Shown piece by piece: positions 1 to 64,000 of a stretch of 64,000 nucleotides of DNA; within the stretch, counting starts at the first letter, position 1; every line of letters begins with the position of its first letter. This DNA comes from Mytilus edulis. Lineage: Eukaryota. Made by a program: the position numbers and the translations under genes. The stretch covers positions 105,276,001 through 105,340,000 of the forward strand of contig NC_092345.1 of assembly GCF_963676685.1 (NCBI RefSeq), read 5' to 3'. The notes under the pieces are model-generated. The model did no database searches, was not told the DNA's origin, and worked only from the letters and a program-made list of their open reading frames with translations.

Positions 1-1051
1 ATTCTTCAGCAGTAGTTGGAGACGAAATTGGTGACAAAAAAATTTCTTTCAAAAGAAAATAATTCGGATTTTTTGTTTTTATGCAAGTTCTTTCGTCTAA
101 GAAGCACTGAATTCTCTTTTTAGTTAGTGAACCTATGATTTTAATTTATATTTAACCTTTACTTTCGGAGTTCTCGGGACTTTCCAATAAAAATACTATT
201 TTCTTCTGACAATGCTCAGGATCACCCGAGTCTGAGAAAACGTTCATTTTTGGATTATTTGGGCAAGATAAAGGGTATCACACATATGAACAGATTCAGG
301 AGATATTTTTCTATCTATATAATGACAAAAGAAGGCAATTTGCACTAGCTTGTGTGCTTTATTCGTGTAATTTCCAAAAGAGGGAGTCATTATTTTGACA
401 TTTACGAAACTTAATTTTTCGTCGTCTGCAACATTAACCAAGTGCGCATGAACTTTTTTTTCGTTAAAACACCAGTAATGTAGTGGGTTTTTGATTAATA
501 GAAACATTTATTAATTTTCATGCATAAATATAATATAAGGGTGCAAACATTAAAAATCGTTCTTAATTGTGTCCAGTCATAATTGCGTCCGGTAAGGCTA
601 TGTTAGATTTACTGTTCCCAGATTATGAAAACGTAGATTTCGAATTGTATTACTATTTACTTCTGATTACGTTTTCTGCATGTATTAAGATCATGTCAGC
701 AATTCAAGATACCATTAAATGCAATGTTTCAACAATAACACATGTAATTATAAATAATAAGGCAAGTGTAAACACGATTATGATATTGATAAATAAAAAA
801 GGGGGGTTGTCATCACTATCAGGCCTGTTCAGAGATTGATTTGATAAGGAATGACATCCATTAAAATATTTGCTTTCAGTTGTTGAGATAATTGAAAAAT
901 ACCATAGATATAACTTAAGTAGTCTAGATCTAGTATCACATGTGCCGGTGGATTCACCTTCAGAATTTTTAGGTTTTTGGTTGAAGTAAATATATAAACT
1001 CCAAAGTCAATAACGGACCTTTACCGCTATTATTCCGGAAAACTGGTAAAA

Positions 1052-1165
1052 AAACTCATCATAGATACCAGGACTATAAAATTTCGTATATATACGCCAG
1101 ACGCGCGTTTCGTCTACAAAAGACTCATCATTCAGTGACGCTCAAATCCAAAAAAAGTTAACAAA
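1052..1165 (-). mobile_element. Hammerhead-bearing Penelope-associated repeat, fragment with a 4-nt insertion in the core
   Basis: aactcatcatagataccagg...acgccagacgcgcgtttcgtctacaaaagactcatca[ttca]gtgacgctc; same family as 59415-59560. Other degenerate copies at about 6835-7005 (-), 7600-7765 (+), 36021-36063 (+), 49655-49740 (-) and 54500-54545 (+). Confidence 0.75.
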
Positions 1166-1190
1166 TTCAAATAGTATACCATAATTCAAA

Positions 1191-1464
1191 CACTGGCGTT
1201 TGTGGAGTGGAGCCCCCCTTCTTTTTTTTTTTACATTTTTTTTTATTTCATTTTTTTTTTAAATTTCAACTTATATAACTAAGATTTACTTATTTAAGGT
1301 GTTCAACGTCTTTTCAATGAGTTTTTTTTTAATGTTAAATCTCATTGAAAAGACTTTGAACACGGCCAAACAAAGTTTATATAAGTTGAAATATGAAAAA
1401 AAAAAAAAAAAATTTATAAAATACAAAAATAAAAAAAGGGGGTCCACTCCACAAACGCCTGTGA
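1191..1464. mobile_element. Foldback MITE, CAC...GTG termini
   Basis: Arms cactggcgtttgtggagtgga / tccactccacaaacgcctgtg, with inner pairs atttcaacttatataa / ttatataagttgaaat and tcttttcaatgag / ctcattgaaaaga. Confidence 0.75.
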
Positions 1465-3286
1465 ATTAAAACTGCCAGTAATGAATTAGCCGTATTTTTC
1501 TCACAGGACAACCGTACTAGAATATGGACGGATTTTGAAAATGACCCATATAGTGATGTGGTCTGTTAAGTTCTAAAAGGCGGATTTTAAGGGGAGGCAG
1601 GGTGCCCGGGACCAAATTGAGAGCTATCTTCATGGTTAGGGCAGCCTATTCCATTCCAATCTTTGTCTAAATCCCCCCTTTTCAAAATCCTAGATCCGTA
1701 TTTGTCTCTACATGTTTTACATTGAACTTGCAATGAGATGAGATTTCTAGTTCCATGTTGAAGGCCATACATTATACAGTGACTTTGAGACGAAGAACAG
1801 TACTTATGCATAGACTTAATCGATGTATTAACATGTTTATTTCCATTAAATGGGCTCAAGGTTAGGAGCATAGTACAATATATTGTCGAAATTACCCAAG
1901 GGAATTAAATTTAAATAAAGCGAATATATAAAACAATATCTGTCCTTTCCTATATTTAGATTTTTCATTTTCACATTGTTTTCATCGGTAGAAACATTGA
2001 TTCTCTTATCAATAAATCAAAACATAACCAAATATCCACATTATTTAATAATTGCACAAGGTCATGATTTTCTTATGTCTTTACACTAAACCCATTAGAT
2101 GTGTACTGATTGATATTTTGTCTTGGATACATGATTTTTCTAAATTGTTATTGGCTTGAAAGGGTAGCTGCGAGTACACTCATTGGTACTGTGTGTCTTT
2201 AATGTTTTTGTTAGTTGTTTGTTTTGCTTTGTATCGATCTGATGAGTCAAGACCTTTTCAACTGATTTTTATAGTTTGTTGTTTTGCTAGCAGTTACACC
2301 ACTGTCAGATTTGGGGGGGGGGGGGGGGTGCTCACCAAAATATAACTCCTTCATATTCTGTATGTGCCTGTTCCAAGGCATAAGCCTGAAATTCAGTGGT
2401 TTGCGTTTGCTACTGTATATCAAGTTCGTTTTTCGTTTTTTCGTTTCGTTACTAGCTTGCTATGCAGTATGGGTTTTGCTCATTGTTAAAATCCTATAAT
2501 CACGAGTATCACGAATACATTTAAATTTACAAATGTTTACATGTGTACTAGTATTCTGGATACTCCAACTTGTATTTTTTTTTTTTATTAAAACCATCTT
2601 ATCAATGACAGTATTTTGTTAGGATGATATTTTTACTGGCATGTAGTATACTGTTTTCTAATTTTTTTCCCTAATCTGCATTGTTTATAATTGTTGGTTA
2701 GACATTTAACGGTTTCTGATATATAGTTATACCAATACTACAACGAAATCAGTGCAGCGAAATAAGTTTATCGATTTTATAAAAGTTTGTAAGATTTATA
2801 CATATAAAGACTAAAACATCTGTATCCAGAATCAATCAGAGCGACATGTGTTGTTAGAGGAGCTAAAGAAGGGAATTATTTATAATATAAGTAAAGAAAT
2901 GTAGTATAAATATTTAGCCATTTAGTTTTCACCTAGTCCGAAATTTAAAGACATGTGACGTTTCCGTAAACCCTTCGAACGATCTTTCATTTTATTTTTA
3001 TTTTATTCAACCCTTTGTTTGAAATGTAGATTTTTAGATGTTGTACAAAATTACTCTTTATTTTTAGATGCACTGGTGCCTCAATCAAATTGAATTAAAA
3101 TGAATTGTATGTTAACATTTATTAATTATAAAGGAGGTGACACATACTTCTGATAACATACAAAGTGCATGAGAGAAGGACATCTCCATAAAATGATTTC
3201 TTAAGATCTATTTATGTATCACCTTACATTGATTTTTACACAATACTGTTTTTTCACTGAATGAAGTGTTGGTCGCTGGTGAAATA

Positions 3287-6200
3287 ATGAATCTTAATAT
3301 TTTCAGAGTGTTAGTTTTACTGGGCTTATATTCGAGTTTGACTGTTAGTTCAGCATTTCAGTTAAAACAGTCAAAAAGAGATGAAGAACATTTGAGTGTA
3401 GGACAATTATTTGCCCAAATGTTGGACAGTATTCTTGGAGATTCAAAAAATATGACTGCTAATAGCACGACTTTACCATCTACTTTCAGTTGGTTCACCA
3501 ACAAATTCTCAACCAATACGGCGGGAACAAGCAAAGGAACACCAACACAAACAAGCACTAAAGTCACCACATCTTCTCAGTTAGGAGTAACAAACACTAG
3601 TAATGTACAGCTACCATCTACAAATGTTACCAGCGATGGAAACGTGACTCGATCACCGACATTGTCTCGCCCTTCATCAACGACGTCTGGTTTAATGGAA
3701 GCACGGTGCGGTGCGGAGTTTACATTAACAGAGTTGTGTGGCACTGGGCTGTCTTCACTTCTTGTCGACTTGAACATTTGGGATGTTTATGGAATAATGT
3801 TCTCTAACGACGTCATTGAAGCATTGCTTCTGAATTGTGCTACTGGACATTGGTGTTTATACGACGAGTTTTCCTATTGGAATGGATTAATGATGGAGAA
3901 GGCTGCTATGGTCAAAGATTCTGAAATCTTCTCTCAGATTTGTCAATCACATTCCTTGTCCTGTTTTGACACCTTTCTGAACAATGTCACCGGATGCCCT
4001 ATACAAGAGGTAAGAACTCTAACGTAGAATCAGTCACGTAGAATACAAGTATAAAAAAGAAGATTAGATGTGTTATAATTGCCAATGAGACAACTGTCCA
4101 CAAGAAATGACACAGAAATTAACAATAATATATGGGTCATCGTACTGCGTTCAACAGTGATGTTTTTGGTACTTTTTGTCAGCTGACTACCGATCTAATA
4201 GGTTTAACCGTTTCCAATTGATATTTACATTTGGTTCTTGTGTGTTGTGTGTTTCACAATGGCTTCCCTTTACATCGGGACTGTTGGTCGCTCACAATAT
4301 AAAAAAGAAGATGTGGTATGACTGCCAATGAGAACAATTCTCTACAAGAAACCAAATGACACAGACACTAACATCTATAGGTCACCTAACGGCCTTCAAC
4401 AATGAGCAAAGCCCATACCGCATAGTCAGCTATAAAAACATGTTAGCGGGATCCCATCCCTCCCCTAACCTGGTATAGTGGTGTAACAATACAACATAAG
4501 AACGAACTATAAAAATCAGTTATAAAGCTTAAAAGAGGGACGAAAGATACCAAAGGGACAGTCAAACTCATATATCGAAAATAAACTGACAACGCCATGG
4601 CTAAAAATGAAAAAGACAAACAAACAATAGTACACATGACACAACATAGAAAATAAAGAATAAACAACACGAAACCCACCAAAAACTAGGGGTGATCTAA
4701 GGTGCTCCGGAAGGGTAAGCAGATCCTGCTCCACATGTGGCACCCGTCGTGTCACAGTTGCTTATGTGATAACAAATCTGGTAAATAGTCTAATTCCGTA
4801 GGTCACACATTCATGAAAGGGAAGGGGATTGTAGTTACGACGTAAGGAATATATCCGATGTCATTTGTGAAACGGTTATTCCATAACGGTCAACCAACTC
4901 GTGATGGCGTCCATAAAATTTACAAAGGGATGATTTCAACTTCACCATTTGGAACTCATTTGGTTTAATAGCTTCCTTGTGGGCAGCAACCCTCTATCAA
5001 GAAAATCATGATAGGAAATGCAAGCACGGGAATATCGTATCAATTGGGAGATATATACACCGTATGCAGGTGCTGCTGGAATGTTGCTACTTAGAAATGG
5101 AAAGTTCACAATTGGAAAGCTGAAATCATCTCTTTTGTCGCAAAGTTTTGTTTTCAACCGACCGGTACCCTCACTGTCAATTTCTAGATGTAAGTCAAGA
5201 TATGATACCGACTTAACTGTATTTGTAGTATCCTTAACTCATCAGATGAATACAAATAGAAATACATGTAACAAAAATACAGAGTGGACGTGGCTGGGTA
5301 CTTGAATATATACCAACAAGCATGTTTCAATCAACTCTTTTTGCGTGCATGTCTCTAGCCATGATCATGTAAACTGAAACGTGGTTGCCGTCGGTTGCTG
5401 TTTGCCTATGTATATTGTTCAAGTAACTTTAACTAAAGTGTTAATATCCCCACCAGAGATTTTTATATTTCTTTTGTATCTGGCTGATAATTAACTGGTG
5501 TATTGTTGATCACCAAATCATCTCTTTCTAGTTTTAAATGGTTCACCTTTTGTCGACCCAAGGCCTTCTACGGGTTACTACATGGTGTTTTGCACAAAAA
5601 AGAAGGCCGTACGATAATCTGCCATTGTTCACATTCCTGTCTTTTGGTCTTTCGTGCATAATTGTTTCATCGGCAATTAATCCACTGCTTTTGGAATGGC
5701 CAGACGAAAATGATAAATCTCGGCTTTTTATCCTTTTTATGTAACTTTTGTCCGTCGTCTGTTAGCATGAATTTATCCATTGAAATAATGCATGAAGCTA
5801 GACTGAATCCAATACTTGAGATATTTTAAATAAGAAATGTGGTAAAATCGCAAATGAGACAACGATCCACCAGAGTTCTGAGCAAATAATGGTACGATCT
5901 TCAACGATGAGAAAACAAAATACCTATAGTCACTATACTAGTTATAAGCTACAAAAATCCTCAACATTAGAAATGCGAAACAATTCAAACGAGAAAACTA
6001 ACGACCTAATTATAACAATACAATTAACGAAAAACAAATATGACTCCTGCCATGGGAAAAGGTGTGTTGTCAAACATGTTTGCGAGCGCTCAACCCTCCT
6101 CATACTTGGGACAGTGGTGTGACAGAATAACATTTAATAATATGTTAAATTCAGCTGCAAATTTTCAAAATAAATAGATAGGTACTAATGGCAAAAACAC

Positions 6201-9200
6201 ATGTAAAACGAGAGCAATAGACACAAAGCAACTACATATATATAACAACACATTTATAGTTGAAGTTCAAAATAAATTACAAACAATAAATAAATCAAGT
6301 TCTCCAGACTGGCATTTTTGTTTTTATCTTGTTTTAGAGAATGAATTTTACTGTTGAAGCTATAAACATGATTTGTGATATGAGAAATGACCATCAGCTG
6401 GACTTAACTTGTTATGGTCATTTATTGGCAGCATTTCACGTGACTGTTGTGGAATTCCTTAGAGACAATAATAATAAGGTAAACACTTTTATAAATATTA
6501 CTTGTTGTTTTGCATCCCACAAATGAGTTTTTGTGCTGTGGTCATATTTTGTATTATTGTCATTCATTTTTGTTTATATGCTTTGTCTATATGTCATTTT
6601 TTTATTAACATATTGTGGTGTTTTTTTTAATAGTAATTAAGATTATAACACAACGTTGACTTCTATACCTCTATTTTTAACACTTTACCTACTGCAATAT
6701 GACTCTTTGTTTTGCTGACACATTGTTGTCAATATAATGGAATGATATGCGACTGTCGTACAAGTGAGAGGTTTAGCTAGCTATAAAAACAAGTTTAATC
6801 CACCATTTTCCTCATTAGGAAATGCATGTACGAAAAGTTATCAAAGGTACCAGGCTTTAATTTGATACGCCAGACGTGCGTTTCGTCTGCATAAGACTCA
6901 CCAGTCGCGCTCAGATCAAAATTGTTAAAAAGCCAAACAAATATAAAGTTGAAGAGCATTGAAGACAAAAAATTCCAAAATGGTGTGCCAAATACGGCTA
7001 TTAAGGTATTCTATGCCAAGTCTGGAACATGTCAGAGTTGTTTTCCATTCGTTTGATGTGTTTGAGTTTTTGATTTTGCCATTTGATACGGATTTTCGTT
7101 GGGATTTCGATATTAACTTTATTTTACTTTTTGATGGTCATATATAACATCAGTATTATCATTATTGTTTAAGCCGTTTAATACCATTTTATATTGACAA
7201 TAAACAGGTTGATTTGACGAGGATACTTAATTCAGTATGATCACTTGCGAATTTAAGATGGCAATTAAGAATTAATTTGACCCAAAACAATATAAAACAC
7301 TACAACGTTTTACAGGTGCTTGGGAAATGACCTCTACCTTTATGTATAATAAACGTTTTGTGTTTTCCTTTTTTTATCAAATATTTTGTCATATTCGATC
7401 TTTTGTTTTACTTAGTTTATGTTTTTTTTGTCCTTTTACATACGATTTTACAATAGCAGTTTTTACATGATGTCAACCAATTCATATGTTTTTCTTACAG
7501 GGCGTTTTTCAATAAAAGTGCGATTTTCAGACCTAAACAAATAGAAAAAAAACAACTGGTCTAAAATTTTATTACAAGTGTTATAACTTCAATTATAACA
7601 CAACGTATTTGGTACAATTTTTATAAATTTTGGGTCATCTATGCTCTTCAATTTTGTATCTGTTTGGCTTAATAACTATTTTGATCTGAGCATAACTGAT
7701 GAGTCTTATGTAGACGAAACTCGCGTCTGGCGTATTAAATTAAAATCCTGATACCTGTGATAATTAAATACTCTTCAAAACTTTTTTTTTCTCATAATTT
7801 AAATGCTGTTTCGTTGTGGACATCTGCTTCTAATTTAAAGCACATCTTATGGTATTTGTAATGTCTCCTTTTGACATTCTAGTTTATTTTATTTTATATA
7901 CTTGAAATATCTCATTTTTTTCTGAATTGGAGAACCATTTTTTTTATCGATGAAAAATAGACAGTACCCACATATGAAGGCACAACTCATGTTTCGTAGA
8001 GGGCATTTTGATGATTTTCGTAGTTGACAAAAACCGTTCCATAGTGGACAAAAAAGTTTCGTAGTTTACATCAACCCTATTGTATATTGATCAAAAATAT
8101 ATTGAAAGTTACATGAAACAAACCCTTGTTATTTGTTTTGCACGAATAGAATTGAAAAAAAAGTAAAAAACGACTGCATGGTAGTGGTAGTGTCCACTAC
8201 GAAACGTTATTTTCCCAAATTTGTTTCGTAGTTGACCGTTACGTAGTGGACATATTCACATATTTCATTTTTCTTCCACAATCTCTAAATTGCAAAAGTA
8301 ACAAAAATGATTCCTTTCATCAAAGCACATGCTAAGCCGTATACTGATATTTTTTTCATAATTTTAAAACCAGATAATGAAGGAGGTTTGAACCGTTTCT
8401 TAGTGGGCATAACAAAAAATACGGTACCATTCAGGTTCATTTGACGTGCTCATTTTTTTGCCAACAATTTAACTGCCGTTATAAACGCATCAATTCTATT
8501 GTAAGACCTTATAATGTTTATATCCAGTCCATTTCTTGCAAAAATAGATTATATCAAACTGGTTATTTTGAACCATTCAGGAATCAATATCTTATTAATC
8601 CCTCTGAAAACAGTATGTTTCTTTGCTTAAAAATGTTAAATCTAAATAAATGTACTGTCTGCACAAAAATACTTGTAAAGATCAAACACATTTTTTTTTA
8701 AAGTGGCTGGGACAAGAAATCTAGTTTTTATTGAAAAACGCCCATAAAAATCACAAAAGGCACATCATACAATTGCAAAAGAGAATTGTTTATAAAATGT
8801 TTTAAAGCATGTATATGTTCATTCTATAAAGCTGTCCATATCTACAATGTATACAAAAACCTAAACTACATGACTTTTTTAGTTATAAAAGTTGATTAAA
8901 CTCGATAAGTATGATAACCTTCATAATCCATCATGTATAGATTCCTTTCTCTTGTTTCGTGTCACAGCTGGATATACATTTCATTATTGAAGACTTCTTT
9001 TATATGGCCGATACGAACTAGTTTGATCTGGGTTTTATATAGGAGATTTGTCATTGATTATCTTTAACTGGAATCCGCTTGTATTACGCAACTCTCAAAC
9101 AGTGAACAAAGTGTAGTAGTCAGCTGAGAACCATCTTGTAATGATCTTTGGGGTAGTAGATAGACACTTCAACTTTCTACCCATTTCAAATCAGTGCACA

Positions 9201-12200
9201 CCTATAAATCAACAAAACATATTTACAGTCTGCTTTAAACCTAAACCTGGATTATAAGCTAACATTTTATTTCTTGATAAAACACTTGTTTTGTTACTGT
9301 TTCCAAAATCAAGTTATCAATATAAATTGGTTCTGTTACACTCCTTTCACAAAGGCTAGTTGAGCATTCGCAAACATATTTAACAACACCACTTTTATAT
9401 GTTCACAATTCAGAAGTCTGTAATTCATTTAGTGGTTGTTGTTGTTTGTCTATTATCATATTTGTTTTACGTTCTAAATCAGGGTGTTTTTAATTTTTAT
9501 TTGGGCCACATTTTTTTTTCTTCTGAAGCTGCGTTTTTTGTTATGTGTACCTTTAGTTGCTAAAATTCCCGTGACGTCATTCGGTCTCTGTGGATAGTTG
9601 TCTCATCTTGCTGTCAAACCAAATCTCCTTATTTTTATGTTAACGATTAATCCAAACTTGCATATCCAAAATATAAGACAAAAAATTATTGTCTCACCGG
9701 CAAGAAAATGCACTATATTTGATTTCAACTTAGCTTTTAGCTGCAAAAGACACATTCCAACCGAGTTCATTTCATTGATTGATTTATGAGTGAGAATCCT
9801 CCTAACATATAGAAATAAAGTTATATGAAATCTTAAATACTCTTATAAAGTGTATTGATTTTTAGAAATTACAAGAAGGTGTGTTTGAGGACGCCGCCTG
9901 CCAAAGTCCAGAAGTTTTGGTAAGTTCAAAATACATACATATATGAGAACTTCATTTCATTTGTATTTCAGTAGAATATAGCATAAGACAATCATAACTT
10001 TATAAAAACAATTGTACATAAAAGAAAACTCTTCGCAGTTACGTTTAGATTCTACTTCAGCTAAGTTGAATCTTTGAGCATGGGTAAGCATAATGCATTA
10101 GTGCTAGGACGACTCGGTGGTCTCTGAACAGTCACTGTGCATCTCCAAGCTAGGTCATACCAAAGACTTAGACAACAGTATTTTCTGCTTTACAACGCTT
10201 TTGCAAAAAAAAAAAAACGCGTAACTTTACAGTAAGAAAAAAGACATGGTCGATTCTTTACTGTAGAGTAAGAACAAAGGCTGGTCGGTTTAAATAAAAT
10301 ATATCAGAGTAGAGTTATATGACATTCTGTCATTCGCACACTTCTTTAATTTGAACAACAATTACATCAGGTTACATATCTTACACTTCTTCAACTTGTG
10401 ACAACTATGACACATGTTTCAAAGTATGTTAGTTAAATCTGATCAATAAAATCAACACATGAATTATGATAATACAACTAGTAACATACTATGTGTTGTG
10501 ATGATACTTTAAAAGTTTAATCAAACCCCATGTCAATACATGTCAAAAGGAGTGCTATAATATGTTTTAAATAGATTGGTATGACATGTCAAAAGAAGTG
10601 ACAAGATATAACAATAGAAATAGTATGACATGTCAATAGGAATGGTATGACATGTCATTATGAATTATGACATGTCAAAAGAAAATGTATGACATGTCAA
10701 TAAGAATGGTATGACATGTCAATAGGCGTGATATGACATGTCGGGTTGTTGTCTCTTTGACACATTCCCCATTTCCATTCTCAATTTTATGACATATCAA
10801 AAGAAATGGTATAGCATGTCAATAATAATGCTATGAAATATCAATAGAAATAGTATGACATGTCAATAGGAGTGATCTGACATGTCAATATGAATGATCT
10901 GAAATGCCAATAGGAATGGTATGTCATGTCAATAGAAATGGCATGACACGTCAAAAGGAATGTTATGACATGTCAATATGAGTGGTATGACAGGTCTATA
11001 GGAATGGTACGATATGTCAATAGGAATAGTATGATATGTCAATAGGAATGTCATGAAATGTCAATAGGAATGTTATGACATGTTAATAGGAATGTTATGA
11101 CATGTCAATATGATTGGTATGACATGTCAGTAGTAATGGTATGACATGTCAATAGGAATGATATGACAGGTCAATAGGAATGGTATGACATGACAATAGT
11201 AATGTTACGACATGTCAATAGGAATGGTATGACATGTCAATAGGAATGGTATGACAGGTACATAGAAATGGTATGACAGGTCAATAAGAATGGTATAACA
11301 GGTCAATAGGAATGGTATGCCATATCAATAGGAATGGTATGACAGGTAAATAGAAATGGTATGACAGGTCAATAGGAATGGTATGACAGGTACATAGAAA
11401 TGGTATGACAGGTCAATAAGAATGGTATAACAGGTCAATAGGAATGGTATGACAGGTAAATAGAAATGGTATGACATGTCAATAGGAATGGTATGACAGG
11501 TACATAGAAATGGTATGACAGGTCAATAAGAATGGTATAACAGGTCAATAGGAATGGTATGCCATATCAATAGGAATGGTATGACAGGTAAATAGAAATG
11601 GTATGACAGGTCAATAAGAATGATATAACAGGTCAATAGGAATGGTATGCCAGGTCTATAGGAATGGTATGACATGTCAATAGGAATGGTATGACAGGTA
11701 CATAGGAATGGTATAACAGGTCAATAGGAATGGTATGACAGGTCAATAGGAATGGTATAACAGGTCAATAGGAATAGTATGACATGTCAATAAGAATGGT
11801 ATGACATGTCAATAGGAATAGTATGAAATGTCAATGTTTGCTTGACCTTCAGCATATTTTAAAGTTAAAGTTTACTGGTTTTTAAGAGCATTCTTTAGAT
11901 TCATACTAAAAGAATTTAAATCTCCACGCACAGATGATTAGGAACGAGAAAGAAGTAGATTTAATATTTTCGGGCAATCAATGGTGGACTTGAAAAATTA
12001 AAAATTCTTTTTTTATATTTTCAGATGACTAAGAGCGTACTCTGTGTAGAGGCAAAATGTCCTAGCCATAATGAACTTTTGTTGAAGTATGTAATTATTG
12101 TTTACACTATCACTCAAAAACACAGTGATGATATTGCTTCTTTGTAGTTTTAGTTAGAATGCAAAATTGTTGAAAAGACATATTCTACTTTGCTTTATGG

Positions 12201-14246
12201 TGTATAAATTGTTCAACATATTACAACCCTATAAAACTACAAATTAAAGAAGCATTTAGTTCCGTTCTTAAAACAACATTCCATAGACGCGGCAATAACC
12301 AAAGGCTTCAATCTCTTTACTTTTAAATTGTGTTTTTCTAATATGGTTAATATGCAACCATTAGTAAGCGTTTAAAAAGGGTAAAATGATCTTGCCCTCA
12401 TTAGCGTGTTTTGGAACTATTTTTCTATAGTGTAAAAAGTAAAAACACAAAAATACTGAACTCCGAGGAAAATTCAAAAAGGAAAATCAAAAATCAAAAG
12501 GCAAAATCAAAAGTCCAAAAACATCAAACGAATGGATAACAACTGTCATATTCCTGACTTGGTACAGGCATTTTCTAATCGCTCTTTCTGCTTTAATTCT
12601 TGAACAAAATATTACTGTGATTGTGTTATTAAATCCCACTGATATTCAAATTTTTGAACTATTTCAGTTTTTCGCCATGGCAATGGTTCAGTCCAAACGT
12701 AAGTAAAATCCAGGCGAACTGCCACTTACCAGCAGACACGTGTGATGAAGATGCCACCTTTGGACCAACGGTAACCACTTCCACTTATATGACCACAGAT
12801 GAACCAATGACATCCACTGTACCAACACAAACAACTGTTATTCCTGGGATGGCTAACGATGCATTAACTGGGTCTGGTAACGGAGAGGACAGTAACACAG
12901 TTAGTATATATTACACCTTTGACTGTATATGTGTGTTCGTCATTTAAATTAACGTCTATTCACACTAGCTTACCTTGCCTAAAATAACGATTATTCCGGG
13001 GATGGCTAACGATGAATTAAGTGGGTTTGGTAATGGAGAGAATAGTAACACAGTAAGTAATAAAATTGAGAAAGGAAATGGTGAATATGTCAAAGCGACA
13101 ACCACCCGACCATAGAGCAAACAACAGCCGAAGGCAACCAATGGGTCTTCAATGTAGCGAGAATTCCCGCACCCGTAGGTGTCCTTCAGCTGGCCCCTAA
13201 AATATGCATAATAGTACAGTGATAATGGACGTCATACTAAACTCCGAATTATACACAAGAAACTAAAATTTAAAATCATACAAGACTAACAAAGGCCAGA
13301 GGCTCCTGACTTGGGACAGGCGCAAAATTGCGGCGGGGTTAAACATGTTTATGAGATCTCAACCCTCCCCCTATACCTCTAGCCAATGTAGAAAAGTAAA
13401 AGAATAACAATACGCACATTAAAATTCAGTTCAAACATATCATGTCTTATCTTTTGTCCGTCATTCAAAAAAAAAAACGTCTGTGAATTCTAGCTCACCT
13501 GGCATTTTCTCTGAATTACGATTTTTACTTTTTTTTGGGGGGCATAAGACTATTATGGACAAAGAAAAACTATACAAGCATACATGATCAGCAAACTGAT
13601 ATCCACAAATAAGCTCATTCTGCCTAAAATCATCAGGGAACTCCTTATAAGAGTTATTGCCCTTAAATGACGATATTCACTCTTTGTGTAAGGTCTTTTA
13701 CAAAATACAAACAAACTGATTCAAGAGAACTTGTAAAATGCAAAACTAAGCACCAAAATAAGATATTGAAAAGAATGACAAAAACTGTCCAGAAACTTGT
13801 TGAAAAATTTACAGAGGCTACATTGTCGTAAAGAAATATAAGAATAAGGAGATGTTGTGCGGCCTTTAACAATGAGACAAACCTATACCGCATTAATTGT
13901 ATAACCTATAAAGGGTCTCGGCAAGACAACATGTGGAACAATTCAAGATAGAAAACCAAGGGTTTGAATTATGATATTTATATAACTTCATAATGCACCA
14001 AGAAATCAACATCAGACGTAATATCACTACTGAATTAAGTAATTAACTACATGTATATATTTTGTATATATTCCGTTTTAGAATGATGGATCTTTCGTTT
14101 CCGAAATGACGATGATTTTAGGAGTTTGTGCTGGTTTAATAATAGCAGTATCCGGTTTCTTTGTGTTGATATATTCCTGCTGGAGAAAACACGGATTGAG
14201 GAGAATAGACAAGGTTGGATACACACCCCTGAGGAATCAGGATTGA
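3287..14246 (+). CDS. Uncharacterised type I single-pass membrane glycoprotein, about 486 aa, 7 coding exons (signal peptide, S/T-rich mucin-like segments, Cys-rich domain, TM, short tail with GYTPL)
   Basis: Exons 3287-4009, 6338-6478, 9866-9919, 12025-12086, 12668-12899, 12969-13052, 14082-14246. All introns are GT..AG, phases are compatible (0,0,0,2,0,0), total 1461 nt ending in TGA. N-terminus MNLNIFRVLVLLGLYSSLTVSSA is signal-like. Last exon encodes MILGVCAGLIIAVSGFFVLIYSCW (TM), then RKHGLRR (positive-inside) and GYTPLRNQD*. Confidence 0.85.
4050..4440. repeat. Abundant short interspersed repeat (two adjacent copies)
   Basis: aaaaaagaagatgtggtatga.tgccaatgagacaac...gacacagaaattaac...catagtcagctataaaa at 4050 and 4298. 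Reverse-complement copy at 32680-32828; related copies near 5835, 22975 and 52822. Confidence 0.7.
4533..5232 (-). mobile_element. Penelope-like retroelement fragment (RT C-terminus plus 3' region) nested in another repeat
   Basis: Encodes KLCDKRDDFSFPIVNFPFLSSNIPAAPAYGVYISQLIRYSRAC, a motif I recognise from mollusc PLE-type RTs. It is flanked by cttaa on both sides; host repeat halves are 4442-4532 and 5233-5320. Confidence 0.75.
7500..8743. mobile_element. Non-autonomous TIR DNA element
   Basis: 18-bp perfect TIR gggcgtttttcaataaaa / ttttattgaaaaacgccc; internal repeated tttcgtagt(t/g)gac motifs; contains a nested hammerhead repeat. Confidence 0.65.
10085..10330 (+). mobile_element. Degraded tRNA-derived SINE (Meta/RUDI-like core)
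   Basis: ggtcataccaaagact...gtattttctgctt...gagtaagaacaaaggctggtcgg resembles the bivalve Meta-SINE central domain as I recall it; highly diverged. Confidence 0.45.
10576..11835. repeat. 22-bp minisatellite, roughly 55 units, consensus GGAATGGTATGACA(T/G)GTCAATA
   Basis: Directly visible tandem array in intron 3 of gene 1; units at 11221 and 11243 give a 22-bp period. Confidence 0.95.
13059..13435 (-). mobile_element. 5'-truncated copy of a retroposon family ending in ...ccccatttccattctcaattttat
   Basis: Reverse complement of about 57855-58230. Other copies at 42895-43215 (-), 51200-51380 (+), 42335-42890 (+, older), and tiny tails at 10741-10790 and 44970-44995. Confidence 0.8.
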
Positions 14247-14860
14247 CTAATATTAGATGATTAATACTACAATCATCACCCAATACATGTACAAGTTTCT
14301 TTAATCATTGTGGTGTTATCTTTTTGTTGTCAGATTGACAAATATTTCCGTGCTTAGATTGCAAATAATTACAAAAAATACTATAGTTCTTATATTTGTT
14401 TTCAACATTTTTTTTTTTTTTTACGTTAAACCGACTTTAGGAATAAAAAAGACACTGACATTCTAATGCAACGGAGAAATAAATGTGTTATTCATTTGTC
14501 CATAATCTGGGTTGAATTTAAATAAAAATGTCCAAAAAACAAATTGAGTTAACATTAATTAGAGTAAACAATACACAACAAGGATGATAGGGGTTTTAAA
14601 AATATATAACAGTACAGCAGACCACATTAACCATTAACAGCCGAATGCTTTGACATCTAAACACAAAGGCATGCAACAACATAATAGTCTAGATAGTATG
14701 AATTGGTAAGGGCATAACATAGTAACCTCATTTTTGCCTATAAGAGACAAACTGTGCGTGCATACAAGTTATTTACATGTAGTGTAACGCGAACCTTTAA
14801 GGGCAAAGCAGAGTACAAACAAACAAATACTTGGTACTAACTAGCTAAAATGTTCCATTA

Positions 14861-16519
14861 CAAATCAGGTAAATCACAATATACATCAAATCAGGTAAAT
14901 CACAATATACTTCTTCTTCTGTGTATTAGCCTCCTTTAAGTAGGAGCACCTCCGAATGGAGTATATACCCTTAATGTCTTATTAAAATTTGTAAACACAT
15001 TAAAAATATGTACAGCACATGCATATAAAAGAAAGAAAGTTGATGGTTTTTTTTTACATGGCATATATACAGGGACTTGGGTGGTGTTTTTTTAAAACTA
15101 TATTATCTCATGTTTATGTTAAAAATCTGTTATTATTGCTTTATATAAGTCTAGAATAAAAGTAAACCATTTATTGTTAAGCGATAAAATTAAGTAAAAT
15201 ATGATCAAATGTGCTAAAAACTGATTAAATCCGTTGTAATATATTAAGTAGCAATTTCATACTAATGTAAAATACCTAATGGATTTGGTGATTTAAAACT
15301 ATAAAAGATAAAAAAAAAATTTTTTTTAAATAAGGTGGTTAGGGATGTTAACTGTGAAGATATTTCCTTTAAAATATATATGTCTTATATTCACTTTATT
15401 CAAATATTGCAGTAATTATAAAATAAAATAAAATAATTTGGCAATAATCACATCTATCACATCCTATTCCCTCCTCTACGTATTTGTTGCAACATGGACA
15501 CATAAAATTGTCAGGTGTATTATTTGTATCTGTTTTCAACGGAGAACTACTTGCCTTGTTTCTTTCCTTTATATTTTGATTATTCTTAATCGTTTCCAGC
15601 ATAGCTTGGTTTGTATCAGCATTGTTTATTTCCTTTACTTTAAGTGGGGAAACATATTCCTCTTCACAGATTATTTCCTTTACTTTATTTTCATTTTTAT
15701 TCTCTTCCTGTTTTATAGCTCTATGTATGTTATTTGAGGAGGAACTTTTTAGCTGAGATAAATATGATTGAATGCTGTTGTTAAGAATGTTGATGTCTCT
15801 ATATTTAGTTCTCAATTTCTCACAAATTTGGTCAAATATATTGTTGATAAAAATATCAATCCTGCTTCCATTTACATTGATTTTACAGGTTGTATGATAC
15901 AAGTTGATTGTAAATTTTAATAGACTACCAGCATCTCCGTTCAGTTTTTTGTTATACACTTTATAGCATGAATCCACAGTTAACCTTGATTTTTCTATTC
16001 CATCCTGGATTGGTAAGGTTACTAAGGTCTCGGTTATTTCGGGTCTTTGTAAAATGCTTAGTATTCCATTTTTCACCGTTTCATATGCTCCCGTGCTTAG
16101 TTCTATTACAAAAATTTTACCTGGTTTTAGTTCAAATCTGATATGTTCTTTTTGACATGCGTTAATTTTTTTCTGAATAGCGCTTTCCCTATCTAGCGTA
16201 TATGATCTTGTAGTAATTTTACTTGGACACAGATCTCCAGTGGAAAGGTTCTTTCTGAATTTCTGTACCTGCATCTTGTACACCTTTAGTAATAATAGCC
16301 AGGGAGTAGTTTTATGTTATATGACTGAAAGTATTTGTATCTTTTAGAAGATATACATCAAATCAGGTAAATCACATTATACATCAAATCAGGTAAATCA
16401 CAATATACATCAAATCAGGTAAATCACAATATACATCAAATCAGGTAAATCACAATATACATCAAATCAGGTAAATCACAATATACATCAAATCAGGTAA
16501 ATCACAATATACATCAAAT
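14861..16519. repeat. 26-bp tandem repeat (atacatcaaatcaggtaaatcacaat) split by an insertion
   Basis: About 2 units at 14861-14910 and about 6.5 units at 16351-16519. Confidence 0.9.
14911..16350 (-). mobile_element. Internally deleted non-LTR retrotransposon: ORF1-like frame (about 16274-15396) ending in half a PHD finger, (GAA)n 3' tail
   Basis: Intronless frame ending CPCCNKYVEEGIGCDRC (first half of a PHD finger). The minus strand ends agaagaagaa, and atatac is duplicated at both flanks. Confidence 0.6.
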
Positions 16520-16914
16520 ATTTTGAATGGTAATTAGGCACTTATTCCCGACTAGAGTCTAGTATCCATTTCACTATTGAATGTCACTTATTTAAGAAAT
16601 AAAAACTCACAAATTGTTTCTGCTTATAACAAAGCGCAGTGAACTGTCATTAAATTAATCCAATTCTCCTCCTCTAAGGTTCCGTCTTCCCGACTTTATA
16701 TATAAGTCCTGGTCATATCCATTGGCGGACTACTGGTGCTCCGACCGGATGTATAATGATAAAAGTATGCTACAATTTCCCCTTTCCAGGACTTTGGAAT
16801 TCTTTTTCCAGAAAAACAATATCACTAACGAATAAAATCTAAAATATTTAATGAAATAAACTACTGCTAAAAGTTATTTTCGTGGTACACAACTATTCCT
16901 TTCAGGTTTATTTT

Positions 16915-19000
16915 AAGATCTGCTTGCGTTTCCTATCACACCTTTATGTCCTTCTCGAACTTGAGACAAAACTGCTCCAATTCCAAAATGACTCACATCT
17001 GTATCTAATATAAACTCTTCTCCGTCGATTTCTGGATATGTAAGTATAGGGCAGCTTGCAAGTAACCGGACGTTTGTTCACAATCGCTTGTCCATTCACA
17101 GGGAGCTTTTAACTGCGTTAAATAAAAAAGACACTTAGCAATTTTCGAAAAATTCTTGATAAATCTTCTGTAATAAGAAACCAATTGAATGAAAGATCTT
17201 AATTCGGAAACATTTTGCGGGGACTCAACCTTGAATATTGCCCGTACCTTAGAAGGATTCGGCCGCACCCCTTCTGTTGACGGAATAAGTCCGAGATACT
17301 TTACCTCGTGTTTAAACAAGAGTGCACACACTGAAATGTCTCGCCTTCTTTACTAATCATTGATATTATGTTGATAGTCCTAAGTATAAAGCGTTATAAC
17401 AACTGTCACATAAACTTAACATTAAACAAGATAGTTAAACAAAGACCAATGAACCATAAAAATGAGGTCAAGGTCAGATGAACCATGCCAGGCAGACATG
17501 TACAGCTAACAATGCTTCCATACAACAAATTTAGTTGACCTATTACTTATAGTTTAAGAAAAATAGACCAAAACACAAAAACTTAACACTGTCCAATGAA
17601 CCGTGCAATTGAGGTCAAGGTCAAATAAAACCTGCGGGACTGACATATAGATCATAATATATTTCCATACACCAAATATAGTTGACCTTTGGCATATAAT
17701 ATTAGATCAAAAGATCAAAACTTAAAACTTAACTTTGACCACTGAACCATGAAAATGAGGTCAAGGTCAGATGACCTCTGCCCGCTAGACATCTAGTACA
17801 CCTTACAATCATTCCATACAACAAATATAGTAGACCTATTGCATAAAGTATGAGAAAAACAGACCAAAACACAAAAACTTAACTATAACCACTGAACCAT
17901 GAAAATGAGGTCAAGGTCAAATGACACCTGCCAGTTGGACATGTACACCTTCCAGTCCTTCCATACACCAAATATACTAGCCCTATTGCTTATAATATCT
18001 GAGATATGGACTTGACCACCAAAACTTAACCTTGTTCACTGATCCATGAAATGAGGTCGAGGTCAAGTGAAAACTGTCTGACGGGCATGAGGACCTTGCA
18101 AGGTACGCACATACCAAATATAGTTATCCTATTACTTAAAATAAGAGAGAATTCAACGTTACAAAATTTCTGAACTTTTTTTTCAAGTGGTCACTGAACC
18201 ATGAAAATGAGGTCAAGGACATTGGACATGTGACTGACGGAAACTTCGTAACATGAGGCATCTATATACAAAATATGAAGCATCCAGGGCTTCCACCTTC
18301 TAAAATATATAGCTTTTAAAAAGTGAGCTAACACCGCCGCCGGATCACTATCCCTATGTCAAGCTTTCTGCAACAAAAGTTGCAGGCTCGACAAAAACTA
18401 CACTTTGCAGCCTTGAGTTTTAATCCGGCATCTGATAACCTCTGTAAGACTTTCTACAAATTAATCAAATGTTCATCAAATGTTTCACTAAACACTATTA
18501 TTTCATCTAGGTATAAAACTAGAACATGTTACTGCAATCCTCGCATTGCTGTCTCAATAATTCTTTGACACCTAGCTCCTGCGTTGCACAATCAAAATGG
18601 CATCGTAACATATTGATATATACCATCTCTGAGCGTAGTAAATGGAGTTTTTTCCTTGTCCCTTTTTTGTATGGATTCATATGCACCTGATAAAAAAACT
18701 GACATCCACTTGGCTCCACTGAGTGCGTCTATATTATTCTCTATTCTAGGGATCGGATAGGAATCTTTGATCGTCTTATCGTTCAATTTCCTGTAATCAA
18801 CACACAGCCGCCACGAAAGATATTTCTTTTGCACTAATACTTGTAGAACAGGGGCTATTGGACTTTTCAATAAGTTTCTTATCCTCCAATTTCTAAATTT
18901 CATCATATATAGCCTGACGTTTAAAAAGAGGTGTTTGTCTTGGAGGTCCTTTACTTGAATTTCTTCTATCAATTTGATATTATGCATACCAATTGTTGTC
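16915..19000 (-). mobile_element. Degenerate Ty3/Gypsy pol (RT and RNase H)
   Basis: WRLCVDYRKLNDKTIKDSYPIPRI; YQYVTMPF; LYLDEIIVFS (mutated YLDD, preceded by a stop); AGLKLKAAKCS; VKYLG; LRSFIQLVSYYRRFIKNFSKIA; DTDVSHFGIGAVLSQ. Contains frameshifts. Confidence 0.9.
17315..18395. mobile_element. Helentron/HINE-like non-autonomous element carrying about 6 x 148-bp internal repeats
   Basis: Begins aacaagag and ends in the hairpin ctgcaac-aaaa-gttgcag plus an A-run. The tgaggtc(a/g)agg motif recurs near 17463, 17610, 17756, 17906, 18052 and 18208. It interrupts the Gypsy RT at an A-run. Confidence 0.75.
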
Positions 19001-20261
19001 ATACTGTCATACCTGGCTCTCCTGTCGAATCATATAACGTATCTCCATACTTCAGCAGGATCGCCCTATTAAAGCTCTCGCTTTCACTCTCAGCGAGGTT
19101 TTCTCTTCTATCACTATACATTTCCACCATATACTGTTATACTGTGGAATGAGTTGTGGATCCGTGTCCATTTCCTGAACATTATAAACAGTCCCTTCCT
19201 CCATCAATCCAAGGTTACTTACAATTTTCAAGAGCTGAAACAAACAATCCAGTATAGGTGGCACGGCAGTATTTGCATTCCAGAATTTAGGTTGTACCCT
19301 ACCTAAGTCAATGTATCTGAACAGTGTGATTGGACATAAAATGCAGTATCAACTGAACACACTTTCCCAAACTGAGGGATGAATCAGGTGTAGAAAAATA
19401 TGAAATAATTTAAAAAACTGATGAAAATGAATTTTTGAGATTTTTTTTTTTTAAATTGTGTATTCACTGCATGATAAAAGTACTAAAACACTAGTGGCCT
19501 TAGATTTTTGAAAATAGCAAAAAAGTAAACGGTCATGATACACATTCATATTCATTTCTGAATAGTAAAATGAAAGTACTTCAGTTAACTGTGAATGTAG
19601 AATTTTTTGCAGTGTTAGAAAGTGGTGAAAATTCTAAAAAGGCTATCATTATCCCTTATGGGCAAGGAAATACTACCGTGCCACCTATACCGCTGTTCGA
19701 AAGTCATAATTCGATTAAAACAAAACCAAATCCGGGTTACAAACTAAAACCGAGGGAAACACATCAATAACATGCGAGTTCCTTTGTAAAATATAATGTC
19801 GGTATCACAAGGGTTCAGGATCCTCGAATTTATATGCGAACGTGATGCATTCACTAAAACTCTTCCAATGGCAAATATATGCTTCGAAATGAAATTACAA
19901 TCAGGGCACAAAATTATAAATAATTCTGAATTATCTTCAGCATAAATTTTTCTAATGAGCTTACAGCTTTAACAATTATTTCATGTCTCGCATGAATGTC
20001 TATGGTTTCCATTGCTTTATACGACTAGATTACACATCGACACTCTCTTGCTCAAGCGGAGCTGTAAATATGTTAATATCCCAGTGATCCCAAGTCGAAA
20101 TTCCATTGACATCGATATTTTGAAATAAAATCTTCTCCTAATACATTAAGTTTCACACCTCCAACATAAATTGGAAATGCTATAGTAGATCTGAAGTGTG
20201 CATTTTACGTACTTTATGTACTTTCTGTACGTTAAATCGACTTTAACAAAAGAACTATGTC

Positions 20262-21370
20262 AAATAAAGGCAACAGTAGTATACCGCTGTTCAAAACTCA
20301 TAAATCCATGGACAAAAAACAAGATCGGGGTAACAAACTAAAACTGAGGGAAACGCATTAAATATAAGAGAACAACGACACAACATTAAAATGTAACACA
20401 CACAGAAACGGACTAAGCATAAGACAAAATCCTATGAGAATAACAAATATAACATCAATACAGAATCCGGGTCCGTTCGCCCTGATTCTGGTTCGCCCTA
20501 ATGTCTGTTTGCCCCGAGTCCGTTCGCCCTGATTTTATTTTTTAGTATAGTGTTGCGTTGTGTGTATATAATTGAATGTGTTGCAGTCAGTCTACAATTT
20601 CGCCGAATATTTACGATGTTTCATGTTAACTTGTCTAAAGCTAGCTGCTATACTATGTTATAAGTTTCAGTACATTTCAGGACTACAAGATATTGTGACT
20701 TCAAGGTATTGAGGACTAAGTTTGTATCTGTATGTAATTACGTTACTAGGAAATATAAGTTTGAACTTTCTGTTAATTTCAGCAATCAAAATTCAATCAA
20801 CAGTAATTAAAAGCAAGGATTTGTATACTATACAAATCCTTTTTAAAAGTAATTATAAAATAAAGTGTAAGAATGCAGCCAAGAATTTTTATTTAATTAA
20901 TATAAATTTGGCAAATATTCTGTATTTAACTTTTAATAGATACGCATAAATTTTAATATATATATATATATTTCGTCCATTGATGTAACATATACATATC
21001 ATAAATGAATATAGGGTGAACGAACCCAGGGCGAACGGACTATCAGGGCGAACAAACTCAGTGCGAAAATGTAATCAGGGCGAACGATCCCGATACCATC
21101 AAAACCAATACATGAATTAGGGATAGATAAGTACCGTGACACGTCTTATAGTAATGTGAATTCACACTCAAAAATAAGAGAAAACAACCGACACAACGGA
21201 AACACAACGTTAAAATGTAACACACACAGAAACGAACTATAATTGGCCATATTCCTGACTTGGTACAGGACATTTTAAAATGCTTCGACACTATATCCGA
21301 CTTGAATTTTTACTAGATAACATTTTTGTTCGCTATGGAGATTCTGTATATTGTCAGGTTATCGGACATT
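20262..21370. mobile_element. Penelope-like fragment: non-coding end plus an adjacent short RT piece
   Basis: aaataaaggcaacagtagtataccgctgttcaaaactc also occurs at 50362. 21298-21367 encodes LEFLLDNIFVRYGDSVYCQVIG, typical of a PLE RT just before the motif-B GxPMG. Confidence 0.6.
20461..21096. mobile_element. MITE with subterminal gttcgccct repeats, imperfect 8-9 bp TSD (MULE/hAT-like)
   Basis: Left cgttcgccctgatt x2 plus variants, right aatcagggcgaacg plus variants; flanks catcaata / catcaaaa. Confidence 0.7.
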
Positions 21371-22264
21371 TAGGTCTAATTTTATTGATGAATGATGTTA
21401 GAATTTTTCATGTTTGTTTACAAAAGCAATATTTCCCCCTTTCAAATCAGAGCATATGGACCTTTTATAGCTTGCTCTTCGGTGTGAACCATGGCTTCGT
21501 GTTGAAGGCCGTATTCAACCTATATTTGTATTATACTTGTTAACTTTTTATACAATGTGACTTCGATAGGGAGTTGTCTCATCGGCATTCATACTAAATC
21601 TTAATTCTATAAGAACACATGTTTTGTTGTTGCTTTCGTTAACTTTTATTAATACATTATTTTTTTAAAAAGTGATAACAAAAATGAATTTAAATACAAA
21701 ATATGAGAAATTTTAACAAACTGTACTTTAAATGTATGACTTTGTGTAACATTATCGAACGATATTAATAACAAATAATTGAAGAATTCAAATATTTACA
21801 GTCAATTACAATACAGAAATTGTGTTGCATATCTCGAACTCGTTTACAATGTTATAATGTAGTTGACACCAAGTTCTCGCGAGAGCTAACACTGTGATGC
21901 ATCTCCTTACTATATAAAGATCATTTTACACAGTTTTGTTGTGTCTTCGCTTGCAACTTCAGTTCAAAATTAATTGAATCCTTACGACTATATAAAAACC
22001 GCATAAATGTATTAAACAACAATTACAAACAGAAGAGGAGAATTTGCATATTAAAAACAGTGCGAGATTCTAGAAGAGATCAACTTAAAAGAGTTGTTTA
22101 TTATAGTACACTTAGAACATGGAACGTCGACAGATAATCTAATCATTGTTAAGAAGTAATAAAAAAAAATATGGTCGGGTTGTAAAGATTAAATTTTTAG
22201 GAAAATTATTGAGTATTGAGCAATGAAATTTGATCACAGATAGTACTCCTGATGTGTAGCTCAC

Positions 22265-25200
22265 TCAGTATTTCATACAATCAGCACTTGAGTACTGAGT
22301 ACATTGGGAGTTACTGGTCGATTCTGCATAACCTGTGATGTTACTTAATCCAGAACCTACAATAGAAAGAATTATTAAATGCTAAAACCTGGTAACATCA
22401 GAACCACAAATTGCATTTCAATATTTTCGTATTATTCTAAAACAAATGTTTATATGAGTAGTTATATTCTAAGTATTGCTTCTTAACAAAATACTTCTTT
22501 GAGGGATTCAGTCTGTGTGATAAAATTTATATATTGATTGTAACGTTTTCCTTTTTGTTCAATGAAGAAGTTACTGCCCAGTTATTTAACAACACAAACG
22601 GTAGTGAAATCACCTCTAAATCGAGTAGTCACCAACTACTAGTATCAGATTTCATATCTTTTTGACAGTGTTTTCCATTAGGCTAATTTTGATAAGACTA
22701 GTGTGTTTTATTAGCAGGCAGTATCATATATAAATATACAACTCATCTAAACTTGTGGCAATGTAGAGCTTGGCTTTTGGAATGAAACGTTTACAGTGAA
22801 CTCTGCTGATAACTAGTGTGTCAATTGGTCTCTGGTTGAAAGTTGTCTCTTTAACAATAATGCCACATCGTCTTATGTTAATAGCTTCCTTGTTTCTATG
22901 CATTGTCGCATCGCTGTATGAAAATTTTGAACTAATCTTGAAAACTATAAAGTGTTTTAATTCATTTACATAGATATATGAAGATGTGGTTTGAGAGCCA
23001 ATGAGACAACTCTCAATCCAAGTCACAATTTATAAAAGTAAACCATTACATGTCTGATACAAGCTATTAATTGACCATTTATGAGAAAATTGTACAATCT
23101 ATGAATCTTTAATTATTTACCTGTGATTAAGTTGTGTAGATTACAATAGTTTGTTCCATAGTCCAGTACTGCATACCAAGTTTCTGACGTAGAGTAACCC
23201 TGAAGTGGATAGAAAACATGTTAGGATAAGCAAGAACTATTTAACCAGTAATAGTGACAAAAAGTTAGATAGAAGCTCCTCTATAATAAATTACTAGTTA
23301 TCTGTTGGTATTGGTTCAAAATATTTATCGGTTTAGTGTTATTGCAAATCGTACATTTTGTTTTGAATATTTGTCATAGTACTGATTACATATTAAAGTA
23401 AACATTATATAGTACCTCAGTTTTACAATTTATCCCTGCATCACTATTTAAAGGTAAAAGATAAAAGTAAACATTACCTCAGTTTTACAATTCTTTTTTG
23501 AAACCTGTCGTATTACTGATTACAAGTTAAAGTATTAAAACATCCCATAGTACCTCAGTTTTACAATTCATCCTTGCATCACTAAAGGTAAAACATAAAA
23601 GTAAACATTACATAGTACCTCAGTTTTACAATTCATCCCTGCATCACTAAAGGTAAAACATAAAAGTAAACATTACATAGTACCTCTGTTTTACAATTCA
23701 TCCCTGCGTCACTAAAGGTAAAGGTCAAGTCATCTTTATAATGTTTGCTTGGAGTTTCATGTATGGCTTTTAAGGTATTGGTGGATTCACTAACGAACTG
23801 TAAATAAAACAATAATTTTACACACAATTTACATTTACAAAAATAATAAGTAGTTAAGAATATAATATTGTCTTTAAAACCATTAAAACATCAAAAGAGG
23901 CAAGCTTTAGTAACACTTTGAAATCTGACTGGAGATAAATACATTAAAAAGCCTCACATTACCAGTCTTCAATTGACATAGTTTTATTTATAAAGTGACG
24001 TTAGAACCCATGTAAAATAGTACTAGTAATGAATCGCTCACACTGTTGTACTCCAACTTCAGGACCCGCTAATTATGAAATGGTCTCTCAATAAATAAGT
24101 TTAAATTTGAAGACTACATTATTGCAACAAGTCTGCTAATCTTAAAAGAAAGAAAGGATATTGTAGATACATATAAGTATGTATATTTGGACTGACATCT
24201 AGAAAATGGCAAATTAAAAAATCGTTTGAGAACTTAATATGATTATAACTTTCCCATTGTTAACTTTCAATTTTTAAGTACATGCAGCTTCTGAAAATAA
24301 AGTACATGTGAGCTAGATGATACGATATGTAAGGCTTGCATTGCCTATTATCAAATCATTAGTAGAGGCTATGTCTTTCCATATAAATTTTGACTGCCCT
24401 CTTGGTAGCTACATCCTCATTATTTAATTCTTACTTTGTATAGACATTTTTCGCCTCCGTTCTTACAGTTGTCTGGTCCATTCCATAGTGCTATTTGGTT
24501 TTTCAGTTTTGTTTTTACATTACTACACGTCATGGAGGGAAACATCCTAAAAAAGATTCATAAGCAATGTGAGTGATAAAAACATAATAAAACAAGAATG
24601 TGTCCCAAGTACACGGATGCCCCATCCGTACTATCATTTTCTATGTTCAGTGGACCGTGAAAATGGGGGAAATCTCTAATTTGGCATTAAATTAGAAAGA
24701 TCATATCATAGGGAACATGTGTACTCAGTTTCAAAGTTGGTTGGACTTCAACTTCATCAAAAACTACCTCGACCAAAAACTTTAATCTGAAGCGGGACAG
24801 ACGAACGAACAGACGGCCGCACAGACCAGAAAACATAATGCCTATGAATGGGGCAAAAAAAACTAGAGGCTGTAAAGAGCATGTATCGCTTACATTGATC
24901 AATTGCATCTTCGACGATATGCAAAAAAAAACCCAAACAACAACTCATTAATTTGAATCCCAAATCTCATATTCCGAAGTCAAATCAAGTACTCTGGTAG
25001 AGCAAGCTTTTCAGCTTTTGTACAATTAGTTATGAAACCCGCGACTGACGCAAATACTAAGTTTATCTAAGTTTAATTACAACCAATTGGTCGATGCAAT
25101 CGCTGGTGGAGTTTTAATTCCCCCAGGGTACTATCACTAGCCCGGTAAGTTTTAATTCCCCCAGGGTATCACCAGCCCGGTAAGTTTTAATTCCCCCAGG

Positions 25201-26307
25201 GTATCACCAGCCCGGTAAGTTTTAATTCCCCCAGGGTATCACCAGCCCGGTAATCTGAGTAGTCAACTTCTATGTTGACATGTAAGTAAGTAAGTAAATA
25301 GTTTATTAAAGTTTCACATATTGATTGACATAAATATAAACAACATTATATAAATATATACACATAAAACAATCAATATCCAGCCATAAAAACGACTTAT
25401 GAGACACTAAAAAGCTTAAAATTGTCATTGATACGGTCGATCATAATTATAAGTTAATGAGTTTATTTATGAACCGTTTACAAAACTTTGAATTTTTTAA
25501 ATACTAAAGCTTTTCTACCTTATGAATAGATTAGAATTACCGTAGCTGTATTTGGCAAAACTTTTAGGAAGTTTTGGTCCACAATGTTCTTCAACTTCGT
25601 ATTTAATTTGGCATTTTAAACCTTTTTTTTCGAGCGTCACTGATGAGTCTTCTGTAGATGAAACTCGTGTCTGGCGCAAAAACTAAATTTCAATCCTGTT
25701 TTCTATGATGCGTTTCTTGGGAAATTTCAAATAATGAGTTGAAAAGTATAAGACAATGTCATCTGCAAAAACTAGGAGCATCCCCCAAAATAGTGCGGAA
25801 GACATTCATCAATCACGAATCACACTATACATCGGAGTAGTCGGTAAAGATAGGCCCTACTTACTTTAAAATTGCACAGAAACTTGGTATAGTATACAGA
25901 TGATGTTTTAAACTTTCAATCGTCTTCCGAATATTTATAAATTATTTGATACGAAATATCCCCACAGCAACCTCTTTGAACGAAACGAATTCGAGTTATC
26001 TCTCTTTTTTTCTTCTGAAATGGTTATTTAACTTTTTAAAAGAAATCAAACTGAAAGAGAAACAAGTTACAGGTTGTCACAATTAGTCAGTTAAAAATAG
26101 TAGAGTTATATCTTACCAATTAACTCTGCATGAGGCATGTAATGGGTTTGAAGCAGCAAATCCAACAAAAAGTCCAAGACCGGCTAAAACTACGACTGTT
26201 AATACGACCATTGTTATTTTACAACACAAAGGTATTTTCTTGCAACACGAACAGCAGGATTTAGGCGAATTATCAGTTCCAAGCTTCCGGTATGGTTTAC
26301 TGCTCAT
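22265..26307 (-). CDS. Uncharacterised 8-Cys family protein (DUF1499-like motif), predicted type II membrane form, 195 aa, 5 exons
   Basis: Minus-strand exons 26307-26117, 24546-24435, 23797-23684, 23199-23121, 22356-22265 (191/112/114/79/92 nt), all GT-AG. Protein MSSKPYRKL...CCSCCKKIPLCCKITMVVLTVVVLAGLGLFVGFAASNPLHASCRVNW-MFPSMTC...GGEKCLYK-FVSE...HETPSKHYKDDLTF...C-GYSTSETWYAVLDYGTNYCNLHNLIT-GSGL...CTQYSSADCMKY*. Exon 2-5 sizes are identical to both plus-strand paralogs. Confidence 0.9.
23395..23722 (-). repeat. 65-bp tandem duplications of the exon 3 end and splice donor of the minus-strand gene
   Basis: tacctc(a/t)gttttacaatt at 23413, 23475, 23551, 23616 and 23681; the last is the true donor. 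Confidence 0.9.
24591..24862. mobile_element. Short HINE/DINE-like element; inverted second copy at 28903-29189
   Basis: aacaagaatgtgtcc...(gac[ag])n-type microsatellite...gaccagaaaacataatgcc; reverse-complement copy at 28903-29189. Confidence 0.7.
25080..25715 (+). mobile_element. Longest copy of the hammerhead-bearing repeat (degenerate core at 25634-25677), with an internal 35-bp tandem repeat x4
   Basis: Its 3' part (ttaccgtagctgtatttggcaaaac...gagcgtcactgatgagtc...ctggcgc) is collinear with 40995-41170. Unit gttttaattcccccagggtatcaccagcccggtaa at 25111-25253. Confidence 0.7.
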
Positions 26308-26530
26308 GACAATGAATGTACACTTGATAGTACTCGGAAACAAACAATAGTTATATAAGGTATTTAATGTCACATGATTATGAGCGTGGTTTATTTTTGA
26401 AGTTTATAAATAGAATGAGGGACATTAAGGTTGTTAATTTCTTTTTATTTGCTTTTGAAATAAAAAAGCACAAAATAAATTTTATACAAGGATTGAAATT
26501 TCTTTCTCAGAAATTAGTGATAATTATAGA

Positions 26531-27127
26531 TTATCGCTATTTTGTGCATTTTTCCTTTGATCTTTTTTTGTGATAATTTTCATATCATACTTCTCGCTTG
26601 AGATGGAAAAATTATTGCTAGAAACTAAGGAGGCCACGTGGCGTTGCTAACCAAATTGACATGAAATTGACAACGTCGTCATAGGTAAAATAGCGATAAA
26701 CAGATTATCATTGGTCATCTCAACTCGATTGCTTTTCTCACTTTCGCTGTACCAGCTCAAGCGAGAAAATCAATCTCGTTGAGATGATCAACGATAATTC
26801 GCTGTACCAGATCAAGCGAGAAAATCAATCTCGTTGAGATGATCAACGATAATCTCAACGAGATTGATTTTATCGTTGATCATCTCAACGAGATTGATTT
26901 TCTCGCTTGAGCTGGTACAGCGAAAGTGAGAAAAGCAATCGAGTTGATGATAATCTGTTTATCGCTATTTTACCTATGACGACGTTGTCAATTTCAATGT
27001 CAATTTCGTTAGCAACGCTACGTGCCTCCTTAGTTTCTAGCGATAATTTTCCCATCTCAAGCGAGAAGCATGATATGAATATTATCACAAAAAAAGATCA
27101 AACGAAAAATGCACAAAATAGCGATAA
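26531..27127. repeat. About 600-bp near-perfect palindrome (foldback element)
   Basis: ttatcgctattttgtgcattttt... / ...aaaaatgcacaaaatagcgataa. The arms pair almost throughout, and an internal duplication (gctgtaccag.tcaagcgagaaaatcaatctcgttgagatgatcaacgataat x2) lies near the centre. Confidence 0.9.
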
Positions 27128-27628
27128 CATTTGTTATTAAAATAAACATTTCAATCAAGTTAACAGTTAAACATATTATGCGGATATCGATATCACGGAA
27201 GTATAGTGTTTGGCTGAGCTTAAGCCTAGTGTTTTTTCGAGTGAATCGGTCCACTTTTTTCGAGTGTAGATCTTTTTTTTTCGAGTGATATAATACGCCG
27301 TTAGGACATTTTAGCTTAGTTTAGTTTTATTCATGACTGTTTATCTGGTTAATGAAAACTATATACACAATTGTGAGCGCAAACTACGCATAACTTCCTT
27401 GAATATCACTTAGGAAAACTTTACTATGGAAGAGATGATTTCAGCTTCCCAATTGTTAACTTTCCATTTCTATGTAACAACATTCCAAACAGCGCCAGCA
27501 TACAGAGTATATATACAATATCCTCGGGCCAATCTTATTAAAATATTGATCTCTTATTACGTTATACTACATCAGAGATCAATATTTTGATTAGATTGAT
27601 TACGTTATACTATAAGTTATATGGTTCG

Positions 27629-27749
27629 TTACTGACCCCCTACGGATGCATCTTATAGAGGGTTTGTAAAACCCATAAGGGGTGAGGCCGGAGGCCGAAT
27701 CCCCTATGGATTTTATTTACCCTCTATGCATCCGTAGGGGGTCAGTAGT
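27629..27749. repeat. Hairpin element with gaggccggaggccga apex
   Basis: tactgaccccctacggatgcat ... atgcatccgtagggggtcagta, 22-bp perfect arms. Confidence 0.8.
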
Positions 27750-28902
27750 TACCCGTTTAACGAATTTATCGCACGCTCGACATTTTCTGCTTAGTTTAGT
27801 GGGAAAATAAACAATGAAACACAACTACATTAATATATGACGTCACCATTAGCGCGTCATGAACCCCCTATGAAATTTACTAACCGTAGCTACGGTCTCA
27901 TATGGGATCATTATAAAAAAAAAAACATGCAAAACTATGTTATTGGGTCTTTTTAATTCACAGCTATGAAAATATATCAAAATAACACTTGCATATCGTT
28001 AGATATGAATGTTTTGTGATACACAATATACAGTTTAACTTACAGTATGAAATGTTATAAAAACATCCTTAATATTTTCTTAAACCCTTGGAGATAGCCA
28101 TAATTAACGGTTATGTTTTACTATAAATCCTTTCAGACTTGAAATAGGACTATTATTCATATGATTTGGTTTTTGATTTGTCACTTTTTATTGCATTTTG
28201 ATACAAACTTTTTTTTTAGTGATTTAGGAGGTGTATGTTGGTTTTATAATAACAAATTTCACCAAAAGGAAATGTTACATTTTTTAAGTCAATGGTGAAA
28301 CCAAAGGACAAATTAGTAGGATAAGAGTTATCGCAAGATTTGGGCATTTACAATAGTTTCTCCCTTAGCAATATTACCTGTAAGCATGTTTTGCAAAAAA
28401 CCCAAACAATTACAATAATGTATGTTGAAAATTTAGTGAAAAAATCTTAAAAGTAAGTAAAAGCTATATCATAATTGAAAATAGTGTCCATGGTGTACCC
28501 TTATACAAATCTTTTTTTGAAAACATTTCCTGAACTTTGAATTATGAAATATATTGATTATAGAAACATGCACCAGGAACAGCATATAGAATAGGGGAAT
28601 GGAGCACTTATTTCGTAACTAAATCTTAAAATACACCTTAAATCATTGGTGTTACTGTCAATGGTGAGACCATTTTGATAAAATAACACCGTTGAACAGT
28701 TTAGTAACACCACTGAATATATCATGACAATCAGCATTATTTTGTGTTTCTTTCATGCTTAACAAGCGAAACATCATATTATTTACGAAAAACAATACTT
28801 ATTTAACAATGTTTTAACAATATCATGTATTACATGTACAAAGTTTTCACAAACTGATGTATGCTGGTAACACCAATGACACTATTTAGTAACACTATTG
28901 AC

Positions 28903-29189
28903 ATTTTTATGCCCCACCTACGATAGTAGAGGGGCGTTATGTTTTCTGGTCTGTGCGTCCGTTCGTCCGTTCATCCGTCTGTCCCGCTTCAGGTTAAAGT
29001 TTTTGGTCAAGGTAGTTTTTGATGAAGTTGAAGTCCAATCAACTTCAAACTTAGTACACATGTTCCCTATGATATGATCTTTCTAATTTTAATGCCAAAT
29101 TAGAGTTTTTACCCCAATTTCACGGTCCACTGAACATGGAAAATGATAGTGCGAGTGGGGCATTCGTGTACTGAGGACACATTCTTGTT
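28903..29189. mobile_element. Short HINE/DINE-like element
   Basis: tttttatgcccc-hairpin-ggggcgttatgttttctggtc (gtcc)n ... gacacattcttgtt; reverse complement of 24591-24862. Confidence 0.7.
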
Positions 29190-30874
29190 AGTTATTGATG
29201 TTATGTTATATTATTAATTCGTATATTTTAACAAATTTGATTCGTTTAGAGATAGTCACATGTTAAACTATATTTTCGAAGGTAGAGAGAAAACGGCGGA
29301 TAGCAAAAAGCATATTGCACGGTTATTCGAGATGGCTTGTAAAACTAAGATTTATTGGCAGTATTGACCAAAGCTTTTTATTATTAACACAAATTTAAAT
29401 ATGTACACATATAGATTCAACGATATAAATTGTTCAACTAGATAGATTCATAGATGTATAGATTCATAGATGTATAGATCATTTTTTGGTTACCTCTGGC
29501 AACCTACAGATACTAGATAGATATATATAGATAGATAGATAGATGTATGATCCTGGGATACAGCGATCAACTAACTTAGCTGTTGGATCCTGGGATACAG
29601 CGATCCACAAAATGTACTTTTAATGTCACTAAAATATAGACAACTGTAACTGTAGTTTATCACACGCAGCGAAGTTGCCAAACACATTTTTCACTTTTTA
29701 ACGATCAAATGTTTCTATACAACCAACATCTAACTGACTACTGCAATTTTTGACATCACATGGCAAATCATCAATGGAGGAGAATTTTTCATACTGGAAC
29801 TCTAACTACTCGTATATACATGTACCTGAAAATAAAAAGAACAAAAGAGCAGTACCCAAACAAAACTACATGGTTTAACTATATATGGTGGAGGGAGGGT
29901 GGGTATTTTCAAAATACTTCTCTCTGTATTGTAATTACACGTTTGTTCACTTGCAGCTCAAAGTTGAAAAGAACGCTAACGTCAAATTGACGTCACCACT
30001 ATACAGCTTATCGACTATATATGCATTTATAAAGGAGAGCACTGCAACGGACGATATTAAAACTTTCCACTAGAATAACCGAATTTATGTATATATATTA
30101 CATAAATTCTATTATTTTTAGAATATCTAAAAACCGATATACTTTGTGACGTCATGTAATGAATTTCTGGATATTGTTTAATGTTTTGAAACAAATGTTA
30201 TCTGTGATTGATTATTTGACGAAAAAAAGTCTTCAAATACATAAGATGTCCTCAGTCAATATACTTCTTTCAGGTCAATATATCCTTGTATCGACCTCAT
30301 ACAAGTGCTATATTTGTATAATATAATTTGAGATATTTTAGCCTAAGAATTATTTTTTATCTTTTTCTTTTGCTCGGTGTTCTTGGCTCTGTGTTCAGAA
30401 CTTAACAAAGGTAAAATTTGAAATGTGATGTCAATGGTGATACTATTGTGTCATTGGAGTTACTGAAGGGTCAGTGGTGTTAGTACTTACTATATAAAAA
30501 TGCGACATTTTATTTATTTTCATTCATAAATATAAGTGTTTTTTGAGGTCGTGTACGAAGTATTAGGTATATCTTTATCATTCAATCTTACACAATTCAC
30601 ATATATTCATTTTAAGTGCATATTTTAGTATTTACAACGGCCATGATTAGGACAGCCAACTTTTTTACGACAATGTATTCTGAAATTATTTTTGAATAGA
30701 ATGCACAGCTATATGAATAATGCCAACAAGTCGTAATTTTAACCTAATTAACAAATTGGAACAGTTGTTTGATGTTAAACAATAATATCTAGTAGCTAAA
30801 TCTATGCTTTAAATTGGTAACACCATTGACACGATTCTATCAAAGCATGACCTAAAATTGTTAAAATTGAAGGA

Positions 30875-31860
30875 ACTCTTCATATTTCCCATTGCATATT
30901 TCTGAATATCGTTGCTACCATACTATAGAATAATTCCTTGATAGAGGATTGCTGATCACAAGCTATTAAAGCAATAGTTCCAAATGGTGAAGTTGAAATC
31001 ATTTCTTCGTAAATTTTACAGACAACATCACGAGTTGGTTGATCGTTATATGGAATAAGCGTTTCACAGATGATAAAGGATATGTTACTTATGTCGTAAC
31101 TATAATCCGTTTCCCTATTCACTACGAATGTGACATATTGAATTAGACTATTTACCGGGTTTGTTATAACATGAGCAACACGACGGGTGCCACACTTGAA
31201 GCAGGATCTGCTTATCCTTCCGGAGCACCTGAGATCACCCCAAGTTTTTGGCGGTTTTCGTGTTGTTAAGTCTTTAGTTTTCTATGTTGTGTCATATGTA
31301 CTGATGTTTGTCTGTTTGGTATTTTTTTCGTTCCCTATTGTTAATTTTCCCTTTTTTGGTAATGTTCCTTTGGCACCATCTTACGGTGTTTATATTTCAC
31401 AGCTCGTTCGCTATGTTCCTGTCTGTTTTGACGTTTTCGATATTATTGAATATAATCTATCATGCATTACTGGTAAATTGTTAAGCCAGGGATTTCGTTA
31501 CCACAATTTACTTAAAGCCTTTACTAAATTCTTCCACAGACATAAATATTTGGTTTTGAAGTTTGGTTGTGCCTCTAGAAAGCTTATTTCAAACGGGATA
31601 GCACATCCTCATATTTACGGAGATGTTGTTTTATACCGTGCCCGGGAATTTAGAAACGATCCTGGCAAACTAATTAGCTTGTTCTCTGCTGAATGCTACA
31701 CTTTGTTCATAGTTTTTGAGTGTAGCGTAATACAAGCGGATTCCAATTGAGTAAACTTATTGATCCTTTAATAAAATTATTCTAAAGTGTTACCAATTCA
31801 ACACTGTAATTAGATCCTTGAATAATGTTTTATTGGTATTAATATTGATTTTGTTATCAG
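30875..31860 (+). mobile_element. Two fused Penelope-like fragments
   Basis: 30940-31320 is the reverse complement of about 4610-5000. From about 31325 the sequence encodes FSFPIVNFPFFGNVPLAPSYGVYISQLVRY...KLLSQGFRYHNLLKAFTKFF. Confidence 0.75.
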
Positions 31861-33230
31861 TGAATTAAAAGCAAACTATAACTATTATTGTAATATACAT
31901 ATACACTTTCATGGATCTACAATCTGTTATGTATCTTGGCATTGCACAAGGTCATATGTTTTTCTCTGACTGTTTATGACGTCTTTACACTAAACCGATT
32001 TAATGTTGGATGTGTACTCATTGATATTTTTTTCTTAAATACATAAATTTTTTTATAAGTTGTTATTGGAGTTGAACTAGCCGTATTTGTTGTTGGGAAA
32101 TACTAGTAACTGGAAACGTCCAGTCTGCATGAGTAGTATTTCTATTTGTGAGTTAAGCTTTTTTCAACTGATTTTTATAGTTCGTTCTTATGTTGAACTG
32201 TTACACCACTGTCACAGGTTAGGGGAGGGTTGGAATCCCGCTAACATGTTTAACTCCGCCACATACCGTTTTTATGTGCCTGTCCCAAGTCAGGATCGAG
32301 CCTGTTATTCAGTAATTGTCGTTTGTTGATGTGTTACATATTATCTGTTTTTCGTTCATTTTGTACATAATGTTTCAGAAAAAGGGAGAAGGTTTGGTAC
32401 CATTAAAACGTTTAATCCCGCTGCAAATGTTTGCACCTGTCCTAAGTCAGGAATCTGATGTACAGTAGTTGTCGTTTGTTTATTTAATTTATACGTGTTT
32501 CTCGTTTATTTATATAGATTAGACCGTTGGTTTTCCCGTTTAAATGGTTTTACACTAGTAATTTTGGGGCCCTTTATAGCTTGTTGTTCGATGTGAACCA
32601 ACGCTCCGTGTTGAAGGCTGTACCTTGACCTACAATGGTTTACTTTTATAAATTGTTATTTGGATGAAGAGTTGTCAATTCGGGGCCTTTTATAGCTGAC
32701 TATGCGGAATGGGCTTTGCTCATTGATGAAAGCCGTACGGTGACATATAGTTGTTAATTTCTGTGTCATTTGGTCTGTTATGGAGAGTTGTCTCATTGGC
32801 AAACATACCACATCTTCTTTTTTTATATAATCTTTTTCCACAGTAAATACTTATTGACTTTTTTGTATAACCTTACGTATAGCACTGTAATAATAAAAAA
32901 AAAAAGAACTTATCAAATCTTTAAGGCATCACATATTTTGGAAAACGTGCCTTTCAGCAACTTATTTTTATAATATATCTTACATTGCATTTTCGGGTTA
33001 CTGTCTCATTGATATATTATACCCAAACTGATGAGAATCTTTTGAGTTATATGACACATTTGCAACTCCTCAATTATTGAATGATCATTTCTACAATCGA
33101 ATAAGCTAGACCTATCAATCTTAATGTCAGTCTTGTGTAAGTTCAGACGTACTTGTAATGCCAAATATTCTTCTAAATATTGAACATTCCAAGGTCTCGT
33201 ATCAGTGACGTTGTTTCTTACATCATGTTT

Positions 33231-33258
33231 GGTCACTGTGTGAGATACGTATATATAA
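33231..33258 (+). promoter_or_regulatory. Putative core promoter of paralog A (TATATAA at about 33252, upstream GGTCACTG shared with paralog B at 44071)
   Basis: atcatgt..ggtcactg, an AT-rich TATA-like box and the leader (cagagaa...ctttcttt...cctctaagaagaa) are conserved upstream of both ATGs. Confidence 0.5.
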
Positions 33259-33316
33259 CCTTGACAGAGAAGACAGACTTTCTTTACAAGTTGTGCCTCT
33301 AAGAAGAACAATCAAT

Positions 33317-36300
33317 ATGAATAGTTATATTTCAGTAGCTCTTGTTGCTATCTTTGCTGGATGTTCAATTGCCTATCCAACCCATGCTTCCTGTAAAATA
33401 CAATGGTAAGTATATATTTGACATTTAAACTTATATTAGGACCATATGAACTCGGTAAACTGATATTCTATAAATACTTGAAGACGCACCAGGTAAACGT
33501 CAACGAAGGCATGCATTTGATTTTTCATTATAAGTACGTTTTCAAATAGCTACTTGAAAATTCGAACTCTATTCATTTATATATATATTTCAGAATTTTT
33601 TAATTGATCAGTTTGTATAAATTATTTGCAATATTCAGATGCAGTTCAATGCATTAAAAAAAAAGTCGTTAATACCGCCCACTTTTACTTCTCTTTTAAT
33701 TCTGACAATGGCTGGCTTGTAGTAAGTCAAAAGTTTACATATATTACGCATATAAAATAAAATTCCAAAAGTAATAGGTAACGTGTCTGAAGTTCTTATC
33801 GTTGGATTTCAAATATATTCTCTTATCATCAAATTATTTTACTGCCGCAGACACTATGCTATGACAAAATGGCTAGTTTTATTCTGAGATCTTGTTGAAA
33901 AGATCTTTACAATTTAAGCTCACTTTGCCTTTGAGCAATGCAAACTATTATCATCGCTGGCTCACCCTGCGTCCGACTCCCACCCTTCGTCGTCGAAATA
34001 TCTTCTTTTAAATATTTTCAAAAGACCATAGGACAAATATAAACCAAGCTAGAACTAACCCTTAGTTTGTCTGATATATATAAAGATTAGGTATCTGTTA
34101 TTTGACGTATCATCGTTTTTCGTCATGACATTGTCAGGGTTTTATTCGACTTAAATTAGTTGAATACATGTATCACGCTCAGGTGATGGAGGACAAGACT
34201 GTGGCTAAGATAAAAAAAAAATATATACTTGAACACGTTTATATTCATCTGTGACATAGATCATAATCATAACGGTCAACAAAATCATGATAATATCAGT
34301 ACACGATAAACATAAGCTATATTGAGCTTTTTGTCGTCTAAGTACCATTAAAAAGTATATTTCAAAGTTTCATGAACTGCAAAACATTCAATGGGATAAC
34401 TTTCCTGTTTTCAACCAAACGCAATCTTTGAATATTTCTTATAAGCAGTTTTGAACGTTTGTGAGCTACGGCTTAATAAATGGATAAAGGCATGTATGAA
34501 AATTCAAAAAGCTCAACAACTTCAATACTTTTTCGAAATCTGTGCAGGAATAGTTAAAATCCGTTTGGAAGTACTTTTGTAAATTCAGAACATTACACTA
34601 AATTTTATGTTTGGTGTTAATGCAATTTTTATTTGTAATTTTGCCAGGACATTTGGAATCAGTTGTGATATGGTAAAGGACAAAATCAAGACCCAGATCT
34701 CTACATGGAAAACAGCAGATAACTGTCCAAATGGAGCAGGCGAAAAATGTCTGTATACAGTACGTATTGTCAGGAGTTAAAAGTTGTCTATAATAGACAA
34801 GTAAAAAGTTGCTGCAAGAAGTTCTTTTACTTTATTAATTACAATTTTACCGATTAAGTATGTTTTATACATTTTAACATCAGTATTTTGTTTTAAACTA
34901 AAATATTTTAAATGCTATTTAAAACCTCTTTAGATCTGGTATGTTTTCTATTCGTTGTAAGCTCTACCTATACCGAAGGGTTTTGTTTTTGCAGATGAAC
35001 CAAACACATTTATAGTAGTATGCATTCCTTCATTTAACATAAGATGAGTGATATTGGCTACTGTGTGCACGGCATGTGTTTCTAATATATCCAATCACAA
35101 ATTAAAAAAAACAACATTATGTATCAAGTATTGCAACATAAAAAGGACCAGGACAGCTCATCATTTCTTTTTTAAGCCAATTTTACCCGAGCGAGTGTCA
35201 ATCATTCCTTAGTTGTTAAATATTTTCATGTCCTTATGTTAGGATCAGATATTTTTAAATCGTTGGAATTGTTGGATTCGAAATATGATCTTTCTATATC
35301 ATTTTATACTTAATATATATGCGTAATGTTGCAAGGAACTGAAGTAAATGAAACTGTTTACCAGTTCCTTTGTTCAAACGATCCTTCATACTGCATCGTA
35401 TAAAAAAATGTTTGGTATAGTTTAGCAGGCTGACTGAATGGTAAAAACAGTAAAGAGCCTCTTGATTTAGCGCAGTAATTTGAATATCATGTTTGAAAGA
35501 TACGCTGTAACTTGACTGTGACTAAATAGTACACCAACTTAAGAATTACAGACATATTTGCGGTAAGTACTGTAATATCATAATAAGACTAGCCTCGTTA
35601 TGTTCTTGTATAATGCAGTACCTTCATTATAATACTTTTAAATTGATTGTTTATTTATTTCACTTGATGTTTCAGTTTGTGAGTGAAACAGATACAACTA
35701 TAACAGCAAAACACGCGACACCAGTTAAACACTACATGGACGATTTGACCTTCACCTTTACTCCAAGTAACAGCATGTGCAACGTCAAGGTAATTTTAAG
35801 GGTTATTCGGATATGTACTTCTCTTTATACTTTTGTTATATAAAACAAAATCTTTGGTCACATGAAAATATTTAATTGATAAAATTTTCTTTTTTATGGT
35901 AAATACAATTCCGCAAGCGTCGCTCAATAGTATCGTCTATTGCGCGCGATCCGGTACCTATTGTCGATATATACATCTGGTGCAGTAAAACTTGTAGTGT
36001 AAATATTTTAAGTATTATATGCGTTTGGCGTACTAAATTATAATCCTGGTACCTTTGATAACTTTTTATGGCTTTATATGTTCTAGTTGTTTAATAAAGT
36101 AGGTAAGGTAAATTCGTTTTAATAATGTTTTAAAATGTTTTAATTTGTAGGGTTACTCCACATCAGAAACATGGTATGCTTACCTTGACTACAGCACAAA
36201 CTATTGTAATCTTAACAACCTTATCACAGGTATGTCATTACCTAATCATAGGTAGAACTACTATATTAACTTATATATGTAGGACTCTAAAGTGCGATGG

Positions 36301-38932
36301 TACTCTAAAGTGCGATGGTCACGCTAAAGTGCGATGGTACTCTAAAGTGCGATGGTCACGCTAAAGTACGATGGTCTACGCTAAAGTGCGATGGTGTCAG
36401 ACGCTAAAGTGCGATGGTTGTTTGTTTTTTAAGTGCGATCAGAAATCAAGCTAAAGTGCGATGCTATGACACGCTTAAGTCCGATGGTGTAACGGGAATG
36501 TGGTTCAGGCAATGGTTTTCGTTTGTTGCTGAGTTCCTATTACATTTTCGTTTATTGTTTTGATTATGTGTCAACCGTAGTCTTAATCTTTTGAATTGTT
36601 TTACACTGGTCATTGTATAACCCTATATAGCTTGTAGCGGCATGGACCAATGCTAAAACGTTGACGGCCGTATGATTATTAGCCGCATACATGTTTATTT
36701 AAAGTACGATAGTTGTTCAAAAGGTGTAATGGTTACACTGAAGTATTGTTAGTACATCTGGAATGTAGTGGAAGTCGTTTTTTAATATAATAATATGTTA
36801 TAAGACAATGCCCCGTATTAAAGGTCATAATTAAAGTTGCATATTTCAATGACATTAGGTCGAAGATAGATAGTTGTCGTATTGGCAGTCATATAGTATG
36901 ATGATACTACACATCTGTTTGTTAGGTTGCTGTCTAATTGACATATGCTAGTATTTATTATTTAACAGAAATAACAAACCGTATAGTATTTTTTTTTGTA
37001 TTGAATAATTCAATTAATAAGTAAATGTTTTGATTAAAGTTATTTCTACAATTTCACAAATTAAGTTAACCTATTCCAGCAACGACCAAAAATTCCAGAT
37101 TGGGATCATTTGTTTTTCTTTTCTCTTCTTTCTTTTCTCGTGTAATAAAAATCCTTAATCTGGACAAACATTCTCGTCATAATGCTGTCGAACGTTTATA
37201 ACGTCAATGTATTTGCAGAAAAACGCACTTTAGCGTATCAAACCATCGTACTTTAGCGTAGGCCATCGCACTTTAGCGTGACCATCGCATTTTAGCGTCC
37301 CCATCGCAATTTAGAGTCCTACCTATTACTTTATCACATGTTTGCAAATCATGTAGTAACTGGTTTGTCCATAATAAATACAAGCATGATAAAAACAGAA
37401 ACACTAGCATGATAAAAGACAGAAACACTAGCATGATAAATACAGAAACACTAGCATGATAAAAGACAGAAACACTAGCATGATAAAAGACAGAAACACT
37501 AGCATGATAAAAGACAGAAACACTAGCATGATAAAAACAGAAACACTAGCATGATAAAAGACAGAAACACTAGCATGATAAAAGACAGAAACACTAGCAT
37601 GATAAAAGACAGAAACACTAGCATGATAAAAGACAGAAACACTAGCATGATAAAAAAAAACAACACCAGAAACACTAACATAAATTAAAACAGAAACACT
37701 AGAATATAAATTAAAAAAAAAGAAACACTTGCACGATAAAAACAGAACACTAGCATGATTAAAAACAGAAACACTAGCATGGTAGAATCCTATGAACAAT
37801 CTTAAATTGAAAGTTTTGCAAAAAAGAGTTTCTGGTTATAATGAAGGGCATGGAATAAATAGCATTCCAATCCTCAATCTGCATATTTAAATCTCTTTCC
37901 CATTTTTTACAGGAAGATAAAGATAACACTTTATTATCCTCCAAAAATAATGTATAGAAAAATTTACAAGATTTTGGTTCCTTTTTAACTTTATCTATAT
38001 ATTTTTTTTCAATAATTTCCAGTTTTGAACTTACTTCTTTTATACTTTCCCATCTCTTTGGAATCGCACTTAAAATACTATAAAATTCTACAAAATTAGT
38101 ATTGATATCATACTTTTTTTAAATTCATCATATGAGAATAATGTATTATTATCTGACATCAGATCATTAATGAAGAATATACTATTTTCAACATATTTGA
38201 ACCTCAAAATCATCTTGCCATCCATTTTGATGTTCGGATTCAGCCATATGGACTGGGTCAAAATTTCAGTATTGTTTTCAGCTTGAAGCTTATTTTTTAA
38301 CTTGGAAAAAAATACCAGGATATCATGCCAAAATGGATTAACTTTTTCTGCTAAATAAAGTAAACCTGCTTGACTTAAGTGTAAAATCTTGTCCCCCCCC
38401 AAATTTTTGTATATAACTAAGTAGCAAGACTTTCCAAGGAGAGTAATTTTGGGGATCTAATAATTTATACAGCCAAGACATTTTACACTATAGCAAAAAT
38501 AATAAATATTAGGCATCTTAAGACCACCATCACAGTGTTCGGACATTATCACTGCCCTTTTCACTTTATCAGGTTTTCCTTTCCATAAGAAGTTAAAAAA
38601 TATATTCTGAATCTCCTTCAAAACCCCTTCTGGGGGGTTAGGAAGGACAGTCAGAACTTGAACCAACATGGGAAGTGCTAAAGTCTTAATAACTACAACC
38701 CTCCCAATATATGTTAGTTCTCTATAAGCCCAAGTAATGTATGCAGTTAAACATACAAAACTTGACACGAGTAAACATAGGTCTTTCTGGATATGATTCG
38801 CAAGATCTTATAGAAAATTGAATGTCTAATTTTCTTTCAGGTTCTGGACTTGACAAGGTTAATGCATACAAGGAGGTCACAAGTGATTCTGTTTGTACAC
38901 AATATTCCAGCAAAGACTGCGATAAATATTAA
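33317..38932 (+). CDS. Uncharacterised secreted 8-Cys family protein (DUF1499-like motif), paralog A, 161 aa, 5 exons
   Basis: Exons 33317-33405, 34648-34759, 35676-35789, 36151-36229, 38841-38932 (89/112/114/79/92 nt), all GT-AG. Protein MNSYISVALVAIFAGCSIA|YPTHASCKIQWTFGISCDMVK...GEKCLYTFVSE...HYMDDLTF...GYSTSETWYAYLDYSTNYCNLNNLITGSGL...CTQYSSKDCDKY*. Confidence 0.92.
36280..37321. mobile_element. MITE with TIRs and subterminal ctaaagtgcgatgg repeats
   Basis: taggactctaaagtgcgatgg ... ccatcgcaatttagagtccta; about 9 motif copies on the left and about 5 inverted copies on the right; possible TA TSD. Lies in intron 4 of paralog A. Confidence 0.85.
37383..37781. repeat. 24-bp minisatellite (acactagcatgataaaagacagaa), about 16 units
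   Basis: Directly visible; units at 37401 and 37425. Confidence 0.95.
37797..38733 (-). mobile_element. L1/Tx1-like LINE ORF2 fragment (post-RT region), frameshifted
   Basis: WAYRELTYIGRVVVIKTLALP...PNPP...IQNIFFNFLWKGKPDKVKR...GGLKMPNI and NPFWHDIL...IWLNPNIK. Confidence 0.85.
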
Positions 38933-39818
38933 AAATTATAAAATGTTTTTGATATTTACTTGATATTCTATTTTTTTCTTCATAGTCAGCCAACCAAGTT
39001 GGTTTCATCTTTAGAGAAACAAAAGATTTTGCAAAAACAATAAATGTAACAGCTCTTTTTGTAGTTACTATAATATAATATTTCAAAATTTGAAATTGGT
39101 ATTTCATTTCATATTGTTCTGCAATAATAAAAACTACAGAAGCACTTCGAGTCCTCAAGCCTCGTTGTGATCTTGTGGAGTTAACAAATAAAGACTGTAA
39201 AGTCTGTTGAACTTTAGATAACATGTAAGGAAACAAACAAAAAAGGAGTATATTATAATCTGTTTTCGCTGCTGTTACTTTAAAAAAAAAAAAAAAAAAA
39301 AAACGGTTATTATCAAACAAAGATCTATCATTAACGAAACATTTGGAGAGATGTTATCCATGGCTCAAATAACATTACGCAGAAACAAAAGATTTACACT
39401 GACTCGAGTCAATCAGTTGCTGATATAACACTGACCTTTGAAATAATGTTATAAAATATAATACGTTGTTTGTCATATCATGGACAATACGAAATTAAAT
39501 TGGGTAAAAGTTTAACATATGATTTAAAGGACAACATCATTACACCGAAATAGTAAGCAATTTTCATTCTTGATCCGTAATCTCAAAATCAGACAAAGAT
39601 ATCATCACTCGTCAGACATTATAGAAATTTAGTTTCTGAAAACATGGACAAACAGGTCATACATTTGGAAACACAATGATTGCCAAAGTTGTAGTCTAGG
39701 AATCGACGATGTTATTTTCACCTTTTGAATCTTCCTCCTCCATTATCTAGCCAAGTTCGGTTAAAACAATATTAAAGGTTCAAAGTAGTTATCAAAGGTA
39801 CCAGGATTATAATTAAGT

Positions 39819-39862
39819 ACGCCAGGCGCGCGTTTCGTCTACATAAGACTCATCAGTGACGC
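39819..39862 (-). ncRNA. Hammerhead copy with mutated cleavage triplet (GCC for GUC)
   Basis: acgccaggcgcgcgtttcgtctacataagactcatcagtgacgc; its duplicate at 41479-41522 is further mutated in the core. Confidence 0.6.
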
Positions 39863-40682
39863 TCATATCAAAATATTTATAACGCCAAACAAGTACAAAG
39901 TTGAAGAGCATAGATGATCCAAATTTCCCACAATTGTGACAAATATGAAGACGAACCGCGTTGTCTGGCGTATAAAAATATAATCCAGGTATCTCTAATA
40001 ACTCTTTATAATATACTATGCATAAACAATAATATCTACAACAAATTAGGTCTTGTTCCTCGGAACTTTGTTTCTTATCTCGCAAGGTCGTCGGATAATA
40101 ATTAAGTAGGATTTGTCTTATAAACCTAACCACACTCATTTAGTTCATCGAGAGATTACAAATAAAGTAGGTATAAAACGAGCACAATGATATGTACCAC
40201 AAATTAGGTCTCCTGTTTCGGACCTTGTTTTTCTTATTTTGCAAGGTCGTCGGATTACAAGTATATTGTTTATAAAACGTACCAAATATTCCTTTATTTT
40301 AATATCAAGGAATATTTATAACTTGTATTATACTCGAACATTGATATAAAAAGGTTCAGATTTAAAAGTATATCTAATTATTGGGTCTTATATTTAGATT
40401 ATACAGTACTTTTTAATGATTTCGAATTCAAATGCAAAATTTAAATTCTAAGAATGATTCTAACAGACCTAGCTTGAACATATTCCGACTTGTTCTTGAG
40501 ATTCAAATTGCTCTTTAATTAAAATAATTTGATTTAAAGAATATTACCATATTTAAGACGGAAAATATTGTATAAGTTTGTTAATTCAGAAGACCATTTA
40601 ATATTATATTCTTCGTTGAATATCTCGGACAGAAACTTCCCAATTAAATTATGAAAACAGTTTATATTTTGTAATTTTTTTG

Positions 40683-40715
40683 GACATTTGGAATCACTTG
40701 TGATATGGTAAAGGA
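40683..40715 (+). pseudogene. Truncated orphan copy of exon 2 of the 8-Cys family (paralog B type) with a destroyed acceptor
   Basis: gacatttggaatcacttgtgatatggtaaagga matches 48534-48566. It is preceded by tttttg instead of tttag and breaks off after about 33 nt. Confidence 0.85.
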
Positions 40716-40994
40716 TTATTATTAAAAACAGAAACACTAGCATGATAAAAACAGAATTACTAGCATGCATGATAAAAACAGAAACACTAGCATGATCAAA
40801 CAAAGATCTATCATCAACGAAACATTTGGAGAGATTTTATCCATGACTCAAATGACATTACGCAGAAACAGAAGATTTACACTGACTCGAGTCAATCAGT
40901 TGCTGATATGACACTGACCTTTGAAATAATGTTATAAAATATAATACGTTGTTTGTCATATCACGGACAATACGAAATTAAATTGGGTAAAAGT

Positions 40995-41170
40995 AGATTA
41001 CCGTAGCCGTATTTGGCACAACTTTTTGGAATTTTGGGTCCTCAATGCTCTTCAACTTTGTATTTGTTTGGCTTTTTAACTGTTTTGATCTGAGCGTCAC
41101 TGATGAGTCTTATGTAGACGAAACGCGCGTCTGGCGTATTAAATTATAATCCTGGTACCTTTGATAACTA
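40995..41170 (+). mobile_element. Young 5'-truncated hammerhead-bearing insertion
   Basis: Absent from the duplicated copy, where the site reads gggtaaaagtttaacatat (about 39502-39520). Confidence 0.85.
41094..41137 (+). ncRNA. Minimal type I hammerhead ribozyme (Penelope/retrozyme type), intact core
   Basis: GCGUCA-CUGAUGA-GUCU(uaugu)AGAC-GAA-ACGC/GCGU-C-UGGCGU. Both core boxes are present, stem II is 4 bp, stem III is loopless and palindromic (ACGCGCGU), the triplet is GUC (cut after 41131), and stem I is 6 bp with two G-U pairs. Confidence 0.85.
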
Positions 41171-44164
41171 TTAACATATGATTTTAAAGACAACATCATT
41201 ACACCGAAACTGCAACCAATTTTCATTCTTGAACCGTAATCTCAAAATCAGACATAAGATATCATCACTCGTCAGACATTATAGAAAGTTAGTTTCTGAA
41301 AACATGGACAAACAGGTCGTACATTTGGAAACACAATGATTGCCAAAGTTGTAGTCTAGGAATCGACGATGTTATTTTCACCTTTTGAATCTTCCTCCTC
41401 CATTATCTTGCCAAGTTCGGTTAAAACAATATTACAGGTTCAAAGTAGTTATCAAAGGTACCAGGATTATAATTAAGTACGCCAGACGCGCGATCGTCTA
41501 CATAAGACTTATCAGTGACGCTCATATCAAAATATTTATAACGCCAAACAAGTACAAAGTTGAAGAGCATAGATGATCCAAAGTTCCCAAAATTGTGCCA
41601 AATATGAAGATATGAAGCGTGTCTGGCGTAAAAAATTATACTCAAGGTATCTCTGATAACTCTTTATAAAGTTCTAGGCAAAAGCGAATGATATGGTCCG
41701 TAAGTAGAATAACAAAAATACCGAGCGCCAAGGAAAACTGCAAAGGAAAAGTCGCTTATCAAATTGTAAAATCAAATGCTCAAACAGATCAAAAGAATAA
41801 AATAAAACTTTCATATAAACCTGGTTTTACAGCTAGCTGAACCTCTCACTTGTATGACAGTCGCAATAATTTCAACATATTGACAACAATGTATAAACTA
41901 ATTGATATAATAGGTAAGAATGTCAAAAATTTGGATACAGCAGTCAGAATTATGCTATTATCTTAATTTCTATAAAAGCAAACAACTCTATAAACCAGAA
42001 AAACAAAATGAAATACAAACAAAGCACTGTAAAACAATGGCGGAATGTAAAAATACCGAGCCATGTCAAAAGGATATTTTCAAAAACTGACTTAACAATA
42101 AAGTTCAAAAATATACAAAGACAATAAAAAGAACACTATAATATGTAATTAAGATGATAAATAACGTCAGTTTCTAGAATCTTCAAGACCATCATGTATC
42201 ATTTGTAAAGTTTAAATGGAATCGGTACCAGGACATCATTCGTATATATAGCTCAACGTGCATACATCTAATTATACGTTCATGTGTTTCACATCCTATT
42301 TGTTATGGTAATATTTCATAAATACCACAAACATGTCGGCATTCACCTCAAAAACTAAACCTTTAAACAGACTTTCCAGAAGTGATTTAGTTACGATACT
42401 ATTGTCAGGTCAATAAAAATATTGTATTGTATTGTATTGTATTAAAGATTGCATTTTTTTATTATCAAATATTGAATAAAGCATACTGTATCGGTCTTTG
42501 CATCGGAAATAAACACAATTATTCTTCTTCTCTTATATTTTATGATGATATGAAACCCCTTATGAGAGAATTGTGTGAAAAGCTGTCTATAAGGTTAATT
42601 GAGGTCTGGAGCTTGCATGTCAGTAACTACTAGTATAGTCCATTGTTTATTTATGTCATCATTGTTATTTTGCTTGGTTCCTTATGTTACTTATTCTAAC
42701 ATTGGACTTTGTTTTCTTTTAAACTGAGATTTACTGTGCGTATTGCTGCGTCATTGTTTATTCTACATTTCTAGAGGTGAAGGGGAGGGTTAAGGTATCA
42801 CAAAACATGTCGACTGTGCCGCACTTTTGTGCCTGTCCCAAGTAAGGGACCTCTGGCCATTGTTAGCTTTGTATGTTTTTTTCCGGTTTAGTAATAGAAT
42901 TGAGAAAGGAAATGGGGAATGTGTCAAAGCGACAACAACCCGACCATAGAGCAGACAACAGCCGAAGGCCACCAATAAGTCTTCAATGTAGCGAGAAACT
43001 CCTGCACCCGGAGGCGTCCTTCAGCTGGCCACTTAAAAATATGTATACTAGTTCAGTGATAATGGACGTCATATTGAACTCCGAATTATACACAAAAAAA
43101 CTAAAATTAAAAATCACAAGACTAATAAAGGCCAGAGGCTCCTGACTTGGGACAGGCGCAAAATTGCGGCGGGTTTAAACATGTTTATGAAATCTCAACC
43201 CTCCCCCTATACCTCATATGTTTCGGAGTTTTTTGTCCCATCCATCTTTTAAGAACTAGTACATATTTTTGTTTACAGGCCAGCTGAAGTTTTCTCCGGG
43301 TGAGGAGTTGCTTTCCTATCCTTGATTGATTTTGCTGTGTATTTGATGTACTTTGGAATGTATGTGCTTGAAAGCAATTTGAAAACATGTGCCTTTTTCA
43401 CAAATCGTTAGTTTTCAGTTTTAGTGATATTAGTTTTAGAGTGTTGAAGAGTAATTGTTTTCATCCAAAGTATTATTTGCAGATAATTCTTTTCAAACAT
43501 AATCTTAAATTTTGCCACTTTAGTTGAACAGTAAGATAAAAATATTAATATATTTCAGAAAAATACCAAAAAAGTTTGCTTAATCATAAGCGACAGTGTT
43601 CTGTTCACAACCAGTAGTGCAACAAATATTTGAATTTGAAAAAAAAGGGATTTCTAAATCTTTGCGTGTGTTGAGTACAAATGCAACACTAAATTTAAAA
43701 GTAAAAATTAATTGTTCACAATACTTCTACAATGTCCCACAGTCGTTTCTGCGCACTGACTAATTTTTTTTTATCTAACTTAATTAGTTTAAAGTATTCT
43801 ATTGTTCGAAATGACAAGTGGATCTGACTAAATTAACAGAAGCTGACGTCGAAATGTATTTTGAACTTTCCTGTGCTGTTACGCTGCTTTCATATCGACA
43901 TCAGTTCTACTTTTATCCTTGGATGATCATTATTCTAAGCTAATCAGCTGTGGTATCAAATCTTTCATTAGATCAAAAGATCAAGCAGCATACCAAGATT
44001 GTCCGACATTGATTAACATGTGAAATATCTCATGGCCTCATGTTAAGTCACGTTGTTTCTTATCATGTAGGGTCACTGATTTGTGTGACCAACTCCACAT
44101 ATATTTACTTGTCAGAGAAAAGATACTTTCTTTCTAAAGGATCCCTCTAAGAAGAATAAGCAGA

Positions 44165-47100
44165 ATGAATAGTTATATTTCAGTAGCTCTTGTTGTTATC
44201 TTTGCTGGATGTTCAATTGCCTATCCAATCCATGCATCCTGTAAAATCCAATGGTAAGATTATGTAATTTTTTAAACATATATTTTACTTTATATCTTTT
44301 TTAAGAGTGCATCTTTTTCCGATACACAGACATTTTGTTATTTGCCTTTTTGTGTTTTGTTGCTTTTCATAGTGATTAAGATTATAACACAACGTTGACT
44401 GCTGAACCCCACTTTTGACATATTTACCTAACATGTCTGTTTGTTTTGTTCAATCGTCGTTGTCAATATAATGGAATTTTATGCGACTGACATACAGGTG
44501 AGAGGTTAAACTAGCTATAAAACCAGGTTTAATCCACTATTTTCTACATAAAAAATACATGTAACAAGTCAGCAATATGACAGTTGTTATACATTCGTTT
44601 GATGTGTTTAAAAAAGCGATAAGGTCTATATTATTGGGACATTTAAGTCATATTCAGGTTTGCAACGTTTTTATGAAGTTTAACTGAACTTATTTCCAAA
44701 AATGCTCTAACACCACCAAATCATAGAAGAATTGTTTATGATTTCTGATCGATGGAACTATTATCCACAGTTAAAACTCGCGTTTAGTTAACCAACATAT
44801 TACAGTATACATAAAACGAGCACAATAATATCTAAATTTAGAACAAATTAGGTCTTGTTCCTCGGAACTTTGTTTCTTATCTCGCAAGGTCGTCGGATAA
44901 TTAAGTAGAATTTGTCTTATAAACGTAACCACATTCATTTAGTACATCGAGAGATTACAAATAAAGTAGCCATTTCCATTCTCAATTTTATTTTAGGTAT
45001 AAAACGAGCACAATGATATGTACCACAAATTAGGTCTCCTGTTTCGGAACATTTTTTTTCTTATTTTGCAAGGTCGTCGTATTACAAGTATATTGTTTTT
45101 AAAACGTATCAAATATTCCTTTATTTTAATATCAAGGAATACTTCACTACAAACCATTAAAGTCTGAAATGGCCTATATCTGTACTCGACTGTACTGATT
45201 TTTACTCGACCAGTCTGAATTGGTCTGACTTTTACTTGACATTACTCGACCCAAGTCTGAAGCATACTTGACTGTACTGAATCGTACTTGACCCTTATCT
45301 TTGCTGTTGAAAATAGTCTGAACTATTACTCGACCAGTCTGAAACAGTCTTAACACAGTCTTAACCCATTCTTGACATGTAATCTACCTATTTTTTCAGT
45401 CTAAACCATACTTAACCAAAGGTCTGAACAATATTCGACCAGTCTGAACCATACTAGACCAAAAACCCTCTACTTTTTTAACTGTTTAAATAAGTCTTTT
45501 TTTAACTGACATATATAACAACAGCCAACAAAATTTATAAAAGATTTTAACCTTATATAAGAAATATATCTCTGATTATATTTAGGTTAAAAAAAAAATA
45601 TTATATGAAACTTATATAAAAAAAGGGATAAAATTGAATAAATAAATAAAATTATATTTCTGATTAGTGGTGAAATATAAAGTATAACCTCTGCTTGGGG
45701 CAAACTCATCAATAAGATCACACCTGATCAGAGGTATGAAGTCTAAATAACATTGATTCAAAATTGCAACATCCTGTTTAAATTAAATAACAAGGCCTTT
45801 CGAATATACATGTATGTACTAGATAAGTAATACACGAATTAAAGAAAATAGGGCTTTCTTTTTACCTGTAAAACACACATGTACTGAGTAATTTAGAACA
45901 TATTAAAGTGCTTTATGTATGCCATGTTAATTTGACAAAAAATACTTAAATTAGTTTTAAAATTTTTTTATTGTTACTTTGGAATACATTTCCTTTCTTA
46001 AAAAGTTATCAAAGATTGCTAGGGAAATTCTATTATAATGATTATATTAGATTTTTGGTTTAATAAAACAAAACTATTTTATATATATCTTAATAAAAAA
46101 AAACATTCACTGCATTAAGTCAACTGACAACATAAATCTATACTAGGCTTAAGTTAATGGTGAAAATAGTCCAATTACCATAAAATACTTCCGAAATATT
46201 CATAAAATATGAATAATATTGAAGATATTAGTCACAATTCATTTTTTTTTAAATTATTTGATCAGCTTGTTTCATTTATATTTTAAAAGTTGATATATAT
46301 TATTCTCTTATGGTTGGGGCCTGTTAGAATAGATATTTTTCGTATCACACCGTACGGAGTGTGATATGAAAAAGTGATATCAAAATTACGTTAATTTGAT
46401 TGGCTTATCTCGTAAATTTCCAATATTTTCATTGGCCGTTGATCAGGTCATTATTCACTGGAAAAGGTCATGACGGGACTACTTTTTTTCTTGACAACTG
46501 ATTGTTTACCTCCGGTTTTCGCGATTTTCGTCTGCTTTATCGTCTGTATTATCTAATATAAATCTTATCATGGACGAAGAAATAAAGAAAGGAACCCGTG
46601 TACGGATATGTAACGGAGCAAAGGGCATTATAACTGGCACAACTTCCAATTTCAATTTCCCTCTGTATGCGACAGTAAAACTACCGATGGACGCCGCAAA
46701 GCTTCAAATATAATACAGTTATCTCTATTCTAATGCAAAACAAGTTCATAATTAAATTTCAATCACAATTTCAGTGTAAAATCTTCATTAAAGAAAATTA
46801 CGTGAAAAGATGTTATCTTCTTTGGTCCCTACACTACGTGACGTCATAGGTATGCTTCCGGTGTCATACATGTGCCGCATCAGAATATAATAAAATTTGA
46901 TAAAAAGAAGATTTTAAGGCGCAACAAGTGAGTTATTTGTTAATTATTGTAAAAACAACGTGTCAATACACTTGTTACAAATAAGATAACAGGCCCCAAC
47001 CATAAGAGAAAGATCAGTTCGCGTTGCAAAGAAAAACGGCCGTAGCAACACAACTCGCAACAAATAGGCCACGCACATACAACTTTTTGCCATAAGAGAA

Positions 47101-50100
47101 ATAGGTTTAACAACTTGTGAGAATGTCGTTATTTAATTTCACTAATAATAAACTCGCCATAGGCTCGTTTATTATTATTGAAATTAAATAACTCGAGTTG
47201 ATATCAATCGATATCTAATTCTCACTCGTTATGAAACCTATAATTATGTAAGTGTTGATTAATATTGAGTTGAAGTTATATTATGATTGATTATTGTGAA
47301 ATTTTAATTTCAATACTGTATTGAATACATTTTTAATTTCAAGTTGTTGTTTAAATTTCATTTTTATTAAATAAAATCCTAAATTGATAAAATTCAGTTA
47401 ATAGATACAAAGAATAGGTCTAGTTTGGTTAAGACTCGGTCGAGTATGGTTGAGACTAGGTCGAGTACGGTTCAGACTAGGTCGAGTACGGTTCAGACTT
47501 GGTCGAGTACAGTTTAGACTCGTATAAAACGGTTAAGTACTGGTCAAGTACACATTCAGACTGTTAAGTATGGTTCAGAATTCAGTCGAGTATTATCAAG
47601 TAAATCTCAGACGAATTCAGACTGGTCGAGTAAACATCAGTACAGTCGAGTACAGATATAGGCCATTTCAGACTTTTCATGGTTTGTAGTGCTTATAACT
47701 TGTATTTTACTCGAACATTGATTTAAAAGGGTTCAGGTTTTAAAAGTATATCTAATTATTGGGTCTTATATTTAGATTATGTAGTACTTTTTAATGATTT
47801 CGAATTCAAATGCAAAATTTAAATTCTAAGAATAATTGTAACAGACCTAGCTTGAACATATTCCGACTTGTTCTTGGTGTCAGACCACCAATTACTCCCT
47901 CAAATTTAGAACGTATGTAAAAGTAGGCCTACTCGGGACAAAAAATAGTGCATTTGATGTCATTGTTTACTTAAACTACCCAACAAATTTGCAGAAATGA
48001 AACTTTTGGTGAAAGAGAAATATATTAAGACCATTTTGAGCCCAAATTTACTTGTCTATGAGTTGAAATTAAAAATTGAGGATTAATGCGCTCCATAGTA
48101 TACTAATTTAAGATTTCAAGAAAACCAGGGGTTATTTTTAGTGGTACATCCATTCGGAAGGTCTCTTCTTTCTTATATGGCTTTAAAGGTATGTCGAAAA
48201 TTGGCATGCAGAAAGGTGATACCTGTACGATTCAGGACATACCTGGTTTGTAAGAGGTTAAACTTAAGATAAAAAATTTAGAAAGCTATGAAAATTGCAA
48301 AATTTGGTTGAACAGGTAGGGACTTTTAATTGGTGGTCTGACACCTCTTGAGATTCAAATTGCTTTAAACTAAAATAATTTGATGTAAAGGATGTTATCA
48401 TATTTAAGACGGAAAATATTGTATAAGTTTGTTAATTCAGAAGACCATTTAATATTATATTCTTCGTTTAATATCTCGGACAGAAACTTCCCAATTAAAT
48501 TATGAAAACAGTTTATATTTTGTAATTTTTTAGGACATTTGGAATCACCTGTGATATGGTAAAGGAAAAAATCAAGACCCAGATCTCTACCTGGTCTACA
48601 GCAGATAACTGTCCAAATGGAGCAGGAGAAAAATGTCTGTATACAGTACGTATTTTGACTTTTCGTTAGTAATAGACAGGTATTTTACTGCAAGGAGTTC
48701 ATATACTTAATAAATTGTAATTTAATCCGTTATGTATGTTTATACATTTTGTTAGTATGTTGGGGTAAACATATATTAATTAGGATGAGGAAACAGTAGT
48801 ATACCACTATTCAAAAGTCATGAACCGATAGAGAGAAAATAAATCCGAGTTATGAACAAAAACCAAGGAAACACATAAACTGTAACTGTATAAACCTCTT
48901 TAGCTCTGGTATATTTACTGTTTGTTTTATGTAACAATTGTACTAAAATGAAACAAAATGGGTCGATGCGCTCACAAACTGAAAAAAGAATGTATTATAT
49001 GTAGAGTTTGTGAATCAGCGGCTCAATTATTTTATGGACTTCACCTTTTTTAATTTGCTTTGAAGTTCAGTTTTGTTTTTGGTATTCTTATTCTATAGAA
49101 TATGTGTTTAATTCATATATCTTGAAACACGCATTAATTACCTTTTTTCGACGCTGACTGTCGGTAATAATATCGAATCGGTCGCCATAGATCTAATGAT
49201 GCTTGACTAATCTGTACTATTCAGGAATATTACAGTTGTTATTCATTCGGTCGATGTGTATGAGTTTTGATTTTGCCATTTGATTTGGGTCTCTCCTTTT
49301 TTCAATTTTCCTCGGAGTTCGGTATTTTTTGGTATTTTACATTTTGTTTGTAACGACGTGGATGCTATCACAGTCACTGTTCTTTTCTCTAATTTAACGA
49401 AAATGTAATTTCTGATGTTTTAACATTCGTTTGTAAGTAAAGCAAGTGCAAACCATATCAATGCAAAAACGTTCAAAGAAATATAATTCAAAAGTACAAA
49501 AACAAAAGTCTAAACAGAACAGACAGTAACGTCAACTCATTGGACTATCATATAATACGTTTTTCAAGTTTTATTTTCGGCATTTTGTTCATATTGGCAA
49601 AACCTCGTTGACCATACATGGTTAAGACATATTCCATATATAATAATATTAATTAACTCATCAAAGATACCAGGCTTATTATGTTTTACGCCAGACGCGC
49701 GTGTCGTCTACAAAACGACTCAAAAGTGACATTCGAATCATTACAGTTATAGAATTTATAGATTTAAATCGTTATGTTCATATGAAATGTTATACCTTCA
49801 CAAAAATACTTGCATATTTTTAAATGTTATAAACTCGTTTGATTTTGGTTTAAATAGAAACATGTTTAATCGGTAGTTTCTACAAATGAAGATGCCTGTA
49901 ACAATTCAGGAATATGACAGTTACTTGTTAACCATTCGTTGGTGTGTTTGAGCTTTTAATTTTGCAATTTATTTTTTTATGGTTTTTCCGTTTTGCAATT
50001 TTTTTTGTTATCTTACTTTTTGATATTTTAGTTTGTTGGTGAAACAAGTACAACAATTACAGCAAAACACTCGACACCAGTGAAGCATTACCTTGATGAT

Positions 50101-52781
50101 TTGACCTTCACATTGACAGCAAGTAACAGTATGTGCAATGTCAAGGTAAGTCCAAGAGACACACAATTGAAATAGTTCAATAAACTCATCTTAGATACCA
50201 CGACTAAATTTTGTATATACGCAAGACGCGCGTTTCGTCTACAAAAGACTCATCAGTGACGCTCGAATCCAAAAAAGTTGAAAAAAAAGCCAAATAAAGA
50301 ACAAAGTTGAAGAGCATTAAGATCCAAAATTCCTAAAAGGGTTGCCAAATACAGCTAAGGTAAATAAAGGCAACAGTAGTATACCGCTGTTCAAAACTCA
50401 TAAATCCATGGACAAAAAACAAAATCGGGGTAACAAACTAAAACCGAGGGAAACGCATTAAATATAAGAGGAGAACAACGACACAAGGTAATCTATGCCT
50501 GAGGTAGAAAAGCCTTATGATTTCAAAAAATTCAAAATTTTGTAAACAGTTAATACATTCCTTCACATTTTTTTATGGATTGTCAATGATCATATGAAGA
50601 CATTGATTTGATTAACCTTCATAATCTAAGAAATTATATGCAAGGTGTATAAAAGGAGAGCATGTCATAGGACAAAAATATGCAAAACTTTACGAAATGT
50701 CAGAGAAAAAGTCAGAACTAAGTTACATATTTTTACTAGGATGCCATTTTGAACAAAAAGTAAGCATTTACAGTCAGTTTTGTTCGTTTTTTTTTAAATA
50801 AGGATAAAAACTTCGCTTATACACTTTTGGTCGTGGAAGACACGAATTTTCATCAGAATGTATGCGCCTTATATGATATGACCAATTGGAGATCGATTGC
50901 GCATGTGATATACATGTTCAAATGGTAAAAAGTATGTCAGATGTAAAGGTGAGACAAGAAAATGCACCAGGGGGCGATTTTTTGGGGTAAAGGCTCGTCA
51001 CAACGTCATAAAGGTGAGACAAGAAAATGCACCAGGGGGCGATTTTTTGGGGTAAAGGCTCGTCACAAAGTCATGCTTATACACATAAAAAGATGCTTTT
51101 CATAATCTTTTCATTGTGTTAAATTAAAAAAATTCTTACTGTACTAGTATATATTATCAGATAGATGTCCATTATCACTGTACTAGTATACATTATCAGA
51201 TAGATGTCCATTATCACTGTACTAGAATACATATTTTTTAAGGGGCCAGCTGAAGGACGCCTACGGGTGCGGGAGTTTCTCGCTACATTGAAGACTTATT
51301 GGTGGCCTTCAGCTGTTGTCTGCTCTATGGTCGGGTTGTTGTCGCTTTGACACATTCCAATTTCCTTTCTCAATTTTATTAGAATACTATTGCATGTAAA
51401 TATCTTATATAAATTATATTTTTGCATTTTTTTTATATCTAGATCAAATACCCATCGTAAATCTCAGCCTTGTCGATGGTTGATTGAATAGTCTCCAGAC
51501 CTAAAAGAAATAAAAGGGCATATAAACTCATAAATCAAAAATAAACTGTTAACACCATGTAAAATCATAAAAAGAACAAAAACAAACAATCATGAAATAT
51601 TGTTACTTTATGACGATTTCAATCTTTGTTTGTTGTTTCTAAGATTTGTTTAGTAATTCTGATATCTATTTTATAACGTTATTAGTCAAATTTGAGACTT
51701 GTAGTCAATTTTATGGGCATGGATTGCCAGGTAATTGTGAATTATATCGGTATATCTATGTATGAACATAAACATATGCATACCTGAAGTCGCTTACTAG
51801 TATAAGGTTTCGATTCTATCGTCCCAAGGTATCTCTTTTTGTAAATAATGTTGTTTACTTACATCTATCTAATAATTTATACTGTTTAAATTGTAGGGTT
51901 ACTCCACATCAGAAACATGGTATGCTCACCTTGACTATAGCACAAACTATTGTAACCTCAACAACCTGATCACAGGTATGCAATATCTTAATGTAAAATA
52001 ATATGGACACCAATACTAAAATTCAATTAAGTATACACATGTATTAAAAGCATAGCAAAAATACCAAACTCCTATTGAATTTCGAAAAATGAAAGTCCAA
52101 AAAATCTAATTAAATTAAAAGACATTATCAAGGAAGGACGAAAGATACCAAAGGAACAGTCAAACTCATAAATCGAAAATAAACTGACAACGCTTGCTAA
52201 AAATGAAAAAGACAAACAGACAAACAATAGTACACATGACACAACATAGAATAAACTGTTAACACCATGTCAAAACATAAAAAGAACAAAAAACAAACAA
52301 TCATAATATCAATTTACAGAACAAGTGAAAAAATGTCATATTCCTGACTTGGTATATCCTTTTCCTGAAGGATATTGTGGGTTAAACCTGGTCTTATAAC
52401 TAGCTATAAAAGAACCGTCTTGTATGACATTTGTCAGAAACGGCAGAAAAACCTTGCCATGTTAATGAAAGTATTTTTAATTGTATGGAATCTGTTCATG
52501 CAATTTAAATAGCCGTAAAGAGTAGAAAGGAAATGTCAGTATTAGCGCCTTATTTGTATCCAATATGTTAAAAGGAAAAACAATATACTAACGTTTTATG
52601 CAATTAAAAATTTAAATATTTAAACAGGCCTAAATATATTCTCAGGGGGTTATGCTATCAAAAAATGATTTGGTTTATTTTTATTTAAGGATCCGGACTG
52701 GACAAGGTTAACGGATACACCGAGGTTACCAGTGATAGTGTGTGCACACAATATTCCAGCAAAAATTGCGAAAAATATTAA
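44165..52781 (+). CDS. Uncharacterised secreted 8-Cys family protein (DUF1499-like motif), paralog B, 161 aa, 5 exons
   Basis: Exons 44165-44253, 48534-48645, 50032-50145, 51897-51975, 52690-52781. Same sizes and phases as paralog A; 16 of 161 residues differ by hand count. The last acceptor is AAG. Confidence 0.92.
46303..47101. mobile_element. Nested unclassified element with split inverted repeats
   Basis: ttctcttatggttggggcctgtta (46303) pairs with taacaggccccaaccataagagaa (about 46988-47011); ccataagagaaata recurs at about 47090. Confidence 0.6.
47102..47240. repeat. Hairpin MITE
   Basis: taggttt...gtgagaat..gttatttaatttcactaataataaac / gtttattattattgaaattaaataac..attctcac...aaaccta. 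Confidence 0.7.
47876..48345. mobile_element. 470-bp MITE, 19-bp TIR, 4-bp TSD TCTT
   Basis: ggtgtcagaccaccaatta / taattggtggtctgacacc; tctt on both flanks; empty site acttgttcttgagattc at about 40488-40504. Confidence 0.9.
50219..50262 (-). ncRNA. Minimal hammerhead ribozyme copy, core intact, one stem I mismatch
   Basis: acgcaagacgcgcgtttcgtctacaaaagactcatcagtgacgc, within a repeat at about 50180-50550 that is interrupted at about 50362-50485 by a fragment of another family. Confidence 0.7.
50944..51075. repeat. 65-bp direct tandem duplication (followed by a 41-bp one at about 51138-51230)
   Basis: taaaggtgagacaagaaaatgcaccagggggcgattttttggggtaaaggctcgtcacaa x2. Confidence 0.85.
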
Positions 52782-55312
52782 ATTATTTAGTAAAATTAGT
52801 ACAGTTAATGTAATTTTATAAATAAGAAGATGTGGCATGAGTGCCAATGAGACAACACTCCATTCAATTCACAAGGTAAAAACGGAAACAATTTTATGTC
52901 AAATCATGGCCTTCAGCATGGAGCCTTAGCTCGCACAGAACAGTAAGCCCCAAAACGACTAGTATTAAACAATTCAAACAGGAAAACTAGCAGTCTAATC
53001 TATATAAAAAACGAGATACAAGATATAAAGGCAACGGTAGTATATCGAAGTTCAACTATAGGAGGAAAACAAGTGTAACAAAAGAACACCCCGCTTTTTA
53101 AAAATATCTAAAAACGAACTATTTAAAAACTTATGAATCGCGCTAACAAACGACAACCACGGAAAAACAGGCTTCTGACAGATCACAATAAAATGTCAAT
53201 ATAAAAACTTCCGTATTGTTTCAATGTGTAGTCTTGAGTAATTGAGGAAATGGCGGGAACAGTAGTTTGCCGATGTTTGGATCTGATCATTCGATTAGGA
53301 AGAAACAAACAAAGAAAAAAAATTAAACATGAAGAAAGTCTGACCCCAGAAGGAGCAAGATCGGGTGCTTCGAGATTATAAGCGTCTCTTACTGTGCAAA
53401 CCTTACCCAACATGCGAATCTATTCAGTCACACTGTCACATTCGGTAACAGAAAACAATCCGTTAAAGAACAAGTTATATGACTTATCTTGTCAATAAAG
53501 ATCTTAGACCGCAAAAAAAAAGTATCTTGAGGAATTTACACACAGACACATCGTATCAGTCAACCAATTCATGATCGTTACCGTAAAACTTAGTTGGTAT
53601 TGATTTCAATCTTTCTTCCTAAACATAGATTAAAGCAAACGTTAAAATAAAATAACTTCGAAAGGATAACAAAATCATTTGAAGTAAACTGATATACTCT
53701 TCCCGAGTGAGTTTAGTTTCGACATAACTTATAAATTCTTAAAGGGACGCTTTTAGAAAGGTGTTATAATTCATATGAAACCTAAATACTGATTACTTAG
53801 CTGAAAATACCATCGGGGATTGATAATAAAACATAGTATTGAAGGGCAATAAAAAGGCGAAGGATACTAAAGGGACAATCAAAACTCGAAGAAAAACCCC
53901 AAATGACATAGCAAAAAATGAAAAAGGCGAAAAGACAAGCAGCAATCTAAAATGCAAAACAAAGAAAACTATATGCTGAACAGCACAAACCGGAATTGAA
54001 AATTTCTTAAAGTATCGCGAAAGTTAAGTAGATCCTGCTCGCCTAATGACACCGGTCAGTGTGTTTACAAACATTATATTGTTGGGGCTGCCAAATGCTC
54101 GTGAAAACATCTTACAAAATTACTAACATCTTTTTGATCACCGATCAATAGCGACAACATAGAAGTATTGGTTTGCTAGATAACGTCGTGTTATGGTACA
54201 TGCCGGGTAACTCAGATGTCATCTTCATTTCGAACTTTATACAGGGAAACGTTTGATTCTGGGGATAATACCAAAATCAGATAGTAAAAATATTGAAAGA
54301 TTACTTGGAATATGATGTACATGTACATACAATATTTGTGAAGATGTCAATGGTGATATCTAAAATCCAAGGTCCAATAAAAACAGTCAACTGGTTATAC
54401 ACTTAAATGATAATACGAAAGCAATGGCAAGTGAATATTTCGGACACTTTTTTCAATTATTGAATTGGTCTTCCAACAGTTGTTTATTTGTGATCCACGT
54501 ATGAGTCTCAAGTAGGTTACATGTTTGTCTGGCGTATTAAAATTTGGGCGGAAGACACCAAGGAAACATTGAAAACTCACAAAATCCACAATACATAAAT
54601 GTTAAACCTGGTATCTTTAATGACATTTTTGTAGACCGATATTATTTAATGAAATTTTACGTGCGTTTATAAAATGTTAAACGATAATGTTGTTGATAAC
54701 ATTTCAATTTACTCCAAACAAAAATTATATAAGTCAAACTTTAACCGGTGTGGCTATTTGTAAATAAGATGTTTACCTTGCAAAATCTTGTTAGGTACCA
54801 TAATATATGTTATAGCAAAACTTTGTTTGTTCTCTGTCGGGAAGGTTTGAAAAAATTGTATGGGTCCAACCGAACACTATTTATCGCCTGTGATGGCGAT
54901 TGTCGGATTAAAAGTATAATGTTGATCTAAAATACAGAATTTTTAAAAAAAAGTTCAAGCTTTTTCTATATAAATGATATTTTATGATCTTGAAGAATAA
55001 CTTCAGTCCAAGTTGCACAAAAAGAATGTCACATGATCGACAAAACGAGTACTTTTGTATCCATTTAGGCTATATATATATATACAAGTAGTTTAAATTC
55101 GCCTTTAAATGGCTGACTGGCTATAGTCGTGTGGTTACATCGTATAAACAAAATAAAATAACTAAAAACAAGGGTTTATCCCTGATAAAAAAAATCATAT
55201 AATACATTAAATTATCAGGCCATTAACCTGATTGTACCACGGACGCAATTCAGTTTTTATTTTTCAAGTGAAGAGTGTGTAGATCATACACTTAAATCTA
55301 ATAAATAAGTTA

Positions 55313-55599
55313 TAAGGCAGCAACCATTTGATTTTCTGGGGGGGGGGGGGGGGGGCTATGGTTTTTTTTTCTGGACAAATTTTTTTTTTTCGCCTGCGGC
55401 GAAAAACAATCCATTTTTTTCGCGACAAGTCGAAAACAATTTTTTTCTTTCAATTTTAGCATTACATATAGTGGCAGCTGAGGGTGAAACAAACAATTTT
55501 TTTTTCTCAGAATAAAAAACAAATTATTTTTTTCTCCAAAAACTGGAAACAAACTTTTTTTTCCAAAAAAAACCATAGCCCCCCCCCCCCCCCCCCCCC
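55313..55599. mobile_element. Poly-G/poly-C foldback-type repeat
   Basis: taaggcagcaaccatttgattttct(G)nctatggtttttttt ... aaaaaaaaccatag(C)n. Confidence 0.65.
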
Positions 55600-56479
55600 A
55601 TCTTTTTTCTTCTTTGGGTTAAATTGAAACATAAAAAAGCCCAATATATATGTATATAATTTGACAGAAGACTAAGTTTAGTTACTTTTTACAAGTCAAT
55701 ATAGTCAGTCTATTTTTAAATAGATCAATATCATGGAAAGGTATTTCTATCAGAGTTCAAGTCATAAATATGTGGTCAGGTTAATACTTCGTTCAATTTG
55801 AATAGACTTATATGGTTAGAGTAGGATGACCTAAGACACTGTTTACCATTGACGTAATCCAGTCTTTACGGTTTCTTTTATTCTATTTCATTGACAATTC
55901 ATACATTGTCAATTAAAGTTAGGAGTTCTTTTGTCTATAAAGCGTTTATTTCTTGGTGTTGGATTTGCCTTTATTTTTTTTTTTTTCTATTTTTCTCGAA
56001 AAAGCAATCTACATAACCTTTAAAAGCAAAAATAATAATTAAAAAAGCAAATGAAAATCCGGAAATATATGCCAAATAGAGACAGAAGAATTCGGTTAAA
56101 GATATGGGCTGATACCATGTCTGACTATTTAACCGAAACTCCAGTGTTGCGTTCACTTTTTGTAAGATATCTTATAATTATTTTGATAATAATTTTCCCA
56201 TAAAACATGTCCATTTGTAGGCCCAAGTATTTTACACAATTTTGAGCTGGAATAATATGTATAAAATTTGTCAACATATGCAAGTTCAGTGAATTTTTAA
56301 CAAAGCAAAATATAATTAGTTTCGTCCGGTATTGCAAAAGCGTTCAACACCACAGTTATACTAGAAAGTAAAAGCACTAGAACAACATCCATATGACCAT
56401 AGCACACAGGTTCTGTGAAGTTTTACGTTCTTACCTAGGAGTATATTCCCGTATTCGGAATACATAAGATAATTGAACA

Positions 56480-57300
56480 ACACTGATAATAAAGAATACA
56501 ATTGAAGAGGATCATTGTACAAAAGGAAAAGCAAACTGACATATTTGCAAAGTAACTTTTACGACCCATTAGCAACCCCAGCAACAGATGAACAATTTGA
56601 TACAAATTATATGGAGAGAGGAATGCGAATTTAGATACAATTTGATGAAATCAAGTGTACATTTATCTACCTTCAATGAAAATAACATCTCACAATTTAC
56701 AGATGAAGAAATATTTTAGAATAAGCATTACTAGAAAAATGCCTGACCTGAATGTTAATCAAACAGAACTCCAATTCGAGATTACAAAGGGTCTCTCGTC
56801 ATTCATGGCTTCTCTTATTGTTTCTGAAGGCATATTACATGCAAAACAACAAAAGAAAAACTTATGTCTAGCAACCCTTGGCGGTCAAAAGGCCTTTGAT
56901 TTGGTACATCGTATGATTTTACTAGAAAAAGTAGTTTATGAAATACCAGCAGATGTCAGGAAAGGTATTCAAACTCTGCGTTGTGATATGTCAACAGAAT
57001 TAAAATAGAGTAATCACTCGGCATCAGTAAAAAAACAACCTTGAGAAAGACCATGAGGTGTCCTATCTACTCATTTGTATAATTTCTATATTAATGATAT
57101 TAATGACTTGCCAATAGAGGTAGACAAAGGAGCACTATGACTAACAATAGGACTAGAATAATGTGGCAGTCCATGATGTGCATATACTATTGAACTGATG
57201 TGAAAAGACGAAACAGAGATTGAAACAATGCTAAGCCTTGATTTATGGAACACTGTTATAATGTTTACCAACTCTTATCAAGACGGAAAGGATCAAGTCA
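56480..57300 (+). mobile_element. Highly degenerate non-LTR RT fragment
   Basis: LATLGGQKAFDLVHRMILLEK (decayed LD..KAFD.V.H), followed by GVLSTHLYNFYINDI; multiple stops. Confidence 0.6.
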
Positions 57301-57439
57301 AAGTGTCAATCAGAAAACATCAGACTATGAAATGAAGGGAAAAAACTGACAACCAAGCGACACATTTTATTAAGGAATTATTTACAAGCAGCAAAAAACG
57401 AATCACAAAAAAAAACCCAAGAACATGTAAAGCACAAAG

Positions 57440-58230
57440 GTGTCGGTATTCACCTCAAAAACTAATAAAACCTTTGAATAGACTTTAAAAATCAAGAAGG
57501 GATATAGTTACGATACTGTTGTCAGGTCATTAAAGATTGCATATTTTGGCGTTAATATTGATTCACTTATAGGGTCTTTGCATCGGAACTTAACACATTT
57601 ATTAAAAAACCAGTTATTGGCATGACACGGCTTATGTTCTTCTCATATATGTTATGATGGTATGATACTAAACCCCTAACGGGAAGGTTTGTGCCTGATG
57701 TTCATATGATGAAATCATAATCTTTCAGTCAGTTTAATTGAAGTCTGGAGCTGGCATGTCAGTTAACTGCTAGTAGTCTGTTGTTATTTATGTATTATTG
57801 TCATTTTGTTTATTTTCTTTGGTTACATCTTCTGACATCATACTCGGACTTCTCTTGAACTGAATTTTAATGTGCGTATTGTTATGCGTTTACTTTTCTA
57901 CATTGGCTAGAGGTATAGGGGGAGGGTTGAGATCTCACAAACATGTTTACCCCCGCCGCATTTTTGCGCCTGTCCCAAGTCAGGAGCCTCTGGCCTTTGT
58001 TAGTCTTGTATTATTTTAATTTTAGTTTCTTGTATACAATTTGGAAATTAGTATGGCGTTCATTATCACTGAACTAGTATATATTTGTTTAGGGGTCAGC
58101 TGAAGGACGCCTCCGGGTGCGGGAATTCTCGCTACATTGAAGACCTGTTGGTGACCTTCTGCTGTTGTTTTTTTTTCTATGGTCGGGTTGTTGTCTCTTT
58201 GGCACATTCCCCATTTCCATTTTCAATTTT
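57440..58230 (+). mobile_element. Longest copy of the retroposon family with the ...cattccccatttccattttcaatttt 3' end
   Basis: Collinear with 42335-42890 and with the reverse complements of 13059-13435 and 42895-43215. Confidence 0.8.
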
Positions 58231-58429
58231 AAGTATTGCAAGAAAGACTCAGATTCTTTATTTTCAGTGGAACTAAATGGAAAAGGAGGCCTTAACGCAA
58301 AAAAAACCCAAACCCCTGGGAATATTACCTCTGGATGTTACGTTAATAGGACAAGTAAGACAATTCCACATTAAAACTTTTAGATACCTTCGACCCTCCC
58401 AATGCTTACTTCAAGATCTGTTGTATTAT

Positions 58430-58573
58430 ACACCTATTGACTGGGTGTGAGGGTAATAGCAAGTTTGTTGTCCCTGAGGTACCAACTATTGCTCGAGGCA
58501 AAGCCGAGAGCAATAGTTGGTATGCGAAGGGACAACAAACTTGCTATTACCCGCACAACCAGTCATTAGGTGT
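58430..58573. repeat. About 145-bp hairpin with gaggcaaagccga apex
   Basis: acacctattgactgg..gggtaatagcaagtttgttgtccct..taccaactattgctc / gagcaatagttggta..agggacaacaaacttgctattaccc..ccagtcattaggtgt. Confidence 0.85.
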
Positions 58574-59452
58574 TTTATTATACTGAACAACACAGCCGTT
58601 AAGTGTTTTTATATACCAAATAACTAATTTTCTAAAAGTGTATAATTATACCTTATCTGAAAGAAAGAAAAAATGTGACATAACTTTACATGCACAGGAT
58701 GAACTTTACTTTTTTTTATAATTCGTTTTGTATTTATAAATATTTCATTAATTTCAATCAAGACTACAAATACTTGTGTTAAACTTTCCGTGCTTATTAT
58801 AAATCCTAGTTAAAGTACACCAAACGCAAATTCACTTTTAATATACGGAGAGCGAACCCATATTATGAATAAGGTACTATATTTTAGATCTTTTAAAAAA
58901 TTTCCATGAAGATTTTCTTTCTCTTTTATAATTGCTTCTTGTAAGTGAAATTACAATCAAAACAAACAGATTCCACCGTTTACAATATAAGAGTGAGTTT
59001 GACGTTGCAAAGCATACGTAACCAAGCAGAGTAGTCAATGACATCATTATCGTCCAATGAAAAATAAGCATGGAAAAGTACGGGAAAGATGATTATGAAA
59101 CTATTAACCGGGGCAATAGTCTTTGAAACTATTAACTGGCAAATTGTCTTTAGAATGAAATAGCACAACTATTTCATTTATTTTATATAGGAAAAAAACT
59201 CTTGAAGTATAATAAATATGCTTATTGGCGCCACACCAATTTAGGCAGAACTCCTTTAAGGACAACTGGGCAACAGAAAATATAACATGTTTCGTGTATA
59301 AACTTGCAGAAGTTAGTTTTTTTTACAATTTGATAATCATAATAATGTTCGGTTTTGAATTACTTTTGAATTTTATAATTTACTGCTATTCACATGGTAT
59401 TAATCAAATTAAATAAACTCATCATAGATACCAGGATTGAAATTTTATATTT

Positions 59453-59496
59453 ACGCCAGACGCGCGTTTCGTCTACAAAAGACTCATCAGTGACGC
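59453..59496 (-). ncRNA. Minimal type I hammerhead ribozyme, intact core
   Basis: Reverse complement reads GCGUCA CUGAUGA GUCU uuugu AGAC GAA ACGCGCGU C UGGCGU. It lies in a repeat copy at about 59415-59560. Confidence 0.85.
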
Positions 59497-61462
59497 TCGA
59501 ATAAAAAAAAGTGTTAAAAAGGCCAAATAAAGTACGAAGTTGAAAAGCATTGAGGACCACTGATGTAAATATTTCAACTGTGCATTTTGAGCACTATTTC
59601 ATCTAAATACATTCTTTTAGTACTGTTTAGATTGTCTTACCTTAACTAATGTCTCATTTGCGTATAAAATCAAAGTGATGGAAATCACTCATGGAAAGAT
59701 TAGAAGAGTAGTTTGAATTATTTCATATTAAGGTATGGTGGGGAAAAATGAACATTTATAAAGCGCTATTGTTGAAAATTGCATTTACAGCAGGTCTTTA
59801 GAAGGAAACTTGCTTTTCCAGTATGAAGATAAAATGAGCTCAAATTAAATAATATGGGTCTCTTAATTTGCACAATTTTATTTAAACTGCAGTTTATATC
59901 TTATCGAAATTATGTTGCCGGTTCTGAACATGTTTCAAAAAAACAAAAAAATGCAAAAATTCTTCTAGTAAATGTTACCAACAATCCTTGTAAGGCATAA
60001 ATCTGGACCAACAGCTTAAAACTTTAAAGTGTCAACAAACAAAATTAAAAAATGTTGTTATGGGGCATTTTATAAGTTGAAACAGAGGTTATAGGGTATT
60101 GAAGATTAAAAGTTTTAGAGTACCTTTTGATCAATTTTTAAAGTATTTTTCAACACAGGGCATTGAAAATGTACTTTTTCAACGTAACCAATTAAAAAAC
60201 TATCTTATTGAAATGTGGATTCTTTCTTGATTGCAAACATATATATTCACTTCTAATAAAAATTCAAATGACTAAAATAGACATAATGATTGATGGGAAA
60301 TAAACTAATAAACAATGGTTTGTTATAATTAAAAGTTTTAAAATTTTTAAACTGTTTCAAGCCAATTCCTGATAAAAAAAAAAGTGTACTAATTTAATTG
60401 TTGATTAATTACAGATGATTATTGGAAATTTATCAAGTAAATTATAGGCCTTACTTGAATACCTTTTATTTATTCATATTTATATTCATATTTCATTTTT
60501 TTTAAGATCTTGTTAATCCATTAATCATTCATCTTTCAGATATAATTTACAGAATCACTTTATGTAATGTAGATCAAAAGTAATTGGCAATAAATAAATC
60601 TATCATCCTTATAAATATCAAACATCTAATATACACATTTGGGTATTCAATTATGAGGTCAAATACTTGTGTATTAAGAATTATATTGAGTGGTCTGTAT
60701 AATTATGTAAGACTGAGGTTGATAGGTAATGTGGTCAATTTGATTGGCAGTTTAGGAGGTGGGGCATTGTAATTAAAGGTTCACCTTGTCTCTGATTGTT
60801 TAGTGATAATGACAGTTGTCAATCATACTAGTTGAATCAATACCCAGTTACCTAATCAAACTGTTTTTTAAAAGCCTGCACATCAACACACCTTAATGAC
60901 ATACATTCTTGAATGAACTGCTCCAATAATATACCCAGTTTTTTTCAGTTTATATGTGTATTATGTGCACATATATCAGAACCATAGGGAACTATATTTC
61001 AGTGTGAATACATTTAGTAACAGTAGCTAACCTGTCCTGTTGTTAGGGAGGCTGGTGCCTAAGTAAAGATTTAGAACAAGTTCTAATCTTTCCAAAAACG
61101 GGTGCTCCGTTGAGGAGGAATTTATGACGAAAAGAAAGAAGATTTCCGGAATTTCTCCCCGTAACTTACTCACTTATTAGAAATAATTTAAGTGCATGCA
61201 AATGATAATAATAAATAGATAATTTTAAAACAAAGAATAACTAATGTTAGAAAAAAATATATAAATATATTTACATATTTAATTCTTCTCTATATACTAG
61301 AATATTTTTTGAATATTTATCATGTAAAATATAATACAAATTAGTATTTACTTTATTAAAGTTTTGCCTTGTTATGATATGGTCTGGTATCCTGTTTTGC
61401 AATAAAGGAAGCTCATTCCTATTTATAGTTTCTGAAAGGACCCAGACAATACAAGCAGAAAA

Positions 61463-63832
61463 ATGGCATCACAGTCTCAGGTGATAATCTATAATTATAT
61501 TCAACTGTTGTAACACATCTGACTAATAACAATGATTGAAATGGGTTTCAATAGATGTTATTCACTTGGCCTTAGCATTGCAAGATTTTATTAGTTTGAC
61601 TTAGTTTAGATCCTGTGATTTTTTCCCAGAGATTAACAGATTAAGAGAAATAAAAAAAAAACTTATTTATTTAACGACACAAATCCTTGTGACAGTGAGA
61701 GCTAAATTTTTTCGAAGATAAATATATTTTGTGTGATCCATGGAAAGTTTAAGAGGGATCCTGACAATGACAATGGAACTTATTCAAACAAATACTGTCA
61801 GAGTCTCTGAGTATTGTTAGAAAACAAACCTTCACTCAAACAGTGTAAACACCCTCCCCCTCTTTTATTTAGGGTTAAGGAACCCCCTTTTAAAAAACTG
61901 GATCCACCCTAGTCCAAATAATTATGATCCTCCCCTGTGTTGTATTCAATATATACATAGCTGCGAAACTGTAGCTCTTAGATCCTTTTTTTTACCATAC
62001 ATGTACGTCCTCAAAATAAAAAAAATATATAACAAGGACCATAAGAGGGGGGAAAAGGGGGGGGGGGGGGGGTAGGAGGGGTTCTGATCCCAAAATCCCT
62101 GGCTTAAAAACACGAAATCCTGAGGTCCTGAATTGAAATAAATTATAAAATCCTGACATTCTGAAATTCAAATAAAGAATTCCCTTTACCCCGAAAGGTC
62201 CTATCTCCCCTCATGAAAGTTACAGTTCGCAGCTAATATATACATACATTTATACAATATTGTGTGTAATGATAAAATTACTTGACTTAATTAATTCAAG
62301 TTCAATTCAGATAAACATGTTGTCTTTTGAATATTATGTATCTTTTCATAATTAATGATCAATAGCTAAACCAAAGCATACATGTGAACCTTTGGTTGGG
62401 AGGACAGTTATCCCAATTTCAGCCAAATTTCAGGGGTCTTATTCTTTTCTCCCATTGACATGATTGAAAAAATCGAAATCCTATGTAACAACATTCATTA
62501 AATGCTTAAGACATGTAAGAAGATAATTTAATTTCTTACTAAATATTCTACAATGTTTTATTGTTGACATTCATCATCTTAATTCATATGTTTATATATT
62601 CAGTCTGTAGATGATGTTTTAGTTCATTTGATGTCGATGGGATTTGATTACCAAGATTGTCAAGATGCTTTCCAAATGGGAAGAATTACAGTGGAATCTG
62701 CAGCAGAATGGTGAGTATACAAACCTGTGTGTTATGAAGAAAGACACCAAAATGACATGTATGTTTAAATCTGCAGCAGAATGGTAAATATCGAAACATG
62801 TGTGGTATGTAAAAATACACCAGAATTACATGAACATTGTGGTAATTATAAGAAAAGCAAATGTTCTTTTTTTTGTCGATATCTTTGATAAAAAAGTTAT
62901 GAAAGATCTATTAGGTTTTTTTAAAAAGACTGATTTGTATTGCTTATTTATATTATTATATATATACTTGTAGGTTATGTGCAGGAAAACCAGGATTTAT
63001 GAAAAATGTAGAGAGCAGTTCAGGAAATTTAAAACTGAGAGGGGTAAGTGTAATATAAAATGTAAAAGAGAAGAGAAACATCAGTCTTAGATTATGCTTC
63101 CACAATATAATGTATAGATGTTTATTTTATGAACATGTGACACTTTATTGGTTTAATACCAGGTTGACAATATAAAAATGTGACACTTTATTGGTTTAAT
63201 ACCAGGTTGACAATATAAATTACTATGGATTCACTTATTTTTGTGGGTACCAATTTTCCTGGATATTTAATTTCGTGGTTTTGTTGAAAGTTTGCATAAA
63301 AGACTACAGGAAATAAGTCATTCTTTGAACATTTAATTTCATGGTTTTTCTTTACCCACCAAATCCACGATAATTGGTATCCAACAAATAATAATGAGTC
63401 CTCAGTAGTCGGAGGTTTATTGTGGTCCTGATGTAAGGTGACACTGTCATTAATGTTTATATGTTCTATAATATTATAGTGCATTGATCAATGTTGTTAT
63501 TATTTGAGGTTTTGTATGCATTAATTTACAATTATATCTAAAATAACATTACATATATAAAATGATTATTTCAGAACTCATCTGGATTTAAGGAAGGAAA
63601 TAATCCATTTGTTGACCCAAGCAGTTCAAAACCTAAACCAGAACCAGAAAATATTGCCCAATCCCATTCTGCAGAATTGTCACAAGGTATGGAAGATGAC
63701 CAATCAGAAAGTCAAGTAATGAGCAGGTTACATCTGAGTGAAACACAGAGACAAATCAAAGACAAGTTTGTAGATAAACAGAGGACGGAAATGAAGCAAG
63801 AAGTGATTAAAGATAAACAGAGAAGGAAAAGG
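61463..63832 (+). CDS. UBA-domain protein with a following charged coiled-coil (UBXN1-like N-terminal architecture), 5' part only, continues beyond the window
   Basis: Exons 61463-61480 (MASQSQ), 62604-62710 (SVDDVLVHLMSMGFDYQDCQDAFQMGRITVESAAEW, with the UBA MGF loop and terminal A.EW), 62974-63043, 63575-63832 (ends ...QRQIKDKFVDKQRTEMKQEVIKDKQRRKR). All GT-AG, phases 0,2,0. The first exon is the least certain. Confidence 0.8.
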
Positions 63833-64000
63833 GTAATCTTCAGTTGAACAGATAATAACAACAAATCAATGATACTTGGTGTGCAGATGTGTCAACATTG
63901 ACATCAGATTTCATACTTTATTTGGTCATTTATTTCTATCTATCCCAGTGTTGCTGACTTTCTAAATGAAAAAAAAGCCTCACATCTTTGATGAGTTTAT

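Follow-up and report, generated by a model that had tools for sequence, protein, structure and literature searches.

Three genes in a 64,000-nucleotide stretch of Mytilus edulis DNA (hereafter the window) encode one predicted membrane-anchored version (A) and two predicted soluble versions (B and C) of a single domain, which by profile comparison is distantly related to the bacterial domain DUF1499 (PF07386). A role of this family as a luminal binder or carrier of small molecules in lysosomes and related organelles, with anchored and soluble forms, is tentatively favored here, at somewhat less than an even chance.

All three genes were modelled with five exons, exons 2-5 being 112, 114, 79 and 92 nt long in each, and all 12 introns follow the GT-AG rule with phases 2/0/0/1 (Table 1). 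The proteins are identical at 91/160 (A-B), 90/160 (A-C) and 145/161 (B-C) positions, and each mature domain contains eight Cys. The original prediction of three genes with shared exon sizes is borne out by these models and, at A and B, by spliced contigs lacking the predicted introns. Among the four runs examined, for three of which the RNA origin is a guess, a single contig skips all four introns of A in every run, and each of the four introns of B is skipped in two to four runs. The contigs contain B-type exon 5 as well as C-type letters and loose ends. Contig depth was far greater on B/C exons than on A, but depth gives no ranking of the genes.

Table 1. Features of the three-gene locus (positions within the window)
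Feature	Position	Strand	Basis or remark
Gene A	26307-22265	-	195 aa
A exon 1, coding: 32-aa N-terminal tail, hydrophobic anchor, domain start HASC	26117..26307	-	model; spliced contigs extend to 26315-26390
A YRKL, residues 6-9, YxxPhi sorting-type motif in tail	26281..26292	-	kept in Mytilus orthologues
A hydrophobic segment, about residues 31-52	26152..26217	-	hydropathy
A exon 2, 112 nt	24435..24546	-	model and spliced contigs
A exon 3, 114 nt; H-x-T-P, Y-x-D-D	23684..23797	-	model and spliced contigs
A exon 4, 79 nt; S-x-S-x-x-W-Y, D-x-G-T-N-Y-C-N	23121..23199	-	model and spliced contigs
A exon 5, coding part, 92 nt including stop	22265..22356	-	model and spliced contigs
Gene B	33317-38932	+	161 aa
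B exon 1, signal-peptide-like N-terminus, HASC	33317..33405	+	model and spliced contigs
B exon 2	34648..34759	+	model and spliced contigs
B exon 3, matches DUF1499 by itself at E=0.045	35676..35789	+	model and spliced contigs
B exon 4	36151..36229	+	model and spliced contigs
B exon 5, coding part	38841..38932	+	model and spliced contigs
Truncated stray copy of exon 2 start, C-like	40658..40715	+	splice acceptor not intact; minisatellite cuts off remainder
Gene C	44165-52781	+	161 aa
C exon 1	44165..44253	+	model; C-type exon 1-2 loose ends in contigs
C exon 2	48534..48645	+	model; C-type letter in contigs
C exon 3	50032..50145	+	model; own-genome search
C exon 4	51897..51975	+	model; own-genome search; C-type exon 4-5 loose end in contigs
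C exon 5, coding part	52690..52781	+	model

Searches of the mussel's own genome with exons 3 and 4 yielded three copies only. A further match at E=2.3 is interrupted by a stop and was excluded from the count, and the stray exon between B and C, considered as a fourth gene, was rejected as a duplication remnant. An exon-by-exon search of the same genome with the PF07386 profile gave no match, and exon 3 alone as query found neither a homologue nor an Atlas match. The locus is an ordinary tandem duplication. Annotation of the genes already exists: the product of A is identical over 195/195 residues to XP_071158722.1, an annotated but uncharacterised M. edulis protein, and four other Mytilus species have annotated orthologues, likewise named "uncharacterised".

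Hydropathy supports the division into one tethered and two secreted-type N-termini, A being predicted to be membrane-anchored and B and C to carry a signal peptide; the uncharged run is 23 aa in A versus 18 in B and C. A second in-frame ATG of A at 26211 lies in stronger context, and a start there would make the anchor a signal peptide; a possible cleavage site is present in A. Across four Mytilus orthologues the tail of A (29-32 of 32) equals its domain in conservation, and the Cys cluster following YRKL is possibly palmitoylated. With YxxPhi on the predicted cytosolic side ahead of a membrane-length anchor, A has the arrangement of a type II endolysosomal membrane protein, and YxxL is also found in long forms from oyster, scallop and echinoderm.

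Sorting motifs of this kind were enriched over the family. Of 36 de-replicated long tails, 18 carry YxxPhi or acidic dileucine, where shuffled tails give 7.3 +/- 2.1 (0 of 3000 shuffles reached 18); the remaining 18 show no sorting motif. Acidic dileucine alone was present in seven long tails (1.1 expected) and YxxPhi alone in 12 (6.5 expected, p=0.007); some of the long tails counted are annotation over-extensions, the current model of P0013 being 165 aa. The uncharged run averages 22.2 aa in long forms with a motif (n=27) and 15.7 in short forms (n=52). Short forms without a visible sorting signal make up 169 of the 292 classified proteins, and the vertebrate members on the tree are among them. 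The original label "extracellular" becomes doubtful because the anchored forms bear endolysosomal sorting motifs.

YxxPhi is also used for plain endocytosis from the cell surface, and an extracellular role has to be weighed, in which B and C would be lectin-like or microbe-binding proteins of mucus or haemolymph and A a receptor that binds the same ligand and recycles at the cell surface. The signal peptides predicted for B and C, which lack a visible lysosomal signal, four predicted disulfides, Trp/Tyr together with Asp/Asn residues suited to sugar binding, and named animal matches that are nearly all aquatic among the matches listed are all consistent with such a role. An identity of 50-60% across eukaryotes would, however, be high for an immune effector, only three copies are present in the genome, and expression in fish is specific to pigment cells. 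The automatic UniRef/ESM Atlas name "C-type lectin" was rejected: Lectin_C matches the family domain in 0 of 54 members, the model has a different, TBP-like fold, and the sole Lectin_C match falls on a separate C-terminal part of a single member, P0253. This extracellular reading is judged rather unlikely, though not to be neglected.

The relationship to DUF1499 suspected from motif spacing holds by profile-profile comparison. HHalign against bacterial DUF1499 gave 93.0% with a score of 44, where 60 column shuffles reached 17 at most, and a further comparison gave 96.2%; a profile of 58 bacterial DUF1499 domains scored B, C and A at 16.4, 12.5 and 10.5 bits. The Pfam gathering cut-off of 22.6 bits is mostly not reached by the family. 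In this Pfam comparison, for which exon 3 of B and relatives rather than the spliced A, B and C proteins were scored, exon 3 of B alone gave 14.6 bits and nine of 12 full-length relatives 12.7-17.6 bits, with no match for the Mytilus A orthologue. Among 54 members 42 match PF07386 at E<=1 (best E 2.8e-4), and P0137, P0300 and P0358 pass the cut-off at 23.4, 26.5 and 26.1 bits. The profile check thus supports homology by HHalign, but leaves most members below the Pfam threshold and the invariant Arg residues absent: within the DUF1499 signature R-S-x-S-R-x-G-x-x-D-x-G-x-N-x-x-R, the S, S, D and N are kept and three Arg are replaced, while the G of D-x-G is present in A and is Ser in B and C.

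The core shared with DUF1499, which is known from bacteria, cyanobacteria and Chlamydomonas (CPLD48), comprises three strands and a helix, with Y/F-x-D-D, S-x-S and D-x-G-x-N aligned. Many bacterial members likewise have a hydrophobic stretch at the N-terminus, for export or as an anchor. The eight Cys, the HASC first strand, the GEKCLY loop, the WY insert and the Cys-stapled C-terminal tail are specific to the family studied here. These comparisons suggest a eukaryotic cousin with a bacterial root. No function of DUF1499 was given in the literature found, and bacterial neighbourhoods (98 ORFs, 32 of 62 loci, 1.5 kb flanks) contained no recurring partner except YchJ in four related loci.

AlphaFold2 models of both families were confident (pLDDT 88.6 for the family and 91.6 for DUF1499) and, compared by element order and shared neighbours, have the same predicted fold: both follow the order helix-four strands-helix, and 36 of the top 50 structural neighbours are in common. 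The family model, with five main strands and two helices, is predicted to form a five-stranded antiparallel sheet with four disulfides, a TBP-like/KA1-like half of the helix-grip fold. The same sheet-and-helix arrangement is seen in KA1, the BamC helix-grip, the adaptin appendage platform, AHA1-C and START/Bet v1 (Z 8-10, rmsd 2.3-3.4 A over about 90-110 residues). These neighbours share 7-18% identity and are mostly cytosolic and free of disulfides; the likeness is one of fold only. The fold is widespread (19 chains score Z>=8, the highest 9.8), has no outstanding match and does not by itself indicate a function, and the complete seven-stranded helix-grip of START/Bet v1 with its enclosed cavity is not reproduced by the model (TM 0.3-0.5). 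A BFVD fold search returned nothing specific (TM up to about 0.43). By sequence, the PDB yielded nothing beyond two viral glycoprotein chains at E=0.17, taken as chance, and homodimer prediction for the domain gave 0.17 and 0.16 against a mark of 0.32.

Alignment confirmed the conserved His/Asp/Ser/Tyr set pointed out originally and added Asn. Over 99 rows, S108 is conserved in 99, D118 in 98, H23 and H80 in 96 and D89 in 95 (B numbering), and the conserved set is identical in A, B and C. Judged from strand order, H23, H80, D89, S108, S110, W113, Y114, D118 and N122 would cluster at one end of the sheet as a single polar-aromatic site. One alternative is a small enzyme, secreted or lysosomal and occurring both tethered and free, in which His/Asp/Ser at this conserved pole would perform hydrolase, lyase or cyclase chemistry like that of some helix-grip proteins. 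Such an enzyme could account for the near-invariance of these residues, for the 56% domain identity between mussel and Syssomonas, for a fusion to a papain protease and for the presence of cyclases and hydroxynitrile lyase among the fold neighbours. Half of a helix-grip, however, has no enclosed cavity, no solved enzyme was matched by sequence in the PDB search, both His lie outside the invariant set of DUF1499, and fish paralogues persist despite the loss of D89; an enzyme is thus regarded as an unlikely but serious alternative.

Members were also found in Syssomonas (a unicellular holozoan), Ancoracysta, a diplonemid, a brown alga and Phaeothamnion, so that the "animal branch" of the original prediction is too narrow; identity is kept at 50-60% from protists to sharks. 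Amniotes and winged insects were absent among the named rows listed (120 of 304; 150 of 1003). The family may correspond to PANTHER PTHR38564 (si:ch73-250a16.5-related); no relevant paper was found under these names or PF07386, and mollusc and cnidarian accessions led only to a zebrafish paper. In a scan of 49 proteins, most of them chosen by length, four carry a lipocalin fusion and one a papain protease fusion, and L064 carries the lipocalin in reverse order; the fused non-animal members are five with lipocalins and one with the papain protease. The four same-order lipocalin fusions may represent one stramenopile event. L064 and L065, placed in prokaryote bins, were rejected as bacterial members and look like eukaryotic contigs.

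On the tree, a quick version with 43 of 96 inner branches open and P0170 dropped, long and short forms are interspersed: the 34 long rows require 22 changes, of which well-supported branches force at least four. This bears on the proposal that A binds B or C as a distinct receptor-ligand pair. The genes are neighbours and divergently transcribed, and the divergence of A from B/C may be older than that of mussels from oysters, which retain both forms; SH-aLRT support for this is 84-90, short of the 95 mark. The adjacency is, however, explained by tandem duplication, the conserved site is identical in A, B and C, long and short forms recur over the tree, and for many species the rows seen include just a single form. 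The receptor/soluble-partner idea therefore finds no support and is very unlikely; of the tethered/free enzyme system suggested beside it, the idea of a single activity existing both tethered and free survives as the better fit.

Two zebrafish genes belong to the same family as mussel A, B and C. LOC100535932 (P0335, 49% identity to A) is expressed at 221 RPKM in iridophores versus 0.98 in melanocytes and 0.18 in embryos, a more than 1000-fold enrichment over embryos, and appears alongside ifi30l and gpnmb (PMC3706446); the Danio aesculapii member of its cluster is identical to A at 73/140 positions. The second, wu:fc46h12, joins the family via P0139 (59/140 to A), lacks D89, Y114 and N122, and matches the xanthophore marker gch2 (PMC6594659; bioRxiv 527341). 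The available text of PMC6594659 also describes expression in heart and aorta and a viable knockout with transient heart oedema, without mention of a pigment defect, and its supplements contained no match to the family; a zebrafish allele for one paralogue already exists. For neither gene do the accessible parts of the literature state a domain or mechanism. Iridophores express ApoD as well, apoda.1 being given as an iridophore marker in two supplements, and iridosomes and xanthosomes are described as lysosome-related organelles (PMC7584913). The vertebrate paralogues lie on their own side of a branch with support 99 and are all short forms or unclassified. The organelle link in fish is one of cell-type expression, since vertebrate members are short forms without a visible sorting signal.

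The same expression could be taken to mean that the family forms a structural luminal scaffold, templating or coating organic crystals and granules of guanine, pteridine or urate in lysosome-related organelles. The iridophore enrichment agrees with this, as does PMC13110779, whose available part gives the identity of the guanine-crystal template as unknown and the macromolecular components as unresolved. The model, however, is compact and globular with no amyloid-like repeat, the mussel cells expressing the family offer no evidence of crystals, and the xanthophore paralogue has no pigment phenotype in the portion of its report available, all of which makes a scaffold improbable.

The luminal binder or carrier is preferred as the best explanation because of the motif enrichment, the membrane-length anchors, the lipocalin and papain fusions, the pigment-cell expression and fold neighbours that include KA1 domains and START/Bet v1 proteins, which bind small molecules. 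A would be a type II membrane protein routed to endolysosomes by its cytosolic YRKL, and B and C would enter the secretory pathway, reaching the same compartment or being released. The polar-aromatic site at the sheet end may hold a lipophilic or heterocyclic molecule from the diet or from metabolism, passed to or from ApoD-type lipocalins, and fish pigment cells may have co-opted paralogues for organelles storing purines, pteridines or carotenoids. In a bolder version, an ancient unnamed eukaryotic family of organelle-lumen proteins, derived from bacterial DUF1499, would act in lysosome-related organelles either by binding purines or pteridines or by passing pigments on to ApoD-type lipocalins. 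It would be one of the missing protein components of guanine-crystal iridosomes and xanthophore pigment granules in fish, and mussel A, B and C would be its anchored and soluble forms in invertebrates; this version is considered distinctly unlikely in full.

The conservation from protists to sharks together with a bacterial root probably points to a basic process. Brought together here are the DUF1499 fold, endolysosomal sorting tails, the fusions to lipocalins and a protease in non-animal eukaryotes, and a pair of anonymous markers of zebrafish pigment cells. They give a specific candidate for a component of the iridosome and xanthosome lumen and what would be a first functional handle on DUF1499. 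Searches of PDB, Pfam and fold collections gave no sequence or structure match to NPC2, the GM2 activator, saposins or PLD3, and the folds differ. NPC2, the GM2 activator and saposins are small disulfide-bonded luminal carriers, and PLD3 is a type II lysosomal protein sorted by its cytosolic N-tail; these four are proposed as the working analogy for how the anchored and soluble forms of this family might operate.

A total of three genes, each of five exons, were identified in the window by motif scans and exon modelling (see table); exons 2-5 are of common size in A, B and C (112/114/79/92 nt), as in the original prediction, and all 12 introns are of the GT-AG type, with phases 2/0/0/1. The three-gene observation is real. 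The B and C proteins are 90% identical to each other and 56-57% identical to A, and searches of the own genome with exons 3 and 4 detected no further copy. Spliced reads, proposed at the outset as a check, were found in contigs from four sequencing runs (one recorded as RNA, three taken as RNA by guess): in 4/4 runs a single contig spans A with all four introns skipped, and each intron of locus B is skipped in two to four of the four runs. The contigs show B-type exon 5, and also C-type letters and loose ends. The protein of A is identical to RefSeq XP_071158722.1, an uncharacterised protein of Mytilus edulis, and the genes are therefore annotated but without function.

Positions, strands and structure of the features in the window
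Feature	Position	Strand	Description
Gene A	26307-22265	-	5 exons, 195 aa
Gene B	33317-38932	+	5 exons, 161 aa
Gene C	44165-52781	+	5 exons, 161 aa
Truncated exon 2 remnant	40658-40715		marks B/C duplication
Tandem repeat	23546-23722		65 bp, 2.7 copies; copies 3' end and donor of A exon 3 into intron 3
Dispersed repeat	24590-24840		in A intron 1
Element similar to dispersed repeat	near 28920-29190		
Apparent long inverted repeat	26500-27130		55-bp duplication inside; immediately upstream of gene A
Open frame	3287-4024	+	signal-peptide-like start, Ser/Thr-rich stretch, Cys-containing region
Open frame	15399-16316	-	306 codons, between 26-bp tandem repeats
Open frame	18595-19029	-	
Open frame	31175-31747	+	

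In spliced contigs, no donor of A exon 3 other than the first of the 65-bp repeat copies is used. Contigs from RNA-type runs match the dispersed repeat in A intron 1 in very large numbers. Neither the first nor the second open frame of the table has a Pfam match above cut-off; the first is probably exon 1 of an adjacent gene for a secreted or surface protein, and the second is possibly transposon-derived. The last two, in which a Pfam scan detected nothing at E<=0.1, resemble decayed retroelement reverse-transcriptase pieces.

An exon 2 profile collected 120 proteins, of which many are fragments of one exon only, and family profiles of 54 and 88 sequences gave 1003 representatives at E<=0.001 and 304 clusters, respectively. 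Among the matches listed, animal members are from molluscs, a brachiopod, a bryozoan, nemerteans, an annelid, a rotifer, a priapulid, crustaceans and a springtail, as well as from echinoderms, hemichordates, cnidarians, sharks, bony fish, coelacanth and amphibians. The family is not an animal branch as first supposed, members being present also in Syssomonas (79/140 residues identical to A), Ancoracysta, the diplonemid Flectonema, the brown alga Hapterophycus and Phaeothamnion. Eukaryote-type family genes in two prokaryote genome bins (L064:3992-5125 and L065:1-582) are probably on contaminating contigs. Five proteins (P0210, P0217, P0236, P0249, P0140) make up a non-animal subfamily that is divergent, carries the domain twice in tandem and has a W-x-D-P-H-N motif.

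In 99 aligned domains (B numbering), three positions (S108, C26 and C150) never vary, and H23, H80, D89, S110, W113, Y114, D118, N122, N125 and E143 occupy 91-98 rows; the conserved His/Asp/Ser/Tyr set noted at the outset is supported. In the AlphaFold2 model of the family member P0026 (62% to B; pLDDT 88.6), these residues would sit at one pole of an antiparallel sheet, because the strand order places them where strands 1 and 4 and helix 2 begin and where strands 3 and 5 end. A small enzyme is one reading of the family, although a rather unlikely one. The joint loss of C56 and C64 in a cod paralogue suggests that they form a pair.

Among 292 N-termini classified, 169 are short signal-peptide types, 62 carry a tail of at least 20 residues before the hydrophobic segment, and the remaining 61 are intermediate or without such a segment. 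YxxPhi and acidic dileucine motifs are established adaptor-binding endolysosomal signals. Of the 36 tails left by de-replication at 40%, 18 contain one of these motifs, against 7.3 expected (0/3000 shuffles reached 18), and 14/36 have at least two Cys beside the anchor. The uncharged run is of membrane length (22.2 aa) in motif-bearing long forms and 15.7 aa in short forms. Gene A carries YRKL at residues 6-9, in a tail 29-32/32 identical across four Mytilus orthologues. Three points count against the endolysosomal reading: half of the tails lack a motif, YxxPhi can serve plain endocytosis as well, and A has a second in-frame ATG of stronger context, the start of one GenBank model, from which a soluble form of A may also arise. 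A further reading, as improbable as the enzyme, is an extracellular protein of lectin-like type, one form of which would be a recycling receptor. The predicted tethered and soluble set fits forms of one activity better than a fixed receptor-ligand pair: long and short forms are interspersed on a quick tree, which fits repeated anchor gain or loss, and A as receptor for B/C is very unlikely.

Lipocalin_2 precedes the family domain in 4/49 scanned relatives and a papain protease in 1/49; one relative is called apolipoprotein D family by its source. In the divergent L064 member, a lipocalin lies on the opposite side from these four fusions. Two fish paralogues are already published markers. Zebrafish LOC100535932 (family member P0335) is expressed at 221 RPKM in iridophores vs 0.98 in melanocytes, 4.64 in RPE and 0.18 in embryos (PMC3706446). 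The second, wu:fc46h12, tied to the family via a carp-family orthologue bearing that name, is a xanthophore marker (bioRxiv 10.1101/527341; PMC6588384), corresponds to gch2 in its xanthophore expression at 24 hpf and is later found in the ventral crest, the heart and the aorta; knockout animals are viable, and maternal-zygotic embryos show a heart oedema that is transient (PMC6594659). One study places it in a group with apod and pigment genes (PMC11773731), and it appears in a brain-injury gene table (PMC5752677); apoda.1 marks iridophores (supplements, PMC6588384 and PMC12146710). Both iridosomes and xanthosomes belong to the lysosome-related organelles (PMC7584913). The crystal template is described as unresolved (PMC13110779); a crystal or granule scaffold is a remote candidate for the family. 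Our preferred reading, plausible but short of probable, is a putative luminal protein that would bind or carry a small molecule in lysosomes and related organelles, be made in anchored and soluble forms, and act alongside ApoD-type lipocalins. In the open literature and the few supplements searched, no paper was found that connects the mussel genes and the fish markers with one another, with DUF1499, with sorting motifs or with lipocalin fusions.

The likeness to DUF1499 (PF07386), predicted from residue spacing, holds for profile-profile homology and predicted fold but not for Pfam-level membership. At E<=1, PF07386 matches 42/54 family members, the lowest E being 2.8e-4, and its cut-off is passed by three other members; in the ESM Atlas the family clusters are eukaryote-only, one with 19% DUF1499. 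A total of 62 bacterial and cyanobacterial DUF1499 loci were collected, from which 58 domains were extracted. Their gene neighbourhoods in bacteria gave no clue to function, nor did the DUF1499 literature found; one bacterium has adjacent duplicated DUF1499 genes (L067/L068). HHalign of the family against the 58 domains gave 93.0% with a score of 44, vs a score of at most 17 among 60 column shuffles and of 15 on reversal, and an independent alignment pair gave 96.2% over 62 columns. The aligned core consists of Y/F-x-D-D, S-x-S and D-x-G-x-N; the three invariant arginines of DUF1499 are missing from the family of A, B and C. The fold search gave no standout neighbour (best Z 9.8). The AlphaFold2 models of P0026 and of a cyanobacterial DUF1499 (pLDDT 91.6) have the same helix-four strands-helix order and 36 of the top 50 structural neighbours in common, namely KA1, BamC, adaptin platform, AHA1-C and START/Bet v1 structures. 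The below-cut-off Pfam scores, the HHalign results and the common predicted fold altogether indicate, therefore, that DUF1499 is related to the family, a divergent eukaryotic branch rich in Cys.

Follow-up and report, generated by a model that had tools for sequence, protein, structure and literature searches.

We find that the hammerhead ribozymes scattered through a 64,000-nucleotide stretch of Mytilus edulis DNA (the window) are genuine. With a probability of about 70%, they are 5'-clipped copies of tandem type I retrozymes, likely those of the Mytilus family already described, and were likely inserted by a Naiad-clade reverse transcriptase (RT) recognizing a shared stem-loop. The window itself holds 5'-clipped solo copies only, which are ordinary dead fragments. 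The hammerhead ribozyme and the retrozyme class are known; what is credibly new is a helper signal at the level of the family, namely the stem-loop shared with Naiads. A literature search, with most subscription journals outside its coverage, found no publication linking retrozymes to Naiads via this stem-loop.

The original prediction had listed 11 copies of a hammerhead repeat. A profile built from 42 genomic monomers, all lying outside the window, was searched against the window and its reverse. All 11 places matched, and the reversed window gave no match. Inspection of core and stems bore out the 41094 and 59453 copies as intact, the 50219 and 39819 copies as near-intact (one stem I mismatch and a U16.1>C change, respectively), and the remainder as decayed, with lesions in the core. 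The two proposed subtypes, A and B, are real and 83% identical to each other. Copies and fragments in the window were as follows.

40995..41170 (+): 5'-truncated subtype A insertion of 176 bp, about half of the 355-nt unit, 98% identical to unit L016
59412..59561 (-): subtype B solo copy, intact hammerhead at 59453-59496
50180..50558 (-): subtype B copy with one stem I mismatch, split by a 125-bp insertion at about 50362-50486
39783..40008 (both strands): subtype A copy (-, U16.1>C) and adjoining inverted tail fragment (+, 39943-40008)
41443..41666 (both strands): segmental duplicate of the 39783-40008 structure, core damaged
25032..25717 (+): decayed subtype B copy, almost unit-length
1044..1173 (-): decayed subtype B copy with a 4-nt core insertion
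6831..7017 (-): decayed subtype A copy
7603..7767 (+): decayed subtype A copy
36021..36068 (+): subtype A tail-only fragment, starting about at the cleavage site
49652..49751 (-): decayed copy
54458..54544 (+): strongly decayed copy, the weakest of the 11 listed places (E 1.1e-4, family profile)

Several pieces were absent from the earlier list. They comprise the stretch 25032-25339, which belongs to the 25634 copy as its 5' part, three tail fragments (36021-36068, 39943-40008 and 41615-41666), and a piece at 50484-50558 that the 125-bp insertion detached from the 50219 copy. The interrupting sequence is one member of a 125-bp repeat pair (20262-20383 and 50362-50486, 96% identical). Only the 25032-25717 copy retains a Naiad-type stem-loop, damaged and internally duplicated (about 25079-25147). 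The 39819 and 41479 copies are one insertion, doubled along with its segment; the window carries a local tandem segmental duplication there (39291-40035 vs 40774-41694, ~93% identical). The 40995-41170 insertion lies in one arm of this duplication, and the empty site is found in the other at 39511/39512. It has no target-site duplication, and microhomology is seen at its 5' (AGT) and 3' (TT) junctions. One contig of run X16 lacks the insertion and fits either duplication arm. The 41094 copy within it holds a single hammerhead site, whereas an active retrozyme locus would have two or more in tandem on one strand. Although reminiscent of Penelope-type inversions, the inverted tail at 39943-40008 shows several base differences from its neighbour and could have inserted separately.

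Frames elsewhere in the window include two (3233-4027 and 12633-12947, +) that resemble exons encoding a secreted protein rich in Thr and Ser. Two others (17005-19029 and 37774-38807, both -) are broken retroelement frames, by eye presumably of Gypsy type and L1/Tx1 type. Pfam returned no family above cut-off in ten window frames, 3233-4027 and both retroelement frames among them.

The motif at 41094-41137 (+) reads GCGUCA-CUGAUGA-GUCU-UAUGU-AGAC-GAAA-CGCGCG-UC-UGGCGU, with predicted cleavage after C41131. Its elements are given below.

41094..41137 (+): intact canonical type I hammerhead, assigned by core pattern, covariation and the Rfam match of the identical 44-mer in L016
41094-41099/41132-41137 (+): hammerhead stem I
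41107-41110/41116-41119 (+): hammerhead stem II
41123-41124/41129-41130 (+): hammerhead stem III, with GCGC loop
41084..41143 (+): stem I extension UUUGAU/AUUAAA beyond a CUGA bulge, from predicted folds
41132..41170 (+): 39-nt tail 3' of the cleavage site, reaching the family's fixed 3' terminus, the putative start of reverse transcription

Three exact matches to the hammerhead core pattern were found in the window (41100+, 50226- and 59460-) against 0.00 expected from 100 shuffles. The type I layout of RF00163 is present, comprising CUGANGA, GAAA and the UH core, three helices and an open helix I. The L016 44-mer, identical to the 41094 copy, matched RF00163 over its full length with 33 bits (E 2.2e-6), missing the gathering score of 34. 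A scan of the window at Rfam gathering thresholds was empty because the hammerhead scores one bit below this cut-off. Core and GAAACGCGCGUC stem III are those of RF00163 (Hammerhead_1), whereas stem I differs and the stem II loop is shorter than in the consensus. Most bases for loop 1-loop 2 tertiary contacts are missing in the mussel hammerhead according to the accessible text of PMC7229834. The isolated 44-mer folded no better than shuffles (z +0.85), and whole retrozyme circles were predicted to be no more stable than shuffles. Among 20 genomic sequences from four subfamilies, 96.8% of stem cells were paired (slid controls, 14-52%), and the covariation of stems I and II that the original prediction had looked for is present. 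Five of the 14 hammerhead pairs changed on both sides, across all three stems, in few independent events (A/B vs C/D). Stem III shows a C-G>U-A covariation among the subfamilies.

The repeat had been described as a dispersed family. Dispersed motifs do exist, but the family is mainly a tandem unit of 350-365 nt, and the dispersed copies are its 5'-truncated by-products. Recent activity as a non-autonomous retrozyme family, also proposed, is upheld by genomic copies that are 97-99% identical and form tandem arrays. The suggested genome count gave 11,700 exact occurrences of the 34-nt core of subtypes A and B in the 1.37 Gb genome (control 0); exact cores of subtypes C and D numbered 3,336 and 764. 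Tandem units measure 355 nt (A), 362-368 nt (B), 341-351 nt (C) and 547 nt (D). Each A-C unit carries one type I hammerhead, and its size fits the 150-450 bp criterion for metazoan non-LTR retrozymes. GC content is 36-39%, the retrozyme criterion being <50%. Units are more alike within arrays than between them (99.4% vs 92.5% for subtype A; 98.6% vs 95.2% for C), and homogeneous arrays are also obtainable by DNA-level expansion. Subtype C (350-nt unit; L217/L218, L237-L240) has compensatory changes in all three hammerhead stems, and the family profile search found no clear copy of it in the window. Subtype D (L304:1532-2079 among its 764 genomic places) is a tandem hammerhead family with a AUCCGGAU stem III and without the Naiad motif described below.

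The 350-365-nt family likely corresponds to the Mytilus non-LTR retrozymes already described, matched by size, number and the presence of two similar families. According to the available part of the report on Mytilus galloprovincialis (Cervera and de la Pena 2020, PMC7229834), these carry type I hammerheads in ~350-390 bp tandem repeats and comprise two similar families with thousands of copies, low GC and abundant RNA. Circles and their ligase-mediated closure are published there as well. In contrast, at least four families were found here, a comparison made by description, not sequence. The accessible text of PMC7229834 gives no description of the fixed 3' terminus or the Naiad signal reported below, and treats Penelope-like elements as candidates only.

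From 60 loci picked by core pattern alone we obtained 64 elements for a terminus count. The element ended +33 to +57 past the cleavage site in 58, and 45 held a single cleavage site. The 5' ends of copies were spread continuously over the whole unit. In 6 of 83 elements (one duplicate row of 84 dropped) the 5' end fell within 4 nt of the cleavage site, a weak excess over the ~2 expected if uniform. Cleaved linear templates, which would place 5' ends at the cleavage site, were rejected, since most copies read through the site. Since sequence from either side of the cut is present in the copies, their template ran through it unbroken.

In retrozymes A, B and C and in four Naiad classes, the terminus lies a median 22-23 nt upstream of a GCYG(T)GTGGA motif. 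Ends fell within -30..-14 of this motif in 72/92 (A), 66/75 (B) and 17/17 (C) retrozymes and in 25/28, 39/43, 9/14 and 26/29 Naiads of the four classes, at loci partly selected by similarity to queries ending at the terminus and with two Naiad classes pooling related 3' ends. The motif is found at +64 (A), +71 (B) and +56 (C) from the cleavage site. Subtype D ends at +368..374 in 14 of 23 cases, often within (TA)n. Because this motif-less family ends so far from its hammerhead, the ribozyme does not set the insertion end. Subtype D probably uses another helper.

Young Naiads and retrozymes A, B and C alike show, where their tandem units join, the arrangement GCYG(T)GTGGA-hairpin-TCCCCG inside nested stems. 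The stem-loop patterns have 11,607 and 289 genomic occurrences (controls 4 and 0). A 71-nt segment is the sole sequence shared by retrozyme A and the intact Naiad of L235 (86% identity, E 7e-19), and it forms the start of this young element. The same bulged stem-loop is predicted in both, with pair-preserving changes. A 1000-aa open frame in the L235 Naiad encodes an N-terminal GIY-YIG together with VVYGLECNLCGLVYVGET, CTC and PADKA; Pfam places GIY-YIG at 135-172 and RVT_1 at 645-854, both below cut-off. At least 40 copies at 99-100% identity are present among the matches listed. A loose core scan of its 3370-nt unit found no CUGANGA..GAAA on the sense strand. Naiads encode EN-RT and, in the available part of Craig et al. 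2021 (PMC8557442), are without hammerheads, whereas the retrozyme shares just 71 nt with them. The retrozymes resemble Naiads as described there in 5' truncation, partial tandems, an inverted neighbour and AT-rich targets, and share their 5' motif GCTGGTGGA..TCCCCG. The motif stands near the 5' start of Naiad consensuses in the accessible supplement of that paper, which come from corals, oysters, clams, mussels and hemichordates; its accessible passages make no mention of the motif. No BLAST-level match to the stem-loop was obtained in older Naiad loci or in two selenocysteine-type Naiad families; in these the motif is visible only by comparing tandem junctions.

The original prediction had further proposed a Penelope-like helper with remnants in the window. 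Such remnants are present, and their RT sequences belong to the Naiad clade, without hammerheads, under assignment criteria taken from the accessible text of PMC8557442.

4535..5235 (-): candidate helper Naiad, 3' remnant, 93% identical to the L235 intact unit
30934..31327 (+): candidate helper Naiad family, remnant, 86%
52133..52251 (-): candidate helper Naiad family, short 3' end, 92%
31355..31850 (+): remnant of the RT C terminus from a second and older Naiad family; its relatives carry a DKA motif and lack a C-terminal endonuclease

The older Naiad family has a CUGAUGA in its 3' region, which was considered as a hammerhead and rejected, as no GAAA partner exists. At window positions 32130-32200 and in L062-L080, CUGAUGA occurs with a short stem and without GAAA, resembling the 'half core' cases in the available part of PMC8557442. 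Two young Naiad families (L155:6388-9399 and L169:2543-5686) have four to five in-frame TGA codons at cysteine-like positions, including after the DKA motif. They are candidate selenoprotein Naiads; the accessible portion of PMC8557442 lists such families just for two clams and two spiders.

Transcription of the family was assessed on a 351-nt stretch centred on the cleavage site (L016:1100-1450), which drew 5,190, 5,882 and 9,295 reads per 7-9 million records in three stranded runs from one study. Reads in the unit interior ran ~6:1 to 11:1 in the ribozyme-sense direction; a fourth run looks unstranded. Read depth was steady across the cleavage site and many reads wrapped around the unit. Reads across the site fit circles as well as uncleaved multimers or precursors. 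At the 41094 locus only the insertion was covered, with no reads on its flanks in two stranded runs, and loose read ends ran on into the full retrozyme unit. This RNA therefore stems from other loci. The main RNA variants differ by sample; 1286 T>A, for instance, accounts for 65% of X23 sense reads vs 31% of those in X21. This suggests that each animal has few source loci.

The reading of the original prediction, that these are minimal, obligately dimeric hammerheads of a dispersed Penelope-type repeat, seems unlikely to us. It held that stem III lacks a loop and cannot close within one molecule. We find that stem III closes through two base pairs, A15.1-U16.1 and C15.2-G16.2, capped by a GCGC tetraloop, just as in the Rfam Hammerhead_1 consensus. 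The term minimal also does not apply, since by sequence the retrozyme hammerheads are canonical type I, with helices of 6/4/2 bp. The minimal Penelope-like hammerheads, as described in the available part of PMC4209133, share the type I topology and likewise have a helix III region that is palindromic. Unlike the window hammerhead, with its 6-bp helix I, 4-bp helix II and no extra base, they have no helix III, a helix II of 7-8 bp, a helix I of 4-5 bp and an extra base before helix II. Genome-wide, moreover, the repeat is a tandem unit. A cloned M. galloprovincialis retrozyme monomer, likened to ours by description rather than sequence, cleaved at ~0.1/min in the accessible part of PMC7229834, and most invertebrate retrozyme hammerheads are described as monomer-active in the literature available in part. 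Dimer dependence is unsupported because stem III closes as in the consensus and the published mussel monomer self-cleaves. Other evidence speaks for pairing between molecules. The A15.1-to-U16.1 region reads as a perfect palindrome in each of the four families (CGCGCG, UGCGCA, UCCGGA) and stays one through the GCGC>CCGG loop change, although a free tetraloop has no need of such symmetry. The 8-bp stem III duplex was modelled at -13.3 kcal/mol vs +1.7 kcal/mol for the hairpin, and closing of stem III costs ~0.8 kcal/mol in the folding model. A helix III of 1-2 bp hinders monomer cleavage according to the accessible text of PMC4209133. Because the stem III region is palindromic in every family and the modelled duplex far stabler than the hairpin, dimer assistance of cleavage is plausible. 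A lone ribozyme is likely active, and pairing into a dimer may speed it up.

Three further readings concern the insertion step. The shared segment could be a promoter or transcript-boundary element, so that the terminus marks an RNA start or stop and not the RT start; we judge this quite unlikely. The segment does lie at the extreme 5' start of Naiad units, the site of Penelope-like promoters. However, its pair-preserving changes indicate RNA structure, and RNA reads extend past the tail and enter the segment (loose ends: 496 in X21, 1,136 in X23). No pile-up of read starts or ends was seen at the cleavage site or the fixed terminus, in fragmented libraries that are weak at showing ends. It is very doubtful that the family derived from, and was moved by, a hammerhead-bearing Penelope-like element (Neptune/Poseidon pseudo-LTR), as proposed for vertebrate retrozymes. 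The available part of a preprint (10.64898/2026.07.22.740005) derives vertebrate retrozymes from hammerhead-bearing repeats and relates those of Xenopus to such repeats. Subtype D, with its 547-nt unit and (TA)n targets, may be one example. Yet the hammerhead-free Naiads are the sole Penelope-like elements in which homology was found, in a comparison that left out Neptune/Poseidon, and it is the Naiad motif that the termini track. Spread at the DNA level, Helitron-like or through extrachromosomal satellite circles with the ribozyme as passenger, is barely credible. It would suit the missing target duplications, the AT-rich targets and the tandem arrays, but the terminus spans several bases and differs in sequence by subtype, 5' truncation is continuous, the ribozyme stems covary, and the RNA is abundant and strand-biased. 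A Helitron was rejected on the grounds of variable terminus, truncation, covariation and RNA strand bias.

We thus return to insertion by a Naiad-clade RT as the preferred reading. Tandem arrays elsewhere are transcribed in the ribozyme sense, as the reads of this family show. Hammerheads would then release monomers for circularization by a host ligase, as published for the Mytilus family. A Naiad protein may bind the bulged stem-loop, which lies at least 34-49 nt beyond the junction, and nick AT-rich DNA. Judging from the termini and by analogy with Poseidon, the cDNA would start ~22 nt upstream of the GCYG(T)GTGGA motif / GCUGGUGGA. Poseidon_Ac (Frangieh et al. 2024, PMC11167929) initiates internally, downstream of its hammerhead, with cleavage dispensable; its ends, like those here, are set inside the RNA past the hammerhead cut and join AT-rich DNA. 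It is otherwise an autonomous element of another clade with an AC-rich stem-loop, likened here by description, not sequence. The RT would begin with the tail, go on to the hammerhead and lastly to the body, usually falling off early. Such early stops would leave most insertions with one hammerhead and no stem-loop, which is the pattern observed, and copying tail-first would explain the dispersed lone hammerheads that lack it. The 41094 copy would be a dead end because it has one ribozyme and no stem-loop. Longer copying runs, presumably by rolling circle, would give homogeneous arrays.

The shared stem-loop likely sets the start of reverse transcription, and this would name the Naiad as helper enzyme. 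Mobilization in trans by a Naiad protein is likewise likely, on the basis of shared sequence and terminus geometry. We lean towards viewing these retrozymes as chimeras of a canonical hammerhead and a Naiad 5' stem-loop, which would act as a ~22-nt ruler and let small circles be copied repeatedly into the genome, with a sister hammerhead family using another helper. In the cited papers the helper of animal retrozymes has so far just been proposed; the shared stem-loop, the fixed distance and an intact Naiad make the question testable in vitro. If true, this would give a telomerase-related reverse transcriptase a defined RNA signal for initiating internally.
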